Shown: positions 1 to 64,000 of the stretch, one piece after another
Numbering within the stretch: the stretch's first letter is position 1
Layout: every line of letters starts with the position of its first letter
Assembly: GCA_964388715.1 (NCBI GenBank)
Contig: CAYMBN010000002.1
Coordinates: 80,704-144,703 of the forward strand
Origin: an uncultured Methanosarcinales archaeon
Lineage (GTDB): Archaea > Nanobdellota > Nanobdellia > Woesearchaeales > CAYMBN01
Direction: 5' to 3'
Length of the DNA: 64,000 nucleotides
Program-made: the position numbers and the translations under genes
The notes under the pieces: generated by a model
What the model was told of the DNA's origin: nothing
The model's database searches: none
The model's input: only the letters and a program-made list of their open reading frames with translations

Positions 1-1986
1 GTCAATATCAATGTTAGGATTGTCTGGTTCGTGTATAATTGTTGGTGCAACTGCGCAAGTGCTTGATGTGTCATAGAAGTAAACACTTGCATTGGTTGGT
101 TCTGTTGTAATCCACATTAATAAACTTGAATTTGTTGTTACATCTTTTGTATGGTGTTTTATTCTTGGTGGTTGTGTGTCTGAAGCTGGATTGTAAACAC
201 CTGAACATGAAGGCCATAATCTACAATCTTCATCATTGCAATCAACTTTGCTATCATAATCTTCGTCAACATTGTCAAAGCAGTTTGTTTCTATTTTGAA
301 GAAATCATACTGTACATCATATTGTGAGTCACATGATTCTGGGTATAGGTTACAATCAATAGGTGTGAAGTTATAATAACCTGAACTGTTTTCTGTTCCG
401 TCTGTACTGTAATTAAATGATGAGAAATTAGTGTAACAGAATGAATAGTTTGAATCCCATGCGCAAGGTTCTATGCTTAAATTACATGAAATTAATGTTA
501 AACATTCACCACAATGATCATCACAGTCCATTGAATCCCAGTCAGGGTTACAATATTGTGTATCATTGTTCCATACACAACTTGCATTTAAACATCCTGT
601 TTCATTTCCATCTTGTGATGGGCAATTTGAATAATTACCTGAAGCATTTCCAATTGCTACAAGTGAGGATGAAGACCATGAACTATATAATTGACTATCA
701 TAACCTCTAGCAGTACAGTTCCATGTTGAATCATATGTGACAATGCCTGGGTTAACTGTTTTGTTTGTGTAACATACTGTGTTATTGTCGCATGGAACTG
801 TTGTTGTCCAGAAATTCTTGAGTATACTGTTTTTGTACCATCTGAATGTTACATTTATTGTTAATGAAGTATCGTCAGTTACATTTGTTGAACAGTTTAA
901 TGTAGTGTTTGCACTTGGTGATGCAGGAATTATCTGTGGTGTTGTTAATGTTGGTGCAGTGTTTGCAGCTGGTATATTGAATTTGTGTGTTGTTGCTAAT
1001 GAATTTATGTTGCCTGAGGTATCATTACATTTGTAATATAATGTATAATTATTTTCATTGGATAAACCTGAGTAATTGAACCAATGTGCTGTTGTACCTG
1101 TTGTTGTGAATGGTGTTGCTTGTGTTGCATAGTTAAATGTTTCATTTGTTAGATTATATCTACAGTTTGCATTTGCTGTTGTTGTGATGTTAATCCATGT
1201 CCAGGTTGTGCCAGCAGCAACTTGTGAGTTGTTTGTTGGGCTTACTATTGAGATTAGTGCTCCTGTTACTGTTAAATTAGCTGTTTTTGATGCATTAAAG
1301 CCTAGGTAACTTGCATTGACACTTATAGCATATGTTGATGATGATATTGGTGCTGTGAGTGAAAGGTTGTATTCTCCGTATGAATCTGTTAACCATAGTG
1401 TTTGTTGTGATGTATTTTGTTCTTTTGTGTAGAATATTTTTGTGATTAATCCTGATTTAAAGTTGTAGGTTGTGCTAACTAAGTTGTTGTCTGAATCTGT
1501 TACATTTACTGTTACATTCCATTGGCCATACTTTGTTACTTTGTATGAATTTGATTCCCAGTATGAGCCTTGGTTTGTACCTTGGGTATTGTTTAATACA
1601 TATGTTCCGTTTGGTGCTATTATTGTGAAGTTAACTTGGGAAATGTCATTATCAGTATCTGTTACTGTTGCTCTTATTGTGATTGTTTGGTTGAATGCAA
1701 CTGGTCTTGGATTACTGTACTTATCTGTTATACTTGGTGATTGGTTTGCTGATAGTGTGTAAATATATCCTGTGTTAATTACATATAAGCTTGAGTTTAC
1801 TGCTGGACTAAATGATCCTAGTGTTGAATGTATTCTTGCTGAGTATGATGTTGAGGATGGTGTGTCTGCTATATGTCCTATTATAATGTTATCTACTGTG
1901 TAATTTGATGATGATGCATTAAATGCTAATGATAGAGGTATAAGTAGGAAAATCATTACTATCATGCTTAGTAATTTATTTTTCAT
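1..1986 (-). CDS. Secreted, heavily N-glycosylated cysteine-rich surface protein. This is the 5' part only; the gene continues beyond the window start.
   Basis: Read on the minus strand from ATG at 1986..1984, the frame stays open to position 1. The N-terminus (MKNKLLSMIVMIFLLIPLSLA) is a signal peptide. The protein is dense in N-x-S/T sequons and has a Cys-rich module near the window edge. The ORF track omits it, probably because it has no in-window stop. The plus-strand ORFs at 441..1762 are antisense shadows of it. Confidence 0.55.
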   Translation of the reverse strand, partial: MKNKLLSMIVMIFLLIPLSLAFNASSSNYTVDNIIIGHIADTPSSTSYSARIHSTLGSFSPAVNSSLYVINTGYIYTLSANQSPSITDKYSNPRPVAFNQTITIRATVTDTDNDISQVNFTIIAPNGTYVLNNTQGTNQGSYWESNSYKVTKYGQWNVTVNVTDSDNNLVSTTYNFKSGLITKIFYTKEQNTSQQTLWLTDSYGEYNLSLTAPISSSTYAISVNASYLGFNASKTANLTVTGALISIVSPTNNSQVAAGTTWTWINITTTANANCRYNLTNETFNYATQATPFTTTGTTAHWFNYSGLSNENNYTLYYKCNDTSGNINSLATTHKFNIPAANTAPTLTTPQIIPASPSANTTLNCSTNVTDDTSLTINVTFRWYKNSILKNFWTTTVPCDNNTVCYTNKTVNPGIVTYDSTWNCTARGYDSQLYSSWSSSSLVAIGNASGNYSNCPSQDGNETGCLNASCVWNNDTQYCNPDWDSMDCDDHCGECLTLISCNLSIEPCAWDSNYSFCYTNFSSFNYSTDGTENSSGYYNFTPIDCNLYPESCDSQYDVQYDFFKIETNCFDNVDEDYDSKVDCNDEDCRLWPSCSGVYNPASDTQPPRIKHHTKDVTTNSSLLMWITTEPTNASVYFYDTSSTCAVAPTIIHEPDNPNIDID

Positions 1987-2453
1987 TTAATACCTCTTAG
2001 CATTTTTTTGTTTTTTATTTTGTAGAAGACAAATTTACCTTGTCTTCTAGATTCGATGATGTTTGCGTTTTCTAGCACTTTAAGGTTAAGAGAAATAGTA
2101 GGCTGGGCTTTGCCTACGATAGAAACTAGTTTTGTTGCAGCTTTTTCTCCTTTTAGAAGGGAAAGAACGATTTTTAGTCTTGTTTCATCTGCGAGTGCTT
2201 TTAAAACTTTAACATCTTGGATGAGTGTAATTATGTTTTTATCTTTTATTTTGTAGAAAATGAACTTGCCTGATCTTCTTGATGTGATGATGTTTGCGTT
2301 TTCGAGAACTTTGAGATTGAGAGAGATTGTTGGTTGTGCTTTTTTGATGATTGGAACTAATTCAGTTGCAGCGTGTTCTTTTTTTAGGAGGGATAGAACT
2401 ATCTTTAATCTAGTATTATCTGCTAGTGCCTTTAATGTTTTTACCAGCTGCAA
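1983..2453 (-). CDS. Tandem-duplicated ArsR/SmtB-family winged-helix transcription regulator (two HTH domains in one 156-aa chain)
   Basis: Two about 75-aa repeats each match the ArsR HTH pattern (LKALADETRLKIVLSLL...ELV...AQPTISLNLKVLENANII.SRR.GKF.FYKI). Its stop overlaps the start of the downstream surface-protein gene as ATGA at 1983-1986. Confidence 0.6.
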   Translation of the reverse strand: MQLVKTLKALADNTRLKIVLSLLKKEHAATELVPIIKKAQPTISLNLKVLENANIITSRRSGKFIFYKIKDKNIITLIQDVKVLKALADETRLKIVLSLLKGEKAATKLVSIVGKAQPTISLNLKVLENANIIESRRQGKFVFYKIKNKKMLRGIK

Positions 2454-2537
2454 CTTTTTAGCCCATTATATTTATATACTTAAATATTTAAATATATAAA
2501 TATATAGCTTTATATATAAATTTAACTGTTTTTTTGT

Positions 2538-2668
2538 GGTTTGTCCCAAATCTCGTTCACTCAGCCAAAAATTCTATTAAAAGCAAGATATTGGCTGACG
2601 GTGCAGTCTAACGAATAGTATCCTAGCTCACTTGCCATTTGGCGACTTGGGACAAACCCATTTTTTTT
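2538..2668 (+). ncRNA. Candidate small structured RNA gene of about 120 nt. It is GC-rich, closed by a 12-bp terminal helix and followed by a T8 run.
   Basis: ggtttgtcccaa (2538-2549) pairs perfectly with ttgggacaaacc (2647-2658). An internal 8-bp hairpin is formed by tcagccaa (2561-2568) and ttggctga (2591-2598). A TATA-like tttatatat lies about 25 nt upstream (2508-2517), and tttttttt (2661-2668) follows. The element is about 45% GC against about 25% GC for the surrounding intergenic DNA. Confidence 0.4.
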
Positions 2669-2676
2669 GTAGAGAA

Positions 2677-4146
2677 TTAGCTACAAATCTCTTCTTTTGG
2701 ATGATCTTTGCAGATTATTTGTTTGATTTGGTTGATTTGTCGTTGTTGTTCTATAATATAAATATGTGCTTCTTCTACTTTTTCCATAAGTAATTCATCA
2801 ATACTTCCAATTTCATATGGGCTTGCTAATTTTGCTCCTGGAAATCTTGCAAGATGTCTGTTTTCTTTTAAATATGGTTCTAGTTCTTCTAATGGTACTC
2901 TGTAATAATCTTTTGCATTTATTTTATCTTCTTCTTTTACTTTACCATCAAAAAATATATCAAATACAAAATCTAATTCAGTTACTCCGTCTTTGTAAAT
3001 TGAACCTGTTGCATTTATATCACCATCAACAGTTAATTTGTTTACAGGATTATCTGTTCCAATGCCAACTCTTTGGTTTGTATCGTTAGCAACAAACCAT
3101 CTTGCACCTTGTGTGAATAAAGGTTTAGATTCATTTCTCATTTCTTGTGATCCATTAATTAAACTAAATGAACCATATCCTTCAATGTTTTCATTATCAT
3201 CAATGTGTATGTATCTATAGTTTGGTGCGCTAGGATGATGTGCTCTTCCTGCACGGTAATCTCTTAGGATTTCTTCTTCTGTTAGGTCTCTGTTGTGTAT
3301 AAGTAAAACTTCGTCAATAGTTACATTGTTATTATTACCATTACTATCTTCACCAAATGTGATTGAACCTCCAAAATTAGTTGCATTATTTGTCCAAGTG
3401 TCGTTAACTGCAAATTTAAGGATACCATCACAGTACATTCTAAGACTTCCTGTTTCTGTTCCGACATCAGCGACATCCCAAATAACAGCAATGTGGTGCC
3501 ATCTTTTTTTTTGGTCTGTACAATGTAAATTCTGTCTTAAATAACCCATAAAATATAAATTCATGTTTCCAGCAGTGTTGTAATTATAAATCATAATTCC
3601 ATTGTTTGCATCCTGAATTTCAAACCATTCTTGTGCATTTTTTCCACCATAATGTTGAGCCCATAACATTAATGTTCCTTTTGATCTGTTAAAGCCACTT
3701 GGTGTAGTGTACATTGTTTCTGTTGTTATTGATGCGTTCATAGCACCACCAAATTTACCATTAGTGATAAAAGTAGTATTGTGGAATGTTGGTTCACCTA
3801 GGCCATAACAGTCAGTTGTTCCGTCAAAATGACACAAAAACATTAATTCACCTTCTTCAACATATGCTGGACTTTTGCCTGATTTGTTTGCAAAGTAACC
3901 ATATCTGGAGTCAAATCCATCGTTAGTGGTTATTGTGCCATTTACATCTAATTTATTGTTAGGTGATGTTGTTGAGATTCCAATCCTAGCATTGGTTTCA
4001 TCAATAAATAATCTGTCAGTGCCAAAGCTTAGGTTTGTGTTAGTAAGTTTGAGATAGTTTGTTGCTGAAGAAACTGAGATTGCTAAAGCTATTGCTATAG
4101 CTAGAAGAGATAGTGTAATTATGATTTTTTTTGGTTTGTTTTTCAT
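2677..4146 (-). CDS. Secreted LamG (concanavalin A-like lectin) domain protein with fibre-like VGIGT..P.NKL.V.G motifs and a C-terminal coiled-coil
   Basis: It has an N-terminal signal or TM segment. The LamG signature is present (WHHIAVIWD...LRMYCDG...ITFGED...VTIDEVLLIHNRDLTEEEI). It lies 4 nt downstream of the 2924-aa gene. Confidence 0.6.
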   Translation of the reverse strand: MKNKPKKIIITLSLLAIAIALAISVSSATNYLKLTNTNLSFGTDRLFIDETNARIGISTTSPNNKLDVNGTITTNDGFDSRYGYFANKSGKSPAYVEEGELMFLCHFDGTTDCYGLGEPTFHNTTFITNGKFGGAMNASITTETMYTTPSGFNRSKGTLMLWAQHYGGKNAQEWFEIQDANNGIMIYNYNTAGNMNLYFMGYLRQNLHCTDQKKRWHHIAVIWDVADVGTETGSLRMYCDGILKFAVNDTWTNNATNFGGSITFGEDSNGNNNNVTIDEVLLIHNRDLTEEEILRDYRAGRAHHPSAPNYRYIHIDDNENIEGYGSFSLINGSQEMRNESKPLFTQGARWFVANDTNQRVGIGTDNPVNKLTVDGDINATGSIYKDGVTELDFVFDIFFDGKVKEEDKINAKDYYRVPLEELEPYLKENRHLARFPGAKLASPYEIGSIDELLMEKVEEAHIYIIEQQRQINQIKQIICKDHPKEEICS

Positions 4147-4150
4147 GGTA

Positions 4151-7100
4151 TCACCTTAATCCTATTAAAACGTTTATTTTACATTCTGATTTGTAACAAG
4201 GTTGCATTGCTTTACCTAGTATTGCACCAAAATCGTTTATTGATGCTTTTTCTGCATAACCTTTTTTAGAGCTTGTTGTGAGTAATTCAAAGGATTTTAT
4301 TGGTCCTTTTACTTTTGTTTTTACAATACCAACAATACCTACTGCATATTTTCCGTTTTGGCTGTTACCAATTATTGTTGGTTTTTCTGAAACAACACCT
4401 GCAACAGCTGGGTTTGCTTTTGAATCACATTTTTTAACTTTGTAATCTGTTGTTAAGCAAACAACATCTCCTGGTTGTAGTTTTTCATCTGAGTCAAACA
4501 TTTCTGCAAAGTCTGCGCCTGATGATGTTATGTTTCCACCGATGAAGAGGTTTTCTGTTATGTTTGTGGTTCCGACAACATGTAATTCTTGATTTGGTGT
4601 TGCTGTTCCAATACCAACTTTATTTTCTGAAACATCAACAAACAAATCTGTACTGTCAACTTCTAAATCTGCACTTAATTGTAACTTATCCCATATCTCA
4701 ACTTGTCCATTTCCTCCTTCAATTGCATCTAAACTAATATTTGTTGTTGAACCTAAAATATATTTGCCAAAGTTGTTGTATATGGTTAGATTTTCATTAT
4801 TGACACTCCAATTAATGCTATTAACACTAGTTATCTGATTCCATCCCATATCCAAATGACCTGACATAGTGTCTCCTGATTCGTTTACGTAAAGGTCTGT
4901 TGCTGTTATTCCTGATAATTGTGAGCCATCTCCTATGAAATAAGTAGCACTTACATTATTTGTTACATTAACATTTTTAGCAACACTTAAATCACCGCTT
5001 GTCATGATACCTCTGTCACCAACAACAATACTATCTCCTGCGTAAATATTATGTCCTACAATCATGTTTTCTTTGACATTAATTGATGAAGCTTCTAAAC
5101 TACCTGTTGATAATGTAGGTGTTCTTATACCATCAAGTTCTGTTATTGTTAACATGTCATCATCAAGACTAGTAGTGTAGATATATTTTCCGTCAACAAA
5201 TAACCCTCTTACACTGTCAAAGAAATTTGCATCTTTTTTTCTAAGGACTTGTGTTGGGTTTGTTTTATTTGAAACATCAATTATATAAAATTCATCGTCA
5301 GACAAGTCTGTTAAATAAGCATAATCACCTTGTACTGTAATATCTGAATATTGTGCACCAGTAGCTACATCGTCATAAGTACCTACAATGTTTGGATTTG
5401 TAGGATTGCTTATATTAACAATACTCATTACACCGCCTGCTAAACAAGCTACATAAGCATAACTACCTGAAACATATACATCATAAGCACTTGGTAAGTG
5501 TGTTGAGTTTACTAAACTACCTACTATGACTGGTGAAGATGGTATTGAAACATCTATTACAAAGAATTCATGATCATCATCTGCAACAGTGTAAACATAC
5601 TTGCCTTGTGCATATACTCCGCCAACATTGTCTTCAGAGAGAGTAGATAAGAATAATATGTTGTTAGGATCTGAAATGTCATAAATATTAATTGTATTTC
5701 CAGCACCGGTTGAAAGATAAGCATATTTTCCTTGTACAAATACTTCATTTGCTCCATTAACAACTACTGTACTAATATATGAAATATTAATTGGGTTGGA
5801 AACATCAAATATTGAAAATCTGTCTGCAGTATATCCTGCAACATAAGCATATTTTCCTAAAATAAATATTCCTCTTGCATCATCAAGTAATGTAGCATTT
5901 TCATAAGTGCTTACAATTATAGGTCTTTTTTTATCAGAAATATCTATTATTGAGAAACTGTTATTGGTTGATGCAGTTACATAAGCATATTGTCCTTGTA
6001 CATAAACTTCTTTTAAACCATCAAGGACTTGTCCAGATATACTACTTATTACATTAGCACCACTTGCATTAGTTCTAAGACTTCCACTTAGATTGAATTC
6101 TCCTGTTAGGATGTCACCTGAGGAGTTTACCCAGACATCTGTTACTGATGCTGTTATTCCTGTTAATTGTGAACCGTTTCCGTAATATAATCCTGTTACG
6201 TTAAGGTCATCAGTAAGCTGAACTGTACCGCTAGTAGTAGTTAATTCTAAGTCACCAGAACTACTCTCTATAACACCTTTTGTGAACATATCACTATAAT
6301 ACATATTGATATTACCAGCAGCACCACCAGCGACTTTAAAACTATTCATACTTCCGTTCACTAATAAACTACCTACAGATAATGTGTCAGTGGCTTCATC
6401 CCAAGTAAAGTTGGCATCTGCACCCATGCTTGATACATCATTGTATTGAACTTGTGAATCAGAACCTCCTGGTGTTGCTATTACATCTGTTAATTGTGAG
6501 CCGTTTCCGTAGATTAAGTCAGTAAAGTTGATGTCTCCTTGGACTTTTAGTGTGTTTGTTGGAGTGGTTGTGTTGATGCCAACGCTTCCATTATTGTTAG
6601 TGTAAACATCATCTCTTGAAACCCATGAACCGCCAATTTCTTGATGATCATTGATACCCATTTGGTATAATGTTTTGATTTCTGTTAGTGATAAGGTTCT
6701 GTTGTAGATTCTTACTTCATCTATTGTTCCGTTGAAAAAGTGATTTGCTCCATCATTTTTACTTCCAATAGCAATAGAACCAGTTAGATTAGGTGCATCA
6801 TAAGTTTTAGCAGTGCCTAACTGAATACCATCTACATATGCCAAACCTTTTGTTGCATTAAAAGCATATACAATATGGTGCCATACATTGTTGCTAGGAG
6901 AACTTCCAAATTGTTGCCAGCTTCCGTCATAAAAAGCCAAGTCATTTGATTGATTATAATTTAAAGCTAATCTGTTGGTTTGTGAATCAAACAGCATATC
7001 ACCACTACCAGTACCACCATGATATTTTACCCAAAATGAGAAGGTATAAAGTCCACCTGTGGCAGTAAAACCTGTTAAATCAATAGAATCATTCTCACCA

Positions 7101-10100
7101 TCAAAATCTAATGCTTTTCCTACTTGACCATCAATCCAATCACTTTCATGTAAGTGGTTTAAGGTTCCATCATTACTATTTCCTGACCAATCTTTTGTTA
7201 ATGATTGGTTACCACTATCTGCATCTTCAAAAGGCATATATAATAATAGACCTTGAGTTGAAACACCTTTGATTGAAGTTGAGTTTAAAATGTAGTTGTC
7301 TCCCATAGTAAGATTACCTGTCATTGTGTCTCCTGAAGTGTTTACCCAGACGTCTGTTACTGTTGCTGTTATTCCTGTTAATTGTGAGCCATTACCATAA
7401 TATAATCCAGTTACATTAAGGTCATCAGTAAGCTGAACTGTACCGCTAGTAGTAGTTAATTCTAAGTCACCAGAACTACTCTCTATAACACCTTTTGTGA
7501 ACATATCACTATAATACATATTGATATTACCAGCAGCACCACCAGCGACTTTAAAACTATTCATACTTCCGTTCACTAATAAACTACCTACAGATAATGT
7601 GTCAGTGGCTTCATCCCAAGTAAAGTTGGCATCTGCACCCATGCTTGATACATCATTGTATTGAACTTGTGAATCAGAACCTCCTGGTGTTGCTATTACA
7701 TCTGTTAATTGTGAGCCGTTTCCGTAGATTAAGTCAGTAAAGTTGATGTCTCCTTGGACTTTTAGTGTGTTTGTTGGAGTGGTTGTGTTGATGCCAACGC
7801 TTCCATTATTGTTAGTGTAAACATCATCTCTTGAAACCCATGAACCGCCAATTTCTTGATGATCATTGATACCCATTTGGTATAATGTTTTGATTTCTGT
7901 TAGTGATAAGGTTCTGTTGTAGATTCTTACTTCATCTATTGTTCCGTTGAAAAAGTGATTTGCTCCATCATTTTTACTTCCAATAGCAATAGAACCAGTT
8001 AGATTAGGTGCATCATAAGTTTTAGCAGTGCCTAACTGAATACCATCTACATATGCCAAACCTTTTGTTGCATTAAAAGCATATACAATATGGTGCCATA
8101 CATTGTTGCTAGGAGAACTTCCAAATTGTTGCCAGCTTCCGTCATAAAAAGCCAAGTCATTTGATTGATTATAATTTAAAGCTAATCTGTTGGTTTGTGA
8201 ATCAAACAGCATATCACCACTACCAGTACCACCATGATATTTTACCCAAAATGAGAAGGTATAAAGTCCACCTGTGGCAGTAAAACCTGTTAAATCAATA
8301 GAATCATTCTCACCATCAAAATCTAATGCTTTTCCTACTTGACCATCAATCCAATCACTTTCATGTAAGTGGTTTAAGGTTCCATCATTACTATTTCCTG
8401 ACCAATCTTTTGTTAATGATTGGTTACCACTATCTGCATCTTCAAAAGGCATATATAATAATAGACCTTGAGTTGAAACACCTTTGATTGAAGTTGAGTT
8501 TAAAATGTAGTTGTCTCCCATAGTAAGATTACCTGTCATTGTGTCTCCTGAAGTGTTTACCCAGACGTCTGTTACTGTTGCTGTTATTCCTGTTAATTGT
8601 GAGCCATTACCATAATATAATCCAGTTACATTAAGGTCATCAGCTACTTTTACTAATGTGGTTGAAGAACTTAATTCTAAGTCAGCTGAACTTTGGATAA
8701 CGCTTTTTGATTGACTATTACTATGGTACATGTTTAGTTTTCCACCTGCTGGGTCTGCTAGATTAAAACCATTCATACTGTCATTGATCAATATTGATCC
8801 ACCTATTTTTAATTCATCTGTTGAAGCATTGAATGTGAAGTTTGCGTCTGCATTCATGCTTGCACCGCCACTGAATTGTACTTGTGAGACAGAACCTGAA
8901 GGAGATGCTGATGCTGCTTCACATGCTAGGTTACCTGCATTGATGTATAATCTGTTACCAGAAGTACATGATGTGTCAAAGCTGATATCTTTTTCTTCGA
9001 TAGAATCGTTGCTTAGTTTGATTACTGTTGTTACGTTTAGACTACTAACTTTTAATTCATCTGTTGTGCTGTTGAATGTGAAGTTTGCATCTGAGCTGAA
9101 TGAACTTGCATCATCTGCAAATTGTATATATGCTTCATTACCACTTGCTGATGTTGTAGTTGGTGTTGATATACAACTCCATGCACCATTGTTGTGTTCT
9201 AAGATTTCATTACTACCACAAGCTCTTATTCTAAAGGTTGTAGTGTTTAGGATTAAACCTGAGCCATTGTCATAAGTAGTACCTACATTTGTTAGTTGAG
9301 ATCCGTTGCCAATGAAATATTTTGCAGTAACATTACCAGTTACATTAATATTTGATTTAGCAGCACTTTCATTTGTACCAATATTTAAATCACCAAATAC
9401 TGTTAATGATTGGTTCTCATCAATGTAAATTCTTTTTAGATTTTCATCATGATTAATGTGTTCTGTGTCTGCAATATATTCTTGGTAGATTTCTTGGGCA
9501 GAGAGTGTTCTGTTCCAAAGAACTAAGTCATCAATTGTGCCGTTGAAGAATGTGCCATGACCACTACTTCTGTCAAACTTTCCTATAAAATTAGTGTAAA
9601 CTGGTCCGCCACCGTCTAAATCAGCAAACCAACGTCCTGAATTAGAACCTTGTTCAGCAGTGAGTGATTGGTTCACTCCATTAATATAATATGAATAATC
9701 ACTTCCATCAGAAACAAATGCTACATGATACCATGTATCACCAGTAACTGTTCCAACAGAGTTTAATCTATCTGTAGCAGCACTGCTTCTATGGTTTGTT
9801 TCTAATTTACCATTTGATAAAACTGATATAGTAAAATAATCATCAGATGCACCTAAATTTGTGTATGTTAATATGGCTCCTCCTAGATCAGTTGAAGATG
9901 TTTTTATCCAGGCTGTAATAGTACCTGCTGTTGCTGATTTGAAAATGTCTGTATTGAATTTAATATAATCATCTTTACCGTCAAAATTAAGTCCTCCTGT
10001 TGAAAACTTGCCGCTTGTTGAGGAATGTACACTATCTAAAGTAGTTCCATTATCATAGAATGTTCCATTATGACCTGAACCAGAATAATCATAAACAGTG

Positions 10101-12925
10101 AAGTTTGCATTACCTGTTAAATTATAATCTTCAGCAACACCACTATCATTATTGAATTTCATCATTAATGCCATTGAGGTTGAGTTGATTGCTAATCCTA
10201 ATCTATTGCTGCTGTTAGAGAAGTGTCCCCATTTTGTTGAGAAGGCTGTGCCTGTTATATGGCCTGAGCCCATTTGGAGATTGCCTGTCATGTTAGCTCC
10301 TGAAGTGTAAACAATGTTTGAACAGCTTCCTGAAGCTGAACAGTTAGTATTAGTATCTGTTATGTTTGTGTCAATGTCTGATCCGCAGCTTAATGTGCTT
10401 CCGTCATAGGTTAATTTGTTGTTGCCTGTGCATGTTGGAATGTTGCTTATGTTTTGGTATTGGACTGTGATTGCACCTGCATCACCATCATATACTATTG
10501 CACTACAACTTCCGCCAGCTGAACAATTGGTATCTGTTTTTGCAACTCCTGTTAAACTAGCGCCGCTTCCAACAAATGTTGTTGCGTTTATTGTTCCAAT
10601 TACTTTGAGTGTGTCAGTTGTGCTGTTGAATGTAAAGTTAGAGTCTGCGCTTAGTGTAGCGCCACCACTAAATTGTATTTCTGAGACAGAACCTGAAGGA
10701 GAGGCTGCTGCAGATTCACATGCAAGATTGCCTGCATTAATGTATAATCTGTTACCAGATGCGCAATTAGTGTCAAAGCTTATGTCAGCTTCTTCAACAG
10801 CATCATCAACAAAATAAGGAAATAATGTTACATTAATGTTTCTTACTTTTAATATGTCAGTGCTTTTGTTCCATGTGAAGTTTGCATCACTACCCATGCT
10901 TCCTCCATCATTAAATTGTACTTCTGTGTCAGAACCTGCTGGTGAGGCTGTTACACTTGTTAATTGACTTCCATTTCCATAAATTAATCCTGTTACATTA
11001 AGGTCATCAGCTACTTTAACTAATGTGGTTGAAGAACTTAATTCTAAGTCAGCTGAACTTTGGATAACACTTTTTGATTGACTATTACTATGATACATGT
11101 TTAGTTTTCCACCTGCTGGATCTGCTATATTAAAACCATTCATACTATCATTAATCAATATTGATCCACCTATTTCTAATTCATCTGTTGAAGCATTGAA
11201 TGTGAAGTTTGCGTCTGCATTCATGCTTGCACCGCCACTGAATTGTACTTGTGAGACAGAACCTGATGGGGAAGCTGATGCTGCTTCACATGCAAGATTG
11301 CCTGAACTGATATAAAGTCTGTTACCTGAAGAACATGATGTGTCAAAGCTGATATCTTTTTCTTCGATTGAATCGTTGCTTAGTTTGATTACTGTTGTTA
11401 CGTTTAGGTTGTTGACTTTTAATTCGTCAGTTGTGCTGTTGAATGTGAAATTATCATCTGAGCTGAATGAACTTGCATCGTCAGTGAATTGTATGAAACC
11501 TTCATTACCACTTGCTGATGTTGTTGTTGGTGTTGATATACAACTCCATGCACCGTTGTTGTGTTCTAAGATTTCATTACTACCACAAGCTCTTATTCTA
11601 AAGGTTGTAGTGTTTAAGATTAAACCAGAGCCATTGGTATAGGTTACATTAGTGTCAATATTATTTATACAAAATAATCCAGATGCATTGTATTTAAGTC
11701 TTTGATTGATGCTACATATTGGGAATTGTGTTTTATACTGGACATTTGAACAAGAACCATTAACTGAACAGTTGCCATCAGTACCTCCAGCATCACTTTC
11801 ACATTCCCATTCTGTGCTTGTTGTGTTGTATTTTAGGATTTCTGTGTCTGCACAATTTCTTAAACTAAATACTGTACCTGTTAAATTTAATCCTGTGCCA
11901 TTGGAGTAAGTTATGTTTGTGTCAATGTCTGATCCGCAGCTTAATGTGCTTCCGTCGTAGGTTAATTTGTTGTTGCCTGTGCATGTTGGGATGTTGCTTA
12001 TGTTTTGATATTGGACTGTGACTGCACCTGCGTCACCATCATAAACTATTGCACTACAACTTCCACCAGCTGAACAATTAGTGTCTGTTTTTGCAACACC
12101 TGTTAGTTGTGCTCCACTTCCATATAAATTGCCTGTAAAATTGATGTCACCTTGAACTTGTAATTCTTGAATATATTTTGTTGTTCCAATGCTTATGTAA
12201 CTTGCATTTGTAATGTTTGCATTGCCAAAAATAAGATTGCCTGTCATTCTTGATCCTGATTTATACATTACATTTGAACAACTTCCATCAACTGAACAGT
12301 TTCCGTCAGCACCTGAACCTGCTGCTTCACATGCAAGATTACCACCACTTATATATAATCTATTACCAGATACACATGATGTTGTAAATTGTACATCTAT
12401 TTCTTGAACAGAATCATTATCCAGGTCAAGGAATGCTCCTGATGCGTTTAGTTTGGTTGAAACAGAAAGTCCTGCTGTTGATATGTTGCCTGTTATTGTT
12501 ATGTTTGTGCTTGCATTGATGTCTTCTCCTTTTATTGTTGCATCTATAATGTCAGTTGTATCTATTGGACCTATTGTTGAATAAAATTGTTTTCTGTCTG
12601 TGCCTGAGAAATTAAGGTTTTCTGTGTTAACTTCTAAATCAAGATAGTAATATGTTCCATATCTTAAACTTAAGTCAACACTTCCACTACCAAGCATTAC
12701 ATCATAATAACCATTACTGATTGAGTTGACAAAGTCACTACTTGAATTATATAGTGGGGTTCCACCTGATGAATTTAAGTAAATCAAAACAGTAAGATTT
12801 CCAGTTGTAACTAGACTTCCACTTTGTGTTACTTTACCTTGTAATGCCATTAACTGATCAAGTGGATATGCAATAGGTAAAAATAATAAAATCATACACA
12901 TTCCAATGATTAATTTATTTTTCAT
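4151..12925 (-). CDS. Giant secreted adhesin-like surface protein (2924 aa) with signal peptide, three LamG domains, an LVIVD-repeat beta-propeller, fibre repeats and Cys-rich modules
   Basis: There are three LamG signatures (IDDLVLWNRTLSAQEI, and IDEVRIYNRTLSLTEI twice). About eight LVIVD-type repeats are present (KYAYVA...IIDVSNP). The VGIGT.TP...L.V.G fibre motif recurs. A 405-aa segment is duplicated exactly in tandem. Confidence 0.7.
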   Translation of the reverse strand: MKNKLIIGMCMILLFLPIAYPLDQLMALQGKVTQSGSLVTTGNLTVLIYLNSSGGTPLYNSSSDFVNSISNGYYDVMLGSGSVDLSLRYGTYYYLDLEVNTENLNFSGTDRKQFYSTIGPIDTTDIIDATIKGEDINASTNITITGNISTAGLSVSTKLNASGAFLDLDNDSVQEIDVQFTTSCVSGNRLYISGGNLACEAAGSGADGNCSVDGSCSNVMYKSGSRMTGNLIFGNANITNASYISIGTTKYIQELQVQGDINFTGNLYGSGAQLTGVAKTDTNCSAGGSCSAIVYDGDAGAVTVQYQNISNIPTCTGNNKLTYDGSTLSCGSDIDTNITYSNGTGLNLTGTVFSLRNCADTEILKYNTTSTEWECESDAGGTDGNCSVNGSCSNVQYKTQFPICSINQRLKYNASGLFCINNIDTNVTYTNGSGLILNTTTFRIRACGSNEILEHNNGAWSCISTPTTTSASGNEGFIQFTDDASSFSSDDNFTFNSTTDELKVNNLNVTTVIKLSNDSIEEKDISFDTSCSSGNRLYISSGNLACEAASASPSGSVSQVQFSGGASMNADANFTFNASTDELEIGGSILINDSMNGFNIADPAGGKLNMYHSNSQSKSVIQSSADLELSSSTTLVKVADDLNVTGLIYGNGSQLTSVTASPAGSDTEVQFNDGGSMGSDANFTWNKSTDILKVRNINVTLFPYFVDDAVEEADISFDTNCASGNRLYINAGNLACESAAASPSGSVSEIQFSGGATLSADSNFTFNSTTDTLKVIGTINATTFVGSGASLTGVAKTDTNCSAGGSCSAIVYDGDAGAITVQYQNISNIPTCTGNNKLTYDGSTLSCGSDIDTNITDTNTNCSASGSCSNIVYTSGANMTGNLQMGSGHITGTAFSTKWGHFSNSSNRLGLAINSTSMALMMKFNNDSGVAEDYNLTGNANFTVYDYSGSGHNGTFYDNGTTLDSVHSSTSGKFSTGGLNFDGKDDYIKFNTDIFKSATAGTITAWIKTSSTDLGGAILTYTNLGASDDYFTISVLSNGKLETNHRSSAATDRLNSVGTVTGDTWYHVAFVSDGSDYSYYINGVNQSLTAEQGSNSGRWFADLDGGGPVYTNFIGKFDRSSGHGTFFNGTIDDLVLWNRTLSAQEIYQEYIADTEHINHDENLKRIYIDENQSLTVFGDLNIGTNESAAKSNINVTGNVTAKYFIGNGSQLTNVGTTYDNGSGLILNTTTFRIRACGSNEILEHNNGAWSCISTPTTTSASGNEAYIQFADDASSFSSDANFTFNSTTDELKVSSLNVTTVIKLSNDSIEEKDISFDTSCTSGNRLYINAGNLACEAASASPSGSVSQVQFSGGASMNADANFTFNASTDELKIGGSILINDSMNGFNLADPAGGKLNMYHSNSQSKSVIQSSADLELSSSTTLVKVADDLNVTGLYYGNGSQLTGITATVTDVWVNTSGDTMTGNLTMGDNYILNSTSIKGVSTQGLLLYMPFEDADSGNQSLTKDWSGNSNDGTLNHLHESDWIDGQVGKALDFDGENDSIDLTGFTATGGLYTFSFWVKYHGGTGSGDMLFDSQTNRLALNYNQSNDLAFYDGSWQQFGSSPSNNVWHHIVYAFNATKGLAYVDGIQLGTAKTYDAPNLTGSIAIGSKNDGANHFFNGTIDEVRIYNRTLSLTEIKTLYQMGINDHQEIGGSWVSRDDVYTNNNGSVGINTTTPTNTLKVQGDINFTDLIYGNGSQLTDVIATPGGSDSQVQYNDVSSMGADANFTWDEATDTLSVGSLLVNGSMNSFKVAGGAAGNINMYYSDMFTKGVIESSSGDLELTTTSGTVQLTDDLNVTGLYYGNGSQLTGITATVTDVWVNTSGDTMTGNLTMGDNYILNSTSIKGVSTQGLLLYMPFEDADSGNQSLTKDWSGNSNDGTLNHLHESDWIDGQVGKALDFDGENDSIDLTGFTATGGLYTFSFWVKYHGGTGSGDMLFDSQTNRLALNYNQSNDLAFYDGSWQQFGSSPSNNVWHHIVYAFNATKGLAYVDGIQLGTAKTYDAPNLTGSIAIGSKNDGANHFFNGTIDEVRIYNRTLSLTEIKTLYQMGINDHQEIGGSWVSRDDVYTNNNGSVGINTTTPTNTLKVQGDINFTDLIYGNGSQLTDVIATPGGSDSQVQYNDVSSMGADANFTWDEATDTLSVGSLLVNGSMNSFKVAGGAAGNINMYYSDMFTKGVIESSSGDLELTTTSGTVQLTDDLNVTGLYYGNGSQLTGITASVTDVWVNSSGDILTGEFNLSGSLRTNASGANVISSISGQVLDGLKEVYVQGQYAYVTASTNNSFSIIDISDKKRPIIVSTYENATLLDDARGIFILGKYAYVAGYTADRFSIFDVSNPINISYISTVVVNGANEVFVQGKYAYLSTGAGNTINIYDISDPNNILFLSTLSEDNVGGVYAQGKYVYTVADDDHEFFVIDVSIPSSPVIVGSLVNSTHLPSAYDVYVSGSYAYVACLAGGVMSIVNISNPTNPNIVGTYDDVATGAQYSDITVQGDYAYLTDLSDDEFYIIDVSNKTNPTQVLRKKDANFFDSVRGLFVDGKYIYTTSLDDDMLTITELDGIRTPTLSTGSLEASSINVKENMIVGHNIYAGDSIVVGDRGIMTSGDLSVAKNVNVTNNVSATYFIGDGSQLSGITATDLYVNESGDTMSGHLDMGWNQITSVNSINWSVNNENLTIYNNFGKYILGSTTNISLDAIEGGNGQVEIWDKLQLSADLEVDSTDLFVDVSENKVGIGTATPNQELHVVGTTNITENLFIGGNITSSGADFAEMFDSDEKLQPGDVVCLTTDYKVKKCDSKANPAVAGVVSEKPTIIGNSQNGKYAVGIVGIVKTKVKGPIKSFELLTTSSKKGYAEKASINDFGAILGKAMQPCYKSECKINVLIGLR
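6213..8642 (-). repeat. Perfect tandem duplication with a 1215-bp period (405 codons) inside the 2924-aa gene
   Basis: The segment 6213-7427 appears identical base-for-base to 7428-8642 (lines 6241ff versus 7456ff). Flanking partial copies at about 6113 and about 8543 are diverged. Confidence 0.8.
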
Positions 12926-13085
12926 TTTTTGTTATTGTTTTTTGAATTAATCCAAAATCATAGAGCTTTTGCTCCATTAGTTCTCTTGCAAGCATTGATT
13001 TCTTTTTACCAATTTTTTTTGAAGTGCTTTCAAGAAGTAGATTAATCTCTTTAGATACAGTAATTCTGATCTGTACATTAGACAT
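12915..13085 (-). CDS. Small ribbon-helix-helix (CopG/Arc-like) DNA-binding protein of about 56 aa, overlapping the start of the 2924-aa gene by 11 nt
   Basis: Its translation is MSNVQIRITVSKEINLLLESTSKKIGKKKSMLARELMEQKLYDFGLIQKTITKNEK. The beta-strand followed by two helices is typical of RHH proteins. A TATA-like tttaaata sits about 25 nt upstream. It is below the ORF-track size cutoff. Confidence 0.5.
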   Translation of the reverse strand: MSNVQIRITVSKEINLLLESTSKKIGKKKSMLARELMEQKLYDFGLIQKTITKNEK

Positions 13086-13160
13086 GTTTATACTTAATAT
13101 TGTATAAATATTTAAATGTTTCGGTAAGAATTATACTTTATTTATGCTAAATAATGTATA

Positions 13161-16100
13161 TTATGTATTATTGAGATAAACATACAATAATTTCTTTTCA
13201 TTTGCTGAGATATTGAATTCTGCTGTGATAAAATCAGTAGGATCAAAAACATTATCAGAATCAAGGTCAGTGAACCAGTGTGTTAGTAATAATCCTTGGC
13301 TAGCTAAAGCTTGTTTTGCATCAACAACTTGTATTTTATTGATTGTAACTGAGTTTAATGTTACTGTTGAATCTGCATCTGTAATATTTTGTCCTGTTAT
13401 GTGTACATGAACATTATTTTGATTAGTTGATGATTCAACAACAAAAGGTATTCTGTATAATTGAGTGTTATTGAACCAGTGCCATGTCATGTTAACTGAA
13501 GTGTTTAAGTAAATTATGTTATAGGAAACATTTGTACTATTACTTAAGTTAAGTCTGCCAGATGCATATACTGTTGCACTTGCTGAGGTAGAGTTTGGAG
13601 ATATTGTTAAGTCAATGCTCATCGGAACTCCTATTGTTATTGTTCTTTGTCCTGTTGAGTTTGTGTTATTAGAAAGATCTTTGGAAAATGCTTTATAAGT
13701 ATATGTGCCATTTGTTAAATTGGTTTGATTTGAGTAGAATTCCCATTTGTCTGTGTCATATTTTTTTAAGTTTGACATATAGGATTGGTTTATTTCAGTA
13801 GGAGATAAACTCCTGTTCCAAATTCTTACTTTGTCAATAATAGCATCAACTTGTCTAGCGGAATAGCCACCTATTTGAGTTATATTGTCTAAAGGTGTAA
13901 GTCCATCTAATTGTCCAGAATCGTTATAGACTGAAACTCCATCAAGGAATGCTGTTGGATCTCCATTACTATCTAATACCATTGCAACATGATGCCAGCC
14001 TGTTCCAATTACAATATTTGTATCTATCCACCGATTAGTTTCATAGAGTAGGATTAAATCATTGCCATTATTGTCATAACTTGAAGAACCTACACCCAAC
14101 CCAAAACCAGTAGCAGCATTTCCAATCTTAATAAAAGCACCACTCTCACTTGCAGAATCAAGATTTACCCATGCTGATGCAGTGAAACTTCCTGTTCCTA
14201 TACCAAAAGTAGATGAAACAGATATTTGGTCATCTACGCCATCAAAGTCAAACCCACTGCCATATTTTCCACTTAAATTATAAACTGCACTAATTACTGT
14301 TCCATTATTTTGATAAATTGAGTTATCAATCGTTGTTTTTGGAGCATTTGAATCATTTTCAAAACGTATTATTGAACCTGAGGATTGAAGATGGGTACTA
14401 TTAGTAAATGAACCATTTCTAAATATGATTTTTCTTACTGTTCCGGAACCATCAGTTATTAATATATTATCTAAGTAAGCAGTGTAGGTTCCTGCAGAAT
14501 CAGCTTCACATACAACATCATAATTCTGGATTGTTTTTCCTACATGTCCTCCAGTAATTTCAATTTTTCTATGATACCATTGATATAGTGCATAAGCAGA
14601 TATATCAGTATTGGGGTGTACATTTAATCCATTTTGATCAAATACGCCTGAATCCCTTAATGTAGCTGCATCTGATGTGGTATAATCAAAAGCTATATCA
14701 TCGTTTGCGCTAGTCCAAAGAACATCATATTCAACATAATCTCCTGATTGGATAACATAGTTTGACACGCTAGTTAAGTCCTCATAATGGTATGAGTTTC
14801 CACTTGTAGACATTGTATAAGTGGCATTAATTGCTTCTACATCAGTAACATTATCAAAGTTCATCATCAACAACAAAGAATCATTATACATTGTGTAATT
14901 AGTACCATTCCAGTTCCATTTGAATTCATTTAAATCAGCTGCATTTGTTAGTGTGATATTTATTTGTACAGATGTGTTTAGTGTTAATGTGTTATTTAGT
15001 GGGGTAGGAAGGTTGAAACTAATTGTTGGAGGTGATGAAGCATCATTGTGTGCTTCTGCTGTTTGACTACCAAATGTAAATTGTAAATCATGTATTCCTG
15101 TTGTTATTACTTTACTTGTTTCATAACTTGTTTGATTACATGAATAATCTTCAATAAATACAGAATTGTTTGTCCAGTTGTAATCCAGAGTTGTGTTATT
15201 ACACCTAACTTCTAAAAATAACAAATCTTCTGTTTCATTTGTATTACTCCAAGTAGTTTGATTGATAGCTTTTATTGTTAAGTTAGCTGTTCCTGTTGTA
15301 TTGAACATTACTGTCCAGTTTTTACCAATTGTTGGATATGATTGTATGTTTAATACAGTTATCTCGACTTCATAGCTAGCATTAGAAAGATGTGGAACTA
15401 TCCATTGTATTTTATCAATAAGACTGTTGTTGTTTTGGTCAACATAAGTTATATTTGTAACTAGTTCTTTTGTGTTATTAACGAGATGGTATAATTTAAT
15501 ATCTTCTTGATTTGTGTCAGTTATGTTTGTGTAAGCTAGAATGTTTTCATAGTGCACATCAGAACTTATGAATATTTGTTTTTTGTATGGATTGATTTCT
15601 GTTTCAATTGCAATAGGCTCTTCTGTGTAATATTCTATATTATATTCTGCTGGTTCATCCTCAATAATTAATTCTGTTGTATTAATATCAATAATAGCGT
15701 GTCCTGTTACTGTGAACTTTCTGAAAAAGTTGATTACCCCATCAATTACAATAGACCAAAATCCTTTATTTTGAACATTTTTGATTGCACTTGCTGTTAT
15801 AACAATAGGATTTATTTGTTTTTTAGTTGGTTTGTTGAATTTTTTGAGTAATTTGTTTTGTTTTTTCAATATATTGTTTTTACTTTTTTCTTCAAACACA
15901 GAAGTTTCTTTTAATATTCCTTTATCCCTTATTTTGAAAGGTAATTGTTTTATATCAGCAGCGCCTAAACCTCTTATAATTTTTCTTGCAGATATATTAA
16001 ATGATTCTGCTGGAAGTTGTGTTGTGTTTGAATCTTCAATTGTTTTTGTCCATTTAACTGGTTTATTGATCTCTGCATAACCTTGGACAGCTTGTTCTTC

Positions 16101-17084
16101 TTCCTCTATTGCAGGAGTTACTTCTTCCTCTTGCTGTGTTTGGTTAAATATGTTTACTCCTGTTAAGTCTGTTAGTGTTTGGTATTGTAAGAAAGCGTCA
16201 AGTGTTATAAAATAATCATCTGATAAATTGTTTTTGTTGTTTGTTACATTAATTGTTACAATGTGTTCTTTATCTTCTAATCCTGTTGCTATTTCTTTAA
16301 CAACACTATAAACAATGTTTTCAGAGTATAAATCAATGTTTTGACTTACATCATCTACAATAATATTTAAAATACCATAATCATAACGTGTTGCAACAAG
16401 TAAATGAAGATTTGTTCCAGTGAATGTAAAATTAATTTGATCATTTTCAAAGTATGAAGTGATAGCTTTACTGTTACTATATCTTTCATCTTCAACTTCA
16501 ACCCAATCATTAATTATATCTTCTGTTTCTTGGAGTATGACAAGAACATTTTGTGGTTCAGAGATTTCTTCTGGTTCTGTTGTTTCATTTGTTTCTATTG
16601 TTTCATTGACTTCAATTGTTTCATTGATTGAAATTGTCTGGTTTGTTTGGTTTATTGAGGTTGTTTGATTTGTTTGGTTAATTGTGGTTTGGTTAGTCTC
16701 ATTAACTAAGATTGTTTCATTGACTAAGATTGTTTGATTTGTTTGATTAATTGTAGTTTGATTTGTCTCATTAATTGTTTGATTGATTTCAATGGTTTCA
16801 TTTAACTCTATTGTTTGATTAGTTTCATTTGTTATTGTTTGGTTTATTTCTATTGTTTCATTAATTTCAGTTGTTTCGTTGACAGTTGTTTCATTTGTTG
16901 ATTCATTATCATAAACAGCAAGTCCAACTGTGGAAGGATTATTAAATAAGATTATACCTAACATTATAACTGCTATTAATGTTACTATTAAAATCTCAAA
17001 TTCTATTTTGTGGTTGTTTTTGTTTTTAGGCATTTTGGTTTTTATTCTTTGCACGATTGTAAACTGTCCAGATTGTCCTATCAT
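13161..17084 (-). CDS. Secreted or membrane-anchored surface protein (1307 aa) with an N-terminal TM or signal, degenerate N-E-T/N-Q-T sequon repeats, a LamG domain and beta-sandwich modules
   Basis: The hydrophobic segment is IEFEILIVTLIAVIMLGIILF. The repeat region reads (NETIEINQTINETNQT)n. The LamG signature is WHHVAMVLD...AIIDKVRIWNRSLSPTEINQSY. The likelier start is Met18 (MPKNK, ATG at about 17033), which leaves a 4-nt gap to the upstream HTH gene. Confidence 0.65.
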   Translation of the reverse strand: MIGQSGQFTIVQRIKTKMPKNKNNHKIEFEILIVTLIAVIMLGIILFNNPSTVGLAVYDNESTNETTVNETTEINETIEINQTITNETNQTIELNETIEINQTINETNQTTINQTNQTILVNETILVNETNQTTINQTNQTTSINQTNQTISINETIEVNETIETNETTEPEEISEPQNVLVILQETEDIINDWVEVEDERYSNSKAITSYFENDQINFTFTGTNLHLLVATRYDYGILNIIVDDVSQNIDLYSENIVYSVVKEIATGLEDKEHIVTINVTNNKNNLSDDYFITLDAFLQYQTLTDLTGVNIFNQTQQEEEVTPAIEEEEQAVQGYAEINKPVKWTKTIEDSNTTQLPAESFNISARKIIRGLGAADIKQLPFKIRDKGILKETSVFEEKSKNNILKKQNKLLKKFNKPTKKQINPIVITASAIKNVQNKGFWSIVIDGVINFFRKFTVTGHAIIDINTTELIIEDEPAEYNIEYYTEEPIAIETEINPYKKQIFISSDVHYENILAYTNITDTNQEDIKLYHLVNNTKELVTNITYVDQNNNSLIDKIQWIVPHLSNASYEVEITVLNIQSYPTIGKNWTVMFNTTGTANLTIKAINQTTWSNTNETEDLLFLEVRCNNTTLDYNWTNNSVFIEDYSCNQTSYETSKVITTGIHDLQFTFGSQTAEAHNDASSPPTISFNLPTPLNNTLTLNTSVQINITLTNAADLNEFKWNWNGTNYTMYNDSLLLMMNFDNVTDVEAINATYTMSTSGNSYHYEDLTSVSNYVIQSGDYVEYDVLWTSANDDIAFDYTTSDAATLRDSGVFDQNGLNVHPNTDISAYALYQWYHRKIEITGGHVGKTIQNYDVVCEADSAGTYTAYLDNILITDGSGTVRKIIFRNGSFTNSTHLQSSGSIIRFENDSNAPKTTIDNSIYQNNGTVISAVYNLSGKYGSGFDFDGVDDQISVSSTFGIGTGSFTASAWVNLDSASESGAFIKIGNAATGFGLGVGSSSYDNNGNDLILLYETNRWIDTNIVIGTGWHHVAMVLDSNGDPTAFLDGVSVYNDSGQLDGLTPLDNITQIGGYSARQVDAIIDKVRIWNRSLSPTEINQSYMSNLKKYDTDKWEFYSNQTNLTNGTYTYKAFSKDLSNNTNSTGQRTITIGVPMSIDLTISPNSTSASATVYASGRLNLSNSTNVSYNIIYLNTSVNMTWHWFNNTQLYRIPFVVESSTNQNNVHVHITGQNITDADSTVTLNSVTINKIQVVDAKQALASQGLLLTHWFTDLDSDNVFDPTDFITAEFNISANEKKLLYVYLNNT

Positions 17085-17454
17085 TTCGATTAACTAAGAC
17101 AGCAATTTCATGATAAGTTAGTTTGAGTTGTTCTTTTAAGAAACGTACAACAACTTCAAAAACAGATAATCTTCTGTCAATAAAGACCTGTAAAGGGATT
17201 TTAATATTTGACTGCTTTATGGGGGATTTAGAACTCTTTTTCCTTTTTTTTAAGGTTCTATTGTATGCAGTCCATATAGTTCTTTGATCCCTGTTGATCA
17301 AGAAAGCTATCTCATGATAAGATAACTTTTTTGTTTCTTTTAAATATTCTACAAGAATTTCTAGGACAGCAAGTTTTCTGTCACAAAATAAAGAAACAGG
17401 GACAAGAATATTAGAATTAATACTGTATGTATTAAAATCCCCTTTTTTGACCAT
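17026..17454 (-). CDS. Tandem-duplicated sigma70-region-4-like HTH DNA-binding protein (142 aa)
   Basis: It has two copies of the motif (I/L)P(L/V)..F.DR.LS..E..V.(F/Y)LKE..KL(S/T)YHEIA.L.NR.DRTIWT.YNRA.K. This aligns to sigma-70 region 4 (LSxRErxVlxLRf...TlEEiA...vtRERIRQIExKA). It is tightly coupled to the downstream 1307-aa gene. Confidence 0.5.
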   Translation of the reverse strand: MVKKGDFNTYSINSNILVPVSLFCDRKLAVLEILVEYLKETKKLSYHEIAFLINRDQRTIWTAYNRTLKKRKKSSKSPIKQSNIKIPLQVFIDRRLSVFEVVVRFLKEQLKLTYHEIAVLVNRNDRTIWTVYNRAKNKNQNA

Positions 17455-17546
17455 TAGTTAATACTTACGATGTAGGTATATATAAATCTTTTGTTTTTAG
17501 ACTACAAAGGATTATGTTTACTTACAATGTAAGAATTATTTAATAA

Positions 17547-18497
17547 TTATTTTTTCCTTTTTTTTCTTTTCTTCTTTACTTTACTTCCTTCATTTTTTCT
17601 TCTGAATAATTTTATTAAAAGTATTAACACACTGCTTATGATAATAACATATAATGTGTTGCTTACAATAGATTTAATCTGCCCACAATCAATGTCTTGG
17701 TAAAACATACAATCTGGGTCACATTTATTATCTCTTATTTGATCACAGAAACCATCAGCTGTTCCAGATACACAATCTTGTGGACAATTTTTGCTATTTT
17801 CTTCTTTGTCACAAATACTATCTGAGTTACATGTTTCATTGAGTTCAATTATAACTGGTTTTTCTGCAACATGTAGTTCTACCATTTTTGTTACATCTCT
17901 GTGTCCTGTTTTTGTTGCAGTAACTTCTAAAGTATATGTGCCTTTCTGTGCAAGGTCAACTTTGGCTGGTAAATTTACTTTTTGCATGTAATCATCTGGG
18001 AAAATTACGTTTACATGGGATTCTGTGTCAGATGCTCCTGTGTCAAAATCAAGGAATACTGATTCGTCTCTTACAAAAACATTTTTATCACACTCTTCTT
18101 GGTTACATAACATATCTGGAATTTCTAATGCAGGTTCAACATTTATAAGGAATTGTTTTTTTATGATCTTTTTTTCTGGTTTAATAATTTGTAATATTGC
18201 AGTACAAACTTGTCTTTCAAATGTTTCGTCAATCATAAGCCATGAGTATGTGTCACTATATTTTTTACCTGGTTCTAGGCGTATTGTTAATTGATCAATA
18301 AATTTGTCTGGTGCTTCTGGACAAGATATAATTGTAAAATAAGAAAGCATAACTTCTTTAGTTGATTCAACTGTATAATCAAACTTAACTTTTTCATCTA
18401 ATTTAAATGAATCTTTTATGCTTATATCTGAAGTTAGTTCTGCATTAACAAGATTAATTAACATAATTGCAAGGATTAGGTAAATCAATTTCTTCAC
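17547..18497 (-). CDS. Type-I membrane protein (316 aa) with signal peptide, extracellular domain, Cys-rich module, C-terminal TM helix and basic tail
   Basis: The signal peptide is MKKLIYLILAIMLINLVNA and the Cys-rich module is CDKEENSKNCPQDCVSG..CD.I..NKCDPDC. The C-terminus reads LYVIIISSVLILLIKLF followed by RRKNEGSKVKKKRKKRKK. Confidence 0.5.
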   Translation of the reverse strand: MKKLIYLILAIMLINLVNAELTSDISIKDSFKLDEKVKFDYTVESTKEVMLSYFTIISCPEAPDKFIDQLTIRLEPGKKYSDTYSWLMIDETFERQVCTAILQIIKPEKKIIKKQFLINVEPALEIPDMLCNQEECDKNVFVRDESVFLDFDTGASDTESHVNVIFPDDYMQKVNLPAKVDLAQKGTYTLEVTATKTGHRDVTKMVELHVAEKPVIIELNETCNSDSICDKEENSKNCPQDCVSGTADGFCDQIRDNKCDPDCMFYQDIDCGQIKSIVSNTLYVIIISSVLILLIKLFRRKNEGSKVKKKRKKRKK

Positions 18498-19399
18498 TTG
18501 ATCACCTCAATTGGTAATGTTGGGTCTGCAAGTAAAGTGAAGTGATCTTTTATGTAACCAACATCTTTCATTTTTACAAATAATTCTCCTAGACTGCTAC
18601 TTTCAGCTATTTTTCTATTAAGTTCTACTGCATAATCATAATTATAACTCATGCCAACTGTTCCAAAATATCCTAATCCAGAATCTCTTAGATAGTTGAC
18701 TCCTGGTGCTTTTGAACTAAGTTGCCAGAAATTATTAATTTCCTGTGGTATTAATGAAACTTTTTTAGGAAGTTCATCATAGAAAATTGATCTTGCTACT
18801 GTTGCTGATACATCACTTGATGTTAAACCATATATTCTGCCAACATTAAGTTGTTTACCTTCTTCATATTGTCCATATAATAATTCAAATGATGTTCTTA
18901 TTTCTGGTAATGTTTCATTACTTTCCTTAATTTCTTGTTCAACTGTTTTATTTGTGATGTTTTTTGCTTCAATATCAAATTGAATGTCTTCTTCTGCTTC
19001 TGTTACATCTACTGTTGTTTCTACAACTGTTTGACTTTCTGGATCATATATTTTAATTTCTTGCTTTTTTTCTAATATTGGTACGATTATAGTAAACCTT
19101 GTTTTATTTAATTGTATTCTTATACCACTAATCTTTCCATCATCGTCACTTCTGTCAGAGAAAATTGTTAATGGGATCTCAAATTTTGATGAAAAGTTTT
19201 GTGCTTGTCCTTCTGCAAGGTAACTATAAGATTCTGAAGATAATAATACATCAGAAGGAATATAACCTTCAATAATTGTTTCTTTAAGAACTTCTACAAC
19301 ACCATCTTTGTATTCTAGCTCAATTAGAGCTACTTTTTCAGCTAGTGCTATGTTTATTGTAAGCAGTACGATTAATGTTAATATTATTTTTTTCTTCAT
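18494..19399 (-). CDS. Secreted protein of unknown function (301 aa)
   Basis: The signal peptide is MKKKIILTLIVLLTINIALA. It overlaps both neighbouring genes by 4 nt, in the operon pattern. Confidence 0.45.
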   Translation of the reverse strand: MKKKIILTLIVLLTINIALAEKVALIELEYKDGVVEVLKETIIEGYIPSDVLLSSESYSYLAEGQAQNFSSKFEIPLTIFSDRSDDDGKISGIRIQLNKTRFTIIVPILEKKQEIKIYDPESQTVVETTVDVTEAEEDIQFDIEAKNITNKTVEQEIKESNETLPEIRTSFELLYGQYEEGKQLNVGRIYGLTSSDVSATVARSIFYDELPKKVSLIPQEINNFWQLSSKAPGVNYLRDSGLGYFGTVGMSYNYDYAVELNRKIAESSSLGELFVKMKDVGYIKDHFTLLADPTLPIEVIK

Positions 19400-19400
19400 T

Positions 19401-20486
19401 TTATTTGAATTTACCTAATTTTTGTTCAATAATTTTTTTGTTCCAAGAGCCAAAGTCAAAAACTTCTAACTCTTTCATAAGTGATGTTTCAGTTGGTCTA
19501 TTATATTGTTGATAAGTACATCCTGGTAAACATTCTAATCCTTGTTCTTGTGCCCAAGTAGGACAACTAGCAACATCACAATTAGGATACTTGTTAACAT
19601 TAAATTTAATTTCTCTTTCATATAAATATTCATCAGCTAGTCCTCCTATTGCATGACCTAGTTCGTGCATTAAGACAGAATCTTTGTCAGCAGTGTTTAT
19701 ATGTACAATGTTTGAGATAGCTGTTGATCTTAATGGGTTTGTTAATTCTTGCATTCTATTTCTTTTAACAAGAACAACAATAAAATCATTTGGACATTGA
19801 GCTGCTTCTTTTTTTACTTTAAATTGTTCGCATAAAATATAATCATCAAATGTGCATCCCATGTCAGGGAATTTATCAATTCTATGGAAATTAACTTTAT
19901 CTTTGTTTGATTTGAATGGTTCAATTTCAAAGAATATATCATTTACAAAATGGTTAACATCTTTGATAAAATCACTTAATTTTTTAAATTCTTGACCTAC
20001 AAATACAATGTCTAGTTTCTGATTTTCATCTCCATTGTATAATACTTGACTACATTCACCTTTTTTACTTGCATCACCTATTTCTGTTATTTGTGTTTTA
20101 CCTTTTTTGCTTATTAATCTTAAATCAAGTTTTCCTTGAGGAGTGCTTAAGCATAATGGGTTTTTTTCTTTTTCTACAATAAACTCTGAGACTTTAAATG
20201 ATTGTTTTGCAGGGCTAAGGAAAATATTGTTTTCTTGATCTGGAGTGATTTTTCCTTGTATTGTTACTGGTTGGTTTTTGTCAAAGAAACATACTTCTTT
20301 TAAATTTTCTGGTAAAGTAAAGGATAATTTTTTAACACTATCATAATCTTTTGTTGCAACTGTTTGTATGACATTACTTAGGCTACTAACAAATTTATCA
20401 AGTGACATTGTTACTTCAGAAACTTCTTTAGCGCAGCCACTAATTAGAATTAATACAATAATCAATATCACCATTTTTTTATTCAA
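19401..20486 (-). CDS. Lipoprotein zinc metalloprotease of the HExxH...GLADEY type, resembling peptidase M64 (IgA-peptidase family)
   Basis: It has a lipobox-like signal (LILISGC) and the motif VLMHELGHAIGGLADEY. Confidence 0.5.
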   Translation of the reverse strand: MNKKMVILIIVLILISGCAKEVSEVTMSLDKFVSSLSNVIQTVATKDYDSVKKLSFTLPENLKEVCFFDKNQPVTIQGKITPDQENNIFLSPAKQSFKVSEFIVEKEKNPLCLSTPQGKLDLRLISKKGKTQITEIGDASKKGECSQVLYNGDENQKLDIVFVGQEFKKLSDFIKDVNHFVNDIFFEIEPFKSNKDKVNFHRIDKFPDMGCTFDDYILCEQFKVKKEAAQCPNDFIVVLVKRNRMQELTNPLRSTAISNIVHINTADKDSVLMHELGHAIGGLADEYLYEREIKFNVNKYPNCDVASCPTWAQEQGLECLPGCTYQQYNRPTETSLMKELEVFDFGSWNKKIIEQKLGKFK

Positions 20487-23400
20487 GTTGTTTCACCTAC
20501 ACACATTTCAAAGTCTGAGTCAGGGATTGCAATTGGAGATCCCAATATTGTTAGGTATTTTGGATTTGTGTTGAATAGTGTGTTTATGTTATTTTCAATA
20601 TCTTGTATAACTAATTCAAAATGTTCCCTTGTTTTTAAATTTTTCTCACATATCTTTGTTTGTTGTGTTTGGTCAACATTTGTGAATATTATTATTTCAT
20701 GTTTAGCAGCAGCAAGTATTGGTGCTGATAATGATGTTGATGAATATAGATTCTTAATTGTGCTTGATGTTTTTAATGGAAGGTAATCTTCTTGTATTGT
20801 AAAGCCTATATCTTTTTGGTTGATGAGGATAACTTTATCTGTTCCAGTGATTTCAATTATTTCTTGTTGTAATTGTGTTAAAGAGCTTATGTCTTGACAT
20901 GATGTTGAGGTTTGTGGACATTGTGTGTTTATTGTGATTACATTTTTTTGTGTAAAAATGTTTTCATTGTCTGTGATACTATCTTTGATTACTAATGGTA
21001 TGTTTTTTAATGAAGCATATACAGAAGCTGTCATTGCTAATTCATAGTCAGAGTTAACATAAACAATATCACCAAATGATTCCCAGTAGGTAAAGTAATT
21101 GTTTAGACTTATTTTTTGGATTTTGTCTGTGCTTATTGATGTAGCGCTTGCTAGTAATGTGTCAAAATCTTCAGAACTGTCTTCTATTAATGTGATTCTA
21201 GTAGGATTATAATCATTGATAAAGCTGATAGTGGAATCAAGGTCAATTATGTTTCCATTTTTATGGTAAATTAGGAAAGGATATTTGTTAATTTGATTAT
21301 TTTGTGTCCATATTGTTGCTGATATGAATGTAAATATCTTTTGCCAATTATCATCTGATATTAAAAATAATTCTTTTTCAGTATAAGCTTCTATATTTTT
21401 CATGTTTTCACTAACATTTCCAATAACTTCAATTTCTATTTCTTCTGTTATAACTTCAATGTCTGTGCTGCTTGTATTAGAAAATTGAATATCATCAAAA
21501 TTAAGGAGCATTGTGCCTGGATTGATTGGTTTAAATTTGATTGTTGCTAAGTAACCTGAACCACTAATTATTTCTTCTGTTTGTTGGTCAGCAGTAATTG
21601 AGACTTCTGAGTTTGTTTTTGTTAAAATACTTTTTAATGAACTAATTAAATCTTGTGTTTCAGCTTCATTGATTGTATAATCAAAGTTAAAGTCTTGTAA
21701 GAATCCTGATTTTTCAACTTCTGTTAGGGTTAAGTAATTGGAATCATAATTTATACTAAATTCTAAGTCTGTTAGACTTTTTGCATTTCCAATAAATACT
21801 TTTGCTTCAAATTCTTGGTATAATTCAATATCATCTGGTACTGAAAAGATTAAAGTAGGTCTTTCTTCATCAGGGGCAAATAGGATTGTTTCATTTTCTT
21901 CTGGTTCTTCCTCTTCAACAGGCTCTTCTTCCTCTTCGATTGGTTCTTCCTCTTCTTCCTCTTCTTGAATTTCTGATTCTTGATCTTCTGATACTTCTTG
22001 TGTATTAACAACATGTCCTGCAATACTACTTCCTCCTCCACCGCCTCCGCCACTACTAGTGGTTGTTGGAGTTTCTTCTGTTGGGCATGCTCCACAATCT
22101 GCTTGACATGATGTACATGTTTCAGCGCCATTACAAGTTGAGTCACCACAGTAAGGGACACTTGGTCCACTTGTTGATGCTGATGAAGATGTATCTGTTC
22201 CATCTGAGGCAGTGAATGAATATGTGTGTGCAGCTGCTGTTAGTGTTTGATTATAATAATATCCTTTACCATTTGAGTAAGTTGTGTCAGTTGCATCTAT
22301 TTCAGCCATTGGGTACATTGTACCATCAATTGTAACATTGATTGTGTCAGGAGCTTCATTGTTTGCATCAGTATAAGTAACAGTGTAATTGAAATTTGTA
22401 CTTGTTGTGCCTGAGGTTGGTGAAACACCTGCAGAACTATAGGTAGGAGCACTGTTGACTATTATTGGTAGGTTTGTTGTTGAAGTTGTGGTGATATTAG
22501 TACCATCACTTGCATTAAAATAATAACTGTGTGACCCTACTGTTGATAAGGTTGTGGAATTTGTGGTATAATAATAATTTTTACCATCATTAAACATTGC
22601 ATCACCTGGATCACATTCTGTCATGCTATAGGGATTATCATCAATAACTACTTGGATAGAACCATTGGGACCAATATTATTTGCATCAGTGTATGTTACT
22701 GTGTAATTGAATACAGTATTAATTGGACCTGAAGTTGGTGAGACAGAACCACTTGCTAAGGTTGGTTCAACTTGTCCTACTACTTCTATTCCTACTGCGT
22801 TATCACCCATTGCGACAACACTGTATGTTCCATCAGAAGTACTGAAATTATAACTATGATTACCAATTGCTAATGTTGTATTGTAAAGATAATCTTTACC
22901 ATCAGTATAAGTAGTATCAGTTGGATCTCTTTGAACCATTGCAACTGTGCCTGTTGTATTTATTATAACATTCATAGATGTTGGAGCGTCATCGTCATCA
23001 TCAGTATATGTTGCAGTAAAAACATATGATGTGAATTGATTTCCACTAGTTGGTTGGACATTACCAGTATTTACATTAGGACTACCTACATTATCTGTTA
23101 CTTCTGGTTGCGAACCACATGATGCTGGTGGAGCTGGCCATGATCCAGATGCATAAGGTTGGTCATAAGGAAATGAATCAATTGCAACCCATGTGTCACT
23201 ATCTTGAGCACCTCCTCCTGTAAAATAAGGACAAGCTGCATGTCCCCAGTAATTACCTTGACTTCCATTTGAAATGTTTACTCCCCTAACATTTCCTCCT
23301 GCTTGTTCTGTACGTATTTGGAGAGTATTTCCATAGATGTTGTTATGGTAAATTTGTATATCTCTAATAGATTGTCCTATACCCATACCATATGTACAAC

Positions 23401-24310
23401 TGGTTATATTATTGTAATAAATATTACCACTATGGGAATCATATTCATTAAAAACTATACCTGAACCGTCCCAGCTAAATGTTGCTTCGCCGTCTGGGTC
23501 AGGTGCGCAATTAAATATTGTATTATCTTTTACAGTAATATTTATTACTTCTTGTAGTTCTATTCCTCTTATAGAATTCCATATTACATTATTTGAGATT
23601 ATAGAATCATTTATTTCATAAATTTCAATTGCAGAGTCTGTTGTACTATCTGAAAGAGTGTTATTTTCTATATGTACACTATCTAAAGGACCATCAAGAT
23701 CTATAAGAGGATTACCTGGACCTGTAAATGTGTTATTTCTTATAACTATATCCTTATTATCTAAACCATAACCTGCTTCAGTAATCATAAGACCATTGCT
23801 ACAGTTAACAAATGAATTATTTTGGATTAATAAATTTGTTATTCCAGTTGCATAAACTGATCTAAAACCAGCAGCATTACCACCATTAACATTACAACCC
23901 TGAATAGTTATGTTTGTTAATAATTGAGTAAATGAATTTTCATAGATTCGTATTACGTCTCCACCAGAAGGACCAGCATTACTTATTGTATTTCCTTTAC
24001 AATCTAGTGTAACATCACTGGAATTAATAAAAATACAATAGGCAGAATTCATAGTTATTCCAGTACTTAAATTATAAATTCCTGGTGTAGTGATTTCAGT
24101 ATCACATGCAGTTATCTCTGTTTCAGCTATGCCAACAGCCATTCCTGTTATTTTTGGTGTTGTAGTTATTGCAGTATAAAACATAGTAGATAATAAGAGG
24201 ACTGCGATAGTTGCAATTATGTTATGTTCTAATTTAATGATATGTGCTCTATCTAAATGATGTTTTCTTTTTCTCATTCCCTTTTTTGATTTAATGCTTT
24301 TTCTTTGCAT
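20483..24310 (-). CDS. Membrane-anchored adhesin-like protein (1275 aa) with an N-terminal signal-anchor, right-handed parallel beta-helix (PbH1/pectin-lyase-fold) repeats, four Ig/PKD-like repeats, an acidic Glu-rich linker and a C-terminal domain
   Basis: Beta-helix repeat motifs (IRNNTFTG, IENNTLSD, ISNNVIWN, KDNTIFN) are present. A repeated roughly 95-aa unit reads P.SG..FNYTVTYTDANN..P..I.V.ID...Y.M...D..D..Y..GK.Y.Y...L....H.Y.F.ASDG. The linker is G7SS followed by EEEEEEEPIEEEEEPVEEEEPEE. Confidence 0.6.
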   Translation of the reverse strand: MQRKSIKSKKGMRKRKHHLDRAHIIKLEHNIIATIAVLLLSTMFYTAITTTPKITGMAVGIAETEITACDTEITTPGIYNLSTGITMNSAYCIFINSSDVTLDCKGNTISNAGPSGGDVIRIYENSFTQLLTNITIQGCNVNGGNAAGFRSVYATGITNLLIQNNSFVNCSNGLMITEAGYGLDNKDIVIRNNTFTGPGNPLIDLDGPLDSVHIENNTLSDSTTDSAIEIYEINDSIISNNVIWNSIRGIELQEVINITVKDNTIFNCAPDPDGEATFSWDGSGIVFNEYDSHSGNIYYNNITSCTYGMGIGQSIRDIQIYHNNIYGNTLQIRTEQAGGNVRGVNISNGSQGNYWGHAACPYFTGGGAQDSDTWVAIDSFPYDQPYASGSWPAPPASCGSQPEVTDNVGSPNVNTGNVQPTSGNQFTSYVFTATYTDDDDDAPTSMNVIINTTGTVAMVQRDPTDTTYTDGKDYLYNTTLAIGNHSYNFSTSDGTYSVVAMGDNAVGIEVVGQVEPTLASGSVSPTSGPINTVFNYTVTYTDANNIGPNGSIQVVIDDNPYSMTECDPGDAMFNDGKNYYYTTNSTTLSTVGSHSYYFNASDGTNITTTSTTNLPIIVNSAPTYSSAGVSPTSGTTSTNFNYTVTYTDANNEAPDTINVTIDGTMYPMAEIDATDTTYSNGKGYYYNQTLTAAAHTYSFTASDGTDTSSSASTSGPSVPYCGDSTCNGAETCTSCQADCGACPTEETPTTTSSGGGGGGGSSIAGHVVNTQEVSEDQESEIQEEEEEEEPIEEEEEPVEEEEPEENETILFAPDEERPTLIFSVPDDIELYQEFEAKVFIGNAKSLTDLEFSINYDSNYLTLTEVEKSGFLQDFNFDYTINEAETQDLISSLKSILTKTNSEVSITADQQTEEIISGSGYLATIKFKPINPGTMLLNFDDIQFSNTSSTDIEVITEEIEIEVIGNVSENMKNIEAYTEKELFLISDDNWQKIFTFISATIWTQNNQINKYPFLIYHKNGNIIDLDSTISFINDYNPTRITLIEDSSEDFDTLLASATSISTDKIQKISLNNYFTYWESFGDIVYVNSDYELAMTASVYASLKNIPLVIKDSITDNENIFTQKNVITINTQCPQTSTSCQDISSLTQLQQEIIEITGTDKVILINQKDIGFTIQEDYLPLKTSSTIKNLYSSTSLSAPILAAAKHEIIIFTNVDQTQQTKICEKNLKTREHFELVIQDIENNINTLFNTNPKYLTILGSPIAIPDSDFEMCVGETT

Positions 24311-27300
24311 TTTTTCTTATTTTTTTATTGTGTTTTTTATGTTTCCTTTTCTTGTTTCTTTTTTTTGGTTTTTTTTGAAAAGTTTTTAACTTTTCTAAAC
24401 CTTTCTTTGAAAGTTTCTTTTTTGTTTTGTGTTTATGTTTCTTTTTTTTGGAAACTTTGGTTTTTTGAGAATGTTTTTTGTGTTTGTTTTTCTTCTGTTT
24501 TTTTGATTTCTTCTTCTTCTTTTTCTTGGTTGTTTTTCCTTTGGATAATTCTATTGTTAGGTAAGTTAAAACTATGATTGATGTGATAATTAAAGTCCAG
24601 ATAGAAGGTTTTTCAGGTGAAGTAAAAACACTTAGTAACATTGCTTCTAGATCAAGTTTTTCAAATTCTTCTTCCTCTTCTTCTAGAGTTTCTTCTTCTA
24701 TTTCTTCTTCAGGAAGAGCTGTTTGATTTTCTTCAGCTTCTTTTTCAATAATTTTTGTTGTGGCAATTGCAAAATAACTGAATCCAGGAGTTGTTGCTTT
24801 GTATATGGTATAATTATTGTTTTCAGAAATTATTTTTGTAGGAAGATTATTCCATTTACTGTTTTTGTATCTTTTTAATACAATGTCTGTTTTATTTACT
24901 TTATTTTTTTCTAGCCATTCTTTTGAAACTTTGAATTGAATTTCTGCATTTTCTATTACACCATCTACTAAATTTTTGGTTCTACTTACTTGGGCATATT
25001 TGTAAACAAGAGTTTTTATTTTTCTACGTGTTTCAGGTGCTTGTGTTAACTCTATAACACTGATTTGTACATTTTTTAATTTATTCTTGGTTGTAGCTTC
25101 TAATTTTGTGATTGGAATTTCTTCTTTGTCAGGGGACATTTCTAATGTGTCACTAGCTTTGATTGACGTCCAAAGTTGAGTTGACTTTTCTCCTTTAATT
25201 GTTGGTTCTTCTATGACAAAACCATCTCCGCTGCTTGATGAACTTGATGATGATGTTGATGTTGAAGTTGATGTACTTCCTGCAACATCTGTTGTGTAAT
25301 TTGTTGAGTTTGAGTATGTCATTACGTTACTATTTTTATCAGAACATCTTACAAATAAGGTTCCTGTGTTGTCTGTTGTGAAGCTGAAATTAGTAGTATG
25401 GCTAAGGGTTCCTGTTGTTGAAAATGCTGTCATATTACCATAATATAGGTTTGAAGTGTTATAAGCGCAATTTGCATGTTCATTTGTTGTTACATTTAAT
25501 ATTAATATGACTGTTGATGTGCCTGTTCCTGATGCTGTGTAATTTAGATCTGTTATTATTGGGATTGTTCCATCTTTGATTGAAAAGTTTCTTGGAGAAC
25601 TAATAGAGCTTCTTTGGTTTTGATCAGTACAATTTAATGTGTAGTTATAAGTTCCGTTGAGGAGATCACTGTAGTTATGCATGTGTGTATAACGTACCCC
25701 TACATTAGTAAAGTTTGTTGTATTTATTGTTCCTGATTGAACATTGCCTGTTGCGTTTGTTATATTATATCTGCAGAAGGTTGTGTTTGGATTTGCTTCC
25801 CATACATCTGCAGAAACTTGAACGAAACTATCTGCTGATTGGTTTGTATTATTTGTTGGTCCTGTTATGTTTATTGTTGGTGCAACTGTATCATTTGCTA
25901 AGCCTGCTCCTGATAAATGCGGTACGTAAGTTGTTACATTTAATGAACCGTTTGTGTAACATGCTGCTGTTATATTGCCAACAGTGCTTGGAGCTGTGTT
26001 GCCTGTACATTGAGCTAACTTGTAAACATTGTGACCAAGGTCATCGTCTACATACATTACTTCAAAGTCTTTTAATGTTTCGTTAAATACAATTGTTGTT
26101 GTATTATAATAAGTATCATTTAGGAAACTGCTCATGTTTTGGAATAAAACTAATTTTGTGAAGTTTGTTCCTGATTTGTTTTTGCTTAAGTTTGCTGGTA
26201 GAGAATGTTTACTTACAACAATTGTAAAGTCTGTTCTGTTCCAGTTTGCTAACGATGAGTTGAAGCTTGGCATTGTTACAGAATAGTTGTCTGTTGTTGA
26301 TGCGTTAACTTCAAATTCCATACTTACTGAATTATTCATCCAAGCAACACCACTTAGTTCTGTACCTGATGAGTTTTTGATAGAAACGTTTACAACTCCT
26401 GTATTTCCTGTTTCAATTGAGTTAGCTCTTTCTGTTATGTTTTCTTGTCCTATTACTCTAAATGTTCTTGATACTTGGGTTGCTAAGTTACTTGCTTCAT
26501 CTTTTACATTAAATACTACTGTGTGTGTTCCTCCACTAATATTATAAATTGTAATGTTAGTTGCATTTGCTGTTGTGGTAAGTACCCATTGACCAGAGTC
26601 TACTGAGAAGTTTGATAAAGAAATGTTTGCTTCTGTTACACTATAATTAAATGTTACATTTCCATTTGCATTTGTTATTATTTGATTGTTTGTTGGAAGT
26701 GTTACATTAATTATTGGAGCATCATCATCTATTGTGAAAGTGATTCCTGGACTTGTTATTGATGTGGTATTAGTGTTGTTTGCAGTGTCAACAACTGTTA
26801 TATTAAGCACTTGATCTGAGCCTAGAGTAATTGTTCCATTCCAGGTAGAGTTAATAGATTTATTTAATGTTGTTCCTTCTACAACTACTGTGGTTATACT
26901 TGTTTTTAGGTCTGTTGCATTTACTGTTGCTATAACTGCAGTTGATGTTTGTACATAACGGTCTGAGATAGTAAAATTAAAGATTGGAGGAGTGTTTTCA
27001 ATTATAAATGTATAATTAGTACTATTGAATGCACTGTTTCCTGCATTATCATAAGCAAGACAGTTCCAGATAAAAGTACCATTTTTCAGTATGTCTAATG
27101 TTCGGTTTGTTGAGTTGCTTGTACCTGTTATGGTTGCAGTATAGTTTAGTGCCCATGATCCTGTTGAGTTTGTGTAAAAGCTTACATTAGTCAAGTTTTT
27201 ATTATCAGTGAGACTACAATTTAAGTTTACAGAATAATTTGAAGTATTATAATTGTTTACAGGGCTTGTTAGTCTTACTATTGGTGCTGTTTGATCTACG

Positions 27301-30300
27301 TCAACAGTAATGTTGTAAGTTGTACTTGCTCCTATGTTTCCTGCATTATCAGAACAGTTAACAGACCAGTTGTAATCTGCATTAGCTAATGATTGAATAA
27401 AGGTTAAATTAGCTATTGATTTATTAATGCTGCTGTTGGTTTGATTAACTGAATTATTAATTATTAAACTGCAATTGTCAATATTTAAACCATCTGTTAC
27501 ATTGTAGAAGAATTTTATGTTTCTGTTTGAAGTATTTTTGGTGTTGTTTGTAGGTCTTATTAAAGTAACTGTTGGTGCTGTGGTTTCAACAGTCAATGTG
27601 TAATTACTACTGCTCCAGTTTCCTTCACTATTTTGGTCATAAGCAAGACAACCCCATTTGTATGTGCCAACTGTTAGTGCACTTATTGTGATATTGGTTG
27701 AGTTACTGGTACCTGTTACATTTCCAGTGGCATTTAATAACCATGACCCTGTTGTGTTGGTGTAGAAACTTATGTTAGTTAAGTTAGTATTATCGGTTGA
27801 AGTACAGTTAAATGAAATAGATGTTTGAGATGTGTTGTAGTTGTTAACAGGACTTGTTAGATTTACTGTTGGTGGAGTGTTTGTTACATTAACAGTAAGA
27901 TTGTATATATCACTGTTATCTACATTACCAGCAAAGTCTGTACAATTGACAGACCAGTTATGTATTCCATTTGGAAGAGTTTGACTAAATGGAATACTAC
28001 TTACTGCTTTGTTGATTGTAGTATTAGTTACATTTATTGTTTTGTTTAAAATTAAAGTACAATTTTTTATACTTGATAATGCGTCTGTTACATTGAAATA
28101 AAAGTTAATGCTTTGACTAGTGGTATTAAGTGTATTGTTTGGAGGTGTTACTAGAGTTACTGTTGGGTTTGCTCTGTCAAATGTTATTGTTTTATTTGAA
28201 TTGTTCCATGCACTGTTTGAATTACTATCAACGCACAGAACATTCCAAATAAATCTTCCTTGTGGGAGGTTATTAAGTGTTATGTTTGTTAAAGCACTTT
28301 TTGTAGGGCTACTAACTGTTTTGTTTAGTTGCCAAGTACCTGTGAAATTAGTATATAAACTACAATTACTTACTGTTCCATCATCTGTTACAGTTAAATT
28401 AAATTCAAGAGAAGTTACTGTTGTGTTGAAATTATTTTCAGGATAGTTAAGTACTACAACTGGTGATGAAACAGGATATATTTGTTCTGTTGACCATGTA
28501 CTTGCTTTTAGGCTAGAGTCAATTGTTTGAACTGCCCAATAATATGTTTGGTTACTTATATTCAATAAAATGTTTGTGTTGTTTAGCATGTTACCAAACA
28601 TACCTTGTGGTGGGGAGTTGCTTGTGCCATATTCACCACTGACAATATTATTTGCACCTGAGGAATTTCCCACTCTTAGGTTATAATATAATGTTCCGCC
28701 TTGTGTATCAGAAGCGCCTGACCATGATAAGTTAAGTCCTGTGGTATGGTTGCTGCTAAATGTGATTGGTGCATTAGGAATATTATTGTCTGATGTTATT
28801 GGATTAATATAAATTGTTGAATTATCACGAACTTGGTCTCCAACTAAAATTAAATCAAGATTATTATCTCCATCTAGGTCTGTTAATAATCCTGATCCTT
28901 TTTGTACTGTACCACTTGAGCCTGAAGTTGGTAAAATTTTTCCTGATATATTATCTTGGATAAATCTTGAACCTGTGTTGTTGTAAAGAAGTACACTATC
29001 AGCAGTAGTGCCCCCTGGTACAAGTACTAAATCAACTTTACCATTATTATTATAATCTCCTGGATAGATTGCAAGTTCTCCAGTTGCTGTGAGGTCTGTT
29101 ATCCAACTAGAATTATAATAGAAACTTGTTTTGTTGTTAAAGTATATATCTAATCCATAACTTCCACTGAATTGTCCTGAAACAGCTAAGTCCATCCAAC
29201 CATCATTATTAAAATCAGCTACTGCTGAGAATGGGTGTGTGTTACCTGATTGGTATAATCTTAAACCAAATGAATAAGTTGTGTTAAGTTTGAATTCTGT
29301 TTTATTATTTGTATAAACTTGGGCTGTAGTAGTAGTTATTATAACTAGGTCAAGGTAGTCATCATTGTTAATATCAATCAAATGGGCTGTACCATCTGTG
29401 GTTCTTGTTAAATTATTTTGCCATGGAAGACTTTCACTAAAGGTTGTTCCATTGTTTGTGTAAACTTTTGATGAACTATTACTATTATTTTCTTGTCCTA
29501 TTATTACTAAGTCAATGTCACCATCAAGGTCAATGTCTCCTTGTACAATTGCTGCGTCTTTTACTTGTGTTATATTTTCTTGCCAAGTAAAGTTTTCTTT
29601 GAATGTTGTTCCATTGTTTATGTATATTTTTGTACTTGAACCTCTACCATCATCACCTGCAATAATTATATCTGTATCATTATCATTATCAAAATCTCCT
29701 AATGCAATAGAAGGTGTAGTAACATTGGTTATATTTTCGTTCCATGTTGTGTTTTTATTGAATGTATTACCATTACTTGCATATACATTAGCAAGTGGAG
29801 CAGTTCCATTGTCTCCTAGAATTATGAGGTCAAAGTTTCCATCTTTTAAAAAGTCTCCAACTGCAATTGCAGGTGTTTGTACACCAAGTAAGTTAGCATG
29901 CCATGATGCATTTGTTGAAAAAGCTTCTATGATGCTTGATGAAAGATTTAAGAAACTAATGTTGTTAGAACCATTACAAGTTACATTAATGCCAGCATAG
30001 AATGTACCTGTACTTGAATCGCTTACATTTAATTTGAATGTTGTTTTAGAGTAAGGACTAACACCTTGGATAGATGATACATTTGTTGTTAAATTATCTA
30101 AACTGTGATAATTAGTTAAAGTGATAGTCATATTGTCACTTGATGCTTGGCTGTTGATTATATCAATATAATAATTACCTGTTGTGTTAACTCCAACATA
30201 ACCATGGAAAGTAGAATCATTAAATCTTCCTGAGCCTCTTGAAGTGCTTAATGATAAACTTATCCCTGCTGTTATTGATGTTGATCTTATTGGTAAATAA

Positions 30301-33300
30301 TCTATAAATTCTTCTCCACCTCCACCACCTACACTTTCTTCAGATGAATTGTAAATATTATCACAAATTCCGTTAGCATTTGCATCATAACAACCTTCAA
30401 TTGGTGTATCTTTAGCAGTCCATCTGTTACCATAATTAGAATTGTTAAAAGTGAGGTTGTTTGCATTTTGTGTTCCTGTAAATGAACCAGAACTAACAAA
30501 AGTGTTTCCTGTGAATACAGTGCCATTGGATACTCCGTCTGGACCCATGTTAAAGTTAAAATCTATTTGACTTCCTGAGTTATCTACATTGTTGAATGTG
30601 TTATTATAAAAGAAGTTGTCATGTGAACCATCAAATCGAACTCCTCTTACTTGATTTTTGCTTATATTTGAATGGTTAAATGTGTTGTTATGAGATCTTA
30701 ATAGATAAATTCCTTGGTCAGTGTTATTGATTATGGTTAGGTTGCTCAAGAAGCTTAGGTTTGTACCATTTAGGTAAACACCTATTGTAAAGTTTGAGAT
30801 TGTACAATTTTCAATTGTGATATTTTTTCTTCCACTTATATTGATACCATAAAAATATCCGCCACTACTTGAACTAGTACCATTACCTGTTAAATTATAT
30901 CCTTGGCAGTCTAATCTTATGTTATCAGCTGAGATATGGAAACATGTTGAAGCGTTTGTAACATTTTGTGTTAATTTATAATTTCCACCTGCTGTGTTTA
31001 AATTTTGACAATTATTGATGTTAGTACTAGTATCAAATTCATAGGTTTGTTCTGCTGACCATGCACTTCTTTTTAAACTAGAATCAATTGTTTGGACAGC
31101 CCAATAATATGTTCTATCACTTTGATTTAATAGAACTTGGGTATTGTTATGCATGTTACCATACATACCTTGTGAAGGGGAGTTACCTGTTCCATATTCA
31201 CTAGATATAATATCATTTCCACCTGAAGCTGTTCCTACTCTAATATTATAATATAGTGTTCCTCCTTGTGTATCAGAAGCACCTGACCATGATAAGTTAA
31301 GTCCTGTAGTGACATTATAATTAAATACAGAAGGTGCTGTTGGTGCATTATTGCTGGATATTCTGTTATTAGTATAAACTTTTGAAACTGCTCCAGAATC
31401 ATCTCCAGCTATGATTAAATCAAGATCATTATTACCATTAATATCAACAAGTAATGGTGATCCTTTTTGTATTCCCATTCCACCTACACCAGTATTGCTT
31501 GGCAAAAATTTTGCATATGTTGTGTCAGAAGTGAAAACCTTTCCAGTGTTATTGTATACAAGAACACTTTCCCCAGTATTACCTGAAGATACAAGTATTA
31601 AATCAATTTTACCATCATTATTATAATCTCCAGGATAGATTGCTACTTCTCCACTTGTTGAGAAACCTGTTACCCAACTTGAATTATAATAAAAACTTGT
31701 TTTGTTATTAAAATATACATCTAATCCAAAGCTTCCGCTAACTTGTCCTGATACTACAATATCCATCCATCCATCATTGTTAAAGTCAGCTGATGCCATA
31801 TATGGATGATCATTACCTGATTGATAAAATCTTAAACCATTTGAGTAGGTTGTGTTAAATAAGAATGCTGTTTTGTTGTTTGTGTAAACTTGTGTTATTG
31901 TTGTTGTTATTATAACCAGGTCAAGGTAATCATCATTGTTAATGTCAATTAATTGGGCAGTACCATCTGAAGATCTTGTTAAGTTTTCTTCCCATGAAGA
32001 GTTTTCATTAAAGGTTGTTCCATTGTTTATGTAAACTTTGGATGAATCATTGCTATTGTTTTCTTGCCCTATTATTACTAAGTCAACATCACCGTCTAGG
32101 TCAATGTCACCTTGTACAATTGCTGCATTTTGTACTGGTGTGATATTTTGTTGCCATGATAAATTTTCATTAAAGCTTGTTCCATTGTTTATGTATATTC
32201 TTGTGCTTGCACTACTAGTATTGAAACCAGCAATAATCATGTCTGTATCATTGTCATTGTCAAAGTCTGCTAGTGCAATGCTTGGGGTAGAAACATTGAT
32301 TAGGTTTTGGCTCCATGTTGTATTTTTGTTTAATGTTGTTCCATCACTTGTATAAATATTCATAAGAGGATTACTACTACCATCATCTCCAACAATAATT
32401 ACATCAGGATTTCCATCTTTTAGGAAGTCAGCAGATCCAATTGCAGGTGTTTCTGCAGCAACTAAATTAGTTTGCCAGGTTGAACTTGCAGCGAAAGCTT
32501 CAATAACACTTGTTGAAAGATTTAAGAAACTAATGTTGTTAGAGCCATTACAAGTGGCATTAATACCTACAAAATATGTGCCATTGGTTGAGTCACTTAC
32601 ATTTAATTTAAATGTTATTCTTGAATAAGCACCAACATTCATAAATCCTGTTTGGTTTGCTGTTAAAGTGTTTAAACTATTGTAGTTTGTTAAAGTGATA
32701 GTTACATTGTCAGTTGATGCTTGGTTGTGAATTACATCAATATCATAAGTACCATTATCATTAATTGCAACATAACCATGGAAATTAGTATCATTATATT
32801 GTCCTGTTCCATTAGATGTACTTAAGGATACTGTTATTCCTGCTGCAATTGACTGTGATCTTATTGGAAGATAATCAATAAATTCACTGTCTCCACCTCC
32901 ACCACCTCCGCTTGCAACAGTGGAATTGTAAATCTCATCACAGATTCCATCAACATTTGTATCATAACAAGTTTCAGCAGGAGTGTCTTTAGCAGTCCAT
33001 CTATTACCATAATTAGAATTATTAAAGGAAGCATTATTTGCGTTTTGCATACCATTAAAGCCAGTTGCATCAGTAAAAATGTTACCTGTAAATACAGTAC
33101 CATTTGATTTACCACTTGAACCCATATTAAAGTTTATATCAATTTGATTTCCATTATTGCCATTGTAAAATGTATTATTGTAAAAGAAATTATAATGTGC
33201 TCCATCAAAGTAAACTCCTCTTGCTGAATTATAACTTATATTTGAATGATTGAATGTGTTGTTGTTTGATCTTAATAAATAAATTCCTTGGTCAGTGTTG

Positions 33301-33686
33301 TTAAATATAGTTAAGTTACTAAAGAAACTTAGATTTGTATCATTTAAGTAAATTCCTCTTGTGTAATTGGTTATTGTACAATTTCTAACAGTAATATTTT
33401 TTCTTTTGGTAATGTTGATACCATAGAAATATCCTTGATTGCTTGTGCTAGTACCATTGCCTGTCATAGTATATCCTTGACAATCTAGAATAATATTGTC
33501 TGCTCTAATATCAATACATGTTGCACTACTGTTTACATTTTGTGTTAAAGCATAGCTTCCACCTGATGTGCTTAGATTTGTACATGCATTTATATTGATA
33601 GCATAAGCAAATGAATTATAAAGTAGGAAGACAAAAATTAAAATAATCAAACTCTTCAAATTTGTTTGAATTTTGTTTTTAACCAT
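24291..33686 (-). CDS. Giant surface protein (3131 aa) with signal peptide, two copies of a beta-helix (NosD/PbH1-like) + FG-GAP/VCBS propeller + FN3-like unit, Ig-like repeats, a Ser/Thr stretch, a PGF-like motif, a C-terminal TM helix and a roughly 90-aa Lys/His-rich tail
   Basis: The beta-helix N-terminus (ININACTNLSTSGGSYALTQNV...CIDIRADNIILDCQGYTMTG) is duplicated as STNINNCQNLNTAGGNYKLTQNV.... FG-GAP motifs (DFDNDNDTDMIIAG, DIDLDGDVDLVII) are present. The C-terminus reads TTPGFSYFAIATT ... SIWTLIITSIIVLTYLTIELS followed by K-rich sequence. Confidence 0.65.
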   Translation of the reverse strand: MVKNKIQTNLKSLIILIFVFLLYNSFAYAININACTNLSTSGGSYALTQNVNSSATCIDIRADNIILDCQGYTMTGNGTSTSNQGYFYGINITKRKNITVRNCTITNYTRGIYLNDTNLSFFSNLTIFNNTDQGIYLLRSNNNTFNHSNISYNSARGVYFDGAHYNFFYNNTFYNGNNGNQIDINFNMGSSGKSNGTVFTGNIFTDATGFNGMQNANNASFNNSNYGNRWTAKDTPAETCYDTNVDGICDEIYNSTVASGGGGGGDSEFIDYLPIRSQSIAAGITVSLSTSNGTGQYNDTNFHGYVAINDNGTYDIDVIHNQASTDNVTITLTNYNSLNTLTANQTGFMNVGAYSRITFKLNVSDSTNGTYFVGINATCNGSNNISFLNLSTSVIEAFAASSTWQTNLVAAETPAIGSADFLKDGNPDVIIVGDDGSSNPLMNIYTSDGTTLNKNTTWSQNLINVSTPSIALADFDNDNDTDMIIAGFNTSSASTRIYINNGTSFNENLSWQQNITPVQNAAIVQGDIDLDGDVDLVIIGQENNSNDSSKVYINNGTTFNENSSWEENLTRSSDGTAQLIDINNDDYLDLVIITTTITQVYTNNKTAFLFNTTYSNGLRFYQSGNDHPYMASADFNNDGWMDIVVSGQVSGSFGLDVYFNNKTSFYYNSSWVTGFSTSGEVAIYPGDYNNDGKIDLILVSSGNTGESVLVYNNTGKVFTSDTTYAKFLPSNTGVGGMGIQKGSPLLVDINGNNDLDLIIAGDDSGAVSKVYTNNRISSNNAPTAPSVFNYNVTTGLNLSWSGASDTQGGTLYYNIRVGTASGGNDIISSEYGTGNSPSQGMYGNMHNNTQVLLNQSDRTYYWAVQTIDSSLKRSAWSAEQTYEFDTSTNINNCQNLNTAGGNYKLTQNVTNASTCFHISADNIRLDCQGYNLTGNGTSSSSGGYFYGINISGRKNITIENCTISNFTIGVYLNGTNLSFLSNLTIINNTDQGIYLLRSHNNTFNHSNISKNQVRGVRFDGSHDNFFYNNTFNNVDNSGSQIDFNFNMGPDGVSNGTVFTGNTFVSSGSFTGTQNANNLTFNNSNYGNRWTAKDTPIEGCYDANANGICDNIYNSSEESVGGGGGEEFIDYLPIRSTSITAGISLSLSTSRGSGRFNDSTFHGYVGVNTTGNYYIDIINSQASSDNMTITLTNYHSLDNLTTNVSSIQGVSPYSKTTFKLNVSDSSTGTFYAGINVTCNGSNNISFLNLSSSIIEAFSTNASWHANLLGVQTPAIAVGDFLKDGNFDLIILGDNGTAPLANVYASNGNTFNKNTTWNENITNVTTPSIALGDFDNDNDTDIIIAGDDGRGSSTKIYINNGTTFKENFTWQENITQVKDAAIVQGDIDLDGDIDLVIIGQENNSNSSSKVYTNNGTTFSESLPWQNNLTRTTDGTAHLIDINNDDYLDLVIITTTTAQVYTNNKTEFKLNTTYSFGLRLYQSGNTHPFSAVADFNNDGWMDLAVSGQFSGSYGLDIYFNNKTSFYYNSSWITDLTATGELAIYPGDYNNNGKVDLVLVPGGTTADSVLLYNNTGSRFIQDNISGKILPTSGSSGTVQKGSGLLTDLDGDNNLDLILVGDQVRDNSTIYINPITSDNNIPNAPITFSSNHTTGLNLSWSGASDTQGGTLYYNLRVGNSSGANNIVSGEYGTSNSPPQGMFGNMLNNTNILLNISNQTYYWAVQTIDSSLKASTWSTEQIYPVSSPVVVLNYPENNFNTTVTSLEFNLTVTDDGTVSNCSLYTNFTGTWQLNKTVSSPTKSALTNITLNNLPQGRFIWNVLCVDSNSNSAWNNSNKTITFDRANPTVTLVTPPNNTLNTTSQSINFYFNVTDALSSIKNCTLILNKTINVTNTTINKAVSSIPFSQTLPNGIHNWSVNCTDFAGNVDNSDIYNLTVNVTNTPPTVNLTSPVNNYNTSQTSISFNCTSTDNTNLTNISFYTNTTGSWLLNATGNVTGTSNSTNITISALTVGTYKWGCLAYDQNSEGNWSSSNYTLTVETTAPTVTLIRPTNNTKNTSNRNIKFFYNVTDGLNIDNCSLIINNSVNQTNSSINKSIANLTFIQSLANADYNWSVNCSDNAGNIGASTTYNITVDVDQTAPIVRLTSPVNNYNTSNYSVNLNCSLTDNKNLTNVSFYTNSTGSWALNYTATITGTSNSTNRTLDILKNGTFIWNCLAYDNAGNSAFNSTNYTFIIENTPPIFNFTISDRYVQTSTAVIATVNATDLKTSITTVVVEGTTLNKSINSTWNGTITLGSDQVLNITVVDTANNTNTTSITSPGITFTIDDDAPIINVTLPTNNQIITNANGNVTFNYSVTEANISLSNFSVDSGQWVLTTTANATNITIYNISGGTHTVVFNVKDEASNLATQVSRTFRVIGQENITERANSIETGNTGVVNVSIKNSSGTELSGVAWMNNSVSMEFEVNASTTDNYSVTMPSFNSSLANWNRTDFTIVVSKHSLPANLSKNKSGTNFTKLVLFQNMSSFLNDTYYNTTTIVFNETLKDFEVMYVDDDLGHNVYKLAQCTGNTAPSTVGNITAACYTNGSLNVTTYVPHLSGAGLANDTVAPTINITGPTNNTNQSADSFVQVSADVWEANPNTTFCRYNITNATGNVQSGTINTTNFTNVGVRYTHMHNYSDLLNGTYNYTLNCTDQNQRSSISSPRNFSIKDGTIPIITDLNYTASGTGTSTVILILNVTTNEHANCAYNTSNLYYGNMTAFSTTGTLSHTTNFSFTTDNTGTLFVRCSDKNSNVMTYSNSTNYTTDVAGSTSTSTSTSSSSSSSSGDGFVIEEPTIKGEKSTQLWTSIKASDTLEMSPDKEEIPITKLEATTKNKLKNVQISVIELTQAPETRRKIKTLVYKYAQVSRTKNLVDGVIENAEIQFKVSKEWLEKNKVNKTDIVLKRYKNSKWNNLPTKIISENNNYTIYKATTPGFSYFAIATTKIIEKEAEENQTALPEEEIEEETLEEEEEEFEKLDLEAMLLSVFTSPEKPSIWTLIITSIIVLTYLTIELSKGKTTKKKKKKKSKKQKKNKHKKHSQKTKVSKKKKHKHKTKKKLSKKGLEKLKTFQKKPKKRNKKRKHKKHNKKIRKNAKKKH

Positions 33687-33924
33687 TTTTTTTCTTTACC
33701 CTATTATAAACTGTCCAGATGTTTCGTTCATCTCGATCAAGGACTAGAGCAATTTCATTATAGCTTAGTTTTTCTTCTTCTCTTAGATATTTTACAATTG
33801 CTTCAAGAGCAGTAAGATTGTTGCCACGAAAGATGTAAGTAGGAAGGGTTAGTTTGGAAATAAGATTAAGAAAATCTTTACTAATAGTCACTCTTTTTTT
33901 CTTATAATAGCTGTTTTTTCCCAA
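33679..33924 (-). CDS. Small sigma70-region-4-like HTH DNA-binding protein (81 aa), paralogous to the 17026..17454 gene
   Basis: It reads TLPTYIFRGNNLTALEAIVKYLREEEKLSYNEIALVLDRDERNIWTVYNRVKKK. Its stop overlaps the 3131-aa gene start by 8 nt (AATGGTTAA). Confidence 0.5.
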   Translation of the reverse strand: MGKNSYYKKKRVTISKDFLNLISKLTLPTYIFRGNNLTALEAIVKYLREEEKLSYNEIALVLDRDERNIWTVYNRVKKKNG

Positions 33925-34099
33925 TTTAATAGTAATAATATGTGTGTATATTATTTATAAATGTTTCGGTTTTTTATGATTTTTTACATTTTTTACACAT
34001 TTTTTAACGTTTTTTAGGTATATTTTGTTGGAAATTTTAGCTTAGAATGGATTTTTTATACATACAGAAGATGTTATTGGTTGATAAAAGAAGAAAAGG

Positions 34100-34264
34100 A
34101 GGGAGTGCAGGGATTTTCGTTGTTTTTTTGTATCTCGAACCCTGGAATAGTCGGGATCTGTATTTCATTGGCATGAGCCTCATCATCCCAAAAACTATTG
34201 CAGCCGACCGCCATAACTTTGAAAAAAATTAACTTTTTCAATTTAGCCGCTTGGCCACACTCCC
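34100..34264 (-). tRNA. tRNA-Cys (GCA) carrying three putative introns: D-loop, canonical 37/38 (about 41 nt) and T-loop (about 20 nt)
   Basis: On the minus strand: acceptor GGGAGUG/CACUCCC; U8 G9; D-stem GCCA/UGGC; anticodon stem GUCGG/CCGAC; loop CU-GCA-A; T-stem CAGGG/CCCUG; T-loop UUCGAGA. The discriminator is U73, the tRNA-Cys identity element. The D-loop insertion forms the hairpin uugaaaaa/uuuuucaa. The plus-strand ORF 34047..34232 is spurious. Confidence 0.7.
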
Positions 34265-34370
34265 ATTACACAAAGTATTTTTCTTTATGTTTATTAATCT
34301 TTTTGTTTTAAAAAAACAAAAATTTTAAATAGTCATATGTTTAAAGTAGTGGTATAATATTAAAAACGAG

Positions 34371-34784
34371 GTGAAATTCATGAAGTTAAGGTATATTGTA
34401 GCAATGTTGTTGATTGTAGCATTGTTAAGTGGATGTGCTAAAGAAGCACCAGTAGAACCTGAACCAGTAGCTCCAGTAGTAACAGAACCAGTAGTAACAG
34501 AACCGGAAGTTATTGAAGAACCAGCTGAACCTGAACCTGCTGTTCATGAAGTACAAATTCTTGCAAAAGCTTTTGAACCAGAAGAACTTGAAATTAATGC
34601 AGGCGATAGTGTAGTGTGGACAAATATGGATACAAGAAGACAATCTATATTTAGTAAACCAGCAGGTACATTCAAAAGTCCTGTATTAAAAGAAGGAGAA
34701 ATATTTGAACATGTTTTTGAAGAAGCTGGTGAATTAGAAGCAATGAGCATATTTGGCTTTACAGGTAAAATTACTGTTAAGTAA
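34371..34784 (+). CDS. Secreted lipoprotein with a Pro/Glu-rich linker and a small cupredoxin-like beta-sandwich domain, with no obvious Cu ligands
   Basis: It has a lipobox (LLSGC), and a GAGGTGA Shine-Dalgarno sequence 7 nt upstream. The beta-rich domain reads VQILAKAFEPEELEINAGDSVVWTNMD. Confidence 0.4.
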   Translation: MKFMKLRYIVAMLLIVALLSGCAKEAPVEPEPVAPVVTEPVVTEPEVIEEPAEPEPAVHEVQILAKAFEPEELEINAGDSVVWTNMDTRRQSIFSKPAGTFKSPVLKEGEIFEHVFEEAGELEAMSIFGFTGKITVK

Positions 34785-34806
34785 ATTTATTTTTTATTTC
34801 TTTTTT

Positions 34807-35247
34807 TTATAATTTAGGATAAGATTTCTTTCCATACTTTTTTACATATCCATCAAAGTTTGATTTTCCTGGGATTGTTAGTTGATCTCTTTTAATGTCT
34901 TTAATTGAAATCCATTTAAATTCAGTAAATTTATCTTTTTCTATTATTTTTGTTTTTCCTGATATATATTTTGTAATGTAAAATATACCTACCCAGTGTT
35001 TTTTAATATTTGGAAGAATTACTTCAACAGGCTTAAGAAATTCTAAAACTTTTATTTCAATATTAAACTCTTCTTTAACTTCTCTTTTTATTGCTTTCTC
35101 AAAAGTTTCACCAAAATCAACTCCTCCACCTGGAAAATCCCATCTATCAGATTCATCACGTGCTTTTGAACCTCTCTTACCAATGAGAACCTTTCCCTCA
35201 TTATTAAATATTAATGCTCCTACTGCAACTTTAATTTGATCTTTCAT
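34807..35247 (-). CDS. NUDIX hydrolase
   Basis: The Nudix box is GGGVDFGETFEKAIKREVKEEFNIEI (G-x5-E-x7-REUxEExGU). Confidence 0.8.
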   Translation of the reverse strand: MKDQIKVAVGALIFNNEGKVLIGKRGSKARDESDRWDFPGGGVDFGETFEKAIKREVKEEFNIEIKVLEFLKPVEVILPNIKKHWVGIFYITKYISGKTKIIEKDKFTEFKWISIKDIKRDQLTIPGKSNFDGYVKKYGKKSYPKL

Positions 35248-36506
35248 ATAAAATCACCTAATCCTTTTTGTTTATGTTTTGGTTTGAATGATTTTGTTTC
35301 TATTTTTTTGTTTCCAAAGATTGGTTTGCCATATTCTCCATCATAACCTGGTTGGACTTTGAGTTTTCCTTGCCTTACTGTGATGATTGCTTGTGCTATT
35401 TTTGGATTTGTTAGTTTTTGTAGTTCTTCTAATGGTGTTTTTAGGAGGATGTCTAATTCTGTTCTGTTGTTTGTGACAAGTTTATAATATTCCGCCCAAA
35501 CTTTTTTTGTTGCAACTGCTGTTCCTAAGAAATATGAAAGGATTTCTGAGAGTGGGATTAAAGAATGAAATTCTTTTGCGTTTTTTGGTTTGTAGTTTTC
35601 TGGTCTATCTGCTAATTGTTCAACACGGTATTCAACGCCAATTGTAACTGGTCTACCACAAGCTGGGCAGATGCCTTTATTTTTAATTGTGTCAGAAGGT
35701 TTCATGCAAACATTACAATTCCTATGTCCATCCCAATGATATTTTCCGTAAGCTGGATCAACTTCAATTGTTCCTGTGAGATTGTTTCCTGTTCTTAATG
35801 CTTGGATTAAGTTTTTGTATGTTAACTCTTTTAAGTTGAAGAGTGTTGCTTCTCTTCCAATTCGCCATGGCCAGAATGAATGTAGGTCAGAGAAAGAGAC
35901 AAGATTGTAATTATCTAACTGACTGAGGCGCCAGTTCATTGCTGGGTCTGAGCTGAGGCCTGTTTCTAGAGCATGAATGTTTTTTAATTGATCACCAAAT
36001 GCTTCTTTTATTGTATCAAAACCAGATTTTGAGCCAAATAATGAAAACCACGGTGTCCATATATGTGCTGGAATAACTTCAATATCTTTACTGATTTTCA
36101 TTAACATTTCTGTGAATTCAATACAAGAAAGTTTGAATATTGGACGGCCATCATAATCAACTCTACCAAGTTTGAGAAGTTCATCTGTTATTTGTTGAAC
36201 AATTTCTAAAGAAGGTGCTAGGATTACATTGTGTACACGTCTTCCTTTTCCATTTTGTGTGTAAATTAATGAAATTTCTGATTGAAGAATAAATGGAAAA
36301 CCTGTTTTTGTTGTGTAGATTCCGTTTTGGTTATCTGTAAGAGTTGATTTGATTTCTTTAATCCATTCTGGATGTGTGAAATCACCTGTACCTAAAAGGT
36401 TAACACCTTTAATCCGTGCATATTTTTCTAGATTTGGAATAGAAAGTTGTTTTGATGTTGCTCTTGAAAATCTTCCATGTATATGTAAGTCTGATATGAA
36501 TTTCAT
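35244..36506 (-). CDS. PHP-domain protein with a C-terminal zinc ribbon, resembling endonuclease Q (TIGR00375 family)
   Basis: The N-terminus has DLHIHGRFSRA. Other features are histidine-rich PHP motifs and CNVC...CPACG. The 420-aa length is typical of archaeal EndoQ. Confidence 0.45.
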   Translation of the reverse strand: MKFISDLHIHGRFSRATSKQLSIPNLEKYARIKGVNLLGTGDFTHPEWIKEIKSTLTDNQNGIYTTKTGFPFILQSEISLIYTQNGKGRRVHNVILAPSLEIVQQITDELLKLGRVDYDGRPIFKLSCIEFTEMLMKISKDIEVIPAHIWTPWFSLFGSKSGFDTIKEAFGDQLKNIHALETGLSSDPAMNWRLSQLDNYNLVSFSDLHSFWPWRIGREATLFNLKELTYKNLIQALRTGNNLTGTIEVDPAYGKYHWDGHRNCNVCMKPSDTIKNKGICPACGRPVTIGVEYRVEQLADRPENYKPKNAKEFHSLIPLSEILSYFLGTAVATKKVWAEYYKLVTNNRTELDILLKTPLEELQKLTNPKIAQAIITVRQGKLKVQPGYDGEYGKPIFGNKKIETKSFKPKHKQKGLGDFI

Positions 36507-36552
36507 GTTTGATTAGAGAGAGCAGTTATATTTAAATTTTTGGAAATATTAT

Positions 36553-37365
36553 TTACTTTTTGAGATTTTGATTGAACACAACTCTTTTTGGATAAGGTAT
36601 TTCTATTTTATTTTTTTCTAGCAATAACTTAAGTTCTTTGTGAAGGTCATAGTAAACATCCCAATAGTCTGTTCTTTTAACCCATGGTTTTACTGCTAAT
36701 TCTACTGCATAGTCTGCTAGTTTTGTGACAGCAACAATTGGTTCTGGATCATTAAGAATCTTTTTGTTTTTCTTTAATGTATCTTTAATGATTTTAAGTG
36801 CTTTGTTAACATCACTTTCATAACTAATTCCAATTGTTAAATCAATTCTTCTTGTATTGTGTGCGCTATAGTTTGTTATTGCTTGACCCCAAATCTTTGA
36901 GTTTGGTATTGTTATTTTTTTGTTATCAGGTGTTTTTAGTATACATGCACTGATACCTACTTCTTGTACTGTTCCTTTTATTCCACCTGCGTGAACATAA
37001 TTTCCAACTCTGAATGGTTTGTATATCAGGATCATTATGCCTGAAGCAAGGTTACCTAGTGTATCTTTTAATGCAAATCCAACAATAAAACCTGCTACTC
37101 CTAAACCTGCAAGCATTGGACCTATGTCAACTCCTAAATTATCAAGTATAAAAAGGAGTAAGAAAATCCAAAGAACAAACTTAACTGATTTTTCAATGAA
37201 TTTTTCAATTGTTGGGTCAAAATCAACTCTGTCAAAGAATTTGTGGAGTGCTTTTGCAATAATTTTTATAATAATGTAACCGATAATTAAAGTAATCAAT
37301 ACCCATAAAGCTGTCATACCATAAGAATACAGTTTTTGTAATTGTTCTGGTGTGATTGTTATCAT
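36553..37365 (-). CDS. mscS: Small-conductance mechanosensitive channel (MscS family)
   Basis: It has N-terminal TM helices followed by the MscS beta-domain KPFRVGNYVHAGGIKGTVQEVGISACILKTPDNKKITIPNSKIW. Confidence 0.8.
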   Translation of the reverse strand: MITITPEQLQKLYSYGMTALWVLITLIIGYIIIKIIAKALHKFFDRVDFDPTIEKFIEKSVKFVLWIFLLLFILDNLGVDIGPMLAGLGVAGFIVGFALKDTLGNLASGIMILIYKPFRVGNYVHAGGIKGTVQEVGISACILKTPDNKKITIPNSKIWGQAITNYSAHNTRRIDLTIGISYESDVNKALKIIKDTLKKNKKILNDPEPIVAVTKLADYAVELAVKPWVKRTDYWDVYYDLHKELKLLLEKNKIEIPYPKRVVFNQNLKK

Positions 37366-37445
37366 TATTTGAATTGGAGAATATTCTAGTTTATATAATT
37401 TTTGATTAGTTTAAAAGAATTAAAAAAAATAAAAAAATAAAACAT

Positions 37446-37802
37446 TTACTTAACTGATGCTAGTGCGTATACTTCTTTTAGAGCGACAACTACAATAGCT
37501 GGAACAACGAATGCTAAGATAGCATTAAAAATTCCTACTAAGTATGCACCTAGATACATAACACCGCCTAAATTAGCTCCTGCACCGCCTGCAAAAGCTA
37601 CGATCACTAACACAGTAGTTACTAGTAAGAAATCTTTTGTTTCCTTACCTGTGACATTTAAAAAGCCCACTATTAAACCTAGCAATACTAACAATGACAT
37701 GAGCCATGGAGTTAGAGTGCCGAGTTGAGCTGATGCAAGTCCTAGAATAACTGCCAGAATTACACCAAGTACAAATGCCACGTGGCCTACTTTGTCTTTC
37801 AT
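37446..37802 (-). CDS. Small polytopic membrane protein of unknown function (118 aa)
   Basis: It has four predicted TM helices rich in Gly, Ala, Val and Leu. Confidence 0.4.
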   Translation of the reverse strand: MKDKVGHVAFVLGVILAVILGLASAQLGTLTPWLMSLLVLLGLIVGFLNVTGKETKDFLLVTTVLVIVAFAGGAGANLGGVMYLGAYLVGIFNAILAFVVPAIVVVALKEVYALASVK

Positions 37803-37904
37803 TGGCTAAACACCTCCGTGTTTATAGTCTGAGACCATAAAAGGGTCTAATTACTACCTCTATGCAATGTATCTTATTTAAAGTTTTATGACTACTTGCG
37901 AGAA

Positions 37905-38936
37905 CTAACTTATGTTATCAAGAACATCATGCGCATCTGTTGTTTTTATGTAAGATGAAAGTTCTTTAAATGCAGATGATGAATTAAATTTTGTTTTTAA
38001 ATATTCAATTTCATTGTTTGAAACACGCGCAAATTTATCTGCTAGTATTAAACCATATGGATAGCCTGCAAAAACAAGATCTTTTGAATTTTCTACAAGT
38101 GTGTTAAGGATGTGGTTTATATTGTAGCTTTGATTTTTAAAAACTTCAAACCTGAAAACATATTTTGAAGAATTGTTTAGTTTGACAAGGTAGAGATTTG
38201 ATTTATGTAGTTCATTATTGATTTCAACAATTGGATGATAATACCAAATCCCTTTTGGAGAAATCTTGTTGATTAATCCAATTAAACTGTTTCCTGTGTT
38301 TGTAAATAATTGTGATGTTTTTGCAAGGGCTGTGATTGTGATGTTGTTGTTTATAGCTTTTTGATATAATCTTTCTAGGAAAAGGTTTTCATGTGAATAA
38401 GTACATTGTAAAGTTCCGTCTAAGAGAATGATGTCATTTGTGGTTAAATGATCAATAAGTTCTTGTGCAATATGTAATTCTGCAAACCTTCTTATTATAT
38501 TGGCTGTTACTGAAATGCTTGCTCTGCTTAAACCTTGTTTTATTGATGGATCATAAGAATCAAAAGTGAATTCTTGATCAAAGATGTTTGGGAAAAGTTG
38601 GCATTTGTAATTGATTTTGTTTTCTTTTCCTTCACTGTATGTTAACAAGTAGAATTCTTTTTTTATTGATTTGAGTTTTTTGTTTTTTTGGAAAACAATT
38701 CCAAAGATTCTAATGAATTGTAATGAAAAGTTTGTTGCTTTTAGGATTTCTGCATTACCTCCATCAACAAAAGCAATCTTTGTGTCTGTGTTTGTTGATG
38801 TTATTTTGTGGAAGTTGTTTTCTGAGATTGGAATTGCTTTATAATCTTTGTTTGGGAAGTGAGGAATCTCTTGTTGTTTTGGAGCTAGTTTTTGACTTAG
38901 GATTTGCATGATCTTGTTTATAATATTCTCCTTCAT
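37905..38936 (-). CDS. Hypothetical protein (343 aa) with possible weak resemblance to NurA-type RNase-H-fold nucleases
   Basis: It contains IAFVDGGNAEI, IILLDGTL and AGYPYGLILADKFARV (compare the NurA DGS and YP..L..A motifs). This is not decisive. Confidence 0.25.
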   Translation of the reverse strand: MKENIINKIMQILSQKLAPKQQEIPHFPNKDYKAIPISENNFHKITSTNTDTKIAFVDGGNAEILKATNFSLQFIRIFGIVFQKNKKLKSIKKEFYLLTYSEGKENKINYKCQLFPNIFDQEFTFDSYDPSIKQGLSRASISVTANIIRRFAELHIAQELIDHLTTNDIILLDGTLQCTYSHENLFLERLYQKAINNNITITALAKTSQLFTNTGNSLIGLINKISPKGIWYYHPIVEINNELHKSNLYLVKLNNSSKYVFRFEVFKNQSYNINHILNTLVENSKDLVFAGYPYGLILADKFARVSNNEIEYLKTKFNSSSAFKELSSYIKTTDAHDVLDNIS

Positions 38937-38971
38937 GTTAAAGAGAATTCTATTAGTTTTAATAAATTTTA

Positions 38972-39277
38972 TTGAAAAAACTTATAAACACCTATAAATT
39001 TTACTTAAAAATGGAACCTGTAAGAACATATATTTGCGACAGAGCAGAAGATATTGAATTTGCTGGATTAATACCAATTTTGGATAAATTTCTTATGAGG
39101 ATAAAAGTATATAATTTGGGAGATAGGGGATATGTATTAATTGCAACAAAACCCTCTGATTTATCATATGCAGCAATGGTTCACACAAATAACCCTCTTA
39201 CTTCTTTAGAAGAAGTTGAGACTGAAATAAATAAAGGAGCTGCTGAATACAATCATAAAGTAGTTAGAATCCATTAG
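38972..39277 (+). CDS. Hypothetical protein of about 90-100 aa
   Basis: It is an ORF with typical codon usage. The start may be the internal Met (MEPVRTYI...). Confidence 0.35.
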   Translation: MKKLINTYKFYLKMEPVRTYICDRAEDIEFAGLIPILDKFLMRIKVYNLGDRGYVLIATKPSDLSYAAMVHTNNPLTSLEEVETEINKGAAEYNHKVVRIH

Positions 39278-39393
39278 AATTCTTTAAATTATCTTGTACA
39301 AAAAGAAACATTTATATATGAATACTATTATTTTAACTATTGTAGTAAATATTGATTATACTATTGGATTTAATAGTATTTTTTTGATGTAAA

Positions 39394-39546
39394 ATGGTGA
39401 AAATACAGAAATTACCAAATGGACAGCTTGTTCTTACTATTCCTAAACAGCTTGCTATGCTTAAAGGGTGGGATAAAGGCACTAAGATAGTGTTCAAAGA
39501 GCATGGTAAGAATTCTTATGTAATTGAGGTTGAGGAGAATAAATGA
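39394..39546 (+). CDS. AbrB/MazE/SpoVT-type swapped-hairpin DNA-binding protein of about 50 aa, ending at or overlapping the start of the downstream membrane protein gene
   Basis: It reads MVKIQKLPNGQLVLTIPKQLAMLKGWDKGTKIVFKEHGKNSYVIEVEENK. The exact end and frame junction with the 39543 gene (ATGA-type overlap) could not be verified base-by-base. It is below the ORF-track size cutoff. Confidence 0.45.
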   Translation: MVKIQKLPNGQLVLTIPKQLAMLKGWDKGTKIVFKEHGKNSYVIEVEENK

Positions 39547-40349
39547 AAAGAAAACACCACATTGCAGAATATATTGGAAAGAGGTTAGATGAGGGTCATG
39601 ATATTTTACATATTAGGCATCATCTTAATAAGAAAGGTATTTCTGTGAATGAGGTTAATGAAGCAGTTGATCATTTGTATAAGAAATTACGTAAACTTGG
39701 GAAAAGGAAGAAAGTTTTTAAGCCTAGTTTTGGTAAATTGATTGTTCCGATTTTAGTAATTGTTTTTATTTTGCTTACAAGTATTGCAAATTTTAAACTT
39801 CTTCCTGAGATTGGATCAAAATCTTGTCAGTTAGAAGAAGATAGAATTAATCTAGACAACATTATGACAGGGAGTCAGGTTGATATAAAACCAGAGATAA
39901 CATCATTGAATAACAAGTTGTTTAATTTACAAGGAAATATTGTTTCGAAGTTTAATTTGATTTATTTTTCAAATTATCCTATTGTGAAATCAAAAGTATA
40001 TAAACTGAATCCATTTTTTCCAATCAGCTGCGAACTAAGTCCTGAACATAATTGTAGGTATTTTATTGAAAAAGAAGATTATGATTGTGTTAAAGATAAA
40101 GCAGGTGTAGTAATATACTCACAACAGGATTATAATAAGATGAAGATTTTACCTTTGTTGATTCATACAATATTTCTTTTTGTAATGCTATATCTAGTTG
40201 TTTGCTTATTGCTTTTTGGTTACAACGAGTTAGGATTAAGCAAGAAAGTAACGTTAATTATTGAAACAGGAATTTCAATTGCAATTGTGATAGGGATTTT
40301 TATTATGGTTAACTTGTATATCCACTTGTTGAGGTTTATTGTTGCATGA
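39543..40349 (+). CDS. Membrane protein (268 aa) with a cytoplasmic basic N-terminus, a TM helix, a Cys-containing extracellular domain and C-terminal TM helices
   Basis: Hydrophobic segments are LIVPILVIVFILL and LPLLIHTIFLFVMLYLVVCLLLF...ISIAIVIGIFIMV. Confidence 0.45.
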   Translation: MKRKHHIAEYIGKRLDEGHDILHIRHHLNKKGISVNEVNEAVDHLYKKLRKLGKRKKVFKPSFGKLIVPILVIVFILLTSIANFKLLPEIGSKSCQLEEDRINLDNIMTGSQVDIKPEITSLNNKLFNLQGNIVSKFNLIYFSNYPIVKSKVYKLNPFFPISCELSPEHNCRYFIEKEDYDCVKDKAGVVIYSQQDYNKMKILPLLIHTIFLFVMLYLVVCLLLFGYNELGLSKKVTLIIETGISIAIVIGIFIMVNLYIHLLRFIVA

Positions 40350-41284
40350 CGCCATTAGTATTTAATCTTATAATTATTGTTGCTAGTTTTATAATACTTG
40401 TAAAAGCATCAGACTTAACAGTATTTGGAATAACTAATTATGCAAAAAAGTTGGGTATGTCTGATTATCTTATTGGTCTTGTTATTGTTTCTATTACAGC
40501 GTCTATTCCAGAATTAGTAGCGTCTTTTACTGGTGCTGTTATAAATAGTAGCGGGATAGTGTTTGGAACTATACTAGGCTCAAATATTGCTGGTTTTACA
40601 ATTATTCTTGGAATATTAGCATTGTATAAAAGAAAACTTAGAACAACTTGTGGAGTTCTGAGAAAAACTAAAATGTTTACTTTAATCTTATCTATTATTC
40701 CTTTTTTACTTTTTATTGATGGGAAACTTAGTAGGATAGATGGTGCTGTGTTGGTTCTTCTTTACTTCTTATTTTTGTTTGTGATTTGGAAAAAAGAAGG
40801 TGAGTTTGGAAAATTAAAGAAGGATGTAAGGTTAAATAAACTTTACATTGATGCAATAATTTTTATGGGTACATTGATAGCAATATTACTTAGTGCGAGA
40901 TGGCTTGTTTTTTCTAGTGTTAATATTGCAAATATTCTTAAGATAAGTCCTTTTTTCTTAGGTGTTACAGTGATAGCTATTTGTACAAATATTCCTGACC
41001 TTTTGGTTGGTATGAAAGCTATTAAACAAGGGCATGAAGATGTTGGATTTGGTGATGTGTTAGGAAGTGCAATGACAAAAAGATTGTTGTTTTTTGGTGC
41101 AATTGCATTATACAAACCATTAACTATTAATTTTCCAATATTAATTAATTCAATTCTATTTTCAATTATAGGAATGATTTATATAATATTACTTGTTGAA
41201 CAAAAACATGTTACATGGAAACATGGTTTAGTTATGATATTTATGTATGTTGGATATATATTGATTGAGAGTTTAGCACAATGA
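40346..41284 (+). CDS. Na+/Ca2+ exchanger family (CaCA, YrbG-like) membrane transporter
   Basis: Two alpha-repeats are present (GLVIVSITASIPELVASF...GTILGSNIAG and the second half AICTNIPDLLVGM). Confidence 0.7.
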   Translation: MTPLVFNLIIIVASFIILVKASDLTVFGITNYAKKLGMSDYLIGLVIVSITASIPELVASFTGAVINSSGIVFGTILGSNIAGFTIILGILALYKRKLRTTCGVLRKTKMFTLILSIIPFLLFIDGKLSRIDGAVLVLLYFLFLFVIWKKEGEFGKLKKDVRLNKLYIDAIIFMGTLIAILLSARWLVFSSVNIANILKISPFFLGVTVIAICTNIPDLLVGMKAIKQGHEDVGFGDVLGSAMTKRLLFFGAIALYKPLTINFPILINSILFSIIGMIYIILLVEQKHVTWKHGLVMIFMYVGYILIESLAQ

Positions 41285-42969
41285 ACTTTTACACTGAAAT
41301 AATAAGCGAAATTAAGAAAAAGAAACCTAGTAAGAATCAACTTACTAAATTAAAGACTAAACTTTGTAAAAAATATAGTTTAAGAAAGATTCCAACTGAT
41401 ATTGATATTTTAATGAATGCAAAAGTAAAAGAGATACCAAGGATAAAAAAATATTTGCAAACAAAACCTATGCGTTCTTTAAGTGGAGTAAGTGTTTGTG
41501 CTATAATGACTAAGCCAATTAAATGTCCGCATGGTCGTTGTATAATTTGTCCTGGTGGACCTCAAGATAGTGTGTTTGGTTCTGTGCCGCAGAGTTATAC
41601 TGGGAAAGAACCAGCTACAATGAGAGCTATACGTAACAAATATGATCCTTATTTGCAAGTTATGAACAGGCTTGAGCAATATGTTGCACTTGGACACAAT
41701 ATTAACAAAATTGAATTGATTATTATGGGTGGTACTTTTCCAAGTTTTTCTAAGCAATACCAAGATAAGTTTGTTATGTATGCATTGAAAGCAATGAATG
41801 ATTTTTCAAAAATGTTTTTTAATAAAAATGTGATTGATTTTACTAAGTTTAAAAAGTTTTTTTGTTTACCAGGGGATGTTAATGATAAAAAACGAATTAA
41901 AAGAATACATAAAAGGTTGTTAGCAAAAAAAGGTAAATCTACTTTGGAAAAAGAACAATTGAAAAATGAAACTTCTTTGGTTAAATCTATTGGTATGTGT
42001 ATTGAAACAAGACCTGATTATTGTAAGGAGAAACACATTAATCAAATGTTAAGACTTGGATGTACTCGAGTTGAGCTTGGTGTTCAAACAATATTTGATG
42101 ATGTTTTAAAAAAGGTTAGGCGGAAGCATAATGTTGAGGATTCTGTCCAAGCAACAAGTTTGTTGAAAAATACTTTTCTAAAAGTTGGTTTTCATATGAT
42201 GGTTGGTTTGCCTGGTTCAACAATAAAAAAAGATAAAATGATGTTTCATGAATTGTTTTCTAATCAAAATTTTAAGCCAGATGCTTTGAAAATTTATCCT
42301 TGTATGGTTATTGAAGGTACGCAATTGTATAAAATGTGGAAAAAAGGATTGTTTGAACCATTAGATACACAAAAAGCAGCTGAGTTAGTTGTTGAACTAA
42401 AAAAAATTGTACCAAAGTATTGTAGGATTATGAGAGTACAACGTGATATACCATCTAAAGTGATCAGTGCTGGTGTTGATAAAACAAATCTTAGGCAATA
42501 TATTCAAATGATTCTTAACAATAAAAAAATTAAATGTAATTGTATAAGATGTAAGGAACCTAAGAATATTAAGATTAAGATGAAGAATGTTATACTTAAA
42601 AAATATTCTTATAAAGCATCTAATGGGATGGAAGTTTTTATTTCTGCTGAAGATATTAAGAATAATAAGTTAGTTGGTTTTTGTAGGTTAAGAGTTCCTC
42701 TTAATTCGTTTAGAAAAGAGATTGATGAAGATAGTGCTGGAATTCGTGAGTTACATGTTTATGGGAAATCAACTGGTATTGGAGAGGAAGGTGATATTCA
42801 GCATAGAGGTATTGGGAAAAGATTAATGAAACGTGCTGAAGATATTGCAAAAACTGTTTTTGATAGAAATAAAATGGTTGTTATTTCTGGAATTGGTGTT
42901 CGTGGATATTATAAAAAGTTAGGATATAAAAGAGAAGGACCATATATGGTTAAATACTTAAATAAGTAA
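41281..42969 (+). CDS. elp3: Elp3-type radical-SAM / GNAT tRNA (U34) carboxymethyl-modification enzyme
   Basis: The radical-SAM cluster motif is CPHGRCIICPGG. The C-terminal GNAT motif is QHRGIGKRLMKRAEDIA. The 562-aa length is typical of archaeal Elp3. Confidence 0.85.
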   Translation: MNFYTEIISEIKKKKPSKNQLTKLKTKLCKKYSLRKIPTDIDILMNAKVKEIPRIKKYLQTKPMRSLSGVSVCAIMTKPIKCPHGRCIICPGGPQDSVFGSVPQSYTGKEPATMRAIRNKYDPYLQVMNRLEQYVALGHNINKIELIIMGGTFPSFSKQYQDKFVMYALKAMNDFSKMFFNKNVIDFTKFKKFFCLPGDVNDKKRIKRIHKRLLAKKGKSTLEKEQLKNETSLVKSIGMCIETRPDYCKEKHINQMLRLGCTRVELGVQTIFDDVLKKVRRKHNVEDSVQATSLLKNTFLKVGFHMMVGLPGSTIKKDKMMFHELFSNQNFKPDALKIYPCMVIEGTQLYKMWKKGLFEPLDTQKAAELVVELKKIVPKYCRIMRVQRDIPSKVISAGVDKTNLRQYIQMILNNKKIKCNCIRCKEPKNIKIKMKNVILKKYSYKASNGMEVFISAEDIKNNKLVGFCRLRVPLNSFRKEIDEDSAGIRELHVYGKSTGIGEEGDIQHRGIGKRLMKRAEDIAKTVFDRNKMVVISGIGVRGYYKKLGYKREGPYMVKYLNK

Positions 42970-42975
42970 ATATTC

Positions 42976-43935
42976 TTGAGTTGTATGAAACAAATTCCTG
43001 TGAAAGATAAGTTTGTTGAAAGGTTGAAAGATAAGTTTATTGAACGGTATAAGAAGATTGCTCCTGATTATGATGAATTTATTAAGTATTCTTTCTTTTT
43101 TTTGAGGAAGTCATTGAGGGTTAATACTTTGAAGATTTCTGTTAGCGAGTGTAAGAAAAGATTAGAAAAACAAGGATGGACATTGAAGAATATTCCTTGG
43201 TGTAAGCATGGATTTTGGATTGAACATAAAACAGGAAGAAGAGATATTGGAAACACAATTGAGCATACTTTAGGTTATATTTATGTGCAAGAGGCTGCCT
43301 CAATGATACCTCCTATTGTGTTAAATATAAAGCCTGGTCAAAAAGTACTTGATATGTGTGCTGCACCAGGAAGTAAAACAACACAAATTGCAATGTATTT
43401 AGATGGAAAAGGAGTTGTAGTTGCAAATGATTACAAAGGTGAAAGGTTAGCTGCTTTAGGTGTGAATGTGCAAAGATGTGGAATTACTAATTGTGTTATG
43501 ACTTTAATGCATGGGAAAGGTTTTAAGCATTATAAGTTTGATAGAGTGCTTGTTGATGCACCTTGTTCTGGGACAGGTACAATAAGAAAGTCTTTGAAAA
43601 CAATTGATATATGGAATCCTGGTATGATTAAACGTTTGTGTAAAACTCAGAAAAAGTTAATTGAGAATGGGTTTGAGAATCTGAAAAAGAATGGTATTTT
43701 AGTTTATTCTACTTGTACACTAGAGCCTGAAGAGTGTGAAGGTGTTATTGATTATCTTTTGAGTAAGTATGATAATGCTAAAGTTGAAGAGATTAAGTTG
43801 AAGATTAAAAGAAGTGAGCCAATTCTTGAATTTGAGGGTCAGAAGTATAATAAGGAAATTAAGAAGTGTTTAAGGATATGGCCTCAGGATAATGATACTG
43901 AGGGATTTTTTATTGCGAAGATTATAAAAAAATGA
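42976..43935 (+). CDS. NOL1/NOP2/Sun-family RNA cytosine-C5 methyltransferase
   Basis: The SAM motif is VLDMCAAPGSKTTQIA and the catalytic region is DAPCSGTGTIRK...STCTLEPEE. Confidence 0.8.
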   Translation: MSCMKQIPVKDKFVERLKDKFIERYKKIAPDYDEFIKYSFFFLRKSLRVNTLKISVSECKKRLEKQGWTLKNIPWCKHGFWIEHKTGRRDIGNTIEHTLGYIYVQEAASMIPPIVLNIKPGQKVLDMCAAPGSKTTQIAMYLDGKGVVVANDYKGERLAALGVNVQRCGITNCVMTLMHGKGFKHYKFDRVLVDAPCSGTGTIRKSLKTIDIWNPGMIKRLCKTQKKLIENGFENLKKNGILVYSTCTLEPEECEGVIDYLLSKYDNAKVEEIKLKIKRSEPILEFEGQKYNKEIKKCLRIWPQDNDTEGFFIAKIIKK

Positions 43936-44804
43936 TACCAAATAGAATTATTATGACCAGTATTTTTATCATAATAGGAATATTTCTATTTTCTCTGTAT
44001 GTATTTTATGTTTCAATTCATCCACCTAGATTCAAAACAAATAACCACCCATCTAAACTGGATCTTAAATACGAAGATATAACATTCAAAACATCTGATA
44101 ATATTCAAATAAAAGCATGGTTTATTCCATCTGAAAAAAGTGATAAGACCATTGTAATTTGTCATGGTTACCCATTTGATAAAGCTAATGTGTTGAGTTT
44201 TGCAGGTTTTTTACATCCTCATTTTAATTTACTATTTTTTGATTTTAGATATTTTGGTGAAAGCCAAGGAAAATATACAACTGTTGGTTATAAAGAACAA
44301 AAAGATTTAATTGCTGCAGTAAAATATCTTGAAACAAGGAAGGATATTGATAAGAATAAAATAGGTGCATTAGGTTTTTCTTTAGGTGGAGCTACAATCT
44401 TAATGGGTGCTGATAAAACGAATATAAAAGCAATAGTAGCTGATTCTTCATATGCTACCTTAGATAATATGCTTAAAGAAAGTTATAAGATATTTCCTGG
44501 TTTTGTTAAATTCCCTTTTGTAGCAACAACAAGATTATTAAGTAAATTATTGATAAATACTGATATTTCTAAGGTATCTCCTATGGAAAGTATAAAAAAA
44601 TTAAAAACACCTATTTTAATTATACATGGGGAAAAAGATAGTGAGATTCCAGTTGAAAACGCTCATCAATTATATCAAAATTCAAATAAGGACAGCACAG
44701 AATTATGGATAATGCCTAAAACAGATCATGGCCAAGGACATGTTATGTATACACAAGAGTATGAAAATAAGATAATCAAGTTTTTTGATGAATATTTAGG
44801 TTAA
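43932..44804 (+). CDS. Membrane-anchored alpha/beta hydrolase (dienelactone hydrolase / S9-like)
   Basis: It has an N-terminal TM, the nucleophile elbow GFSLGG, and a downstream HG pair. Confidence 0.65.
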   Translation: MIPNRIIMTSIFIIIGIFLFSLYVFYVSIHPPRFKTNNHPSKLDLKYEDITFKTSDNIQIKAWFIPSEKSDKTIVICHGYPFDKANVLSFAGFLHPHFNLLFFDFRYFGESQGKYTTVGYKEQKDLIAAVKYLETRKDIDKNKIGALGFSLGGATILMGADKTNIKAIVADSSYATLDNMLKESYKIFPGFVKFPFVATTRLLSKLLINTDISKVSPMESIKKLKTPILIIHGEKDSEIPVENAHQLYQNSNKDSTELWIMPKTDHGQGHVMYTQEYENKIIKFFDEYLG

Positions 44805-44948
44805 AAAGAAAAAACATAAATAGTTATAAATAATACTAATATAAAATGTTAAAACAATTATTAAAGAGCAGGAAAGGGTATTTTTTTTTGATAACATTGT
44901 TGGTTTTTATAATAATCATTATAATTATTGTTTCAATGAAGTGATTGA

Positions 44949-45926
44949 TTAGAATTTCATGACTCTATCTTTATGATCTTGTTTAGCTAAAAGAACAACT
45001 CTTGATTCTTTCTTCTCATCAATTATTTTATAACCAGAAAGTTCTGCAAGTTTTTCTGCAAACTCCACTATTTCTTCATGTCTTGGCATGTTTTCTATTT
45101 TTAATCTTTCCCTTGAATAACCTACCCAGACATATGCTTTAGCTTCAACATACATTGGTTTGTATTTTTTTATTAGTTCTGCGTATTTTTCAGGCTTTAT
45201 CATGTTTTCATCTTTTACAAGTGTGAGACGGATTACGTTTCTTTTGAATTTTGAGATTAAGGAAAGACTTTCTAGTAGTTTTTCCCAGCCATCTTTGATT
45301 AATGGAGAACAAACTTTTGTATAGGTTTCTTCATCAGGTGCTGAAAGGGTTATGTAAAGTTGTGTTGGTTGGTTGTTGATGAGTTGTTTTAGCATGTCTG
45401 GGTTTGTACCATTTGTTACAAGGAATGATGTCATATCTCTTGAATGGATTTCTTTGATTAATTCAGGTAGTTTTGGATAGTAAGTTGGTTCACCACTAAG
45501 TGAGATTGCAAAATGTTTTGGTTTGTATGATTCTTGTAGTTTGGTTTTGTCTGCTTTTTTGTTTCCGCCAAAACCTTGTAAATATTTAATATGTTCTTTG
45601 ATGCAGCCATCTACTATTTGTTTTGGTGTGTCAATTGTGCCAATCCATTTAGCATTTGTCCAGTTAATATCACGCCAGCACCATACACATCTTTGAGTAC
45701 AAGTGTGTATGGCAGGTGTCATTTGTACGCATCTGTGTGTATTTATTCCATAAAATGTTTTTTTATAACAGACATCTTCTGCTCTTATGCATTTTTTTGT
45801 CCAAAGACAAACTTTTATAGCACTATGATTACCTACAATTCTATATCCTTGTTTTTCTAGATCTTTTATTTTATCTTTGTCAAGCATATCGTCTAAAAAT
45901 GTCAAGTTCTTTTTAAATCTTTTCAT
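44949..45926 (-). CDS. taw1: Radical-SAM 4-demethylwyosine synthase (Taw1/TYW1)
   Basis: It has the motif CTQRCVWCWRD (C-x3-C-x2-C followed by CWR) and an upstream second cluster of Cys residues (CLWTKKC). Confidence 0.7.
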   Translation of the reverse strand: MKRFKKNLTFLDDMLDKDKIKDLEKQGYRIVGNHSAIKVCLWTKKCIRAEDVCYKKTFYGINTHRCVQMTPAIHTCTQRCVWCWRDINWTNAKWIGTIDTPKQIVDGCIKEHIKYLQGFGGNKKADKTKLQESYKPKHFAISLSGEPTYYPKLPELIKEIHSRDMTSFLVTNGTNPDMLKQLINNQPTQLYITLSAPDEETYTKVCSPLIKDGWEKLLESLSLISKFKRNVIRLTLVKDENMIKPEKYAELIKKYKPMYVEAKAYVWVGYSRERLKIENMPRHEEIVEFAEKLAELSGYKIIDEKKESRVVLLAKQDHKDRVMKF

Positions 45927-46051
45927 GATTTAGAAGTGTGGAGTTTTATTAAAAAGAAAATAAAACATTGTTTTTTTGCAAAAAGATAAACTTTTTAAAC
46001 ATAAAGTTTAAATAACATAGTTTGCTTGCTGGTTGTTCAAGGTGATAACTT

Positions 46052-46174
46052 ATGAAAGACTGTCCAATGTGTGGGGCTTCAATTGCAGAAGATGATGTTT
46101 ATTGTTATGAATGCGGATCTAACACAAAAGAGATTGATGAAGTGAATTATGATTATGATGATGATGATGAATAG
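46052..46174 (+). CDS. Small zinc-ribbon protein (40 aa) with an acidic tail
   Basis: It reads MKDCPMCGASIAEDDVYCYECGSNTKEIDEVNYDYDDDDE. It is below the ORF-track size cutoff. Confidence 0.4.
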   Translation: MKDCPMCGASIAEDDVYCYECGSNTKEIDEVNYDYDDDDE

Positions 46175-46212
46175 GAAAAAACATTTAAACTTGTAGTTTT
46201 TCTTAATTTTCT

Positions 46213-46722
46213 ATGTATTTAAAGAACGCAATTTCAATACTTGAGGAAGATGTAAAATTCCTTGAATGGAAAAAAGAGCATAAAGACGCTTTCCTGAGTT
46301 ATGGTTTTCTTATGATTGATCCTAATGTTAGTGCAGAATGGCAGATAGGTTATTATGATAAGAAGATTGATAAAGTTGCTACTTTTATATTACAAAATAA
46401 AAAAGTAGTTGAAGTTAAGGTAGATGCTGTTTTTAAAGAACCTGGAAAAGAAATTTTACCATTAGATAGAAAGACCCTTAAGCTAAATATAGAAGAGATA
46501 ATAGAAAAACTTGATGCATTCCAGGAAAAAGAGTATCCTAAGGAAAAAACACTTAAAACAATGGTTATTGTACAGAATTTGCAAGAGTTTGGTAATGTTT
46601 GGAACATAACGCATGTTACAAACTCATATAAGGCGTTAAATGTTAAATTAAAGTGCGAAGATGGTTCTATTTTAAAGCATAAATTGAGTTCTTTTATGGA
46701 TTTCACTGAAAAACCAAAATGA
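46213..46722 (+). CDS. Hypothetical protein (169 aa)
   Basis: It is an ORF with consistent coding bias. No motif was recognised. Confidence 0.4.
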   Translation: MYLKNAISILEEDVKFLEWKKEHKDAFLSYGFLMIDPNVSAEWQIGYYDKKIDKVATFILQNKKVVEVKVDAVFKEPGKEILPLDRKTLKLNIEEIIEKLDAFQEKEYPKEKTLKTMVIVQNLQEFGNVWNITHVTNSYKALNVKLKCEDGSILKHKLSSFMDFTEKPK

Positions 46723-46914
46723 GTGGGATAACTTTTGAGTAATATCGGACTGGATTATATATATTCATGATTGATATTATTTATAAACAAGTACTCTTTA
46801 CTTTTTATTAAAAGGGGTGGTTAGAATTTGGAACATAAGTTATAAAGCACAAGAAAATTGTAGAAGATTAAATGAATTCACAGCTGGGGAGGAAGAGGTT
46901 AAAAAAGAAGAGGA

Positions 46915-47748
46915 TTAATTATTTTTGATAAAACTATAAATTTCTTTAAATGACTGTTCTTTATTATTGTCTATGATAAATACGTGATAACTATTAGGAA
47001 CCCATTTGATTATTTTTTTTGTAGAGTTAGTATGTTTGTAAATGTAGTCTACACTTTTGGGTGAAACACCAAAATCTGTTGTTGATTGCATTATTAATAT
47101 TGGTGCTGTAATTTTCGGTAATCTTTTTCTTGAAAGAGAGATAGTTTTAACAACATGTTTTATACAGTTTAAAGGGATTTTATCATAGGTAATTCTCTTT
47201 CTAACTATTTTTTTATCTAAGTTATAATGGTACCACTTTTTTTGAAAACTTTTGAAGAATCTTAATAATGGTAATATTACTTTGAATCTTCTTTCCTTTT
47301 TAAAATAGATTGGTGTCCCCATGCTAATGACACCTGCAACAGGATATTTGCTTGCTGTTAATAATGAAAGATTGCCACCAAAAGAATCCCCGCCAATGTA
47401 AACCTTGTCAACGTATTGTTTTAATTCTTGGTATGCTTTGTCAACTGATTTGATCCAATTTTTACTGTTTGTTGCTGCCAAATTTTCAGGACAAGTTCCA
47501 TGACCTTTTATTAACATTCCATAAACACTTATTCCTTTATCTGCGAGATATTTACCTAATGGTCTAAGATCATAAGCTGTTGAAGTAAAACCATGTATAA
47601 GTAAAATACCTTTTTTTCTACTTTTTTTGTAGAAAAATGGTTCAGCTCCTTTAATGATTGGAACATTGGGTTTTCTTTTATTTTTGAAAATTATTATTAT
47701 TCTATAAATTGAGAAAAGTGCAAAGAATGTGATTATATAATCTAGCAT
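46915..47748 (-). CDS. Membrane-anchored alpha/beta hydrolase (esterase/lipase-like)
   Basis: It has an N-terminal TM, GGDSFGG (GxSxG), and the HG motif LLIHGF. Confidence 0.65.
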   Translation of the reverse strand: MLDYIITFFALFSIYRIIIIFKNKRKPNVPIIKGAEPFFYKKSRKKGILLIHGFTSTAYDLRPLGKYLADKGISVYGMLIKGHGTCPENLAATNSKNWIKSVDKAYQELKQYVDKVYIGGDSFGGNLSLLTASKYPVAGVISMGTPIYFKKERRFKVILPLLRFFKSFQKKWYHYNLDKKIVRKRITYDKIPLNCIKHVVKTISLSRKRLPKITAPILIMQSTTDFGVSPKSVDYIYKHTNSTKKIIKWVPNSYHVFIIDNNKEQSFKEIYSFIKNN

Positions 47749-47761
47749 TTTTGAATTACCA

Positions 47762-48283
47762 TTAATATAATTTTTTGTTAATTATTCTTGACAAGGCCAT
47801 CATTATACTTAATTTGACGAATTCTGTTCTTGGTACACCATTGTTTGTTAAAATACCAACAGCACCTTGTTTTTGTTTTGTATTTTGATCTCCTAATAAT
47901 TCGTCCATTATTGTTCCAACTTCTTTTTTCTGTTTAAATATTTTTTCTATTACTTGTTTAGGATATTCAAAACAAGGTGAACCTCCTAATGAAACAGTGT
48001 TTCCATTAAAGATTGCGCAAACACACATGTCCATGTAACCTGTTTCTGTTCCTGGAAATTCAAAAATACCTGCTTCAAGGCCAACACTGAAATCACAAAC
48101 ATCAAAAGATTTTTGTGCTCTTTGTTTTGCACCAACTACAATTTCTCTTAAAGAAGTTGGTTGATCTGGTACATCACTTGTTACTTTGACTGGAATTACT
48201 TCTACATTATCAAAATAATGTGAGAAAGCTTGTTTAACAGCTTCAATCTTTACAGGGTTTTCACTTCCAACTCTGATTTTCAT
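47762..48283 (-). CDS. Non-canonical purine NTP phosphatase (YjjX / ITPase-XTPase family)
   Basis: The N-terminus MKIRVGSENPVKIEAVKQAF...VPDQP matches the YjjX signature. Confidence 0.65.
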   Translation of the reverse strand: MKIRVGSENPVKIEAVKQAFSHYFDNVEVIPVKVTSDVPDQPTSLREIVVGAKQRAQKSFDVCDFSVGLEAGIFEFPGTETGYMDMCVCAIFNGNTVSLGGSPCFEYPKQVIEKIFKQKKEVGTIMDELLGDQNTKQKQGAVGILTNNGVPRTEFVKLSIMMALSRIINKKLY

Positions 48284-49227
48284 AGTGCGTTATTGATTAT
48301 TTCAGTAATTCTATTTTTTAGTTTGTAAACATCTGTTCCTTCTTCAAAAAGATCTTCATAATCATTTACCTGAACTATGAATTTTTTTGAACCAAATGAT
48401 TTGTTTTCATCTGGTGAATAACCTACAAGTTCAAGGAATTCGTTGAAATTAAATTCTTTCACATAATTATCTATCTGATTTAAACTAGGTGCTTCTTCTC
48501 TTCCAATCTTGATTAAAGTGCCAGGAGTGTTTTTTCTTGGAATATTGTGGCTTTTTAGAAGAGGAAGTATTTTAAGGAAAATACTTCTAAAAACCTCCTC
48601 GTAAGGACCATCAGCATTTACTCTGTATTTGTAAGGAATAGGAAGAATATTATATTGGTGTAAAAAATCTTGCATATGTGCAATTGGTTCTTGGCTTATT
48701 TGTTCATTTTCATCAGGAGTATAATCTGCCTCTGAATCATGTTTATCAAAATCCTCATTACGTTTTTTGATTACTGGATCTCTTACATCAAGAAAAACAG
48801 ATGCATCATATTTAGGATGTAAAGCGTCAATACCAAAAATGTCAAAAAAGTTAAATCCAAAAAAACCAACTTGGTAAGGTGCGTGTGTCATTGTTGTTGA
48901 ACGTTTTGTGATAACTATCTTACCTTTGTTTAAAGCGTCTTTTATTTGCTTAATATGATATGTTCTATCAAAAGCGTATAATTGTGCTATTGTTTCTCTT
49001 GGTAATTCTAGTTTTTTCCCAATTTGTTTAGAAATTTCGTGTCTCCTTAATGCAACTTCTATAAGAAAGCCACCAATTGTTGAATAATCAGGGTATGTAA
49101 TAAGTTCTACGTCATAACCTAATTTGGTTAAAGCATAGCCTAGTAAAGCCCATTGAGTACCTTTACCTGATTTATCTGGACCTGTAACAGACATTAAAAA
49201 TCCAGTACGATTATTACTTGTGTACAT
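48280..49227 (-). CDS. Thymidylate-kinase-like P-loop kinase with an extra C-terminal domain of about 110 aa
   Basis: The P-loop is VTGPDKSGKGTQ. A Tmk-like LYAFDRTYH (DR.H) motif is present. Confidence 0.45.
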   Translation of the reverse strand: MYTSNNRTGFLMSVTGPDKSGKGTQWALLGYALTKLGYDVELITYPDYSTIGGFLIEVALRRHEISKQIGKKLELPRETIAQLYAFDRTYHIKQIKDALNKGKIVITKRSTTMTHAPYQVGFFGFNFFDIFGIDALHPKYDASVFLDVRDPVIKKRNEDFDKHDSEADYTPDENEQISQEPIAHMQDFLHQYNILPIPYKYRVNADGPYEEVFRSIFLKILPLLKSHNIPRKNTPGTLIKIGREEAPSLNQIDNYVKEFNFNEFLELVGYSPDENKSFGSKKFIVQVNDYEDLFEEGTDVYKLKNRITEIINNAL

Positions 49228-49281
49228 TTGAAAACCCCATAAAAAAAGAAGGAATAAGTTATTTATATGTTTATTGGTAGT

Positions 49282-49854
49282 CTAAACCTTAACATTATTC
49301 TCTCTAAGGAATTTGACTAAAGAACTCATTGGAGAGCCTATTGCAGTGAGATAGCTTCCGTTTAAGTATTCTGAAAATCGTACAGTACCTTCTCCTTCAA
49401 ATGCTCCTGCAAAGTGTGTAACTGGGTAACGTTTGATATAATCATTAATTTCATGATCAGTAAGTTCTCTGAACTTTACAGTACATTTTTCAACATTAGA
49501 AAGCATTTTTTTTGTTTTTGAGTTATATACTGCAATGCCTGCAATCATAACATGCTCTTGGTTTGATAGAGTCTTTAACATGTCATAAGCTTCTTGTTCA
49601 TCTTTAGGTTTTTCATAAATTTTGTTTTGGAAAATAACAAAGAAGTCACCACCAATTATGATAGCTTCTGGTTCTGTTTTTGCTATCTCTAATGCTTTTG
49701 CCTCTGCTAGTTGTTTTGCAAGTTGCATAGGATCATCATGTCTTATCTTTGATTCATCTATGTGGCTTGGTTTGCATTCGTAGTCTAAGCCAAGGATATC
49801 TAAAGCTTTCTTCCTTGATGCTGATTGTGATGCTAGGATTAGTTTCATAAACAT
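49282..49854 (-). CDS. maf: Maf-like nucleoside-triphosphate pyrophosphatase
   Basis: It reads MKLILASQSASRKKALDILGLDYECKPSHIDES..., matching the Maf signature. Confidence 0.8.
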   Translation of the reverse strand: MFMKLILASQSASRKKALDILGLDYECKPSHIDESKIRHDDPMQLAKQLAEAKALEIAKTEPEAIIIGGDFFVIFQNKIYEKPKDEQEAYDMLKTLSNQEHVMIAGIAVYNSKTKKMLSNVEKCTVKFRELTDHEINDYIKRYPVTHFAGAFEGEGTVRFSEYLNGSYLTAIGSPMSSLVKFLRENNVKV

Positions 49855-49873
49855 GGAAATGAAGAGGTTGTTT

Positions 49874-50953
49874 TTATATTTTTCTTATGATTCCATTTTC
49901 AGCATCAACTTCAACAATGTCTCTGTCCTTAAATGTTTTTGTTGCGGTTTTTGTGTTGATTATGCACGGTATGTTTAGTTCTCTGCTTATAACTGCTGCG
50001 TGTGATAACATTCCTCCTTGGTCTGTGACTATTGCAGCTGCTTTGTGACAGAGTGGAACTAGTTCAGGGGTTGTGCTTTGCGCCACTAAGATGTCTCTGT
50101 GTTGCATTTTGGCTGCAACTTGATTTATCCTGTTTATGTCTGTTAGCATTGGAGCAATGACTACTTTACCTTTTGCTTTTCCTTTGTTTGCAGTGAGTCC
50201 TTTAAGAGTGTTGGATTTTTTTATTGGGGTTTTTATTTTGTTGTAAATGATTGATGCTTGTTGTGGGGTGAATTTGATAAGATTGTTGTTAATTTTAGTT
50301 ATTGCATATGAGGTTTTTCTTTGTTGGATTAGATCTTTGTCTGGCAAAATGTTATCAAATAGGTTTAGGATTTCATCTGAGTAAAGGTATATTGCATCAT
50401 CTGGGTTTTCAAGATAGTTGTTTGAGATTGTAGTTAGGATGTTTGGGAGAACACCATTCATGAATATGTATGCATTAAGAATTTCTCTTCCTTTAAATTT
50501 TAGTTTACCAAGGTCATCAAGGTTTTGTTTTAATACAGGGTTGTTGGTTTGTTTCATAACTTGATACGCTAGGTTGTGGTAACAGAATTCTGTGTAAGCA
50601 TATAAGTCCCAGAATGTAAGGTAATCTTTGAGTAATGATTGGAATTCTTGTTTTGTTATTTGGTTTGGAGGAGATTTATATTTTGGAATGATATTTTTTT
50701 TTGCGTAAGCAATGTGTTGTCTGAAATTTTTTGAATATTCTTGGTATTTTTGTTTGTTTGAGAAGAGTTCTAGTCCTTTTTGTTGGCAGAGTTGTTCTTT
50801 TTCTTTGTGGATGAATGTATGCCAGACTCCTTTATTAAAGACTATGAGACAATTTCCTAGGCCAAGTGCTGTTTTAAGGAAGAATTCACTATGGAGGCAT
50901 GTTACTATTCCATCTATTCTGAATAACGGTGAGTAGTTTTTTGGGTTTATCAT
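49874..50953 (-). CDS. Protein with a C-terminal PEP-utilising-enzyme mobile (phosphohistidine) domain; the N-terminal 250 aa are of unknown function
   Basis: The mobile-domain motif is KGKVVIAP...AIVTDQGGMLSHAAVISRELNIPCIIN. Confidence 0.6.
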   Translation of the reverse strand: MINPKNYSPLFRIDGIVTCLHSEFFLKTALGLGNCLIVFNKGVWHTFIHKEKEQLCQQKGLELFSNKQKYQEYSKNFRQHIAYAKKNIIPKYKSPPNQITKQEFQSLLKDYLTFWDLYAYTEFCYHNLAYQVMKQTNNPVLKQNLDDLGKLKFKGREILNAYIFMNGVLPNILTTISNNYLENPDDAIYLYSDEILNLFDNILPDKDLIQQRKTSYAITKINNNLIKFTPQQASIIYNKIKTPIKKSNTLKGLTANKGKAKGKVVIAPMLTDINRINQVAAKMQHRDILVAQSTTPELVPLCHKAAAIVTDQGGMLSHAAVISRELNIPCIINTKTATKTFKDRDIVEVDAENGIIRKI

Positions 50954-51666
50954 TCTTCATCATCTGTCTCTTCTTCATTTTGTTCATCTTCTGAAATAAC
51001 TTTATTAATTGCTTCTGGAACAAGTTGTTTTAGTTCTTCAATTACCGCATCATATACTTTCTTTGAATCAGCAAATGCATTTTTTACTTCATCATCTGGA
51101 TTATTTGTAACATAGGCCTTGAGTAATTCTATTATTGGATTGTACTCAGAATTTCCATAGATTGTTTTTGCTTGCTTTAGGTTTGATTTTCCCATAACTA
51201 AAACAGCAATTACATGAGGATTTGGTTTTAGCTGTTCTTGTTTGTCTTTTAGGTATTCTGTTACATCTAATCTTTCTGCTGCTTCAAAACTGTGAACACC
51301 TTCTTCTAAGGAAAATCTTTGTCTACTTTTTTCAGCATATTGGTCAATTTTAGTTTTTAATTCTGAATCATCAGAATATTTTTTTTCTAATTCATTTTCA
51401 TTTTTTATTTTTCCTACTAAATTTTCTGCTTCTACTAAATGTTTTCTGTAAAAACCCCTTTTGTATCCATTTTTTATTACCTTTACTTTAGTAGAAAGAG
51501 GCATTTGGCCTTGTAGGATTTGATCAAGATGTGTTCCTGAGGAGATAACCTTATATTGATTGTTTAATTCTTTTTTTTCAAGATAATTGTTTCCTATAGC
51601 CGCTGCTATTGGGCTTCTTCCTTTGTTAGCTGTGCAACATATTTCTATAAGTTTTTGATATGTCAT
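50950..51666 (-). CDS. Low-molecular-weight phosphotyrosine phosphatase / ArsC-like protein with an acidic C-terminal tail
   Basis: It has a C-x5-R(S) P-loop (CCTANKGRSPIAAAIG) and the C-terminus ends EDEQNEEETDDEE. Confidence 0.5.
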   Translation of the reverse strand: MTYQKLIEICCTANKGRSPIAAAIGNNYLEKKELNNQYKVISSGTHLDQILQGQMPLSTKVKVIKNGYKRGFYRKHLVEAENLVGKIKNENELEKKYSDDSELKTKIDQYAEKSRQRFSLEEGVHSFEAAERLDVTEYLKDKQEQLKPNPHVIAVLVMGKSNLKQAKTIYGNSEYNPIIELLKAYVTNNPDDEVKNAFADSKKVYDAVIEELKQLVPEAINKVISEDEQNEEETDDEE

Positions 51667-51704
51667 GTTAAGTTATGAAAAATCAAATAAATATATAAAA
51701 AAGA

Positions 51705-52523
51705 GTGTCCCCCTACGGGACTACTTTAGAAAGATTTATATATCTGTGGGGGTTTGGTTGTTGTATGGAGTTAAGTGAATTAAGAAAGATTGGGTTAACA
51801 GAAGGAGAAATTAAGGTTTATGAGGCTTTATTAGACTTAGGAGAGTGTACTAAGACCAAGTTAGCTAAGAGATCTGGGATATCTCCATCAAATATTTATG
51901 ATGTTACAAATCGATTAATTGAGAAAGGTATTATTTCTAAAGTTGAGAAGAATGGGGTTGCGCATTTTAGTGCAGTACATCCACGGCATTTGATGGATTT
52001 TCTTGAGCAGAAGGAGGAAGAGATTCAAAAGGAAAAGGATTTTGTTAATCAGATCCTGCCGAGTTTGATGTTGAAGTTTCAGGAAGCTAAGGAAAAGGTT
52101 AATGTCGAGGTTTTTCAGGGTTGGAATGGTATGAAAACAATTTTTGAAGATATTATTGATGAATGCAAAAAAGGTGATAAGAATTATATTTTTGGAGCAA
52201 GTAAAGGTGAGAGTGATAAACAGGCTGACAGATTTTTTCTTAAATATTCAAAATTAAGAGAGAAAAAAGGGATCATTACAAATATAATATTTAATAAAGA
52301 TCTTCGTAATAGAAAAACAAGAGTAGACTTCTTTATTAAGTCAAAAAAATGTAATGTTAAATTTCTTAACCAGTCAACACCTGCTGAGATTTTGTTATAC
52401 AAGAATAAAGCTTGTATTATTATTTTAACTAAAGAGCCGTTGGTGATTAGGGTGAGTAGTAAAGAGGTAAAGGATTCTTTTAAACAATATTTTGATGTTA
52501 TGTGGAAGATTGCAAAAAAGTAA
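51705..52523 (+). CDS. TrmB-family transcriptional regulator
   Basis: The TrmB N-terminal HTH is LTEGEIKVYEALLDLGECTKTKLAKRSGISPSNIYDVTNRLIEKGIISKV. The probable true start is the internal MELSELRK (about 51765), with a TATA tttatata about 30 nt upstream. Confidence 0.75.
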   Translation: MSPYGTTLERFIYLWGFGCCMELSELRKIGLTEGEIKVYEALLDLGECTKTKLAKRSGISPSNIYDVTNRLIEKGIISKVEKNGVAHFSAVHPRHLMDFLEQKEEEIQKEKDFVNQILPSLMLKFQEAKEKVNVEVFQGWNGMKTIFEDIIDECKKGDKNYIFGASKGESDKQADRFFLKYSKLREKKGIITNIIFNKDLRNRKTRVDFFIKSKKCNVKFLNQSTPAEILLYKNKACIIILTKEPLVIRVSSKEVKDSFKQYFDVMWKIAKK

Positions 52524-52565
52524 ATTTCAGTAATCTTTTTATATATTAAAATATATCTTTGTTAT

Positions 52566-54560
52566 ATGGCTGATGCTGTACTAGGAAAAAGAGGAGAAAA
52601 AGATTTTAAGTATCCATTAAGTACTTTGAAAAAGCATTTTGTTGCTTTAGGAGGGTCTGGTTCTGGAAAAACTGTTCTGTGTAAAGTGCTTATTGAAGAA
52701 GCTAGCCAGAAAGGTATTCCATGTATTTTGGTTGATCCACAAGGAGATCTTGCTTCACTAGCTATACCAAACAAAAAAAAGTTAAAAGTTGTTATTTTTA
52801 CGCCAACATCTTCAAAAGGTATTCCTATTTGTATTAATCCGTTAAGATTGCCTGAGCAGAAATTAGATAAGGAGGAATTAGTGTCTATTTTGAATCAGAT
52901 AAGTAGTGCGATTGTTCAATTGCTTGGTTATAAGATTGAGAGTGATAAAGGAAGGGGTGCTCAGTCTTTATTTTATACAATTTTAGAAGAAAGTTATAAA
53001 TCAAAGATTCCAATTGAAGATTTTGGTAATTTGGCTGATATGTTTGGAAGTCCAACAGAAGATTTAGTTAAACAAGCAGAAGAATTGCTTGGATCAAAGA
53101 ATGAATTAAAAGCATTGCATAGAAAAGTAAAATATCTTACAATTGGAGAAAAAGAATTGTTGTTTAATTTTGGTGTTCCACTTGATATTGATTTGTTGTT
53201 AAAGGCTGGGATATCTGTGATTTACTTGAATACACTTGGATCATTAAAAGATAAAGATTTTTTTGTTTCAATGCTTGGGACAAAGTTATATGAATGGATG
53301 ATTAGTAATCCAAGTGGTAAAGTGCAAGCTTTGTTTTATATTGATGAGATTTCATCTTATCTTCCTGCTGGAAATAAGTTGACTTTATCTAAGCCAATTC
53401 TTAATTTGATATATAAACAAGCGAGAAAGTATGGTGTTGGTTGTGTTGTGAGTACACAAAACCCAGGTGATATTGATTATAAAGCTTTTGCGCAGTTTGG
53501 AACATGGGCAATTGGTCGTCTGACAACTAAACAGGATAGGGATAAAGTTAAAGATGCACTTAAATCACTTGCTGCAAAAAATTTGGATAAGGTTGTTGGA
53601 CAATTGCCAAAGTTAAAACCTGGTAATTTTGTATTTTTCTGCCCTGATTTGTTTAAAAATATTGAACATCTTAAAGTAAGATGGTTATTAACAAAACATA
53701 AAACCTTGAATGAAGCACAAGTTAAAGCAGCAACAATACAACAATTAAGAGATTTTTATGAAAAGTTTGAAGTAGAGAAAAAACCAAAAGAATTGAAAGA
53801 AAGTAGTGGAAAAATAACAGTTGAAAAAGGTAAAGAACATTTTGACTTGAAAATAAATCATGATAAGATTCTTGAGATTGTACAAAAAAAGAAGAAAAAG
53901 ATGTTTGGTTTTTTTGGGCCTGATAAAGAACAACTTGATAAGGTTAATTTGGAGTTAAGACCGCTTTATTTGAGTACTGTGCGTGTTCAAGAGTCAAAGT
54001 TTCTTGGTTTAGGAAAGAAAATAAAGGAATATACTGTGTTTTTTGATGGAATTACTGGAAATGTTTTTACATTTAAAGGTCAAAAGTATCGATTGTATAA
54101 GTGGGAAGAGTTGTTTGGTTTAAGTGATGCACAGATTAAGTTATTAAAGGTTTTGAGAGATAGGAAATTGACTGTTGGTGAGCTTGCTTTGAAGATGAAG
54201 TTAACTGGAAGTGCTGTTTCTTCTACACTAAAACAATTGCAAAAGGATAAGATTGTTAGTTATGAAAAAGCTAAGAGTAATGTGAATGAATGGTTTTCAT
54301 TAGCAAAGATTGATGTTTCCCAGAAGATTGATAAGATTGATTCTGGAGAGTTTAATTTGAGTGATAAGAAAGTTGATGGTAAGGAAGTTAAGCCTAAGAT
54401 GAACATTAAAGAGATTTCTAAGATTGTCAGAGGGTGGTTTGGTAATGCTGACATTGTGAAAGCAAAGATTGTTTACTATCCTGTTTATGAAATTAAGTAT
54501 GTTGGTAAGAAAGGTAGCAGGAAAGTTTATGTTAGTGGTGTTGATGGTAATGTTCTATAG
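52566..54560 (+). CDS. HerA/FtsK-superfamily (DUF87-type) P-loop ATPase with a C-terminal extension of about 270 aa containing a coiled-coil and a winged-helix (MarR-like) motif
   Basis: Walker A is ALGGSGSGKTVL. The HerA-like motif VDPQGD and Walker B FYIDEISSY are present. The C-terminal wHTH reads LSDAQIKLLKVLRDRKLTVGELALKMKLTGSAVSSTLKQLQKDKIVSYEK. Confidence 0.55.
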   Translation: MADAVLGKRGEKDFKYPLSTLKKHFVALGGSGSGKTVLCKVLIEEASQKGIPCILVDPQGDLASLAIPNKKKLKVVIFTPTSSKGIPICINPLRLPEQKLDKEELVSILNQISSAIVQLLGYKIESDKGRGAQSLFYTILEESYKSKIPIEDFGNLADMFGSPTEDLVKQAEELLGSKNELKALHRKVKYLTIGEKELLFNFGVPLDIDLLLKAGISVIYLNTLGSLKDKDFFVSMLGTKLYEWMISNPSGKVQALFYIDEISSYLPAGNKLTLSKPILNLIYKQARKYGVGCVVSTQNPGDIDYKAFAQFGTWAIGRLTTKQDRDKVKDALKSLAAKNLDKVVGQLPKLKPGNFVFFCPDLFKNIEHLKVRWLLTKHKTLNEAQVKAATIQQLRDFYEKFEVEKKPKELKESSGKITVEKGKEHFDLKINHDKILEIVQKKKKKMFGFFGPDKEQLDKVNLELRPLYLSTVRVQESKFLGLGKKIKEYTVFFDGITGNVFTFKGQKYRLYKWEELFGLSDAQIKLLKVLRDRKLTVGELALKMKLTGSAVSSTLKQLQKDKIVSYEKAKSNVNEWFSLAKIDVSQKIDKIDSGEFNLSDKKVDGKEVKPKMNIKEISKIVRGWFGNADIVKAKIVYYPVYEIKYVGKKGSRKVYVSGVDGNVL

Positions 54561-54640
54561 TTTCTAACTTATAGTTTAAAGATTAAGATTATTTATATAT
54601 AAAATAGACATTACTTTTTTTAGAAAAGGGGTTTTATTGA

Positions 54641-55510
54641 ATGATATTTATTACTTATTTGGATTATTTATTGTCACTAGCCAATATTGTAGACGTTGAA
54701 ACATGGAATGCTTTTCAAGAAATTGACAAGATGAGTGAATTAAGAGCAAGTATTGTTGGCTGGACAGAAAATGTTCATGCTAGAGAGGCTGGTTTTGATC
54801 TAGAAAAAATTATCACTAAAGAAGTTCAGGCATTGTTTTTTCCACCAGATTATGTAACTGATGATAAATATAGGGATATGGTACATAGGAAAGTATCTGA
54901 TCATTTTTCTGGGGATCTGGAAATAAATTATGGAGATCCACAACTTTTAATGGAATTATATGAAATAGCTGTTGCAAAGGAAGTTCTTGATTGTGAAAAA
55001 TACCTTTTATCATTACGATCATATAAGTATGGACTTAGAGAAGTCATAATACAAATTGATGAAAATAGAATAAATGATGAAAGTGGAGTAACCCCATATG
55101 GAATATTATTAAGTAAGTTAGGTAATGAATATCCTGAAATTAAGTTTGTATCTAATAAAAAACACTCCCGCTGGATTGTCAAAGATGAATTAAACAAATT
55201 ACAACAATTATATGCTTTTAATGGTAGGAAATTTGATGCAAAGGTTCTTCAAAATTTAACTGAACAATGGTTTCATCTTGGTGAATTAATGGATGGTCAA
55301 GAAAAAAAGGTTAATGCAATGGCAAAATTAGGAATTGCAAGTTGGGATCCTTTGAGAGATGGGATGGATGCAATTGCATATATACAATTTTTTTATAAAA
55401 AGGGAATCTCAGAATTTTTGTATCTTGTTTTAAAACATAATCAACATTGTTTAGGATCAGAAGGAAAGATAGCAAACCGTAGACTTCATCTTAATGGAAG
55501 AATTTCTTAA
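54641..55510 (+). CDS. Hypothetical protein (289 aa) immediately downstream of the HerA-like ATPase
   Basis: It is an ORF with coding bias and no recognisable motif. It overlaps the convergent RIO kinase gene by 20 nt at its 3' end. Confidence 0.4.
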   Translation: MIFITYLDYLLSLANIVDVETWNAFQEIDKMSELRASIVGWTENVHAREAGFDLEKIITKEVQALFFPPDYVTDDKYRDMVHRKVSDHFSGDLEINYGDPQLLMELYEIAVAKEVLDCEKYLLSLRSYKYGLREVIIQIDENRINDESGVTPYGILLSKLGNEYPEIKFVSNKKHSRWIVKDELNKLQQLYAFNGRKFDAKVLQNLTEQWFHLGELMDGQEKKVNAMAKLGIASWDPLRDGMDAIAYIQFFYKKGISEFLYLVLKHNQHCLGSEGKIANRRLHLNGRIS

Positions 55511-56198
55511 TTTTCTCTTTATCTGTTTTTACTCCTAGTTTACTGAAGAATCTGGCAATGTTCTTGCAGTCTCTTTCTAGTAATTCTTTGAATTGATGAC
55601 TTTCTTTGACACTTGCTTGGGAGAAATCAATTAATACAGGTGAATCATCGTGGTTTAGGATGTTGAATTCTGACAAATCACCATGGACAAGTCCTGCTTT
55701 GTGTAATTTTTTCATGTTTTCAATGACTTGTTTGTAGAATTTGTTTTTGTTTTTTGGGGGAAGATCTTTTAGTTTAAGCGCAGGTTCTTTGTGACCAATG
55801 AATTCTTCAACTAAAACATTGTATGATGCTGCGATAGGTTTTGGAACTCTTACTCCAGCTTGTCTTGCTTTTAAGAGGTTTCTGTATTCACGTTGTGTCC
55901 AGGCAAATATAGTAAGACGTTTTTTCTTTTTTAAGCCATGGAACCTTGGATCATATTTAAGATAATCATACATTTTGTTAAAATCACATGTTTCTAAGCG
56001 GTAGATTTTGACAATTACTTTTCCATCTCCTTTTTTAGCAGCAAAAACATTAGCTTCTTTACCCATAAACAGAGGACCAATGAGGCCATCAAAATGTCCT
56101 TGGGACATTAGTTTGAAAAGAAGTCTTTCTGTAAAACGATCAAATACATTACCCATTGTTTTCCATTCTTCTTTTGTTTTTCTTGCTCGGCGTGGCAT
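55491..56198 (-). CDS. rio1: RIO-type serine protein kinase (Rio1-like, lacking an N-terminal wHTH)
   Basis: It has VFAAKKGDGKVIVKIYR, the catalytic loop LVHGDLSEFNIL and the metal-binding IDFSQA. Confidence 0.8.
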   Translation of the reverse strand: MPRRARKTKEEWKTMGNVFDRFTERLLFKLMSQGHFDGLIGPLFMGKEANVFAAKKGDGKVIVKIYRLETCDFNKMYDYLKYDPRFHGLKKKKRLTIFAWTQREYRNLLKARQAGVRVPKPIAASYNVLVEEFIGHKEPALKLKDLPPKNKNKFYKQVIENMKKLHKAGLVHGDLSEFNILNHDDSPVLIDFSQASVKESHQFKELLERDCKNIARFFSKLGVKTDKEKIKKFFH

Positions 56199-56337
56199 AA
56201 AATAAAGGTGTTTTTTAGACTTTATAAACCTAACCTATCTTATCTTATTCACTACTCCGGAATAGTCCTAAAACCGAAAGGTTTATATAGTAGTTATGCC
56301 TCTAGAATAGTAACAAGGAAGTTGGTGATATATCATT

Positions 56338-56460
56338 GTTATCTAAACACCTCTTTTCCCTAGCAATCCTCTTTAGGGGATTGCCTGGGTTTTTATGTTC
56401 ATGCTATCACCTCTTTTTCCCTGGCAAAAGGCTTCGGCTTTTTGCTGGGGTTTATAATTA
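56338..56460 (+). promoter_or_regulatory. Two tandem paralogous hairpin elements, each with a CACCTCTTTTCC lead-in, a 9-12 bp stem-loop and a T-run. They may be small RNAs or tandem terminators.
   Basis: The first is cacctcttttccc-tagcaatcc-tcttta-ggggattgcctggg-ttttt. The second is cacctctttttccc-tggcaaaaggc-ttcg-gctttttgctgggg-ttt. Both are more GC-rich than the surrounding DNA. Confidence 0.35.
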
Positions 56461-56776
56461 CAAAATTTGACCGAAAAAGATATAAATAAGGTAGAAATAT
56501 CATAATTAATGCCCGTTACGAGAGTACCCAAGGGAACTTACGGCAAAGCCAAGTTATGAACTTGGGAGTTAGTATTACGGGCAACAAATTCATAATCAAA
56601 AATAATAGAACAAGATCATCATTATCATTAAATCACTTGAATAAAAAAAGATTTAAGATACAGAAATAAGTGTAAAATCTTGTTCTACAAAAATAAACTA
56701 GAGAAAGGTAAATCACATGTTCATTATTCATGATTCATTGAAGGAACTTTTTCTAGTTAAACGGAGGTAGAGAAAA

Positions 56777-58033
56777 ATGGGAAAAATAAGCCCAGTAAGT
56801 GCAAAATATATTGTTCATGCTACAATTAATATTGAAGGTGTTGTTGATAGACCTGATGTAATTGGTGCTATATTTGGACAAACAGAAGGTCTTTTAGGTA
56901 GTGATCTTGAATTAAGAGAATTACAAAGATCAGGTAGAATTGGTAGAATTGAAGTAAATGTTAACACAAAGTCAGGAAAAACACAAGGTAGTATTATTAT
57001 TCCTTCTTCTTTGGATAAAGCAGAAACAGCTATTGTTGGAGCTGCATTAGAAATAATTCAAAGAATTGGTCCATGTAATGCTAAGATTGTAGTGCAACAA
57101 ATCGAAGATGTTAGAGTTAGTAAAAGACAATTTGTTATTGAAAGAGCAAAAGCATTGTTGAAACAATTAATGGATAAAGTAATGCCTGATTCACAAGAAC
57201 TAGCTGATGAAGTTGCATACTCTGTAAGAGTTATGGAAATTCAGGAGTTTGGTAAAGATAGACTTCCAGCTGGACCTAATGTTGATGAAAGTGATGAAGT
57301 AATTGTTGTAGAAGGAAGAGCTGATGTTCTTAATTTGTTAAAACATGGAATTAAAAATGCAATTGCTTTAAATGGTACATCAATACCACAAACAATAATT
57401 AACTTATGTAAACAGAAGATAGTTACATTGTTTGTTGATGGTGATAGAGGAGGAGATTTGATTATACAGGAAGCAATTACAACTTCTGAGATTGATTATG
57501 TTACAAAAGCTCCTGATGGTAAAGAAGTTGAAGAAATAACAAAGAAAGAAATTCACAAAGCAATTAGAAGCAGAGTTGCAGCAGAACAAGCTAAACTTGA
57601 GGTTTCACAAAAACCTGAAGTGAGAAAGTCAGAAGTAAGGAGACCTGAATCAAGAAAACCAGAATTAAGGAAACCTGAACCAAGAAGGACATTTAGTAGA
57701 CCACAACAACAAACAAGTTATCATAAAAAGGCTACTGTTTCAGCTGATGAGTCAAAGAAGTTTAAAAGTATGCTTGAAGATTTGATTGGTACAAGAGGAG
57801 CATATATACTTGATGAAAAACTTAGTATAATGGGTAAAGTTCCATTTACAGAGTTAATTACAACACTAAGAAATCTTAATGTTGGGATATATGCTGTTGT
57901 ATTTGATGGTGCTGTTGATAGGAATGTTCTACAAGCAGCTGATCAAGTTAAGTTGAAATTTGTAGTTGGAATGGATAACAAAGCAAAAGGAGTTAATACT
58001 AGAGCTAGTGTTTTAACTGTTAATGATTTATAA
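56777..58033 (+). CDS. dnaG: Archaeal DnaG primase (Toprim domain)
   Basis: The N-terminus (MGKISPVSAKYIVHATINIEGVVDRPDVIGAIFGQTEGLL) is characteristic of archaeal DnaG. Toprim motifs are VVEGRADVLNL and FVDGDRGGDLI. A GGAGGT Shine-Dalgarno sequence lies upstream. Confidence 0.9.
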   Translation: MGKISPVSAKYIVHATINIEGVVDRPDVIGAIFGQTEGLLGSDLELRELQRSGRIGRIEVNVNTKSGKTQGSIIIPSSLDKAETAIVGAALEIIQRIGPCNAKIVVQQIEDVRVSKRQFVIERAKALLKQLMDKVMPDSQELADEVAYSVRVMEIQEFGKDRLPAGPNVDESDEVIVVEGRADVLNLLKHGIKNAIALNGTSIPQTIINLCKQKIVTLFVDGDRGGDLIIQEAITTSEIDYVTKAPDGKEVEEITKKEIHKAIRSRVAAEQAKLEVSQKPEVRKSEVRRPESRKPELRKPEPRRTFSRPQQQTSYHKKATVSADESKKFKSMLEDLIGTRGAYILDEKLSIMGKVPFTELITTLRNLNVGIYAVVFDGAVDRNVLQAADQVKLKFVVGMDNKAKGVNTRASVLTVNDL

Positions 58034-58188
58034 TTTGTTTTTATTTCTTTTTTTCTCTTTTTTTAGAAAAATCTTTGATTTCAGAGACACAAAAAATCTT
58101 TGATATTTTTTCGTGTTTCTAAAACCTTTCTCACTTTTGTTCGAAAGTTTTCGTAATATTTAAAAATAGCTAGGCATTTTTAACGATT

Positions 58189-58728
58189 ATGGCCACCTAT
58201 ATGCATGGATTGAGAATACCTAAGGAAAGGATTGGTGTTCTGATTGGTAAGAAAGGAGAAGTTAAACAACAAATAGAGAATTCTACAAAAACAAAGCTTG
58301 ATATTGATTCTAAGGAAGGAGATGTTTCTATAACAGGAGAGGATGGTATTGGTTTGTTTCATGCAAAAGAAGTTGTGATAGCAATTGGTCGTGGTTTTAA
58401 TCCTGATATTGCGTTATTGCTTCTAAAACAAGATTATATGCTTGAAGTAATTAATCTAGGAGATTATTGTAATAAAAAGAAGTCTGCTTTAAGCAGAATA
58501 CGTGGTAGATTAATAGGTAGGGAAGGTAAATCAAGGCATATAGTTGAAGAATTGACTGAATCTTATGTTTCTGTTTATGGGAAAACAGTTGCAATTATAG
58601 GACTTGCTGAGAATATAACTATAGCAAGGGATGCTATTCAAATGCTTTTGAAAGGAAGTCCGCATAGTACTGTTTATAGATGGCTTGAAAGACAGAGAAA
58701 AAAAATAAGAGAAGCTGAATTAGTTTAA
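58189..58728 (+). CDS. Archaeal KH-domain RNA-binding protein (Dim2/Pno1-like, two KH domains)
   Basis: KH domain 1 is IPKERIGVLIGKKGEVKQ. KH domain 2 is LSRIRGRLIGREGKSRHIVEELT. Confidence 0.75.
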   Translation: MATYMHGLRIPKERIGVLIGKKGEVKQQIENSTKTKLDIDSKEGDVSITGEDGIGLFHAKEVVIAIGRGFNPDIALLLLKQDYMLEVINLGDYCNKKKSALSRIRGRLIGREGKSRHIVEELTESYVSVYGKTVAIIGLAENITIARDAIQMLLKGSPHSTVYRWLERQRKKIREAELV

Positions 58729-59825
58729 GGTAGCCAACTTTTAGGATTTTTAAGTTTTTTTGGAAGGTAGTCGCTTATTACAAAGTTTAATCCATGTTTT
58801 GCAAGAGCTTGTTGTTCTGCTCTTACTTTCATTCTTAACATTTGATTAAGAGCTTTTTGCCATTCTTTATGATGTTGTACAAAAGGATCGTTTTTAAGAC
58901 CATCTTTAAGTCTTTTTATGTCAACATCTTTTAATGGATGACTTGGAAGTTTATAATCTACAATATCTTTGGGAGTAATTCCTATGAATTTTATTTTTGG
59001 TACACAGAAAAACTCATTTATGTGAGCTGCATTACCTGAACCTACTTTTAATGTTCTGTATATGTTTAGGAATCCGTATGGGTCTCCATCTGTAAAACCA
59101 AAAACAGGAATATTTTTTGATTCACTTAATCTTCTGATAAATCTTCTACATGCTCTGGTTGGTACACCACCCATACTAATCAAAATACATTTTGATTTTT
59201 TCCAATAATTATGTTTAACAAGACGTTGAAACATACCTGCTGTTTCAATTGCAAGAATAAATTTTGCATCTGTTTTAAATTTAAGATGTTCTACATTGAT
59301 TGGAATTGAGTAAGCACCTGAACCAAATTTAGTACAATCAATTCTGATTTCCTTACCAGTATCACGATCCTTATCAACAACAATTAATTTGCCTGCGATG
59401 TCACCACCTTTTTCTTCAGGAATGAAACCAAGTTGTTCTCTGTTTACCATAAACATTGCTTCAACATCATCCATTACAGTGTCTGAATCAGGTTGTGCCA
59501 TAAAACGAGCATCACCCCAATTTTTGCTTACATAATATGCTTCTCTTTTTGTTGCAATATCATCTTTTTGAATTAATTCTTTTGAAAGTGTCATCATTCT
59601 TAATGTTTGTGCAAATGTTTTTACTGTTGAAGCTGCGAGTGTTCTTAATTTAGTTTTTCCTATTATCTCAAAATAACCATCTTTAGGGTTATATTTTACA
59701 TTTGATAATGATCTTAAAGGAGTTTTTAAAGTAGGAAGTTTCTTTTTCATTATTTTTTTATACATGCCATTTGATAAATCCTTTATTTTTTTAATTACAT
59801 CAGAATTACTTTTCTTTTTTGTCAT
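58725..59825 (-). CDS. top6A: DNA topoisomerase VI subunit A (Spo11 homologue)
   Basis: It has the Toprim motif FGFTDGDPYGFLNIY and catalytic Tyr region context. It is adjacent to, and overlaps, top6B. Confidence 0.9.
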   Translation of the reverse strand: MTKKKSNSDVIKKIKDLSNGMYKKIMKKKLPTLKTPLRSLSNVKYNPKDGYFEIIGKTKLRTLAASTVKTFAQTLRMMTLSKELIQKDDIATKREAYYVSKNWGDARFMAQPDSDTVMDDVEAMFMVNREQLGFIPEEKGGDIAGKLIVVDKDRDTGKEIRIDCTKFGSGAYSIPINVEHLKFKTDAKFILAIETAGMFQRLVKHNYWKKSKCILISMGGVPTRACRRFIRRLSESKNIPVFGFTDGDPYGFLNIYRTLKVGSGNAAHINEFFCVPKIKFIGITPKDIVDYKLPSHPLKDVDIKRLKDGLKNDPFVQHHKEWQKALNQMLRMKVRAEQQALAKHGLNFVISDYLPKKLKNPKSWLP

Positions 59826-61455
59826 CCTTCTCCTCCTTTCCTATTTTTGCAAACTCTTCATCATATTCTGGATTATCAATACCAATCTTGTCAAGTTTAC
59901 CTCTTTTTTGTTCAAGCATCTGTTTTAATTTAGATTCTATCTTAATTTTATCAGCTTTTTTTAGTGATAATAAATCTTTTAATGCATCTGCAACATGAGG
60001 AATGTATTTTTCAATAAAACTTCTTTTCTTTACTTCATCTTTTATACGGTGTTTTTTTCTTACATAGGATGAAAGTTGTCTTCCACACTCTTGTAAAGCA
60101 AGTTTTATCTCTTTAATTATTTCAGGATAGTGTGCAATAGCTTCTTTACTTTCACTTGTGAAAGGAACCCAAACAGATGCAATGTGTACAGCTATTGTAC
60201 AAGGTCCTTGTGGAAATGATCCACTTGATTGGCTTAAACCATAAGAACGCCAACTAGTTTGAATAATTGATTTTGATATTGCACATGCACCCTGTTGGTA
60301 TAGTAAAGGAACCCTATTTGCAAATCTTAGAATATTAACAGTTCCTTCAGAAGTTTGTTCACCACCATAAGCAATACCTGCTTCAACAATAAAAGGATTT
60401 CCTCTATAAACAGATGGTGGACGAGTTGTTGTACAGTAAAATTCTGCATTGATCTCTTTCCTAAGACCTTTTTCTAAAAGGTTTTTACCAATTGGACTTA
60501 TACAATCAGAAGGTGGAGAAATTAATTTTGTTTTTTGAATGCCTTGCATTAACTTCTCAGATTGTTCACGATTCATTTGAATTGGTTTTGTATTTGGTAA
60601 TAATGCTGCATTTTCACAAATCTGTTTAGCTGTACCAGAACCAACTCTAGAAAATTCTTTTGTTAAAAAAGCTTGTAATGTTCTTGAATCAGTATATTTT
60701 AACATTTTTATTAATCTGCCAAGTTCAACACCATACGGATGTGGTTTAATAGATTTTGCTTGCTTAGGCATTTCTTCTGTAACACGTGGAAAAATAATTT
60801 GTTCTGCTTTAGGTGTTGTGTATATAATTGTTGCATGTGGATTTGTTATTGCTGTTTGTTTTAAATATTGATCAATTGATTGGTTTCCTTTTTGATAAGA
60901 AGCTTCAATGTCCATTTCAATTCTTGTACCATGTTCTTTTTTCTTCCAATTAATTTCACCTTCTTTAGCAATTTCAGGTGCGTTCTTTTGTGTATTAATT
61001 CTAAGTTCATAATAATGTGCAGGTAACCCAGCATCTATCTTAGAAGTGATCTTAGCTGATCTTCCAGTTGTAAGTTGTGCATACATTACAGAAGCACTGA
61101 TACCTATCCCTTGTTGACCTCTGTTTTGTTTCATTGAATGAAACTTAGAACCATACAAAAGTTTAGCGAATATTTTTGGAATTTGTCTTTTTACAATACC
61201 AGGACCATTATCTTCAACAATTACCCTGAAACGATCACTACCCATATCAATGACTTCAACAACAAGTTCTGGAAGAATTCGTGCATCTTCACATGCATCA
61301 AGTGCATTGTCAACAGCTTCTTTGATAGTTGTCATTAAAGCTTTTCTTTTATTGTCAAAGCCAAGAAGATGTCTATTTTTTTCAAAGAATTCAGCTACAC
61401 CTATATCTCTTTGTTTTTCTGCTAATGCATGTGCAATAGGTTTCCTTTTTGCCAT
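59806..61455 (-). CDS. top6B: DNA topoisomerase VI subunit B (GHKL ATPase)
   Basis: The Bergerat-fold motifs are EAVDNALDA and VEDNGPGI. The 549-aa length fits top6B. It overlaps top6A by 20 nt. Confidence 0.9.
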   Translation of the reverse strand: MAKRKPIAHALAEKQRDIGVAEFFEKNRHLLGFDNKRKALMTTIKEAVDNALDACEDARILPELVVEVIDMGSDRFRVIVEDNGPGIVKRQIPKIFAKLLYGSKFHSMKQNRGQQGIGISASVMYAQLTTGRSAKITSKIDAGLPAHYYELRINTQKNAPEIAKEGEINWKKKEHGTRIEMDIEASYQKGNQSIDQYLKQTAITNPHATIIYTTPKAEQIIFPRVTEEMPKQAKSIKPHPYGVELGRLIKMLKYTDSRTLQAFLTKEFSRVGSGTAKQICENAALLPNTKPIQMNREQSEKLMQGIQKTKLISPPSDCISPIGKNLLEKGLRKEINAEFYCTTTRPPSVYRGNPFIVEAGIAYGGEQTSEGTVNILRFANRVPLLYQQGACAISKSIIQTSWRSYGLSQSSGSFPQGPCTIAVHIASVWVPFTSESKEAIAHYPEIIKEIKLALQECGRQLSSYVRKKHRIKDEVKKRSFIEKYIPHVADALKDLLSLKKADKIKIESKLKQMLEQKRGKLDKIGIDNPEYDEEFAKIGKEEKDDKKEK

Positions 61456-61631
61456 CTTTTGTCAAAATGCTCGGGAAAAATCCTCGCATTTCCTCCAGAT
61501 TAGTATTTCCTTGGTGGAAAGATAATCTTTCTAAAATTAATAAATAGGTGCTACTTTATAAATCTTTTTTATTTTTGAACTATTCTAAAACATTAAGTTT
61601 ATAAATAAAAAGTGAAATTAATGTATTAGAA

Positions 61632-61789
61632 GGACCCGTAGCCTAGTCTGGCAATCTTTTTGGCAAACAAAAAGTTTGGGCAAATAAGGCGACAGCCTTC
61701 TACGATCTTTCGAGGATAGCTGTAGATCGAGGGTTCGAATTTGCTAAAAGGTTCATTGCCTTTTTGTAATGAAAGTCCCTCCGGGTCCG
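61632..61789 (+). tRNA. tRNA-Arg (TCT) carrying three putative introns: D-loop (about 30 nt), canonical 37/38 (15 nt) and T-loop (36 nt)
   Basis: Acceptor GGACCCG/CGGGUCC with discriminator G; U8 A9; D-stem GCCU/AGGC; anticodon stem ACAGC/GCUGU; loop CU-UCU-A with intron CGAUCUUUCGAGGAU; T-stem GAGGG/CCCUC; T-loop UUCGAAU. A TATA (tttataaata) lies about 25 nt upstream and a T-run follows. Confidence 0.75.
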
Positions 61790-61802
61790 TTTCTTTTTAG
61801 AA

Positions 61803-63692
61803 TTAACTTGATATAATTTTCTTAAGTATTGTTTGTTTACCTTTCCAATCAATTGCTTCTTTGAGAACATCTTTTATACTTTCAACAGGAATTATTTGAA
61901 TATCATTAAGTTTTTTTGAATCAATGATAATATCTTTTATATTTGATTTTGGAACAATCACTTTGTTAAGGCCTGCTTCAATTGCTGCTTCAACTTTTGA
62001 GGAAACTCCTCCTACTGGTAAAACTTCACCTCTTACACTTAAAGAACCAGTCATTGCAAGATCTTGTTTTACTGGAACATTTTTTAGTGCAGAAATAATT
62101 GATACAGCGACTGCAATACTTGCTGAATCACCTTCTACGCCTGTGTAGGTTTGTAAAAATTGTAAGTGAATATCATATTTTTCTCTTAAATCTTCACCAA
62201 AATATTTTTTTATTATTGCAGCTACGTTTTTTACTGCTTCTTTTGCGATTTCACCTAGTTTTCCTGTAGCAATAATTTCCTTTTCTTTACCACCTGGTGT
62301 TACTTCTGATTCTATTGGAAGAATAATTCCTGATAATGCTACTCCTGAACCAATTACAGCTAAACCATTTACACGACCCACTCTTTTTCCTGTTGTAACA
62401 ATAACATCATATTCTTTCTTTTGTTCAATAAATTGGTCTGCTATTTGTTTTTCAAGTGGTCTAGCAATTTTTTTTGCTATGACAATATGTTCTTTTTCAA
62501 CAAGTTTAGCATTTTTTTCTTTTGCAATATCTCCAGCTGCTCTTATTAATCCACCTAGTTCTCTTAATCTTAATGTTAAATGTCCTTTTCTGTTTGCCAT
62601 TCTTTTTGCTTGTTCAATAATAAATTCAACTGCTTGTTTTGAAAAGTGTGGTATTTTTTTGTCTTTGGTAACTTCTTGTGCAACAAATTGTGCTATTCTC
62701 ATTCTATTCTCAGCTGTATCCTTGATTGTTTCTTTCATGTAAACTTCATAACCATAACCACGGATTCTACTTCTTAGAGCAGGGTGCATATTTTTTATTG
62801 TTTCTGCATTACCTGCTGCAATAAGGACAAAATTGCAAGGTACTGCTTCTGTTCTAACCATTGCACCTGCGCTTCTTTCACTTTGGCCTGTAATAGGGTA
62901 TTTACCTTCTTGTAATGCTGTTAAAAGTTCTTGTTGTGTATGTGGTTGTAATGTAGCAATTTCATCAACAAACAAAACGCCCATGTTTGCTTTATGGATC
63001 ATGCCTGCAACTATACGTTCATGAGCAGGAGTGCCTAAGCCACCACTTTGGAAAGGATCGTGAAGTACATCTCCTAATAGTGCACCTGCATGTGCGCCTG
63101 TTGCATCCATGAATGGTGCTTGTTTCTTGTTAAAATTGTCAACTACTATCTTTGGAGTTCCTGCGTTTTTTGTACCAGCCATTCTTTTTCCAACATTGAT
63201 AAAGATAACAAATGCTGCTAAGAATAACATTCCTCCAAGAAAGAGTGCAGTAAACATTATTCCACCAAGGATAAGTCCTCCTTCTTTAGAATAATAATTA
63301 AATGCCCACCATGGTGCAAACATTGCAAGTAAAACAAGTATGAATATGAATACATTTTGGTTTTTGAACATTGTCATTGATTGTAATTTTGCTTTTGTAA
63401 CTAATTCTCTTGCTTTGCCAGCTGGGGTAACTCTGATTAAAGGTTGATTTTCGTCATTTGGATTAGGAAATGCAACTGTGTCAACTAGTTTTTCTTTTGG
63501 TAATAGTTCTGCAAGTGCTAAACCTAACATAGATTTACCAGTACCTGGTTCACCAATCAATAAAACGTGTCTTCTTTGTTGAGCTGCTTTCTTGATTACA
63601 TTAACAGCATCATCTTGTCCAATAACTTGATTGATGATATTCTTAGGAACCTTTATCTTTTCAGTTGTTTTAAAGTTGAAATCCCCCTTCAT
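61803..63692 (-). CDS. lon: Archaeal membrane-bound Lon protease (LonB)
   Basis: Walker A is [12 protein letters not shown]. Two TM helices are inserted in the AAA+ domain (WWAFNYY...FLAAFVIFI). The protease Ser motif is [16 protein letters not shown], with a downstream Lys. Confidence 0.9.
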
Positions 63693-63784
63693 CTTATCAG
63701 TGAAAATAGGGTATTTCTTTATAAATTTACCGAAAATTTAATAAATCCTGGTTTTTATATTAAATATGTAAAAGGTGATGGTTA

Positions 63785-64000
63785 GTGGCGCTTACAAAAG
63801 AAGAGATTATAAAGAAAATAGGTGTGGGTGGAAAAGAAGAGTATGCTGAAGAAAGTAAAGATAATTTTCAATATACGGGTTGGCCTAAGCCTGGTAAACG
63901 TTTTAAAATTATATGGGAAATATGGAATCTTTCTATAGAAGAAACTTATTTTTGGATGTTGAATTATCTTACTGAAGGTTGGGGTTATGTTCAAGTAGAA
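63785..64000 (+). CDS. 5' portion of a hypothetical protein gene (possible GTG start) running off the window end
   Basis: The frame is open from 63785 to 64000 (VALTKEEIIKKIGVGGKEEYAEESKDNFQYTGWPKPGKRFKIIWEIWNLSIEETYFWMLNYLTEGWGYVQVE). An in-frame TGA lies just upstream. The minus-strand ORF 63782..63994 is probably its shadow. Confidence 0.3.
   Translation, partial: MALTKEEIIKKIGVGGKEEYAEESKDNFQYTGWPKPGKRFKIIWEIWNLSIEETYFWMLNYLTEGWGYVQVE

Follow-up and report, generated by a model that had tools for sequence, protein, structure and literature searches.

The 34-kb block at positions 1 to 33990 of the window (the whole 64,000-nucleotide stretch of DNA that was analyzed) probably consists of four autoregulated, translationally coupled surface-glycoprotein operons, each headed by a small DNA-binding regulator. 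Comparison with relatives suggests that a self-regulating switch for surface proteins is shared across the lineage, a reading made from sequence alone, without expression or binding data. The surface proteins themselves are probably used by these cells for host attachment. The organism is placed among the DPANN archaea, as a Woesearchaeota/Nanoarchaeia-type member, because the close homologues all come from Woesearchaeota/Nanoarchaeia and the rest of the window has the content of archaeal chromosomal housekeeping DNA. Table 1 shows the genes and promoter elements.

Table 1. Genes and promoter elements of the four units, with positions counted in the window.
Feature	Position	Strand	Details
Secreted surface protein, 5′ part, >662 aa	1-1986	-	Signal-like N-terminus; 42 sequons, z 6.6
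Tandem ArsR/SmtB-type winged-HTH protein, 156 aa	1983-2453	-	Two HTH_5 domains in one chain; no Cys
ArsR-tandem promoter palindrome, 38 bp, AT-rich	2467-2504		19-nt arms, 95% complementary; candidate operator, no binding data
Secreted LamG protein, 489 aa	2677-4146	-	Last gene of the RHH unit; own Shine-Dalgarno sequence GGTGA
Surface protein, 2924 aa	4151-12925	-	LamG x3, LVIVD x5, chlorovirus glycoprotein repeats; 124 sequons
RHH-like protein, 56 aa	12915-13085	-	11-nt overlap with the 2924-aa gene; strongly conserved Woesearchaeota family
RHH-unit promoter	13086-13160		BRE/TATA 13109-13123
RHH promoter 20-nt repeats	13087-13106, 13141-13160		Flank TATA; contain WAGYHTAWA (AAGTATAAA / TAGCATAAA)
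Membrane-anchored LamG surface protein, about 1290 aa	13161-17033	-	Longest ORF 1307 aa, 13161-17084
HTH142, 142 aa	17026-17454	-	Two sigma-region-4-like HTH domains; 8-nt overlap with next gene
HTH142 promoter	17462-17535		TATA box 17477-17486
HTH142 proximal operator-like site ACCTACATCGTAAGTA	17462-17477		Imperfect copy
HTH142 distal perfect palindrome TTCTTACATTGTAAGTA	17519-17535		Sequence symmetry
Three secreted/membrane proteins, 316, 301 and 361 aa	17547-20486	-	ORFs, Pfam
Membrane-anchored right-handed beta-helix (NosD-like) protein, 1275 aa	20483-24310	-	Pfam
Surface protein, 3131 aa	24291-33686	-	FG-GAP x12; 220 sequons
HTH81, single-domain sigma-region-4-like HTH protein, 81 aa	33679-33924	-	8-nt overlap with the 3131-aa gene
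HTH81 promoter	33925-34066		BRE/TATA 33952-33968
HTH81 short repeats ATGTGTA / ATGTATA / TACACACA	33941-33950, 33988-34000, 34051-34066		Sequence

The block is encoded on a single strand, the minus strand, and its ORFs specify secreted or membrane-anchored, sequon-rich proteins of >662, 489, 2924, about 1290, 316, 301, 361, 1275 and 3131 aa. Genes in the window and in its relatives were called by plain ORF logic, and these calls confirmed, in place and strand, all of the ORFs reported in the initial annotation; that of the >662-aa protein runs off the window end. A small DNA-binding gene comes first in each of the four units, and its stop codon overlaps the start of the next gene by 4 (an ATGA shared by the ArsR and >662-aa genes), 11, 8 and 8 nt. 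The overlaps of 4, 11 and 8 nt proposed earlier were exact. Such an arrangement leaves the large genes without space for a promoter of their own. A 1307-aa ORF exists as previously described, but its first 17 codons are an out-of-frame reading of the conserved C-terminus of the HTH protein. The true start is likely the ATG at 17033, which would yield a 1290-aa protein and an 8-nt overlap (ATGNNTAA) with the HTH gene. This protein is homologous to the N-terminal parts of giants that carry fused HTH domains.

The description of these products as secreted or membrane-anchored and rich in N-glycosylation sites held up. An N-terminal hydrophobic segment was found in all nine large or medium proteins, and N-X-S/T sequons in the four giants exceed those of composition-matched shuffles (z 6.6 to 14.7). 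As for the domains originally listed, Pfam recovered LamG (also in the 489-aa and 1307-aa proteins), beta-helix, FG-GAP and LVIVD, but Ig/FN3-like domains were matched only below threshold in the window surface proteins. The 3131-aa protein has a C-terminal transmembrane segment at about residue 3029 followed by an 85-aa Lys-rich cytoplasmic tail, and the 316-aa protein ends in a transmembrane segment and a Lys-rich tail as well. The M64-like protease thought to be encoded in the locus is the 361-aa protein, which matches Peptidase_M64 (PF09471) with 39.3 bits (cutoff 26) and has the zinc-binding HExxH motif as HELGH; its suggested part in surface-protein processing is conjectural.

The small proteins had been assigned to ArsR, sigma-region-4 and RHH folds, and the first two assignments are now confirmed by profile HMMs or structure prediction, respectively. 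The ArsR tandem matched Pfam HTH_5 (75.4 bits, cutoff 22, two stretches, E 3e-21), NCBIfam NF033788 for ArsR/SmtB (149 bits, cutoff 55, two stretches) and, at the border of acceptance, the model of the SdpR autorepressor (99.8 bits, cutoff 100). The residues used for metal or metalloid sensing (alpha-3 CXC; alpha-5 His/Asp/Glu) are missing from this protein, which has no Cys and a single His; although its fold is that of ArsR, it is not a metal sensor. In the case of HTH81 and HTH142, Pfam Sigma70_r4_2 scored 23.9 and 17.5 bits, below the gathering cutoff of 25.7, NCBIfam sigma models remained far under their cutoffs, and the family has no Pfam or NCBIfam model of its own. The AF2 model of HTH142 is confident (pLDDT 84) and comprises two sigma-region-4-like domains. 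Foldseek aligned these domains with region 4 of SigR, SigD and SigE at an rmsd of 0.5-0.9 Å over 43-46 residues, and HTH142 with domain 4 of SigW at 2.6 Å over 53 residues; the targets, with TM scores of 0.63-0.75, included DNA-bound structures. The fold of HTH81 and HTH142, as modelled, is that of sigma region 4, and the recognition helix is nearly invariant in the family. Sigma region 2 is absent from these proteins of 81 and 142 aa, which hold only one and two region-4-like domains; therefore, they cannot serve as sigma factors.

The RHH fold of the 56-aa protein is moderately supported: plausible, not proven. In its AF2 monomer, residues 1-11 are unstructured and two helices span 12-25 and 27-55; the strand of an RHH protein forms only in the dimer. 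A Foldseek search with this model was uninformative. An hhalign comparison with CopG, whose sequence was approximate, gave 48% probability (E 1.8e-4) over the strand, helix A and turn. The protein belongs to no Pfam family and reached the threshold of no curated RHH model (RelB-like in NCBIfam, 17.5 bits, cutoff 50), and weak matches to DUF6290 were seen in 13 of 35 relatives.

The proposed adjacency of small and large genes turned out to be strongly conserved in relatives, in three small-protein families, and comparative statistics on about 140 related loci, all of them MAG or metagenome sequences, place the pairing beyond chance. Neither of the two grounds named at the outset for dropping the idea, small proteins without DNA-binding folds and relatives without the adjacency, was borne out, with the RHH fold still unproven. 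The HTH family comprises at least 2,197 clusters. In the searched collection, where each species is represented by one genome, 75 loci of Woesearchaeota/Nanoarchaeia were compared; the HTH ORF overlaps the downstream gene in 64 of them, most commonly by 4 nt. The coupled partners reach at least 1000 aa in 27 of 66 cases against 14 of 628 flank genes (OR 30, p 1e-20). Contig ends cut 23 of the 66 partners and the control set omits ORFs cut in this way; when only complete partners were counted, the proportion was 13/43 versus the same 14/628 (p 5e-10). An N-terminal hydrophobic segment is present in 45/66 partners and 191/628 flank genes (p 3e-9).

The 56-aa RHH-like family has more than 644 homologues (protein clusters) that are 70-80% identical, and all named members are Woesearchaeota or Nanoarchaeota. 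In the 62 metagenome loci compared, 40 of 57 copies overlap their downstream neighbor, the gene of a secreted protein, and 51/57 partners carry a signal or anchor; the usual partner is not a giant, being instead a protein of about 700 aa with a pilin-like signal. Thirty of the 56 residues are invariant, a conservation far above that of typical operon-specific autoregulators, which hints at an additional or different role. Relatives of the tandem ArsR gene overlap the next gene by 4 nt on four of five contigs, and their partners are signal-bearing or membrane-anchored proteins of 271 to ≥617 aa, those of P0132 being sequon-rich. Upstream of other giants in the flanking sequences (L003/L011, L065, L082) lie RHH genes that are unrelated and about 48 aa long; thus, the design recurs with different regulators. 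The pairing of a mini-regulator with a mega-adhesin, as first formulated, is conserved but too narrow: the link, to judge from the predicted features of the partners, is with secreted or membrane-anchored surface proteins generally (134 to >3300 aa), among which giants are strongly enriched, not exclusive.

Autoregulation had been raised only as a possibility, and it gains support from the conserved repeats and palindromes around the TATA boxes of the small genes, although binding by the small proteins is inferred and no binding data exist. As far as promoter sequences can tell, a repeat or palindrome specific to each of the ArsR, HTH and RHH-like families flanks the TATA box and is shared between species. 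The ArsR-tandem palindrome recurs at the matching position in L153/L154 and L157, so that it is found at three distinct loci. It is AT-rich and overlaps a TATA-like sequence, and could be partly compositional. In RHH family promoters, WAGYHTAWA occurs at least twice in 27/49 cases versus 1/116 controls. This pattern was derived from the same sequences in which it was counted; a k-mer test without this bias identified the heptamer GTATAAA in 32/49 RHH promoters and 1/116 controls. The palindrome and imperfect proximal copy of the HTH142 promoter have no other occurrence in the 64 kb. Two or more copies of the HTH core ACTTAYA are present in 37/76 regions upstream of HTH genes, compared with 12/280 other intergenic regions (p 5e-19); the majority of these 12 have the same divergent intergenic region in common. 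The elements typically flank the TATA box. With a simple pattern the core was not recognizable in about half of the HTH loci, and the canonical family palindrome is missing from the HTH81 promoter.

In the explanation that we favor, transcription would start at an archaeal BRE/TATA promoter just 5′ of the small gene, with a short leader or none. The small protein, as a homodimer or as a single-chain pseudo-dimer (tandem ArsR, two-domain HTH), would bind the paired repeats on either side of the TATA box and set the transcription level of its own operon. Protein bound at the proximal site, between TATA and the start codon, would block RNA polymerase and repress, while the distal site, about 55-60 bp upstream, might function in activation or cooperativity; the sign of regulation is an inference, as is co-transcription, in the absence of transcript or protein data. 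The overlaps of 4, 8 or 11 nt imply that the large gene would be translated by termination-reinitiation, for the most part by ribosomes coming directly from the regulator ORF. This kind of coupling has been demonstrated experimentally for overlapping stop/start pairs in archaea (PMC6728339, PMC10666635), and the defining feature of coupled pairs, a same-strand stop/start overlap, is present in all four units. Since the outputs of regulator and surface protein would be locked together, feedback would be a direct gauge of costly giant-protein production.

HTH-type domains occur as one, two or four in tandem per chain, and among the best 150 representatives of the family about 15 are long proteins, of 779-5919 aa. 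Six such giants (P0252, P0253, P0258, P0268, P0280 and P0380) and the L037 ORF have two to four HTH domains at the C-terminus, where, in all seven sequences inspected, they directly follow a transmembrane segment and an RRKRKK stop-transfer. At their N-terminus, 8/66 HTH-coupled partners and 3/4 fused giants examined share a conserved coiled-coil module on the cytoplasmic side, about 75 aa long. The fused forms, with their predicted cytoplasmic HTH tails, hint at membrane-linked signalling, and they suggest that there is more to the system than a simple free autorepressor. Instead of feedback, or on top of it, the HTH protein might be held or controlled by the co-translated surface protein, its release or capture reporting the extracellular state and the fused HTH being a permanent cytoplasmic tail, by analogy with ECF sigma/anti-sigma pairs, SdpR/SdpI and ToxR-type tethered regulators. 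We regard this as possible but unlikely. The N-terminal module would provide an anti-sigma-like topology (cytoplasmic domain, transmembrane segment, extracellular domain), the HTH fold corresponds to sigma region 4, the domain gripped by anti-sigmas, and the ArsR tandem narrowly misses the SdpR cutoff. SdpR is sequestered by the membrane protein of the adjacent gene (PMC2910880), and the products of translationally coupled genes often interact (PMC10666635). Nonetheless, the window partners have only 11-12 residues before the signal or anchor, and therefore no cytoplasmic domain for HTH binding; the module is confined to a minority of partners, no predicted or measured interaction is behind the proposal, and the fusions could be tolerated read-through products of neighboring genes. 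Moreover, membrane signalling is compatible with autoregulation, as the operators remain.

With equal reserve, one could place the sigma-region-4-like HTH family at the DNA-binding end of a pathway for contact sensing that is widespread among Woesearchaeota and related Nanoarchaeia. Giant adhesins with an HTH cytoplasmic tail may be membrane-tethered regulators, possibly released by proteolysis, or adhesins may capture the co-translated free HTH protein via the cytoplasmic module. If true, archaea would have their own counterpart of sigma/anti-sigma or SdpR/SdpI signalling, in which host attachment rewires the choice of transcribed surface-protein operons, and the shared half-site ACTTACA would enable paralogous cassettes in one genome to cross-regulate.

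It is quite improbable that the small ORFs act mainly as translational launch pads, that is, as efficient 5′-proximal leaderless ORFs from which reinitiation feeds a giant gene without a Shine-Dalgarno sequence, the DNA-binding fold being secondary. Three of the four giant starts do lack an obvious Shine-Dalgarno sequence, one is present at the internal 489-aa gene, and in relatives most overlaps are of 4, 8 and 11 nt. However, a pure launch-pad role leaves unexplained both the conservation of three unrelated DNA-binding folds under strong purifying selection, down to the HTH recognition helix and the invariant RHH residues, and the family-specific repeats in the promoters. Even less credence can be given to the cassettes being an integrated virus or mobile element with an incidental link to surface proteins. 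Small RHH and wHTH genes abound in archaeal viruses, and the ArsR and HTH proteins have weak PHROG matches, but 2.9 million viral contigs contained no relatives of either family, neither integrase nor capsid genes were detected, the GC content of the block resembles that of the remaining window, the flanks carry chromosomal housekeeping genes (Topo VI B, LonB, Elp3, NurA/HerA, TYW1), and the RHH-like clusters have the cellular affiliations given above. Coincidental adjacency of frequent small regulators and large genes, backed only by the general abundance of small HTH genes, is the least believable, given that overlap and adjacency are kept across dozens of species in three independent families with partners strongly enriched for long secreted proteins.

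The autoregulated operons that we favor share features with several known systems. As in SdpR-SdpI of Bacillus subtilis (PMC2910880), the ArsR unit has a small winged-HTH gene first and a membrane-protein gene next, and, like this pair and other ArsR autorepressors, a palindrome in its own promoter, where binding is inferred. It differs in having two ArsR domains per chain, no Cys, an archaeal host and, in place of a polytopic immunity protein, a large secreted glycoprotein as the partner. The HTH units share with bacterial ECF sigma/anti-sigma operons the region 4 fold, an apparently autoregulated promoter, and the overlap with the next gene, which encodes a single-pass membrane protein whose extracytoplasmic part is large. 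Unlike ECF sigma factors, the HTH proteins lack region 2, have one, two or four tandem region-4-like domains and would use palindromic or repeated sites around the TATA box rather than a -35 element, and their partners in the window have no cytoplasmic domain like that of anti-sigma factors; archaea use TBP/TFB.

The RHH-like unit has other counterparts. CopG/Arc/MetJ autoregulators of plasmid copy-control and toxin-antitoxin systems are likewise tiny, with a gene overlapping the next and short-repeat arrays in the promoter; the 56-aa family has no toxin or replication gene and is chromosomal, extremely conserved and coupled to exported proteins. As in the block as a whole, the parallel surface-molecule loci for Bacteroides capsules each start with their own small regulator genes, UpxY/UpxZ, and paralogous regulators of this sort could cross-talk over which locus is expressed. 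UpxY and UpxZ are NusG-like antiterminators and their inhibitors, unlike the predicted HTH and RHH-like DNA binders of the window. CdrS of haloarchaea is also a highly conserved archaeal RHH-type protein of ≤70 aa encoded directly upstream of a structural gene; it is co-transcribed with FtsZ2 and regulates transcription from defined DNA sites (PMC8406309). No sequence relationship between CdrS and the 56-aa protein has been shown, the RHH fold of the latter is unproven, and its partner is, unlike FtsZ2, a secreted surface protein, usually the pilin-signal type and in the window the 2924-aa giant. The paired small DNA-binding genes, the operators and the HTH fusions are undescribed in the full-text literature searched. 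The window giants resemble the LamG/beta-propeller and other repeat surface proteins of DPANN archaea, which are large, strain-specific and secreted, have been proposed to function in host contact and take up a sizeable share of small genomes (PMC5498576, PMC6792436).

The ORF coordinates of the initial annotation proved exact, and the locus forms an unbroken series of minus-strand ORFs over positions 1-33924 (see the table). All nine large and medium proteins of the block start with a hydrophobic N-terminal segment, and the four giants, which had been described as rich in glycosylation sites, carry 2-3 times as many N-X-S/T sequons as shuffled sequences of matched composition (z 6.6-14.7). 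Pfam matches upheld the LamG, LVIVD, beta-helix and FG-GAP domains as well as the M64-like protease, while the Ig/FN3-like domains could not be sustained, their matches being sub-threshold. The stop/start overlaps reported at three of the junctions between a small DNA-binding gene and its partner, the gene directly downstream, are present as described. At the remaining junction, the first 17 codons of the 1307-aa ORF are the conserved C-terminus of the preceding HTH protein read in the wrong frame, and the same out-of-frame start artefact was found in a relative (L009). The true start is likely the ATG at 17033, which yields a protein of about 1290 aa and an 8-nt overlap (ATGNNTAA) with the geometry seen at the other HTH junction. 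Since each small gene runs into the start of the large gene after it, and the only sizeable intergenic gaps of the block are those preceding the four small genes, the block is made of four units.

Features of the surface-protein locus and of the adjacent DNA, in order of position
Feature	Position	Strand	Size	Description	Basis
Partial surface protein		minus	>662 aa		translation
Overlap, tandem ArsR gene with partial gene	1983-1986	minus		ATGA	
Tandem ArsR gene	1983-2453	minus	156 aa	heads partial gene	
Tandem-ArsR promoter palindrome	2467-2504		38 bp		
Structured element	2538-2659	minus	122 nt	between 489-aa gene and tandem-ArsR promoter	
LamG protein		minus	489 aa	LamG	Pfam
2924-aa protein		minus	2924 aa	LamG x3, LVIVD repeats x5, chlorovirus-glycoprotein repeats	Pfam
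Overlap, RHH-like gene with 2924-aa gene	12915-12925	minus	11 nt		
RHH-like gene	12915-13085	minus	56 aa	heads 2924-aa gene	
RHH-like promoter repeats	13087-13106, 13141-13160		20 nt each	TATA box between them	
1307-aa ORF		minus	1307 aa	LamG	Pfam
Two-domain HTH gene	17026-17454	minus	142 aa	heads 1307-aa ORF	
Its promoter, imperfect copy	17462-17477				
Its promoter, TATA box	17477-17486				
Its promoter, perfect palindrome	17519-17535				
C-terminus of 316-aa protein	17547-17640			TM segment, then extremely Lys-rich tail	
Two proteins		minus	316 aa, 301 aa		translation
M64-type metalloprotease		minus	361 aa	HELGH motif	Pfam 39.3 bits, cutoff 26
Beta-helix protein		minus	1275 aa	beta-helix	Pfam
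C-terminus of 3131-aa protein	24291-24560			TM segment, then 85-residue tail, mostly K/H/N	
3131-aa protein		minus	3131 aa	FG-GAP repeats x12	Pfam
Overlap, 81-aa HTH gene with 3131-aa gene	33679-33686	minus	8 nt		
Single-domain HTH gene	33679-33924	minus	81 aa	heads 3131-aa gene	
tRNA-Cys(GCA)-like gene	34098-34264	minus		apparently three introns	
Continued minus-strand run	34807-38936	minus		NUDIX, MJ0043_C-domain protein, MscS channel, NurA	

The rest of the window holds archaeal housekeeping genes (topoisomerase VI B, LonB, Elp3, NurA/HerA and TYW1), and a near-identical contig exists in JGI metagenome 3300009405. A viral or mobile origin of the locus was rejected on the lack of relatives in 2.9 million viral contigs, the chromosomal flanks and a GC content that is uniform across the window. 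The minus-strand run goes on past the locus through ordinary cytoplasmic and membrane genes and, therefore, single-strandedness is not peculiar to the surface-protein block. In the cytoplasm, the Lys-rich tails with which the 3131-aa and 316-aa proteins end could act as binding sites for nucleic acid or lipid.

The 81-aa and 142-aa proteins have in common a domain in which one helix (R-D-E-R-N-I-W-T-V-Y-N-R) is nearly invariant, and their family has no Pfam or NCBIfam model. At the sequence level both barely touch sigma-70 region 4 models, and a PDB sequence search with the family profile returned one marginal match, sigma-H region 4 (E 0.16). The AF2 model of the 142-aa protein (pLDDT 84) contains a small helical domain in two copies, each of which superposes on region 4 of SigR, SigD and SigE within 0.5-0.9 A and on domain 4 of SigW at 2.6 A. 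Of these comparison structures, those of SigE and SigW contain bound DNA. The sigma4-HTH assignment of the initial annotation is thus supported by a predicted model and its superposition, with sequence matches remaining below threshold. Because region 2 is missing, these are sigma region 4-like HTH proteins and not sigma factors.

A word-indexed search found ten relatives only. A pattern scan of a collection with one genome per GTDB species produced 75 HTH loci, nearly all labeled Woesearchaeota, Nanoarchaeota or Nanoarchaeia and some uncultured Methanosarcinales, and a full HMM scan identified at least 2,197 HTH clusters (50% identity). All relatives are metagenome-derived, and their genes were called by simple ORF logic. 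The 75 loci include 82 HTH ORFs; most have two domains (45) or a single one (34), and there are one three-domain and two four-domain ORFs. Absence of the small-gene/large-gene adjacency from relatives would have refuted the proposed pairing; instead, the HTH ORF overlaps the next gene in 64 of the 75 cases with a downstream call, most commonly by 4 nt. Among the tightly HTH-coupled partners 27/66, though 23 were cut by contig ends, reach at least 1000 aa, compared with 14/628 other genes of the same loci (OR 30, p 1e-20). When only complete ORFs were counted the values were 13/43 and 14/628 (p 5e-10), the control genes leaving out ORFs cut by contig ends. The conserved overlap and this enrichment for long partners exclude a coincidental adjacency. 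An N-terminal hydrophobic segment is present in 45/66 partners versus 191/628 other genes (OR 4.9, p 3e-9). The partners include LamG and cadherin-like giants, but some are small anchored proteins of only about 135-240 aa; what is conserved is an association with exported surface proteins as a class, in which giants are strongly enriched.

The 56-aa protein that heads the 2924-aa gene has no curated family match, and the ribbon-helix-helix (RHH) fold claimed for it received moderate support. In the monomer model two helices follow a disordered N-terminus, hhalign against a CopG sequence entered by hand gave 48% probability over the strand, helix A and turn, and there were weak matches to RelB and DUF6290. 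A PDB sequence search with the family profile found no match and a Foldseek search with the monomer model no informative one, and the fold is unproven. More than 644 homologues exist, 70-80% identical and with 30 invariant positions. At 62 metagenome loci, 40/57 copies overlap the next gene and 51/57 partners open with a hydrophobic segment. Of 37 complete partners, 30 are members of a single family, about 700 aa long, that has a pilin-like (class III) N-terminal signal (KKAQVTIFIIIG) and no Pfam match (loci L086-L152, e.g., L117:10153-12249), and four partners have at least 1000 aa. The window contains no homologue of this family; there, the RHH-like gene heads the 2924-aa gene. One RHH-coupled giant surface protein of 2665 aa (L089:10165-18162) holds an intein/Hint domain (Intein_splicing E 1e-18). 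The duplicated ArsR of the initial annotation was confirmed as a single chain with two ArsR/SmtB domains (HTH_5 E 3e-21; NF033788 149 bits, cutoff 55); it has no cysteine and is therefore not a metal sensor. In four of five contigs, representing two of three distinct proteins, its relatives overlap by 4 nt a gene whose product bears a signal or a membrane anchor. BLAST detected no similarity between these partners and the partial protein of the window, so the link is to a class of proteins and not to one orthologue.

Local phmmer searches with the RHH-like and ArsR proteins had no matches in the 75 HTH loci, and further giants encoded in the fetched flanks follow unrelated RHH genes (about 48 aa). 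A 2227-aa giant in L003, on a contig shared with L012, comes after a tandem pair of RHH genes (about 47 aa), and two or three single-domain HTH genes stand in tandem before one small anchored protein at L012:2968-3565, L025:681-1111 and L014:9992-10416. These arrangements, together with the multi-domain forms, indicate that the regulator is often duplicated, whether into separate genes or into domains of one fused protein.

An unbiased k-mer count over the 160 nt upstream of the HTH genes identified the palindrome TACTTACAWTGTAAGTA and its variants. The 9-mer ATGTAAGTA occurs in 34/77 upstream regions and in no control segment, and at least two copies of the core ACTTAYA occur in 37/76 upstream regions versus 12/280 other intergenic regions (p 5e-19), most of the 12 being the same intergenic region read from the divergent gene. 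Usually one copy lies upstream of the TATA box and the second between it and the start codon, and the two copies of one locus are more alike than copies of different loci. The 142-aa HTH gene has this pair, 57 nt apart, once in the 64 kb; the half-site occurs across the window at the chance rate, and only the paired sites at this promoter are meaningful. Upstream of the RHH-like genes the heptamer GTATAAA is found in 32/49 promoters versus 1/116 controls, and the motif WAGYHTAWA at least twice in 27/49 versus 1/116. The latter pattern was derived from the sequences in which it was counted, a circularity from which the k-mer test is free. Split half-sites of the HTH palindrome in the RHH-like promoter of the window were considered and dropped, since the proximal AAGTATAAA proved to be the repeat of the RHH family itself. 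The palindrome before the tandem ArsR gene recurs in L153/L154 and L157. The promoter of the 81-aa HTH gene has only short ATGTRTA-type repeats without the canonical palindrome, and its unit is the least well explained of the four.

Archaeal repressors classically bind between the TATA box and the start codon, and small autoregulators encoded by a first gene are a familiar design, as in ArsR, CopG and SdpR. CdrS-FtsZ2 is a further example (PMC8406309). In the absence of expression or binding data, the simplest reading of the four units is that they are four autoregulated operons. The regulator bound at the proximal site would be in a repressor-type position, to which the distal site may add cooperativity or activation. 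Overlapping stop/start pairs in archaea are translated by termination-reinitiation (PMC6728339, PMC10666635), and an obvious Shine-Dalgarno sequence is missing at three of the four giant starts; we therefore propose that regulator and giant are made in a fixed ratio, which would make the regulator a read-out of operon output. The tandem ArsR and the two-domain HTH might act as single-chain dimers, an idea that fits the weak trend of full palindromes to be commoner before single-domain than two-domain HTH genes (11/31 vs 6/44, p 0.048). Small genes serving purely as translational launch pads would leave the conserved DNA-binding folds and the promoter repeats unexplained, and this explanation was rejected.

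The possibility that the regulators take part in signalling linked to the membrane was kept alive. The HTH fold is that of sigma region 4, and the tandem ArsR falls 0.2 bits short of the curated cutoff for SdpR, an autorepressor sequestered by its membrane partner (PMC2910880); the products of coupled pairs often interact (PMC10666635). About 15 of the best 150 HTH-family representatives are proteins of 779-5919 aa. In six fused giants (P0252, P0253, P0258, P0268, P0280 and P0380; 838-5919 aa) a C-terminal TM segment is followed by RRKRKK and two or four HTH domains, which would be membrane-tethered DNA-binding tails. One fused open frame was verified in the DNA (L037:20-10576), and the N-terminal part of one fused giant shares 43% identity with the 1290-aa protein of the window over 414 residues. 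Moreover, 8/66 HTH-coupled partners (in L013, L017, L028, L045, L047, L051, L057 and L077) and, among four fused giants examined, the N-termini of P0253, P0268 and P0380 carry ahead of the membrane anchor a conserved cytoplasmic coiled-coil module (about 75 aa; consensus ...EISRSEYEKLLSKLLDGKSEREW...), an anti-sigma-like topology beside a sigma region 4-like gene. However, the anchors of the partners in the window are preceded by a mere 11-12 residues, and hence a simple form of such signalling cannot apply there.

DPANN archaea are mostly uncultivated and thought to be host-attached, and their giant surface proteins are the chief candidates for host contact. Giant proteins of the LamG type have already been described in them (PMC5498576, PMC6792436). 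Full-text literature searches found no account of the control of DPANN giant surface proteins, no description of a systematic coupling of small DNA-binding and surface-protein genes in this lineage, and none of the HTH family, its operator or its giant-protein fusions. The overlap of a small DNA-binding gene with a surface-protein gene is a conserved genetic rule that may help predict which large ORFs in these genomes encode surface proteins. It can also improve annotation, as the small ORFs are easily overlooked and the start codons of giant genes are often misplaced into the upstream HTH frame. The candidate operators, for which there are no binding data, are directly testable without cultivation. 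The natural fusions physically join an HTH domain to giant membrane proteins, and there is a real chance that the fused and module-bearing forms are something more novel.

Two odd intergenic regions accompany the locus. ARAGORN and Rfam (gathering cutoff) found nothing in the whole window, and a permissive Rfam search of both regions gave no meaningful match. The 122-nt element is strongly structured, with a long closing stem whose outermost 12 bp are GGTTTGTCCCAA/TTGGGACAAACC (MFE -47 kcal/mol; z -5.3 vs shuffles); it had no Rfam match and by eye is not tRNA-like. The introns of the tRNA-Cys(GCA)-like gene would lie in the D-loop, anticodon loop and T-loop. After in silico removal of three segments in about 32,000 splice variants, the commonest ARAGORN call was tRNA-Cys(gca) (3,601/16,614 calls), other variants being called tRNA-Ala, tRNA-Leu or unassigned anticodons.

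Follow-up and report, generated by a model that had tools for sequence, protein, structure and literature searches.

Two small genes for helix-turn-helix (HTH) proteins stand in front of giant surface-protein genes in the 64-kb window, by which we mean the whole stretch of DNA that was analysed (Table 1). The window carries archaeal housekeeping genes (TopoVI, LonB, NurA/HerA, and a DnaG-type Toprim protein), and no tRNA gene or Rfam family was found in it. We refer to the two HTH proteins as HTH142, which has two HTH units in tandem, and HTH81, which has one. The earlier note had read two copies of one motif in the 142-aa product and a single copy in the 81-aa product, and both ORFs agree with that reading; the halves of HTH142 share 54% identity across 61 residues (E = 9e-26 by self-alignment), and HTH81 is 45 to 49% identical to each half (E about 1e-15). 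A tblastn match at the left window edge (1-51), considered as a third paralogue, was rejected as spurious, and nothing else in the window was credible.

Table 1. Features of the two HTH loci, in positions of the window
Feature	Position	Strand	Description	Basis
HTH142 gene	17026..17454	-	142-aa tandem double-HTH protein	ORF list, internal repeat, homologues, AF2 model
HTH142 repeat 1 (aa 17-73)	17236..17406	-	Short strand and four helices; recognition helix NRDQRTIWTAYNRTLKK	Model, alignment, sigma region-4 superposition
HTH142 repeat 2 (aa 85-140)	17035..17202	-	Fold as repeat 1; recognition helix NRNDRTIWTVYNRAKNK	Model, alignment, superposition
LamG surface protein gene, downstream of HTH142	13161..17033	-	1290 aa, membrane-anchored; ATG at 17033	Laminin_G_3 E = 4.5e-17; N-terminal anchor
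Surface protein gene, upstream of HTH142	17547..18497	-	316 aa; C-terminal TM segment and RRKNEGSKVKKKRKKRKK	Translation
BRE/TATA of HTH142	17479..17493	-	CAAAAGATTTATATA	Fits the window's general promoter consensus CGAAAC-TTTAWAWA
Promoter-proximal putative operator of HTH142	17462..17478	.	TACCTACATCGTAAGTA on the gene strand	PWM 22.2 bits; exact 13-mer
Distal putative operator of HTH142	17519..17535	.	TACTTACAATGTAAGAA	PWM 21.6 bits; core CTTACA-A-TGTAAG is a perfect palindrome
HTH81 gene	33679..33924	-	81-aa single-HTH paralogue; recognition helix DRDERNIWTVYNRVKKK, N-type	ORF list
FG-GAP/VCBS giant surface protein gene, downstream of HTH81	24291..33686	-	3131 aa	FG-GAP_3 E = 8.8e-44; 8-nt overlap
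BRE/TATA of HTH81	33954..33968	-	CGAAACATTTATAAA	Zero mismatches to the promoter consensus
Weak candidate operator for HTH81	33932..33948	-	TACACACATATTATTAC; 5 nt past the TATA box	Left half-site alone conserved; no PWM match

Each HTH gene runs into the start of the gene that follows it. The HTH142 stop codon and the next ATG share 8 nt (ATGCCTAA, 17033-17026), and the same is true at HTH81 (ATGGTTAA, 33686-33679). Both are preceded by BRE/TATA boxes of their own; with the overlaps and the LamG and FG-GAP products encoded downstream, this bears out the proposal that both genes sit at operon heads before giant surface-protein genes. Neither HTH protein has a transmembrane (TM) segment. The element CGAAAC-TTTAWAWA, common to the promoters of HTH81 and a small RHH-like ORF, was considered as a specific site and rejected; found upstream of many window genes, it is the organism's general BRE/TATA consensus. 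The RHH-like ORF (12915-13085), so described by eye, gave no Pfam match even at E ≤ 10.

The best Pfam model for both proteins was Sigma70_r4_2, at 23.9 bits for HTH142 and 17.5 bits for HTH81, both below the gathering score of 25.7. Among 37 aligned homologues, 35 matched the model at E ≤ 1e-3, the strongest at 4.9e-13, and the other best profile matches were to C-termini of ECF sigma factors (NCBIfam). The AlphaFold (AF2) model of HTH142 (pLDDT 90.4, pTM 0.83) predicts two confident four-helix repeats; that of HTH81 has a pLDDT of 81.7. Single HTH142 repeats superpose on solved region-4 domains of the ECF sigma factors SigW (6jhe, TMt 0.86), SigR (5fgm, rmsd 2.1 Å), SigD, SigE, and SigC, with Foldseek E-values that are weak, the domain being small. 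The likeness to sigma-70 region 4 that had been read from the motif is thus upheld by both fold and homologues. A profile search of the PDB gave a marginal match to SigH (3mzy, E = 0.069), and matches to ribosomal eL24 in the same search were judged to be chance; a viral library search gave weak phage sigma factors only, and a whole-chain fold search of the PDB found no two-domain analogue (TMq ≤ 0.37). A BTB_2 match on HTH142 (24.2 bits, over its Pfam cut-off) was rejected, as it falls on the linker between the repeats, is shared by only 3 of 37 members, and conflicts with an all-helical HTH model. Pfam scans of the window proteins and the 37 members found neither TFX_C nor any other C-terminal domain. 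GerE/HTH_LuxR had no match at E ≤ 10 in the window proteins and, for the 37 members, is missing from the 25 families that head a list of 26.

With region 4 and ECF C-termini as the best matches, the protein could be read as a genuine alternative sigma factor of bacterial origin. A 2021 survey of DPANN genomes likewise assigned a protein family prevalent in Woesearchaeota, fam00359, to sigma-70, leaving the mechanism open and noting no anti-sigma partner (PMC8204110); fam00359 probably comprises the same proteins as the present family. We nevertheless hold this reading to be extremely improbable, and effectively refuted by domain content. The HTH142 chain ends directly after its second HTH, the two region-4-like repeats filling the 142 residues, and no Sigma70_r2 or Sigma70_r3 match was found at E ≤ 10 in either window protein, nor any among the 37 members; there is therefore nothing to bind core RNA polymerase (RNAP) or a -10 element. 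The host's housekeeping genes are archaeal and its promoters of the TBP/TFB-type BRE/TATA kind, and the putative target, described below, is not a -35 hexamer but a palindrome of 17 bp that lies at the TATA box or downstream of it.

A sequence search returned 482 close homologues of HTH142, and the family as a whole forms 2188 clusters at 50% identity. All members with a named source are DPANN archaea, and the best 80 genome loci all have DPANN names or come from DPANN-like genomes. Repeat-to-repeat identity across the family ranges from 42 to 85% (mean, 66%), and a copy of HTH81 at 98% identity lies in the same syntenic setting on a JGI contig. Gene coupling is a property of the family: in 68 of the 80 loci a same-strand ORF starts between -40 and +30 nt from the HTH stop, so that the search for homologues and their neighbours, suggested earlier, disclosed a large DPANN family with an abutting downstream gene. 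This ORF encodes at least 800 aa in 32 of 80 loci, against 3.3% of background ORFs (p = 2.5e-26), and reaches 15,135 aa in one. Downstream products carry an N-terminal hydrophobic segment in 58/67 and 48/60 cases, compared with 42% of background. Pfam domains are absent from most downstream and upstream neighbours in the related loci.

In part of the family the HTH module is joined in frame to a surface protein, in the order extracellular region, TM segment, K/R-rich run, and one or two double-HTH units. Such fusions form at least 13 representative clusters and reach 5919 aa. They also occur as complete ORFs on genome contigs, for example a 2113-aa ORF (L054) preceded by four matching operators that end at the start codon; three further loci (L059, L071, L078) are similar. 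The junction of TM segment and basic run that precedes the HTH module in these proteins is the one found in the 316-aa protein just upstream of HTH142, which ends in a TM segment and KKKRKKRKK. This arrangement would suit a membrane-to-DNA tether or feedback module in which, as a primary or ancestral role, the HTH is the cytoplasmic tail of a giant surface protein. The tail would hold the promoter at the membrane or report that the giant protein is completed or engaged, and in the window it would have been split off into free-standing genes whose products still act with the polybasic tails of neighbouring surface proteins. We regard this as unlikely: the window proteins lack a TM segment, their genes have promoters of their own, the position of the operators at the TATA box suits ordinary transcriptional control equally well, and the fusions could be mere membrane-tethered regulators of the ToxR type.

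Palindromes had been noticed earlier at 17465-17533, in front of HTH142, and these are confirmed. The 64 kb hold exactly two copies of the 13-mer CTTACRATGTARG; both fall in the 92-bp spacer before HTH142 and are instances of a family operator with the 17-bp consensus TACTTACA-N-TGTAAGTA, whose half-site centres lie about 10 bp apart. The proximal site adjoins the TATA box, with 7 nt between its end and the HTH142 ATG; the distal site lies behind a second TATA-like run (TTAAATAA), 57 bp upstream of the proximal one. A position weight matrix (PWM) of the operator has exactly two matches in the window, both in the HTH142 promoter. The bare half-site TACTTAC, by comparison, shows no enrichment across the window (10 copies versus 9.4 expected).

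Across 1.05 Mb the PWM has 170 matches, compared with 11 in shuffled DNA; the 250 nt before HTH starts hold 115 of them, and the 500 nt before these starts hold 145. The density is 6.4 per kb upstream of HTH starts versus 0.053 per kb elsewhere, an enrichment of about 120-fold for a matrix that was derived from the same upstream regions and then scanned, with the remainder of each locus and the unconstrained positions beside the sites as controls. At least one site was found in 47 of 72 loci and at least two in 38, and about a third of loci have no site within 600 nt, the HTH gene there lying inside an operon. The sites keep a fixed relation to the core promoter: 40 start 3 to 7 nt after a TATA 8-mer, and in 21 of the 47 loci the proximal site ends 0 to 7 nt before the start codon. 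The proximal site of the window has a gap of 0 to the TATA box, against the usual 5 to 6 nt in the family.

Two further explanations were considered. The protein could be the remnant of a mobile element, with a bipartite DNA-binding domain of transposase or recombinase type, and the palindromes terminal repeats or recombination sites that vary the surface cassettes. Transposase-type HTH models do match family members (HTH_23 in 31 and HTH_38 in 14 of the 37), the bipartite domain of Tc3 (1u78) is second in the Foldseek ranking, "transposase" is among the JGI automatic names, and there are several cassettes per genome. However, no DDE or serine/tyrosine recombinase domain was found in the protein or its neighbours, the sites are fixed relative to TATA boxes and start codons and do not flank a unit, and the family is kept in syntenic positions, for example beside TopoVI in three loci (L001, L003, L008), all of which makes a mobile element highly unlikely. 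The second is a centromere- or iteron-like system, in which the protein would coat repeat arrays for segregation or replication control of a chromosome or plasmid. Arrays of 6 to 9 sites at a regular 41- to 56-bp spacing are found in three loci (L003, L023, L026), and one of seven sites lies away from any HTH gene, between DnaG-like and RIO1 genes (L003). No ParA/ParB, Rep, or Orc genes are adjacent, though, and most loci, the window included, have two or three sites locked to the core promoter; we give this reading very little credence.

The operator bases co-vary with residues of the recognition helices. When both repeats have Arg in YN-R-A, 14 of 16 loci have symmetric C...G sites, and when repeat 1 has N, K, H, or S at the Arg position 26 of 29 have asymmetric ones (Fisher p = 4e-7); proteins with R-T-IW only have T/T half-sites (53/71), T+N proteins have A on the left and T on the right (31/36, the reverse never), and N-only and single-domain N-type proteins both have A/A (26/28 and 21/23, respectively), all by statistics that ignore phylogeny, such that the classes may amount to a few clades. 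The helix R-T-IW goes with TACTTAC and R-N-IW goes with TACATAC, and YN-R is paired with C at position 7; additional subfamilies show operator variants that match them in turn. Asymmetric sites keep a fixed orientation (20 versus 2). Both repeats of HTH142 have T-type helices and the Arg, and the T/T, C...G sites in front of its gene are those that the co-variation pattern predicts. Because the operator bases co-vary with the recognition-helix residues, each repeat appears to read one half-site. The earlier suggestion that a two-HTH chain could bind an inverted repeat as a pseudo-dimer is strongly, if indirectly, supported by the conserved 17-bp operator together with this co-variation.

HTH81 had been grouped with HTH142, and the grouping is right for the family, but the two differ in specificity class, and no complete operator was found in HTH81's own promoter. 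Judged by its R-N-IW helix, HTH81 is of another class than HTH142, with a predicted site of TACATAC-N3-GTATGTA; its target would be TACATACAATGTATGTA, bound as a dimer. A single-repeat protein of this kind would bind DNA only when paired with another repeat. A scan of the 64-kb window with the N-type operator found no full site, the best being 34059-34075 (9.3 bits), with one good half-site. The weak candidate in Table 1 occupies the modal operator position of the family, and relatives of HTH81 in three loci (L083-L085) likewise lack a full operator. HTH81 heads its 3131-aa gene just as HTH142 heads the LamG gene.

Taken with the gene arrangement, these observations lead us to consider it likely that HTH142 is a sequence-specific DNA-binding regulator that acts as a single-chain pseudo-dimer and autoregulates its surface-protein unit. 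Each sigma-region-4-like repeat would read one half of the 17-bp palindrome. The proximal operator adjoins the TATA box and would cover the expected transcription start. Because the HTH gene overlaps the start of the next gene by 8 nt, binding would autoregulate the unit of HTH gene and surface-protein gene as a whole. Given the operator positions, negative feedback is the most likely effect, by occlusion of TBP, TFB, and RNAP; the distal operator could contribute cooperativity or activation. The fold, the family, the gene coupling, the enrichment and placement of the operator, and its co-variation with helix residues were observed; physical binding, the reading of one half-site by each repeat, the direction of regulation, and the responding signal are inferred. 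For the family, the most likely reading is that HTH142, HTH81, and their relatives are operator-binding autoregulators of surface-protein operons and not sigma factors, and the small HTH proteins are very probably dedicated transcription switches of the surface proteins they front.

DPANN archaea are thought to rely on giant surface proteins, whose genes are very costly, for host contact. A tentative and rather doubtful extension is that each DPANN giant surface gene has its own self-contained feedback circuit. A promoter-specific module would either be fused to the cytoplasmic C-terminus behind the TM segment, making the giant adhesin a membrane-tethered transcription factor for itself, or be split off as a small gene that overlaps the next start, as in this window, with a two-position amino-acid-to-base code insulating paralogous cassettes; the tiny cell might thereby count each giant protein, or sense its completion or engagement, and tune that gene. 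More immediately, the protein, its 17-bp site, and two predicted specificity residues make a directly testable regulator-operator pair that recurs in hundreds of genomes, and the residue-base correspondences could predict regulons in uncultured genomes. The "sigma factors" of Woesearchaeota may be reinterpreted as ordinary operator-binding regulators from a duplicated sigma-4 module. The fusions newly reveal giant surface proteins bearing a DNA-binding module matched to their own promoter; no earlier account of such fusions, of the operator, or of the gene coupling came up in literature searches.

Several known systems share features with this family. With region 4 of ECF sigma factors (Sigma70_r4_2; SigW 6jhe, SigE 2h27, SigR 5fgm) it has in common the small helical HTH fold, the signature L-S/T-Y-x-E-I-A ... 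T-V/I ... R-A-x-K-K, and a recognition helix for a short DNA element. It differs in having no sigma-2 or sigma-3, and is therefore not an initiation factor, and in having two copies per chain or one alone.

Single-chain binders with two HTHs in adjacent major grooves (MarA/Rob of the AraC family, the bipartite Tc3/paired domains, and Myb R2R3) also let one monomer cover a site of about 17 to 20 bp. Their units are dissimilar and their sites asymmetric, whereas the present repeats are alike. In the class that looks ancestral the operator is truly palindromic, and asymmetry is seen only with the divergence of one repeat. The fused members resemble ToxR, CadC, and TcpP in that a single TM segment links a cytoplasmic DNA-binding domain to the part outside the cytoplasm. 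In the fused members, however, the HTH is C-terminal, in two to four copies, on a surface protein of 2,000 to 6,000 aa, and the operators lie in that protein's own promoter; HTH142 and HTH81 represent the unfused type.

The closest archaeal comparison is with the Tfx/EnfR family (MTH0916; TON_1525), regulators whose HTH also resembles sigma-70 region 4 (PMC10570040). The family described here is lineage-specific, as had been supposed, in being restricted to DPANN archaea among members with a named source, but isolated sigma-region-4-like HTHs are not new to archaea, Tfx/EnfR being already known (PMC10570040). EnfR binds a pseudo-palindrome overlapping the promoter of the cluster it represses, and Tfx proteins, with one HTH and an acidic C-terminal alpha+beta domain, form X-shaped homodimers on a 36-bp site (PMC10570040). 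The present family, in contrast, has no TFX_C, achieves two-fold symmetry through internal duplication, and is, among named sequences, confined to DPANN archaea and tied to giant surface-protein genes.

HTH142, the protein with tandem helix-turn-helix (HTH) repeats, and HTH81, its single-repeat paralogue, were read in the earlier note as carrying two copies and one copy, respectively, of a motif like sigma-70 region 4. Internal alignment bore this out: the halves of HTH142 share 54% identity across 61 residues (E=9e-26), and HTH81 is 45 to 49% identical to each half. A search of the whole 64 kb gave no further copy of the repeat; a weak match at the left edge of the window was spurious. Pfam upheld the assignment as to the top model, Sigma70_r4_2, for both proteins, but not as to score, with 23.9 bits for HTH142 and 17.5 bits for HTH81 lying under the gathering cutoff of 25.7, and NCBIfam gave only weak matches, to the C termini of ECF sigma factors. 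Sigma70_r4_2 was matched by 35 of 37 family members (best E=4.9e-13); sigma region 2 or 3 was found by Pfam in none of the 37.

Features of the window discussed in the text
Feature	Position	Strand	Remarks
LamG-type giant ORF	4151-12925	-	2924 aa
56-aa ORF (MSNVQIRITVSKEINLLLESTSKK...)	12915-13085	-	11-nt overlap with start of 2924-aa ORF
BRE/TATA of 56-aa ORF	13109-13123		
HTH142 ORF	17026-17454	-	142 aa
HTH142 proximal operator	17462-17478		matrix match; gap 0 to TATA box; ends 7 nt before ATG
HTH142 distal operator	17519-17535		matrix match; follows second TATA-like run
HTH81 ORF	33679-33924	-	81 aa; start codon TTG
BRE/TATA consensus examples	13109, 33954, 39304, 51728, 56275		window promoters

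An AlphaFold2 model of HTH142, built from an alignment of 37 homologues, had a pLDDT of 90.4 and a pTM of 0.83, the latter high enough to suggest that the two repeats are held in a defined arrangement; each repeat has four helices preceded by a short strand. The HTH81 model (pLDDT 81.7) has the helices of an HTH142 repeat plus an additional N-terminal helix. A Foldseek search of the PDB matched single HTH142 repeats to sigma region-4 domains with probabilities of 0.97 to 1.0, including SigW (6jhe; TMt 0.86, 26% identity), SigR (5fgm; rmsd 2.1 Å), and region 4 of SigD, SigE, and SigC, which agrees with the fold proposed earlier; the small size of the domain accounts for the weak E values. The two-repeat arrangement itself had no counterpart among PDB chains. 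As modeled, HTH142 has a sigma-4-like fold and is not a sigma factor; with regions 2 and 3 found in none of the 37 family members, a real sigma factor is much the less likely identity. Averaged over the 37 proteins, identity is 66% between the two repeats of a protein, versus 63% and 60% for the same repeat between proteins, a pattern that suggests co-evolution of the two halves, by concerted evolution or repeated re-duplication.

The window is archaeal, with a GC content of ∼31% and genes for TopoVI A/B, LonB, NurA/HerA, a DnaG-type Toprim protein, ELP3, and Tyw1. The proposal of a lineage-specific family held: a word-indexed search returned 482 HTH142 homologues, mainly of 126 to 200 aa with two repeats, and every named source was Woesearchaeota or Nanoarchaeota. 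An exhaustive profile search gave 2188 clusters (50% identity) at E≤1e-3 and 1990 at E≤1e-10; GTDB species representatives contained 272 relatives, and the best 80 of these 272 loci all lie in DPANN MAGs. Many contigs carrying the family (L004, L013, L018, L020, L027, L031, L034, L046, and others, from binchicken TPA assemblies) are titled "uncultured Methanosarcinales archaeon," one being a single contig of 969 kb; on contigs with this DPANN-type family the label is probably wrong.

The claim that these genes directly precede giant surface-protein genes was likewise confirmed. A gene for a 1290-aa LamG protein begins (ATG at 17033) with an 8-nt overlap of the HTH142 stop, and one for a 3131-aa FG-GAP protein begins (ATG at 33686) with an 8-nt overlap of the HTH81 stop. 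In 68 of the 80 best loci a same-strand ORF begins -40 to +30 nt from the HTH stop, with overlaps mainly of 4, 8, 17, or 20 nt. Downstream ORFs reach at least 800 aa in 32/80 loci versus 3.3% of other ORFs (p=2.5e-26), many of them extending past the 10-kb flank and one having 15,135 aa, and 58 of 67 coupled products have an N-terminal hydrophobic segment, versus 42% of background ORFs. Single-repeat genes in metagenomes are similarly coupled. That HTH142 is a transposase remnant is much less likely than a regulatory role. The FG-GAP protein ends (24291-24600) in a transmembrane (TM) segment and a long cytoplasmic tail of ∼100 nearly pure Lys/His/Arg residues (KKKKKKKSKKQKKNKHKKH...) without an HTH.

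When the sequences upstream of the HTH genes at the genome loci were aligned on their start codons, a palindrome emerged in two or more copies, reading tACTTACA(A/T)TGTAAGTa in close relatives and tACTTACATAATAAGTa in more distant ones. A matrix of 17 columns was built from 63 seed instances; columns unconstrained by the seed are 88 to 92% conserved. Scanning 1.05 Mb from 72 loci gave 170 matches (11 in shuffled DNA). Counting upstream from an HTH start, the first 250 nt hold 115 of them and the first 500 nt hold 145; the density is 6.4 per kb upstream of HTH starts versus 0.053 per kb elsewhere, and 38 loci have at least two sites. The window contains exactly two matches. Both fall in the 92-bp spacer that precedes HTH142, where they coincide with the palindromes flagged earlier. 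The spacing is fixed: 40 sites begin 3 to 7 nt past a TATA 8-mer (mode, 5 to 6), and the gap from the end of the proximal site to the start codon is 0 to 7 nt at 21 of 47 loci, which points to leaderless or near-leaderless mRNAs. The adjoining BRE/TATA consensus, (C/A)GAAA(C/G)-TTTAWAWA, is common to the organism's promoters (14 matches in the window versus 5.1 expected), so the palindrome is the gene-specific element. With the sites gathered at HTH promoters, an iteron or centromere system made up of HTH142 and the palindromes is much less likely than an operator. Elsewhere, seven copies lie in a 53-bp tandem repeat at L003:4310-4700 (also L001:2746-2782 and L008), within the 1.1-kb spacer that separates a RIO1-KH-TopoVI operon from a DnaG-like gene, away from any HTH gene; about nine more occupy a 900-bp spacer before the HTH gene heading the 15,135-aa ORF.

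Protein and operator co-vary. Arg in the Y-N-R-A motif of both repeats accompanies symmetric sites (C at position 7, G at position 11) in 14/16 loci, and N, K, H, or S at that place in repeat 1 accompanies asymmetric sites in 26/29 (Fisher p=4e-7 for position 7, loci counted without phylogenetic correction). At position 4, in raw counts uncorrected for phylogeny, proteins with only R-T-I-W (T-type) helices have TACTTAC half-sites (T/T in 53/71 sites); those combining T-type and R-N-I-W (N-type) helices have TACATAC left and TACTTAN right (31/36, the reverse never); and N-only and single-repeat N-type proteins have TACATAC on both sides (26/28 and 21/23). In further subfamilies, R-N-I-W-H pairs with ...AACGTA and S-D-K-T-V-S-T with ...GTAGGA. 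Where sites are asymmetric, they face the same way with respect to the gene in 20 cases and the opposite way in 2. Such patterns would be difficult to account for if the two repeats did not read one half-site each. HTH142 itself conforms: its two repeats have T-type helices with Arg, and both of its sites are T/T with C...G.

Some representative clusters contain an unexpected architecture, a giant surface protein (655 to 5919 aa in total) with a C-terminal HTH. In order, the surface protein is followed by a short hydrophobic segment, a K/R-rich run, and one or two in-frame double-HTH units; an N-terminal coiled coil and TM segment are additionally present. Giants of 2,000 to 5,900 aa (proteins P0138, P0149, and P0164; loci L054:2604-9104 and L059:3678-10369) bear these units on their cytoplasmic C terminus, past a TM segment and a poly-K run, and have matching operators in the promoter of the ORF itself. 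The fused ORF of L054 (2763..9104, 2113 aa) is complete on a genome contig and is preceded by four operators of the matching hybrid type, the last ending at its start codon; L059, L071, and L078 resemble it. A membrane-DNA tether, which such fusions might bring to mind, is a much less likely role for HTH142 than that of an operator-binding regulator. In the window, the gene immediately preceding HTH142 codes for a 316-aa protein whose C terminus consists of a TM segment and RRKNEGSKVKKKRKKRKK. The fused forms have the same junction, which gives the window the look of a split version. Proteins of ∼300 to 370 aa with four HTHs and nothing fused to them exist as well.

The best-supported reading is that HTH142 is an operator-binding regulator of its own promoter and of the surface-protein gene that follows. 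Binding to the palindrome is very probable; regulation of this operon is likely, with somewhat less assurance. HTH142 would bind the operators in its promoter and control its own transcription, and through the overlapping start this control would extend to the gene behind. In archaea, a factor bound at the TATA box or downstream of it will generally prevent TBP/TFB or RNA polymerase from being recruited, and one bound upstream of the BRE can activate, as exemplified by MDR1, LrpA, Phr, and Ptr2. By this rule negative autoregulation is suggested by where the proximal operator lies; cooperativity or activation may come from the distal one. Repression as the net effect on the operon, argued by analogy, is an evenly balanced call.

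HTH81 carries the helix DRDERNIWTVYNRVKKK and falls in the N-type class, for which the predicted site is TACATACAATGTATGTA, to be bound by a pair of repeats. A scan of the 64-kb window found no complete N-type site; the best match (34059-34075, 9.3 bits) has one perfect half-site, and TACACACATATTATTAC at 33948-33932, 5 nt past the HTH81 TATA box, has the left half alone conserved. With no complete site, a role at its own promoter is less certain than for HTH142. A JGI contig carries a 98%-identical HTH81 copy with the same neighbors. In another lineage (L084:3179-3564), the place that one double-HTH gene has in other genomes is taken by a pair of neighboring single-repeat N-type genes, of 57 and 69 aa, a split or not-yet-fused state of the tandem architecture. 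Directly upstream of the HTH81 BRE/TATA (33971-34013, read on the minus strand), an A6 tract recurs five times in phase, once every ∼10 to 11 bp (CCTAAAAAA CGTTAAAAAA TGTGTAAAAAA TGTAAAAAA TCATAAAAAA), which suggests intrinsically bent DNA.

The 56-aa ORF before the 2924-aa giant has, by eye, a strand-helix-helix (ribbon-helix-helix-like) pattern. A relaxed Pfam search (E≤10) gave it no match, and it may be a small, unrelated DNA-binding protein that plays the same front-gene role. Its promoter carries ATATTAAGTA, a match to the right half of hybrid operators, at the usual place past TATA. The translated 2924-aa ORF has long internal duplications, with one segment of >300 aa (VTDVWVNTSGDTMTGNLTMGDNYILNSTSIKG...LamG...) present twice and identical.

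Our literature search turned up no earlier account of proteins with this tandem architecture, of their operator and its residue-to-base correspondences, or of the giant-gene coupling and the fusions. The regulator-operator pair is open to immediate testing. Castelle et al. 2021 (PMC8204110) reported that sigma-70-type "sigma factors" are prevalent among Woesearchaeota, that they lack an anti-sigma partner, and that their mechanism is unclear; these proteins probably belong to the same family as HTH142. Regulators with a sigma-r4-like HTH are already known in archaea from the Tfx/EnfR family, which binds a pseudo-palindrome at the promoter that it represses (PMC10570040). HTH regulators that bind operators are thus familiar; what is unusual here is the build and the context.

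Follow-up and report, generated by a model that had tools for sequence, protein, structure and literature searches.

We describe here a tRNA-Cys(GCA) gene that is very probably functional, belongs to a Woesearchaeota-like DPANN archaeon, and carries three putative introns of the bulge-helix-bulge (BHB) type, at positions 22/23, 37/38, and 59/60; this reading draws on the letters of the gene itself and on those of its relatives. The gene was found in a stretch of 64,000 nucleotides that was analyzed over its full length (the window), and it occupies 165 nt of the minus strand (Table 1). As an earlier note on this DNA had claimed, the excess length falls into three inserts, and 73 nt are left once these are removed. 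Three introns in one tRNA gene have been recorded before, if seldom, and this arrangement keeps the gene out of sight of ordinary tRNA finders.

The gene sits inside a 446-nt intergenic gap, flanked on one side by a small ORF at the head of a giant surface-protein gene and on the other by a cupredoxin-like ORF. The GC content of the window is 29 to 37%, in a genome of ~31% GC, and the window encodes Topo VI A/B, LonB, NurA/HerA, Elp3, a Tyw1-type wyosine enzyme, RIO kinase, and EndoQ; this EndoQ and LonB have nearest relatives that are named Candidatus Woesearchaeota or Nanoarchaeota. Judged by its genes, the host is clearly archaeal, a Woesearchaeota-like member of the DPANN, and for such an archaeon protein-spliced tRNA introns are to be expected. 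The DNA comes from a metagenome scaffold of 157,102 bp, and other samples contain this locus too. DPANN lineages have been described as using an alpha4-type EndA with an L3 insert, which accompanies more disrupted tRNAs, in a survey that took in one Woesearchaeota genome (Kaneta et al., PMC5829648). EndA and RtcB were found neither in the 64-kb window nor in 1.1 Mb of fetched loci, where the EndA search was a tblastn with an approximate query (EndA of M. jannaschii) and serves as a lead from which absence is not to be inferred.

The joined exons form the 73-nt sequence GGGAGUGUGGCCAAGCGGCUAAGGCGGUCGGCUGCAACCCGACUAUUCCAGGGUUCGAGUCCCUGCACUCCCU, which ARAGORN calls as tRNA-Cys(GCA). As the earlier note had observed, a cloverleaf is present on the minus strand, with the acceptor stem GGGAGUG/CACUCCC paired 7/7 by Watson-Crick pairs and followed by U8, the bases G18G19, and U73 as discriminator; its anticodon arm was also correctly read (GUCGG/CCGAC, with the loop CUGCAA containing U33, GCA, and A37). 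In addition, the product bears the conserved A14, U54U55C56, and A58. The GCA anticodon and the U73 discriminator are the major identity elements for CysRS, and the window gene has both G34 C35 A36 and U73, the latter being invariant across 13 homologs. In two places the mature molecule departs from the structure first proposed. Of the D-stem GCCA/UGGC, only GCC/GGC stands, since the U is the last base of the intron and the mature D arm, GCCAAGCGGCUAAGGC, is closed by an A13·A22 mismatch. The T arm has the stem CAGGG/CCCUG, and the proposed T-loop UUCGAGA had its start (UUCGAG) right; however, both the BHB ruler and the uninterrupted homologs give the mature loop as UUCGAGU, the seventh base of which, U60, comes from 3' of intron 3. 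The placement of the inserts shifts with it: the one at 37/38 stays, while the first, assigned to the D-loop, lies at its 3' edge (22/23), and the third, assigned to the space after the T-loop, lies within that loop (59/60). GC content is 64% in the exons versus 26% in the three introns taken together.

Table 1. Features of the two three-intron tRNA genes, in window coordinates; an arrow marks the cut within a bulge of the enumerated BHB solution (H, central helix; h, outer helix; h', inner helix).
Feature	Coordinates	Strand	Length	Description
TATA-like box	34290..34297	-		UUAAUAAA; ~26-33 nt upstream of the mature 5' end; putative promoter, read from the sequence
tRNA-Cys(GCA) gene	34264..34100	-	165 nt	Three inserts of 30, 42, and 20 nt
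Precursor, 5' part		-		GGGAGUG-UG-GCCA-AGCGGCUAA + intron 1 AUUGAAAAAGUUAAUUUUUUUCAAAGUUAU + GGC-G-GUCGG-CUGCAA
Precursor, 3' part		-		Intron 2 UAGUUUUUGGGAUGAUGAGGCUCAUGCCAAUGAAAUACAGAU + C-CCGAC-UAUUC-CAGGG-UUCGAG + intron 3 AUACAAAAAAACAACGAAAA + U-CCCUG-CACUCCC-U
Exon 1	34243..34264	-		nt 1-22: GGGAGUG (acceptor 5' strand), U8 G9, D-stem GCC, A13, D loop AGCGGCUA, A22
Intron 1	34213..34242	-	30 nt	22/23, 3' edge of D loop; AUUGAAAAAGUUAAUUUUUUUCAAAGUUAU; BHB; H GGCU/AGUU, 4/4 (two G·U); bulges AA↓A and AU↓G; h 2 bp; h' 9-bp hairpin
Exon 2	34198..34212	-		nt 53-67: D-stem 3' strand GGC, G26, GUCGG, C32 U33 G34 C35 A36 A37
Intron 2	34156..34197	-	42 nt	37/38, canonical; relaxed BHB; H CUG/CAG plus C·A mismatch, 3/4; bulges AA↓U and AU↓C; h is the anticodon stem (6); h' (inside) imperfect hairpin
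Exon 3	34134..34155	-		nt 110-131: C38, CCGAC, variable loop UAUUC, T-stem CAGGG, U54 U55 C56 G57 A58 G59
Intron 3	34114..34133	-	20 nt	59/60, in T loop; AUACAAAAAAACAACGAAAA; bulge-helix-loop type; H UUCG/CGAA, 4/4; bulges AG↓A and AA↓U; h is the T stem, 5 bp; a loop replaces h'
Exon 4	34100..34113	-		nt 152-165: U60, CCCUG, CACUCCC, discriminator U73; CCA not encoded
T-rich tract	34086..34097	-		UUUUCUUCUUUU; just 3' of the gene; putative archaeal terminator, read from the sequence
tRNA-Arg(UCU) gene	61632..61789	+		Found with a custom descriptor scan; three introns
tRNA-Arg intron 1	61652-61683	+	32 nt	19/20
tRNA-Arg intron 2	61703-61717	+	15 nt	37/38; strict BHB
tRNA-Arg intron 3	61740-61775	+	36 nt	59/60; H = UUCG/UGAA

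To place the splice junctions, all position pairs obeying the BHB rule were enumerated (two 3-nt bulges, each cut after its second base, the 4-bp helix H between them, outer helix h, and inner helix h'), and the best solutions were kept. A BHB or relaxed BHB motif can be drawn at all three junctions, which is the check that the earlier note had proposed. The enumeration sets the 5' splice site at the end of exon 1 after nt 22, in agreement with the uninterrupted D arm GCCAAGCGGCCAAGGCG of the relative L173. The 37/38 motif has a strict 3' bulge, AU↓C, and a relaxed 5' side that opens into an internal loop. The weak points of the geometry are this loose 5' bulge together with the 3/4 pairing of its H, and the D-arm outer helix of only 2 bp. 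Two other registers were tried and rejected: a D-arm splice at 17/46 (H 3/4) would delete G18G19 and conflicts with the homologs, and an anticodon register at 66/110 would leave an anticodon loop of 5 nt.

The unconstrained minimum-energy fold of the 165-nt precursor (-50.1 kcal/mol, z = -3.27) reproduces the four tRNA stems and the three H helices. At the D-arm site, two precursor folds compete, one being the strict BHB with its 2-bp outer helix and the other resembling a cloverleaf, with a GCCA/UGGC stem to which the intron contributes its last base. Because of these competing folds and of the helix-loop form at 59/60, the endonuclease must tolerate relaxed substrates broadly.

We propose that the 165-nt precursor would be transcribed from the AT-rich TATA promoter and would end at the T-rich tract after U73. 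From what is known of archaeal tRNA splicing, EndA would then cleave each bulge 3' of its second base, at six sites, and an RtcB-type ligase would join the exons. Since no CCA is encoded, the end would presumably be added by a CCA-adding enzyme, and the product would be charged by CysRS via the GCA anticodon and U73. The putative promoter box is weak evidence, its weight being lowered by a genome of 31% GC; the tRNA-Arg gene has UUUAUAAAUA upstream at a similar distance.

Homologs with a D-arm intron were sought in a metagenome collection with a pattern of D arm and anticodon loop that contained a 10-40-nt gap, a search that also returned random matches. Twelve different archaeal tRNA-Cys genes were recovered whose insert occupies the D-arm site of the window gene, and these were used in a spliced alignment; as the pattern required the D-arm insert, the set is biased with respect to intron frequency, and only three loci anchored on CysRS are unbiased. 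Mature-sequence identity to the window gene is 73 to 88% in the nine genes compared (53 to 64 of the 73 positions), L125 being the best (64/73) and having an identical exon 2. The D-arm introns of the homologs are unrelated in sequence to that of the window gene, yet all form H and h', and the changes within H among homologs keep it paired (U-A, U·G, and C-G; G·U and G-C). Other introns accompany the D-arm intron in several combinations: with 37/38 in L125, with 59/60 in L139, with 8/9 in L145 and L165, and with both 8/9 and 37/38 in L118, which is another three-intron gene. The 37/38 introns of L125 and L118 are found in the same context as that of the window gene, and the 59/60 architecture recurs in L139 and in the tRNA-Arg of the window, as well as by eye in L064. 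The combination of 22/23, 37/38, and 59/60 was seen in no other homolog found (L102-L165, L173-L175).

The tRNA-Cys of L118 lies directly upstream of CysRS, beside genes for TFB, uL16 (Pfam Ribosomal_L16), and ValRS, and the relatives of its CysRS are named Woesearchaeota or Nanoarchaeota. Three further loci, L173, L174, and L175, were fetched through CysRS alone and thus without selection for introns. The D arm of L173 is uninterrupted, with a single intron at 30/31 in this gene, while L174 has a D-arm intron and L175 has introns at 8/9 and in the D arm. In L174 and L175 the tRNA-Cys is again directly upstream of CysRS, and in L173 it shares an intergenic stretch with CysRS, with a 100-aa ORF between them. 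Across the tRNA-Cys family, we count five insertion sites (8/9, 22/23, 30/31, 37/38, and 59/60) and one to three introns per gene, which, together with the unrelated sequences at the same site, shows a fast turnover of introns in Woesearchaeota tRNA-Cys, resembling that described for Thermoproteales.

These relatives also display the spliced junctions without interruption: the D-arm junction reads ...YAAGGCG in L173, the anticodon-loop junction reads CUGCAAC in L123, L139, and L136, and the T-loop junction reads GGGUUCGAGUCCC (loop UUCGAGU) in most homologs. Each of the three predicted junctions is reproduced uninterrupted in at least one relative, and we judge the comparative evidence overall to be decisive. 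In the spliced alignment of 13 sequences, for which the loops were fixed by the splicing template and the stems left free, the cloverleaf is 100% paired, with compensatory changes in 12 of 20 pairs. The covariation score is 0.546 versus 0.153 ± 0.023 in shuffles (none of 500 as high), and the signal is lost when the partner columns are slid. A second copy of the locus, L001, comes from another metagenome and differs at 1 of 561 bases, a G>A at window position 34172 that is unpaired and lies in intron 2; its position in an intron is consistent with the proposed model, if weak alone. Finally, relatives at ~70% identity do not keep the tRNA beside EndoQ.

The gene is missed by the finders that we ran. 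ARAGORN reports no tRNA in the whole 64-kb window, intron options included, and with these options and lowered thresholds it returns nothing useful on the unspliced tRNA-Cys region; Rfam detects neither the tRNA-Cys nor the tRNA-Arg gene at its gathering threshold, and its tRNA model matches neither of them at E values up to 10. The claim that standard finders overlook such a gene is therefore borne out for ARAGORN and Rfam. On ~545 kb from 80 related genomes, ARAGORN finds only three tRNAs. Two other kinds of element were considered and rejected: a group I or group II intron, because the inserts measure 20 to 42 nt against a catalytic core of at least ~200 nt and the Rfam self-splicing intron models give no match at any threshold, and a split or permuted tRNA gene, because all four exons are collinear, on one strand, in a single 165-nt locus.

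A chance cloverleaf-like arrangement in AT-rich intergenic DNA was weighed as an alternative: a loose descriptor (acceptor stem, T arm, U8, and free insert lengths) returns ~2 matches per shuffled window, and with the D and anticodon stems added it still matches in 19 of 200 shuffles. However, a strict descriptor, demanding four stems, U8, U33, the T-loop motif, and a BHB-compatible splice for each over-long loop, gives exactly two matches in the real window (the tRNA-Cys and the gene at 61632) versus three in 400 Markov shuffles. With the close identity to independent homologs such as L125, and with stems that covary, the homolog alignment effectively refutes a chance origin, the probability of which we put at next to nil. 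Very unlikely as well is a decaying pseudogene that has accumulated insertions, with translation relying on another, intact tRNA-Cys gene encoded elsewhere. The C·A mismatch and the loose 5' bulge of the 37/38 motif would suit such decay, and the tRNA search covers the window and 10 kb beyond. Against it, all stems are fully paired and the conserved bases intact, all three inserts are in BHB register, the locus is near-identical in independent metagenomes with an intronic change as the sole difference, the tRNA-Cys genes beside CysRS in relatives have one to three introns each and no intact copy in the vicinity, and the tRNA-Arg of the window is of the same build.

A functional gene might also be spliced as the earlier note drew it, with a mature GCCA/UGGC stem, a D loop of 9 nt, the T loop UUCGAGA, and an insert after position 60; we give this variant very little probability. 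The minimum-energy fold of the precursor does pair GCCA with UGGC, but the BHB ruler has exons end at A22 and G59 and resume at G23 and U60, and the uninterrupted homologs all read ...GGCYAAGGCG and UUCGAGU. Intron-less genes point the same way: in a survey with a pattern of D arm plus anticodon loop and a gap of 0-30 nt, 13 of the 14 matching phage or bacterial tRNA-Cys genes have a gap of 0, the exception being one phage tRNA-Cys with one extra base at the D-arm spot, and GCCAAGYGGYYAAGGCG is therefore a common natural tRNA-Cys D arm. The remaining alternative, which is very unlikely indeed, would have the 42-nt anticodon intron of the functional gene also encode a box C/D guide RNA. The Haloferax tRNA-Trp intron encodes such a guide, and intron 2 contains GGGAUGAUGAG, a match to box C (AUGAUGA), along with a weak match to Rfam snoPyro_CD (14 bits, E = 5.8). 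That score lies far below the gathering threshold of 45 bits, however; the intron lacks a CUGA box D as well as C' and D' boxes, the C-like box is separated from a CAGA by only 19 nt, and the motif is buried inside the intron hairpin and absent from the 37/38 introns of L125 and L118.

The closest described case is the pre-tRNA-Cys(GCA) of ARMAN-2 (Candidatus Micrarchaeum acidiphilum), for which Fig. 1B of PMC3239211 depicts a relaxed-BHB intron at 59/60. The two genes share the isoacceptor, the DPANN superphylum, and a non-canonical intron at 59/60 with a relaxed BHB using T-loop bases, and they differ in that ARMAN-2, as described there, has this one non-canonical intron and a three-unit epsilon2 EndA, while the window gene has two further introns (PMC3239211). 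The lineage of the window gene is reported to use the alpha4-type EndA with the L3 insert (PMC5829648), in contrast to epsilon2 in ARMAN-2. Archaeal tRNA genes have a maximum of three introns according to PMC3239211 and PMC8450103, and 22/23, 30/31, and 59/60 are listed non-canonical sites (PMC4090602). Triple-intron tRNAs are known mainly from Thermoproteales, as the earlier note had stated in agreement with PMC8450103 and PMC4090602; an example is the tRNA-Pro(UGG) gene of Pyrobaculum islandicum, which is interrupted at 25/26, 37/38, and 56/57 (PMC4090602). These genes resemble the window gene in combining one canonical with two non-canonical BHB introns, in having D-arm and T-arm sites, and in being missed by simple finders. 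They differ in belonging to TACK archaea with an (alpha-beta)2 EndA that has a Crenarchaea-specific loop, in their other positions and isoacceptor, and in GC-rich genomes, whereas the window genome has 31% GC. The Methanopyrus kandleri pre-tRNA-Glu(UUC) has a D-loop HBh' intron together with a canonical intron, the latter being removed in vitro more readily than the D-arm intron (PMC5829648). It is thus similar in pairing a relaxed-BHB D-arm intron with one at 37/38, but it has two introns rather than three, and its host is a euryarchaeon whose (alpha-beta)2 enzyme does not have the specific loop.

Multi-intron tRNAs with a maximum of three introns, a 59/60 intron in a DPANN tRNA-Cys, and disrupted Woesearchaeota tRNAs are all already published, and the gene therefore belongs to a known kind. 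As this kind of element is well known, the finding adds detail and not a new principle; its value lies in DPANN genome annotation and in evidence on rapid intron turnover in Woesearchaeota tRNA genes. Because ARAGORN and the Rfam tRNA model are blind to such genes, metagenome-assembled DPANN genomes will seem to be without tRNA-Cys, tRNA-Arg, and others, and such apparent gaps feed false conclusions of a reduced translation machinery or of host dependence. Incomplete DPANN tRNA sets have been taken to point to undetected disrupted genes (Kaneta et al., PMC5829648). In addition, the strict, relaxed, and helix-loop BHB motifs seen here are natural substrates with which to probe how wide a range of targets DPANN splicing endonucleases accept.

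The second three-intron gene of the window, tRNA-Arg(UCU), likewise splices to a perfect cloverleaf, of 75 nt, and its precursor fold has z = -5.16; it is also missed by ARAGORN and Rfam. Neither the window nor the 10 kb beyond its end holds an uninterrupted tRNA (no further tRNA was found there), and the two tRNA genes detectable in ~74 kb are both three-intron genes. The current holder of the tRNA-intron record is Pyrobaculum calidifontis, with 71 introns in 46 genes (PMC8450103). If three introns per tRNA were the rule genome-wide, the intron load of this Woesearchaeote would exceed that record, an extrapolation that we consider unlikely. Were it true, this would be a second, independent runaway gain of tRNA introns, in a lineage whose endonuclease is reported to be of the simple alpha4 type with the L3 insert, and it would put to the test the view that substrate breadth is not determined by enzyme subunit type. 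Among 80 loci compared for LonB synteny, no three-intron tRNA-Arg(UCU) like that of the window stands beside LonB, and in one of them (L069) we observe an uninterrupted tRNA-Arg(GCG) just after LonB. Finally, inspection by eye of L103 and L119 shows, just upstream of the tRNA-Cys, a tRNA-Arg(UCU) whose D loop holds a similar intron.

A second interrupted tRNA gene in the window, tRNA-Arg(UCU), carries three bulge-helix-bulge (BHB) introns, and its spliced product is a perfect 75-nt cloverleaf. The gene is preceded by a TATA box (UUUAUAAAUA) and followed by a T-run, and no tRNA-Arg(UCU) was called at this position by either ARAGORN or Rfam. In loci from relatives and metagenomes (L103, L119, L133/L150, and L161), tRNA-Arg(UCU) lies in tandem with tRNA-Cys, immediately upstream of it. 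The tRNA-Arg(UCU) genes of L103 and L119 contain D-loop and 37/38 introns, the D-loop intron ends being similar to those of the window tRNA-Arg (…AAUCUUUUU…GGCAA). Unlike in these tandem relatives, the two genes are separated by 27 kb in the window, and both carry an additional intron at 59/60.

Coordinates of the tRNA genes, introns, and protein genes discussed here
Feature	Sequence	Position	Strand
tRNA-Arg(UCU), three BHB introns	Window	61632..61789	+
tRNA-Arg(UCU) intron at 19/20, 32 nt	Window	61652-61683	+
tRNA-Arg(UCU) intron at 37/38, 15 nt	Window	61703-61717	+
tRNA-Arg(UCU) intron at 59/60, 36 nt	Window	61740-61775	+
tRNA-Cys, three introns (8/9, D arm, 37/38)	L118	about 6429-6580	+
CysRS gene	L118	6697-8052	
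Giant predicted surface protein, 2924 aa	Window	4151..12925	-
Giant predicted surface protein, 3131 aa	Window	24291..33686	-

In L118, a Woesearchaeota-like contig, a three-intron tRNA-Cys adjoins the CysRS gene on its upstream side; its intron set differs from that of the window tRNA-Cys. The same tRNA-Cys/CysRS neighborhood was observed in L173, L174, and L175, loci selected via CysRS alone, with one, one, and two tRNA-Cys introns, respectively.

Across 80 Woesearchaeota loci obtained via the protein gene LonB (L006-L085; ~545 kb, a nonrandom sample), ARAGORN reported just three tRNAs. Our interrupted-tRNA scanner added one in L064 (1612-1794, +), among whose introns is one at 59/60 with UUCG/CGAA, and confirmed the tRNA at 710-824 in L084. 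This suggests, within the limits of 80 loci not drawn at random, that many Woesearchaeota tRNAs are missed by standard finders.

Intron 2 of the window tRNA-Cys, inserted at 37/38, contains a box C-like GGGAUGAUGAG (34169..34190, -) in a region weakly matching Rfam snoPyro_CD (E = 5.8). We consider this resemblance coincidental, since no box D is present and the motif is missing from homologous introns.

Within a 578-nt intergenic gap lies a GC-rich stretch of ~75 nt (56510..56585, +), folding of which gives a closed stem structure at -28.4 kcal/mol with z = -3.9; an AT-rich TATA-like box (GAUAUAAAUAAGG) is located ~25 nt upstream. The stretch matched no Rfam family and may represent an unannotated small RNA. 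At about 56340..56460 (+) lie two similar units, in each of which CACCUCUUUU(U)CCCU precedes a stem-loop with a GGG(G)UUU end.

Two metagenome copies of the region past the window end, L169 and L170, have unlike gene content at locus positions about 1700-5050, where a P-type ATPase and a hydrolase are present in L170 and not in L169, a sign of rearrangement between strains near the LonB side. N-x-S/T sites are abundant in both giant predicted surface proteins, and a long stretch of the 3131-aa protein is duplicated internally: the beta-helix-like module at the N terminus is repeated ~870 residues on.

Follow-up and report, generated by a model that had tools for sequence, protein, structure and literature searches.

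A tRNA-Arg(UCU) gene, very probably functional, with three BHB introns in a Woesearchaeota (DPANN) archaeon

A locus that reads as tRNA-Arg(UCU) once three insertions are removed from it, and that standard tools pass over, raises the question of whether it is a working gene whose transcript is spliced or the remains of one. The locus lies in the window, the 64-kb stretch of DNA analysed here as a whole, where three inserts separate four collinear exons over 158 nt (61632-61789, plus strand). ARAGORN reports zero tRNAs in these 64 kb with default settings and likewise zero in intron mode (-i), its relaxed thresholds yield noise only, and Rfam gives no tRNA match at gathering thresholds across the whole window and nothing at E <= 10 on the tRNA-Arg locus. 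After in-silico excision of the three inserts, ARAGORN folds a perfect 75-nt tRNA-Arg(tct) cloverleaf with intact acceptor (7 bp), D (4 bp), anticodon (5 bp) and T (5 bp) stems, a result that bears out the excision proposed in the preliminary description of this DNA. The locus is very probably a functional Woesearchaeota (DPANN) tRNA-Arg(UCU) gene with three BHB introns spliced by the endonuclease EndA, a reading in which we infer from the sequence that the gene is transcribed and its transcript cut and ligated, and in what order.

The surroundings of the gene place the host. The neighbouring genes of the window, which has a GC content of ~31%, are archaeal (Top6A/B, LonB, DnaG, RIO kinase, Elp3, TYW1, NurA/HerA), and the best 80 relatives of its Top6B among species-representative genomes, at 65-76% identity, carry almost without exception the labels Candidatus Woesearchaeota, Nanoarchaeia or Nanoarchaeota, so that the window is assigned to the DPANN. 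An identical Top6B is encoded on the JGI metagenome contig Ga0117914_1001061. Many binchicken MAGs titled 'uncultured Methanosarcinales archaeon' (e.g. L002, L003, L006, L007 and L016) encode a Top6B 70-76% identical to that of the window and carry interrupted tRNAs of the Woesearchaeota type, and their 'Methanosarcinales' title looks like a placeholder or a wrong taxonomy.

In the tRNA-Arg gene, the acceptor stem pairs GGACCCG (61632-61638) with CGGGTCC (61782-61788) and is followed by the discriminator G at 61789, the anticodon loop reads CU-UCU-A and the T-loop UUCGAAU, and CCA is not encoded at the 3' end; the parts of the gene and their coordinates are collected in Table 1. All elements attributed to the 158-nt gene in the preliminary description, from the acceptor and the loops to the hairpin of the D-loop insert (CUUUUUG at 61656-61662, CAAAAAG at 61668-61674), are found where it had placed them. 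The length of 36 nt given there for the T-loop insert stands as well, but its boundary does not, since the BHB register puts the insert at 61740-61775 and not at 61741-61776, which leaves the mature sequence unchanged. TATA-like matches centred -26 to -30 from the mature 5' end, counted when at least 7/8 positions fit the (A/C)TTTATAAAT type, precede 26 of the 38 Arg orthologs described below. The T-rich tract that follows the gene is likely an archaeal termination signal, and a run of at least four T occurs inside the 20 nt 3' of the gene in 18/38 orthologs.

Table 1. Features of the interrupted tRNA-Arg and tRNA-Cys genes, with coordinates in the window
Feature	Position	Strand	Basis
Archaeal TATA-box-like element TTTATAAATA, ~28 nt 5' of the mature end	61598..61607	+	read from sequence
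Exon 1 (GGACCCGTAGCCTAGTCTGG): acceptor 5' strand, U8 A9, D-stem 5' strand, D-loop to G19	61632..61651	+	aligns with intronless orthologs
Intron 1, 32 nt, between G19/A20 in the D-loop (19/20)	61652..61683	+	BHB scan, shuffles, homologous introns, covariation
Exon 2 (ATAAGGCGACAGCCTTCTA): A20-A37; D-loop remainder, D-stem 3' strand, anticodon-stem 5' strand, anticodon UCU	61684..61702	+	
Intron 2, 15 nt, canonical position 37/38	61703..61717	+	BHB scan, shuffle control
Exon 3 (AGCTGTAGATCGAGGGTTCGAA): A38-A59; anticodon-stem 3' strand, variable loop, T-stem 5' strand, T-loop UUCGAA	61718..61739	+	
Intron 3, 36 nt, T-loop 59/60	61740..61775	+	BHB scan, shuffles, covariation, L016 homology
Exon 4 (TCCCTCCGGGTCCG): U60, T-stem 3' strand, acceptor 3' strand, discriminator G73	61776..61789	+	
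T-rich tract TTTCTTTTT, directly 3' of tRNA-Arg	61790..61798	+	read from sequence
tRNA-Cys(GCA), three BHB introns	34100-34264	-	BHB scan, ortholog comparison
tRNA-Cys intron, 30 nt, 22/23	34242-34213	-	
tRNA-Cys intron, 42 nt, 37/38	34197-34156	-	
tRNA-Cys intron, 20 nt, 59/60	34133-34114	-	

The inserts were scanned for the BHB motif, defined as a central helix of 4 bp with a 3-nt bulge at either end, one on each strand, flanked by an outer and an inner helix, and such a 3-4-3 motif stands at exactly the required boundary of each of the three inserts. In intron 1, the central helix is GUCU/GGGC with the bulges GG|C and AA|A, and the 2-bp flanking helices on either side lead into an A/U-rich 7-bp hairpin, CUUUUUG-GCAAA-CAAAAAG; this D-loop motif is a weak one, with G-U at two of the four central pairs and with flanks of just 2 bp. 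Intron 2 has the central helix CUUC/GAGG and the bulges UA|C and AU|A, its outer helix being the 5-bp anticodon stem, and intron 3 forms a strict hBHBh' motif with the helix UUCG/UGAA, the bulges AA|U and AG|U, the 5-bp T-stem as outer helix and an inner helix of 4 bp, plus a 7-bp hairpin. The flanking helices thus measure 2/2, 5/2 and 5/4 bp for introns 1, 2 and 3. The same construction recurs in each arm: the exon gives the outer stem, two bulge nucleotides and, from its loop, the four nucleotides of the 5' central-helix strand, to which the 3' end of the intron is complementary; sites 37/38 and 59/60 are equivalent, both lying between nucleotides 6 and 7 of a 7-nt loop.

When the exons were held fixed and the intron letters shuffled 200,000 times per insert, the observed BHB quality was reached by 784, 150 and 170 shuffles for introns 1 to 3 (0.39%, 0.075% and 0.085%), which corresponds to a joint chance of ~2.5e-9 if the three are independent. 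The exact position of the motifs at the boundaries and their rarity among shuffles argue that they did not arise by chance. The minimum free energy of the precursor is -61.2 kcal/mol (z = -5.2), in a fold that keeps the four cloverleaf stems intact and lets the intron hairpins protrude from the loops, and a sterically consistent conformer in which the three BHBs coexist lies at -49.6 kcal/mol, 11.6 above this minimum. The nearest-neighbour energy model, which penalises the very 3-nt bulges bound by EndA, disfavours the BHB conformer, and this modelled preference is a caveat for the splicing reading.

Set against the established classes, the inserts possess the two 3-nt bulges and the 4-bp helix that define archaeal BHB introns, and their excision restores the cloverleaf with junctions identical to those of intronless orthologs. 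With three BHB introns between collinear exons, the gene belongs among the multiple-intron archaeal tRNA genes. None of the three introns falls into the relaxed-BHB class (HBh', hBH, BHL), and the collinearity of all four exons within 158 nt separates the gene from split or permuted tRNAs. The core of a group I or II ribozyme comprises hundreds of nucleotides; at 15-36 nt and with no Rfam match at E <= 10, the inserts are not introns of that class.

Relatives provide a comparison. A search seeded with the acceptor stem and T-arm near top6 recovers tRNA-Arg(TCT) in 37 other loci from Woesearchaeota MAGs, and across the 38 genes, that of the window included, four have no intron, 17 have one, nine have two and eight have three. 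The inserts are found at 37/38 in 19 genes, at 19/20 in 16 and at 59/60 in 15, with nine elsewhere, and exactly the three sites of the window are occupied in six other species (L010, L016, L045, L056, L065 and L076). The lineage-wide intron pattern envisaged in the preliminary description holds in so far as the sites recur in related Woesearchaeota MAGs, but it is not a fixed one, the number of introns ranging from zero to three over the 38 genes. Nearly every ortholog intron has a BHB at the boundary that the exon alignment independently predicts. Splicing by the BHB rule alone produces 74-nt products in 34/38 genes and an Arg(tct) call by ARAGORN in 35/38, the three failures being off-by-one choices of the automatic BHB picker. 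Intronless Arg orthologs read ...CCTGGATA..., ...CTTCTAAGCTG... and ...GGTTCGAATCC... over the three junctions, as predicted. Some ortholog introns are weaker or relaxed, with 3/4 central-helix pairs or an inner helix below 2 bp, the larger introns of relatives bear nested extra hairpins, and the interrupted architecture persists in species diverged to 65-76% Top6B identity.

Across 33 spliced Arg orthologs, the cloverleaf is 99.0% paired, 15 of its 21 pairs have changed on both sides, and 0/500 shuffles reach any of five cloverleaf measures; this pairing, together with the compensatory changes, indicates that tRNA constraint acts on the exons irrespective of the number of introns in the gene. 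Helices between exon and intron covary as well, being paired in 91.7% of cells at the T site, against 75.2% in shuffles, and in 92.1% at the D site, against 83.4% in shuffles and no more than 42% with the partner slid, percentages that are somewhat inflated because for each ortholog BHB core the best motif in a range of +/-4 nt was chosen. T-loop position 57 and its intron partner form A-U in seven cases, G-C in five and G-U in one. The D-loop intron of the window has clear homologues in L016 (z = 13.7) and L043 (z = 11.6), both of which have an extra internal hairpin by comparison, and its T-loop intron is homologous to that of L016 (z = 4.3). Such homology between introns at the same site points to vertical inheritance of the Arg introns.

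If the gene works as its sequence suggests, transcription from its own TATA-box promoter would yield a precursor of ~158 nt with one BHB intron per cloverleaf loop, EndA would cut each 3-nt bulge between its second and third nucleotides, an RNA ligase would join the four exons, and CCA would be added after ligation, resulting in a 75-nt tRNA plus CCA. In other archaea the joining ligase is RtcB, for which the window holds no gene. EndA is absent from the window according to a Pfam search of its 30 ORFs, and tblastn with the EndA of M. jannaschii, a seed verified against PDB 1A79 (E = 8e-111), finds none in 81 loci. Database proteins annotated as tRNA-intron lyase do match, from Candidatus Woesearchaeota P0096 (211 aa) and from Nanoarchaeota archaeon (170-206 aa), and all matches with a Woesearchaeota or Nanoarchaeota label are single units with N- and C-terminal EndA domains. 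They are collinear with the alpha4 enzyme of M. jannaschii, with Tyr115, His125 and Lys156 invariant and with VDEEGE, VDDEGD or VDNEGD at the acidic L10, where M. jannaschii has VDADGD. The DPANN sequences differ from that of M. jannaschii by N-terminal Lys-rich extensions only; they have no internal insert relative to it, and the L3 loop that Kaneta et al. describe was not recognised in the alignment. No accession of any EndA hit matches the 80 Top6B MAGs, and three contigs that encode EndA (L082, L085 and L088) also carry tRNAs with 59/60 introns. In two Nanoarchaeota contigs, endA lies directly upstream of the Lon protease gene (L083:10001-12501 and L084:10001-12506); in the window, tRNA-Arg adjoins lonB on its downstream side, and L001 shows a gene other than endA upstream of lonB.

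Conservation of the acidic L10 in (alpha-beta)2 enzymes is confined to the structural subunit and does not extend to the catalytic one (PMC2761253), so that the presence of the triad and the acidic L10 in one chain marks the EndA of the clade as alpha4-like and not subfunctionalised. Going by the sequences of these relatives, the host's own EndA being encoded outside the window, the enzyme of the Woesearchaeota clade is most likely a single-unit EndA of the alpha4 type, which would then be the likeliest enzyme for the tRNA-Arg precursor and would suffice for it, since none of the three Arg introns departs from the 3-4-3 BHB.

The preliminary description had instead supposed a heterotetrameric or epsilon2 enzyme with relaxed BHB specificity, and the corresponding alternative, that a broad-specificity EndA of the (alpha-beta)2 or three-unit epsilon2 kind is needed to excise the Arg introns, has to be weighed first. 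Non-canonical and multiple introns correlate with (alpha-beta)2 and epsilon2 enzymes (PMC3239211, PMC4033280), the related N. equitans has an (alpha-beta)2 enzyme (PMC2761253), some ortholog introns are relaxed as described above, and a diverged beta subunit could escape the searches. The clade-labelled matches, however, are single units of 170-211 aa that unite triad and acidic L10, none of the clade endA genes has an EndA-like gene beside it, and among the EndA matches there is no protein of ~395 aa, the size of an epsilon2 enzyme, with a Woesearchaeota or Nanoarchaeota label. An alpha4-type enzyme moreover occurs together with increased tRNA disruption in several DPANN lineages (Kaneta et al. 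2018, PMC5829648). Nor is relaxed specificity needed for this substrate, as both 3-nt bulges and the 4-bp central helix are present in all three Arg introns, which would require only that the BHB be recognised independently of its position. A dependence on a broad-specificity enzyme thus appears unlikely, and the guess at a heterotetramer or epsilon2 enzyme is not upheld by the relatives of the host.

Much less probable still is that three insertions have turned the locus into a tRNA pseudogene with incidental BHB-like pairing, its function being served by a continuous tRNA-Arg(UCU) elsewhere. The silence of the standard tools would fit such a gene, and a continuous paralogue is possible in the genome outside the window; an exact scan of JGI metagenome contigs gave 0 matches to the uninterrupted mature Arg(UCU), but the interrupted control form also gave 0, so that the source contig evidently lies outside the JGI collection and the negative scan carries no weight. 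A pseudogene would not be expected to combine exons that fold into a flawless cloverleaf, compensatory exon changes over 33 orthologs regardless of intron content, a conserved promoter, adherence to the BHB rule at three sites with the joint chance given above (if independent), and the same interrupted architecture in species as diverged as these Top6B identities imply. That the inserts are self-splicing introns, mobile-element remnants or assembly errors and not EndA substrates is scarcely probable, despite the group I introns described from Woesearchaeota rRNA and tRNA contexts (PMC6125680) and the nested hairpins in larger introns of relatives, given that the inserts are far too small for a group I or II ribozyme and match nothing in Rfam, that an independently assembled contig, L001, bears the identical Arg gene sequence, that homologous introns exist in other MAGs, and that the Arg and Cys introns of the window lack convincing mutual similarity (z <= 3), so that transposition between the two genes was rejected and there is no evidence of a recent event.

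The window contains a second interrupted tRNA gene, and the claim that a tRNA-Cys with three introns lies 27 kb from tRNA-Arg proves correct, all three being BHB introns. Splicing of tRNA-Cys(GCA) (34101-34264, minus strand) in the BHB register restores a D-arm and a T-loop identical to those of intronless orthologs, and the spliced sequence ...GGCUAAGGCG... and the T-loop UUCGAGU match these orthologs at the two places where the earlier parse differs. That Arg and Cys are interrupted at the same three positions is true for 37/38 and 59/60 but not for the D-arm, where the intron sits at 19/20 in Arg and at 22/23 in Cys. Introns are lacking from about half of the Cys orthologs. In many relatives tRNA-Cys(GCA) directly follows tRNA-Arg(TCT) on its 3' side near top6A/B (L010, L016, L035, L045, L051, L054, L055, L063 and L064), whereas the two genes are 27 kb apart and on opposite strands in the window, which points to a rearrangement.

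Further tRNAs of the clade have introns at 59/60, namely Lys(TTT) in L025, Trp(CCA) in L082, Met(CAT) in L085 and Arg(TCT) in L088. The occurrence of 59/60 introns in Arg, Cys, Lys, Trp and Met tRNAs identifies the T-loop site as a lineage-wide hot spot across isoacceptors. Two of these introns are long, with 141 nt in tRNA-Trp(CCA) (L082:2758-2970, plus strand) and 131 nt in tRNA-Met(CAT) (L085:18660-18862, minus strand), and ARAGORN misses both genes.

The 37/38 intron of tRNA-Cys (34156-34197, minus strand) contains the C-box-like GGGAUGAUGAGGCU and a 3' ...ACAGAU. The Cys introns of L006, L010, L016 and L064 likewise contain a motif of the form RUGAUGA-GCU, then AUGA and a (C)UGA-like box, flanked by complementary GGG/CCC or CGGU/ACCG, and the Rfam model of a Pyrococcus C/D-box RNA matches the Cys 37/38 intron weakly (E = 2, 14 bits). 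A C/D-box element is contained in the euryarchaeal pre-tRNA-Trp intron, and by analogy the Cys 37/38 intron may encode a C/D-box or k-turn element. Another short element, the 11-mer TTCGCTTCGCT, forms the hairpin loop at L016:3576-3586, L056:9015-9025 and L057:9310-9320 with stems that differ between loci; the copy in L016 is nested within the enlarged D-loop intron, the other copies adjoin tRNA genes, and the window has none. This hairpin could be a small mobile element.

Elsewhere in the window, four very large ORFs on the minus strand (4151-12925, 13161-17084, 20483-24310 and 24291-33686) encode 2924, 1307, 1275 and 3131 aa and take up ~40% of the sequence. Giant surface proteins are typical of DPANN genomes, and by analogy the four ORFs are presumed to encode such proteins. 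Beyond the left edge of the window lie ~5.6 kb of coding DNA. The gap of 578 nt between the RIO kinase and DnaG genes (56199-56776), in which a hidden tRNA was considered and rejected, holds two tandem units on the plus strand (56348-56445 and 56511-56585) of the form CACCUCUUUU(U)CCC-hairpin-GGG(G)UUU(UU), followed by a long imperfect hairpin (UGCCCGUUACG...CGGGCAA). These units have no Rfam match and no convincing ORF and may be small RNAs or terminators.

The literature already contains archaeal tRNAs with three introns, introns at 59/60 and disrupted DPANN tRNAs, and the Arg gene is a further example of this kind. A broader proposition is that a plain, non-subfunctionalised alpha4 EndA, lacking the specificity loops of crenarchaeal and ARMAN enzymes, routinely processes up to three non-canonical introns per tRNA in Woesearchaeota, some of them relaxed; this is conceivable, although the odds as we judge them are somewhat against it. 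If it were true, the architecture of the endonuclease would not be what lets tRNA introns spread. Introns would instead settle wherever a cloverleaf stem and six loop nucleotides form half a BHB, that is, between nucleotides 6 and 7 of the anticodon and T loops and at 19/20 in the D-loop, and the tRNA sets of DPANN MAGs would be systematically under-called. Both tRNA genes of the window are invisible to ARAGORN and Rfam, and 'missing' DPANN tRNAs may therefore be annotation artefacts and not signs of host dependence. The 38 orthologs with their three recurrent sites, combined with an alpha4-like EndA, lend site-level support to the published suggestion that links alpha4 enzymes to tRNA disruption in DPANN, and they weaken the simple rule that EndA architecture dictates intron positions. 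Neither the point about annotation nor that about the EndA rule is new in kind.

Among known systems, archaeal tRNA genes that bear as many as three BHB introns have been established chiefly in the Thermoproteales (PMC4033280, PMC8450103), and three is also the known maximum per archaeal tRNA (PMC3239211, PMC8450103). Like the gene of the window, the multi-intron genes of Thermoproteales have at most three BHB introns, at non-canonical sites as well as 37/38 (Sugahara et al. 2008, as reported in PMC4033280 and PMC8450103), and are missed by ordinary tRNA finders. Their hosts, however, are hyperthermophilic crenarchaea with an (alpha-beta)2 EndA that has a Crenarchaea-specific loop, whereas the window comes from a low-GC (~31%) DPANN host in whose Woesearchaeota clade EndA is alpha4-like, and intron transposition between tRNA species, reported for Thermoproteales, has left no sign between the Arg and Cys genes of the window. 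Nanoarchaeum equitans, of a related lineage (Nanoarchaeota sensu GTDB), also has BHB-type junctions processed by EndA, but these belong to trans-spliced halves encoded at separate loci and not to four collinear exons in 158 nt.

ARMAN-2 (Ca. Micrarchaeum), likewise a DPANN archaeon, shares the 59/60 T-loop site, including in tRNA-Cys, and the need for special searches; its pre-tRNA-Cys(GCA) with a 59/60 intron is cleaved in vitro, and its pre-tRNA-Pro(GGG) has introns at 53/54 and 59/60 (Fujishima et al. 2011, PMC3239211). The Cys intron of ARMAN-2 is of the relaxed hBH form and its EndA a three-unit epsilon2 enzyme, in contrast to the two bulges present in the window and the single-unit EndA of the clade. 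The D-loop and 37/38 introns are also combined in one precursor in M. kandleri pre-tRNA-Glu(UUC), whose D-loop intron has a relaxed HBh' motif and is poorly processed by a loop-less (alpha-beta)2 enzyme (Kaneta et al. 2018, PMC5829648), while the D-loop intron of the window has a 3-4-3 BHB with G-U pairs and is accompanied by a third intron. The survey of DPANN by the same authors (Kaneta et al. 2018, PMC5829648) includes Woesearchaeota archaeon RBG_13_36_6, describes an alpha4-type EndA alongside markedly more disrupted tRNA genes, and takes incomplete DPANN tRNA sets to imply that disrupted genes are still undetected. That survey treats the matter at summary level and with one Woesearchaeota genome, whereas the locus described here is a concrete three-intron gene, set among 37 orthologs with site-level data.
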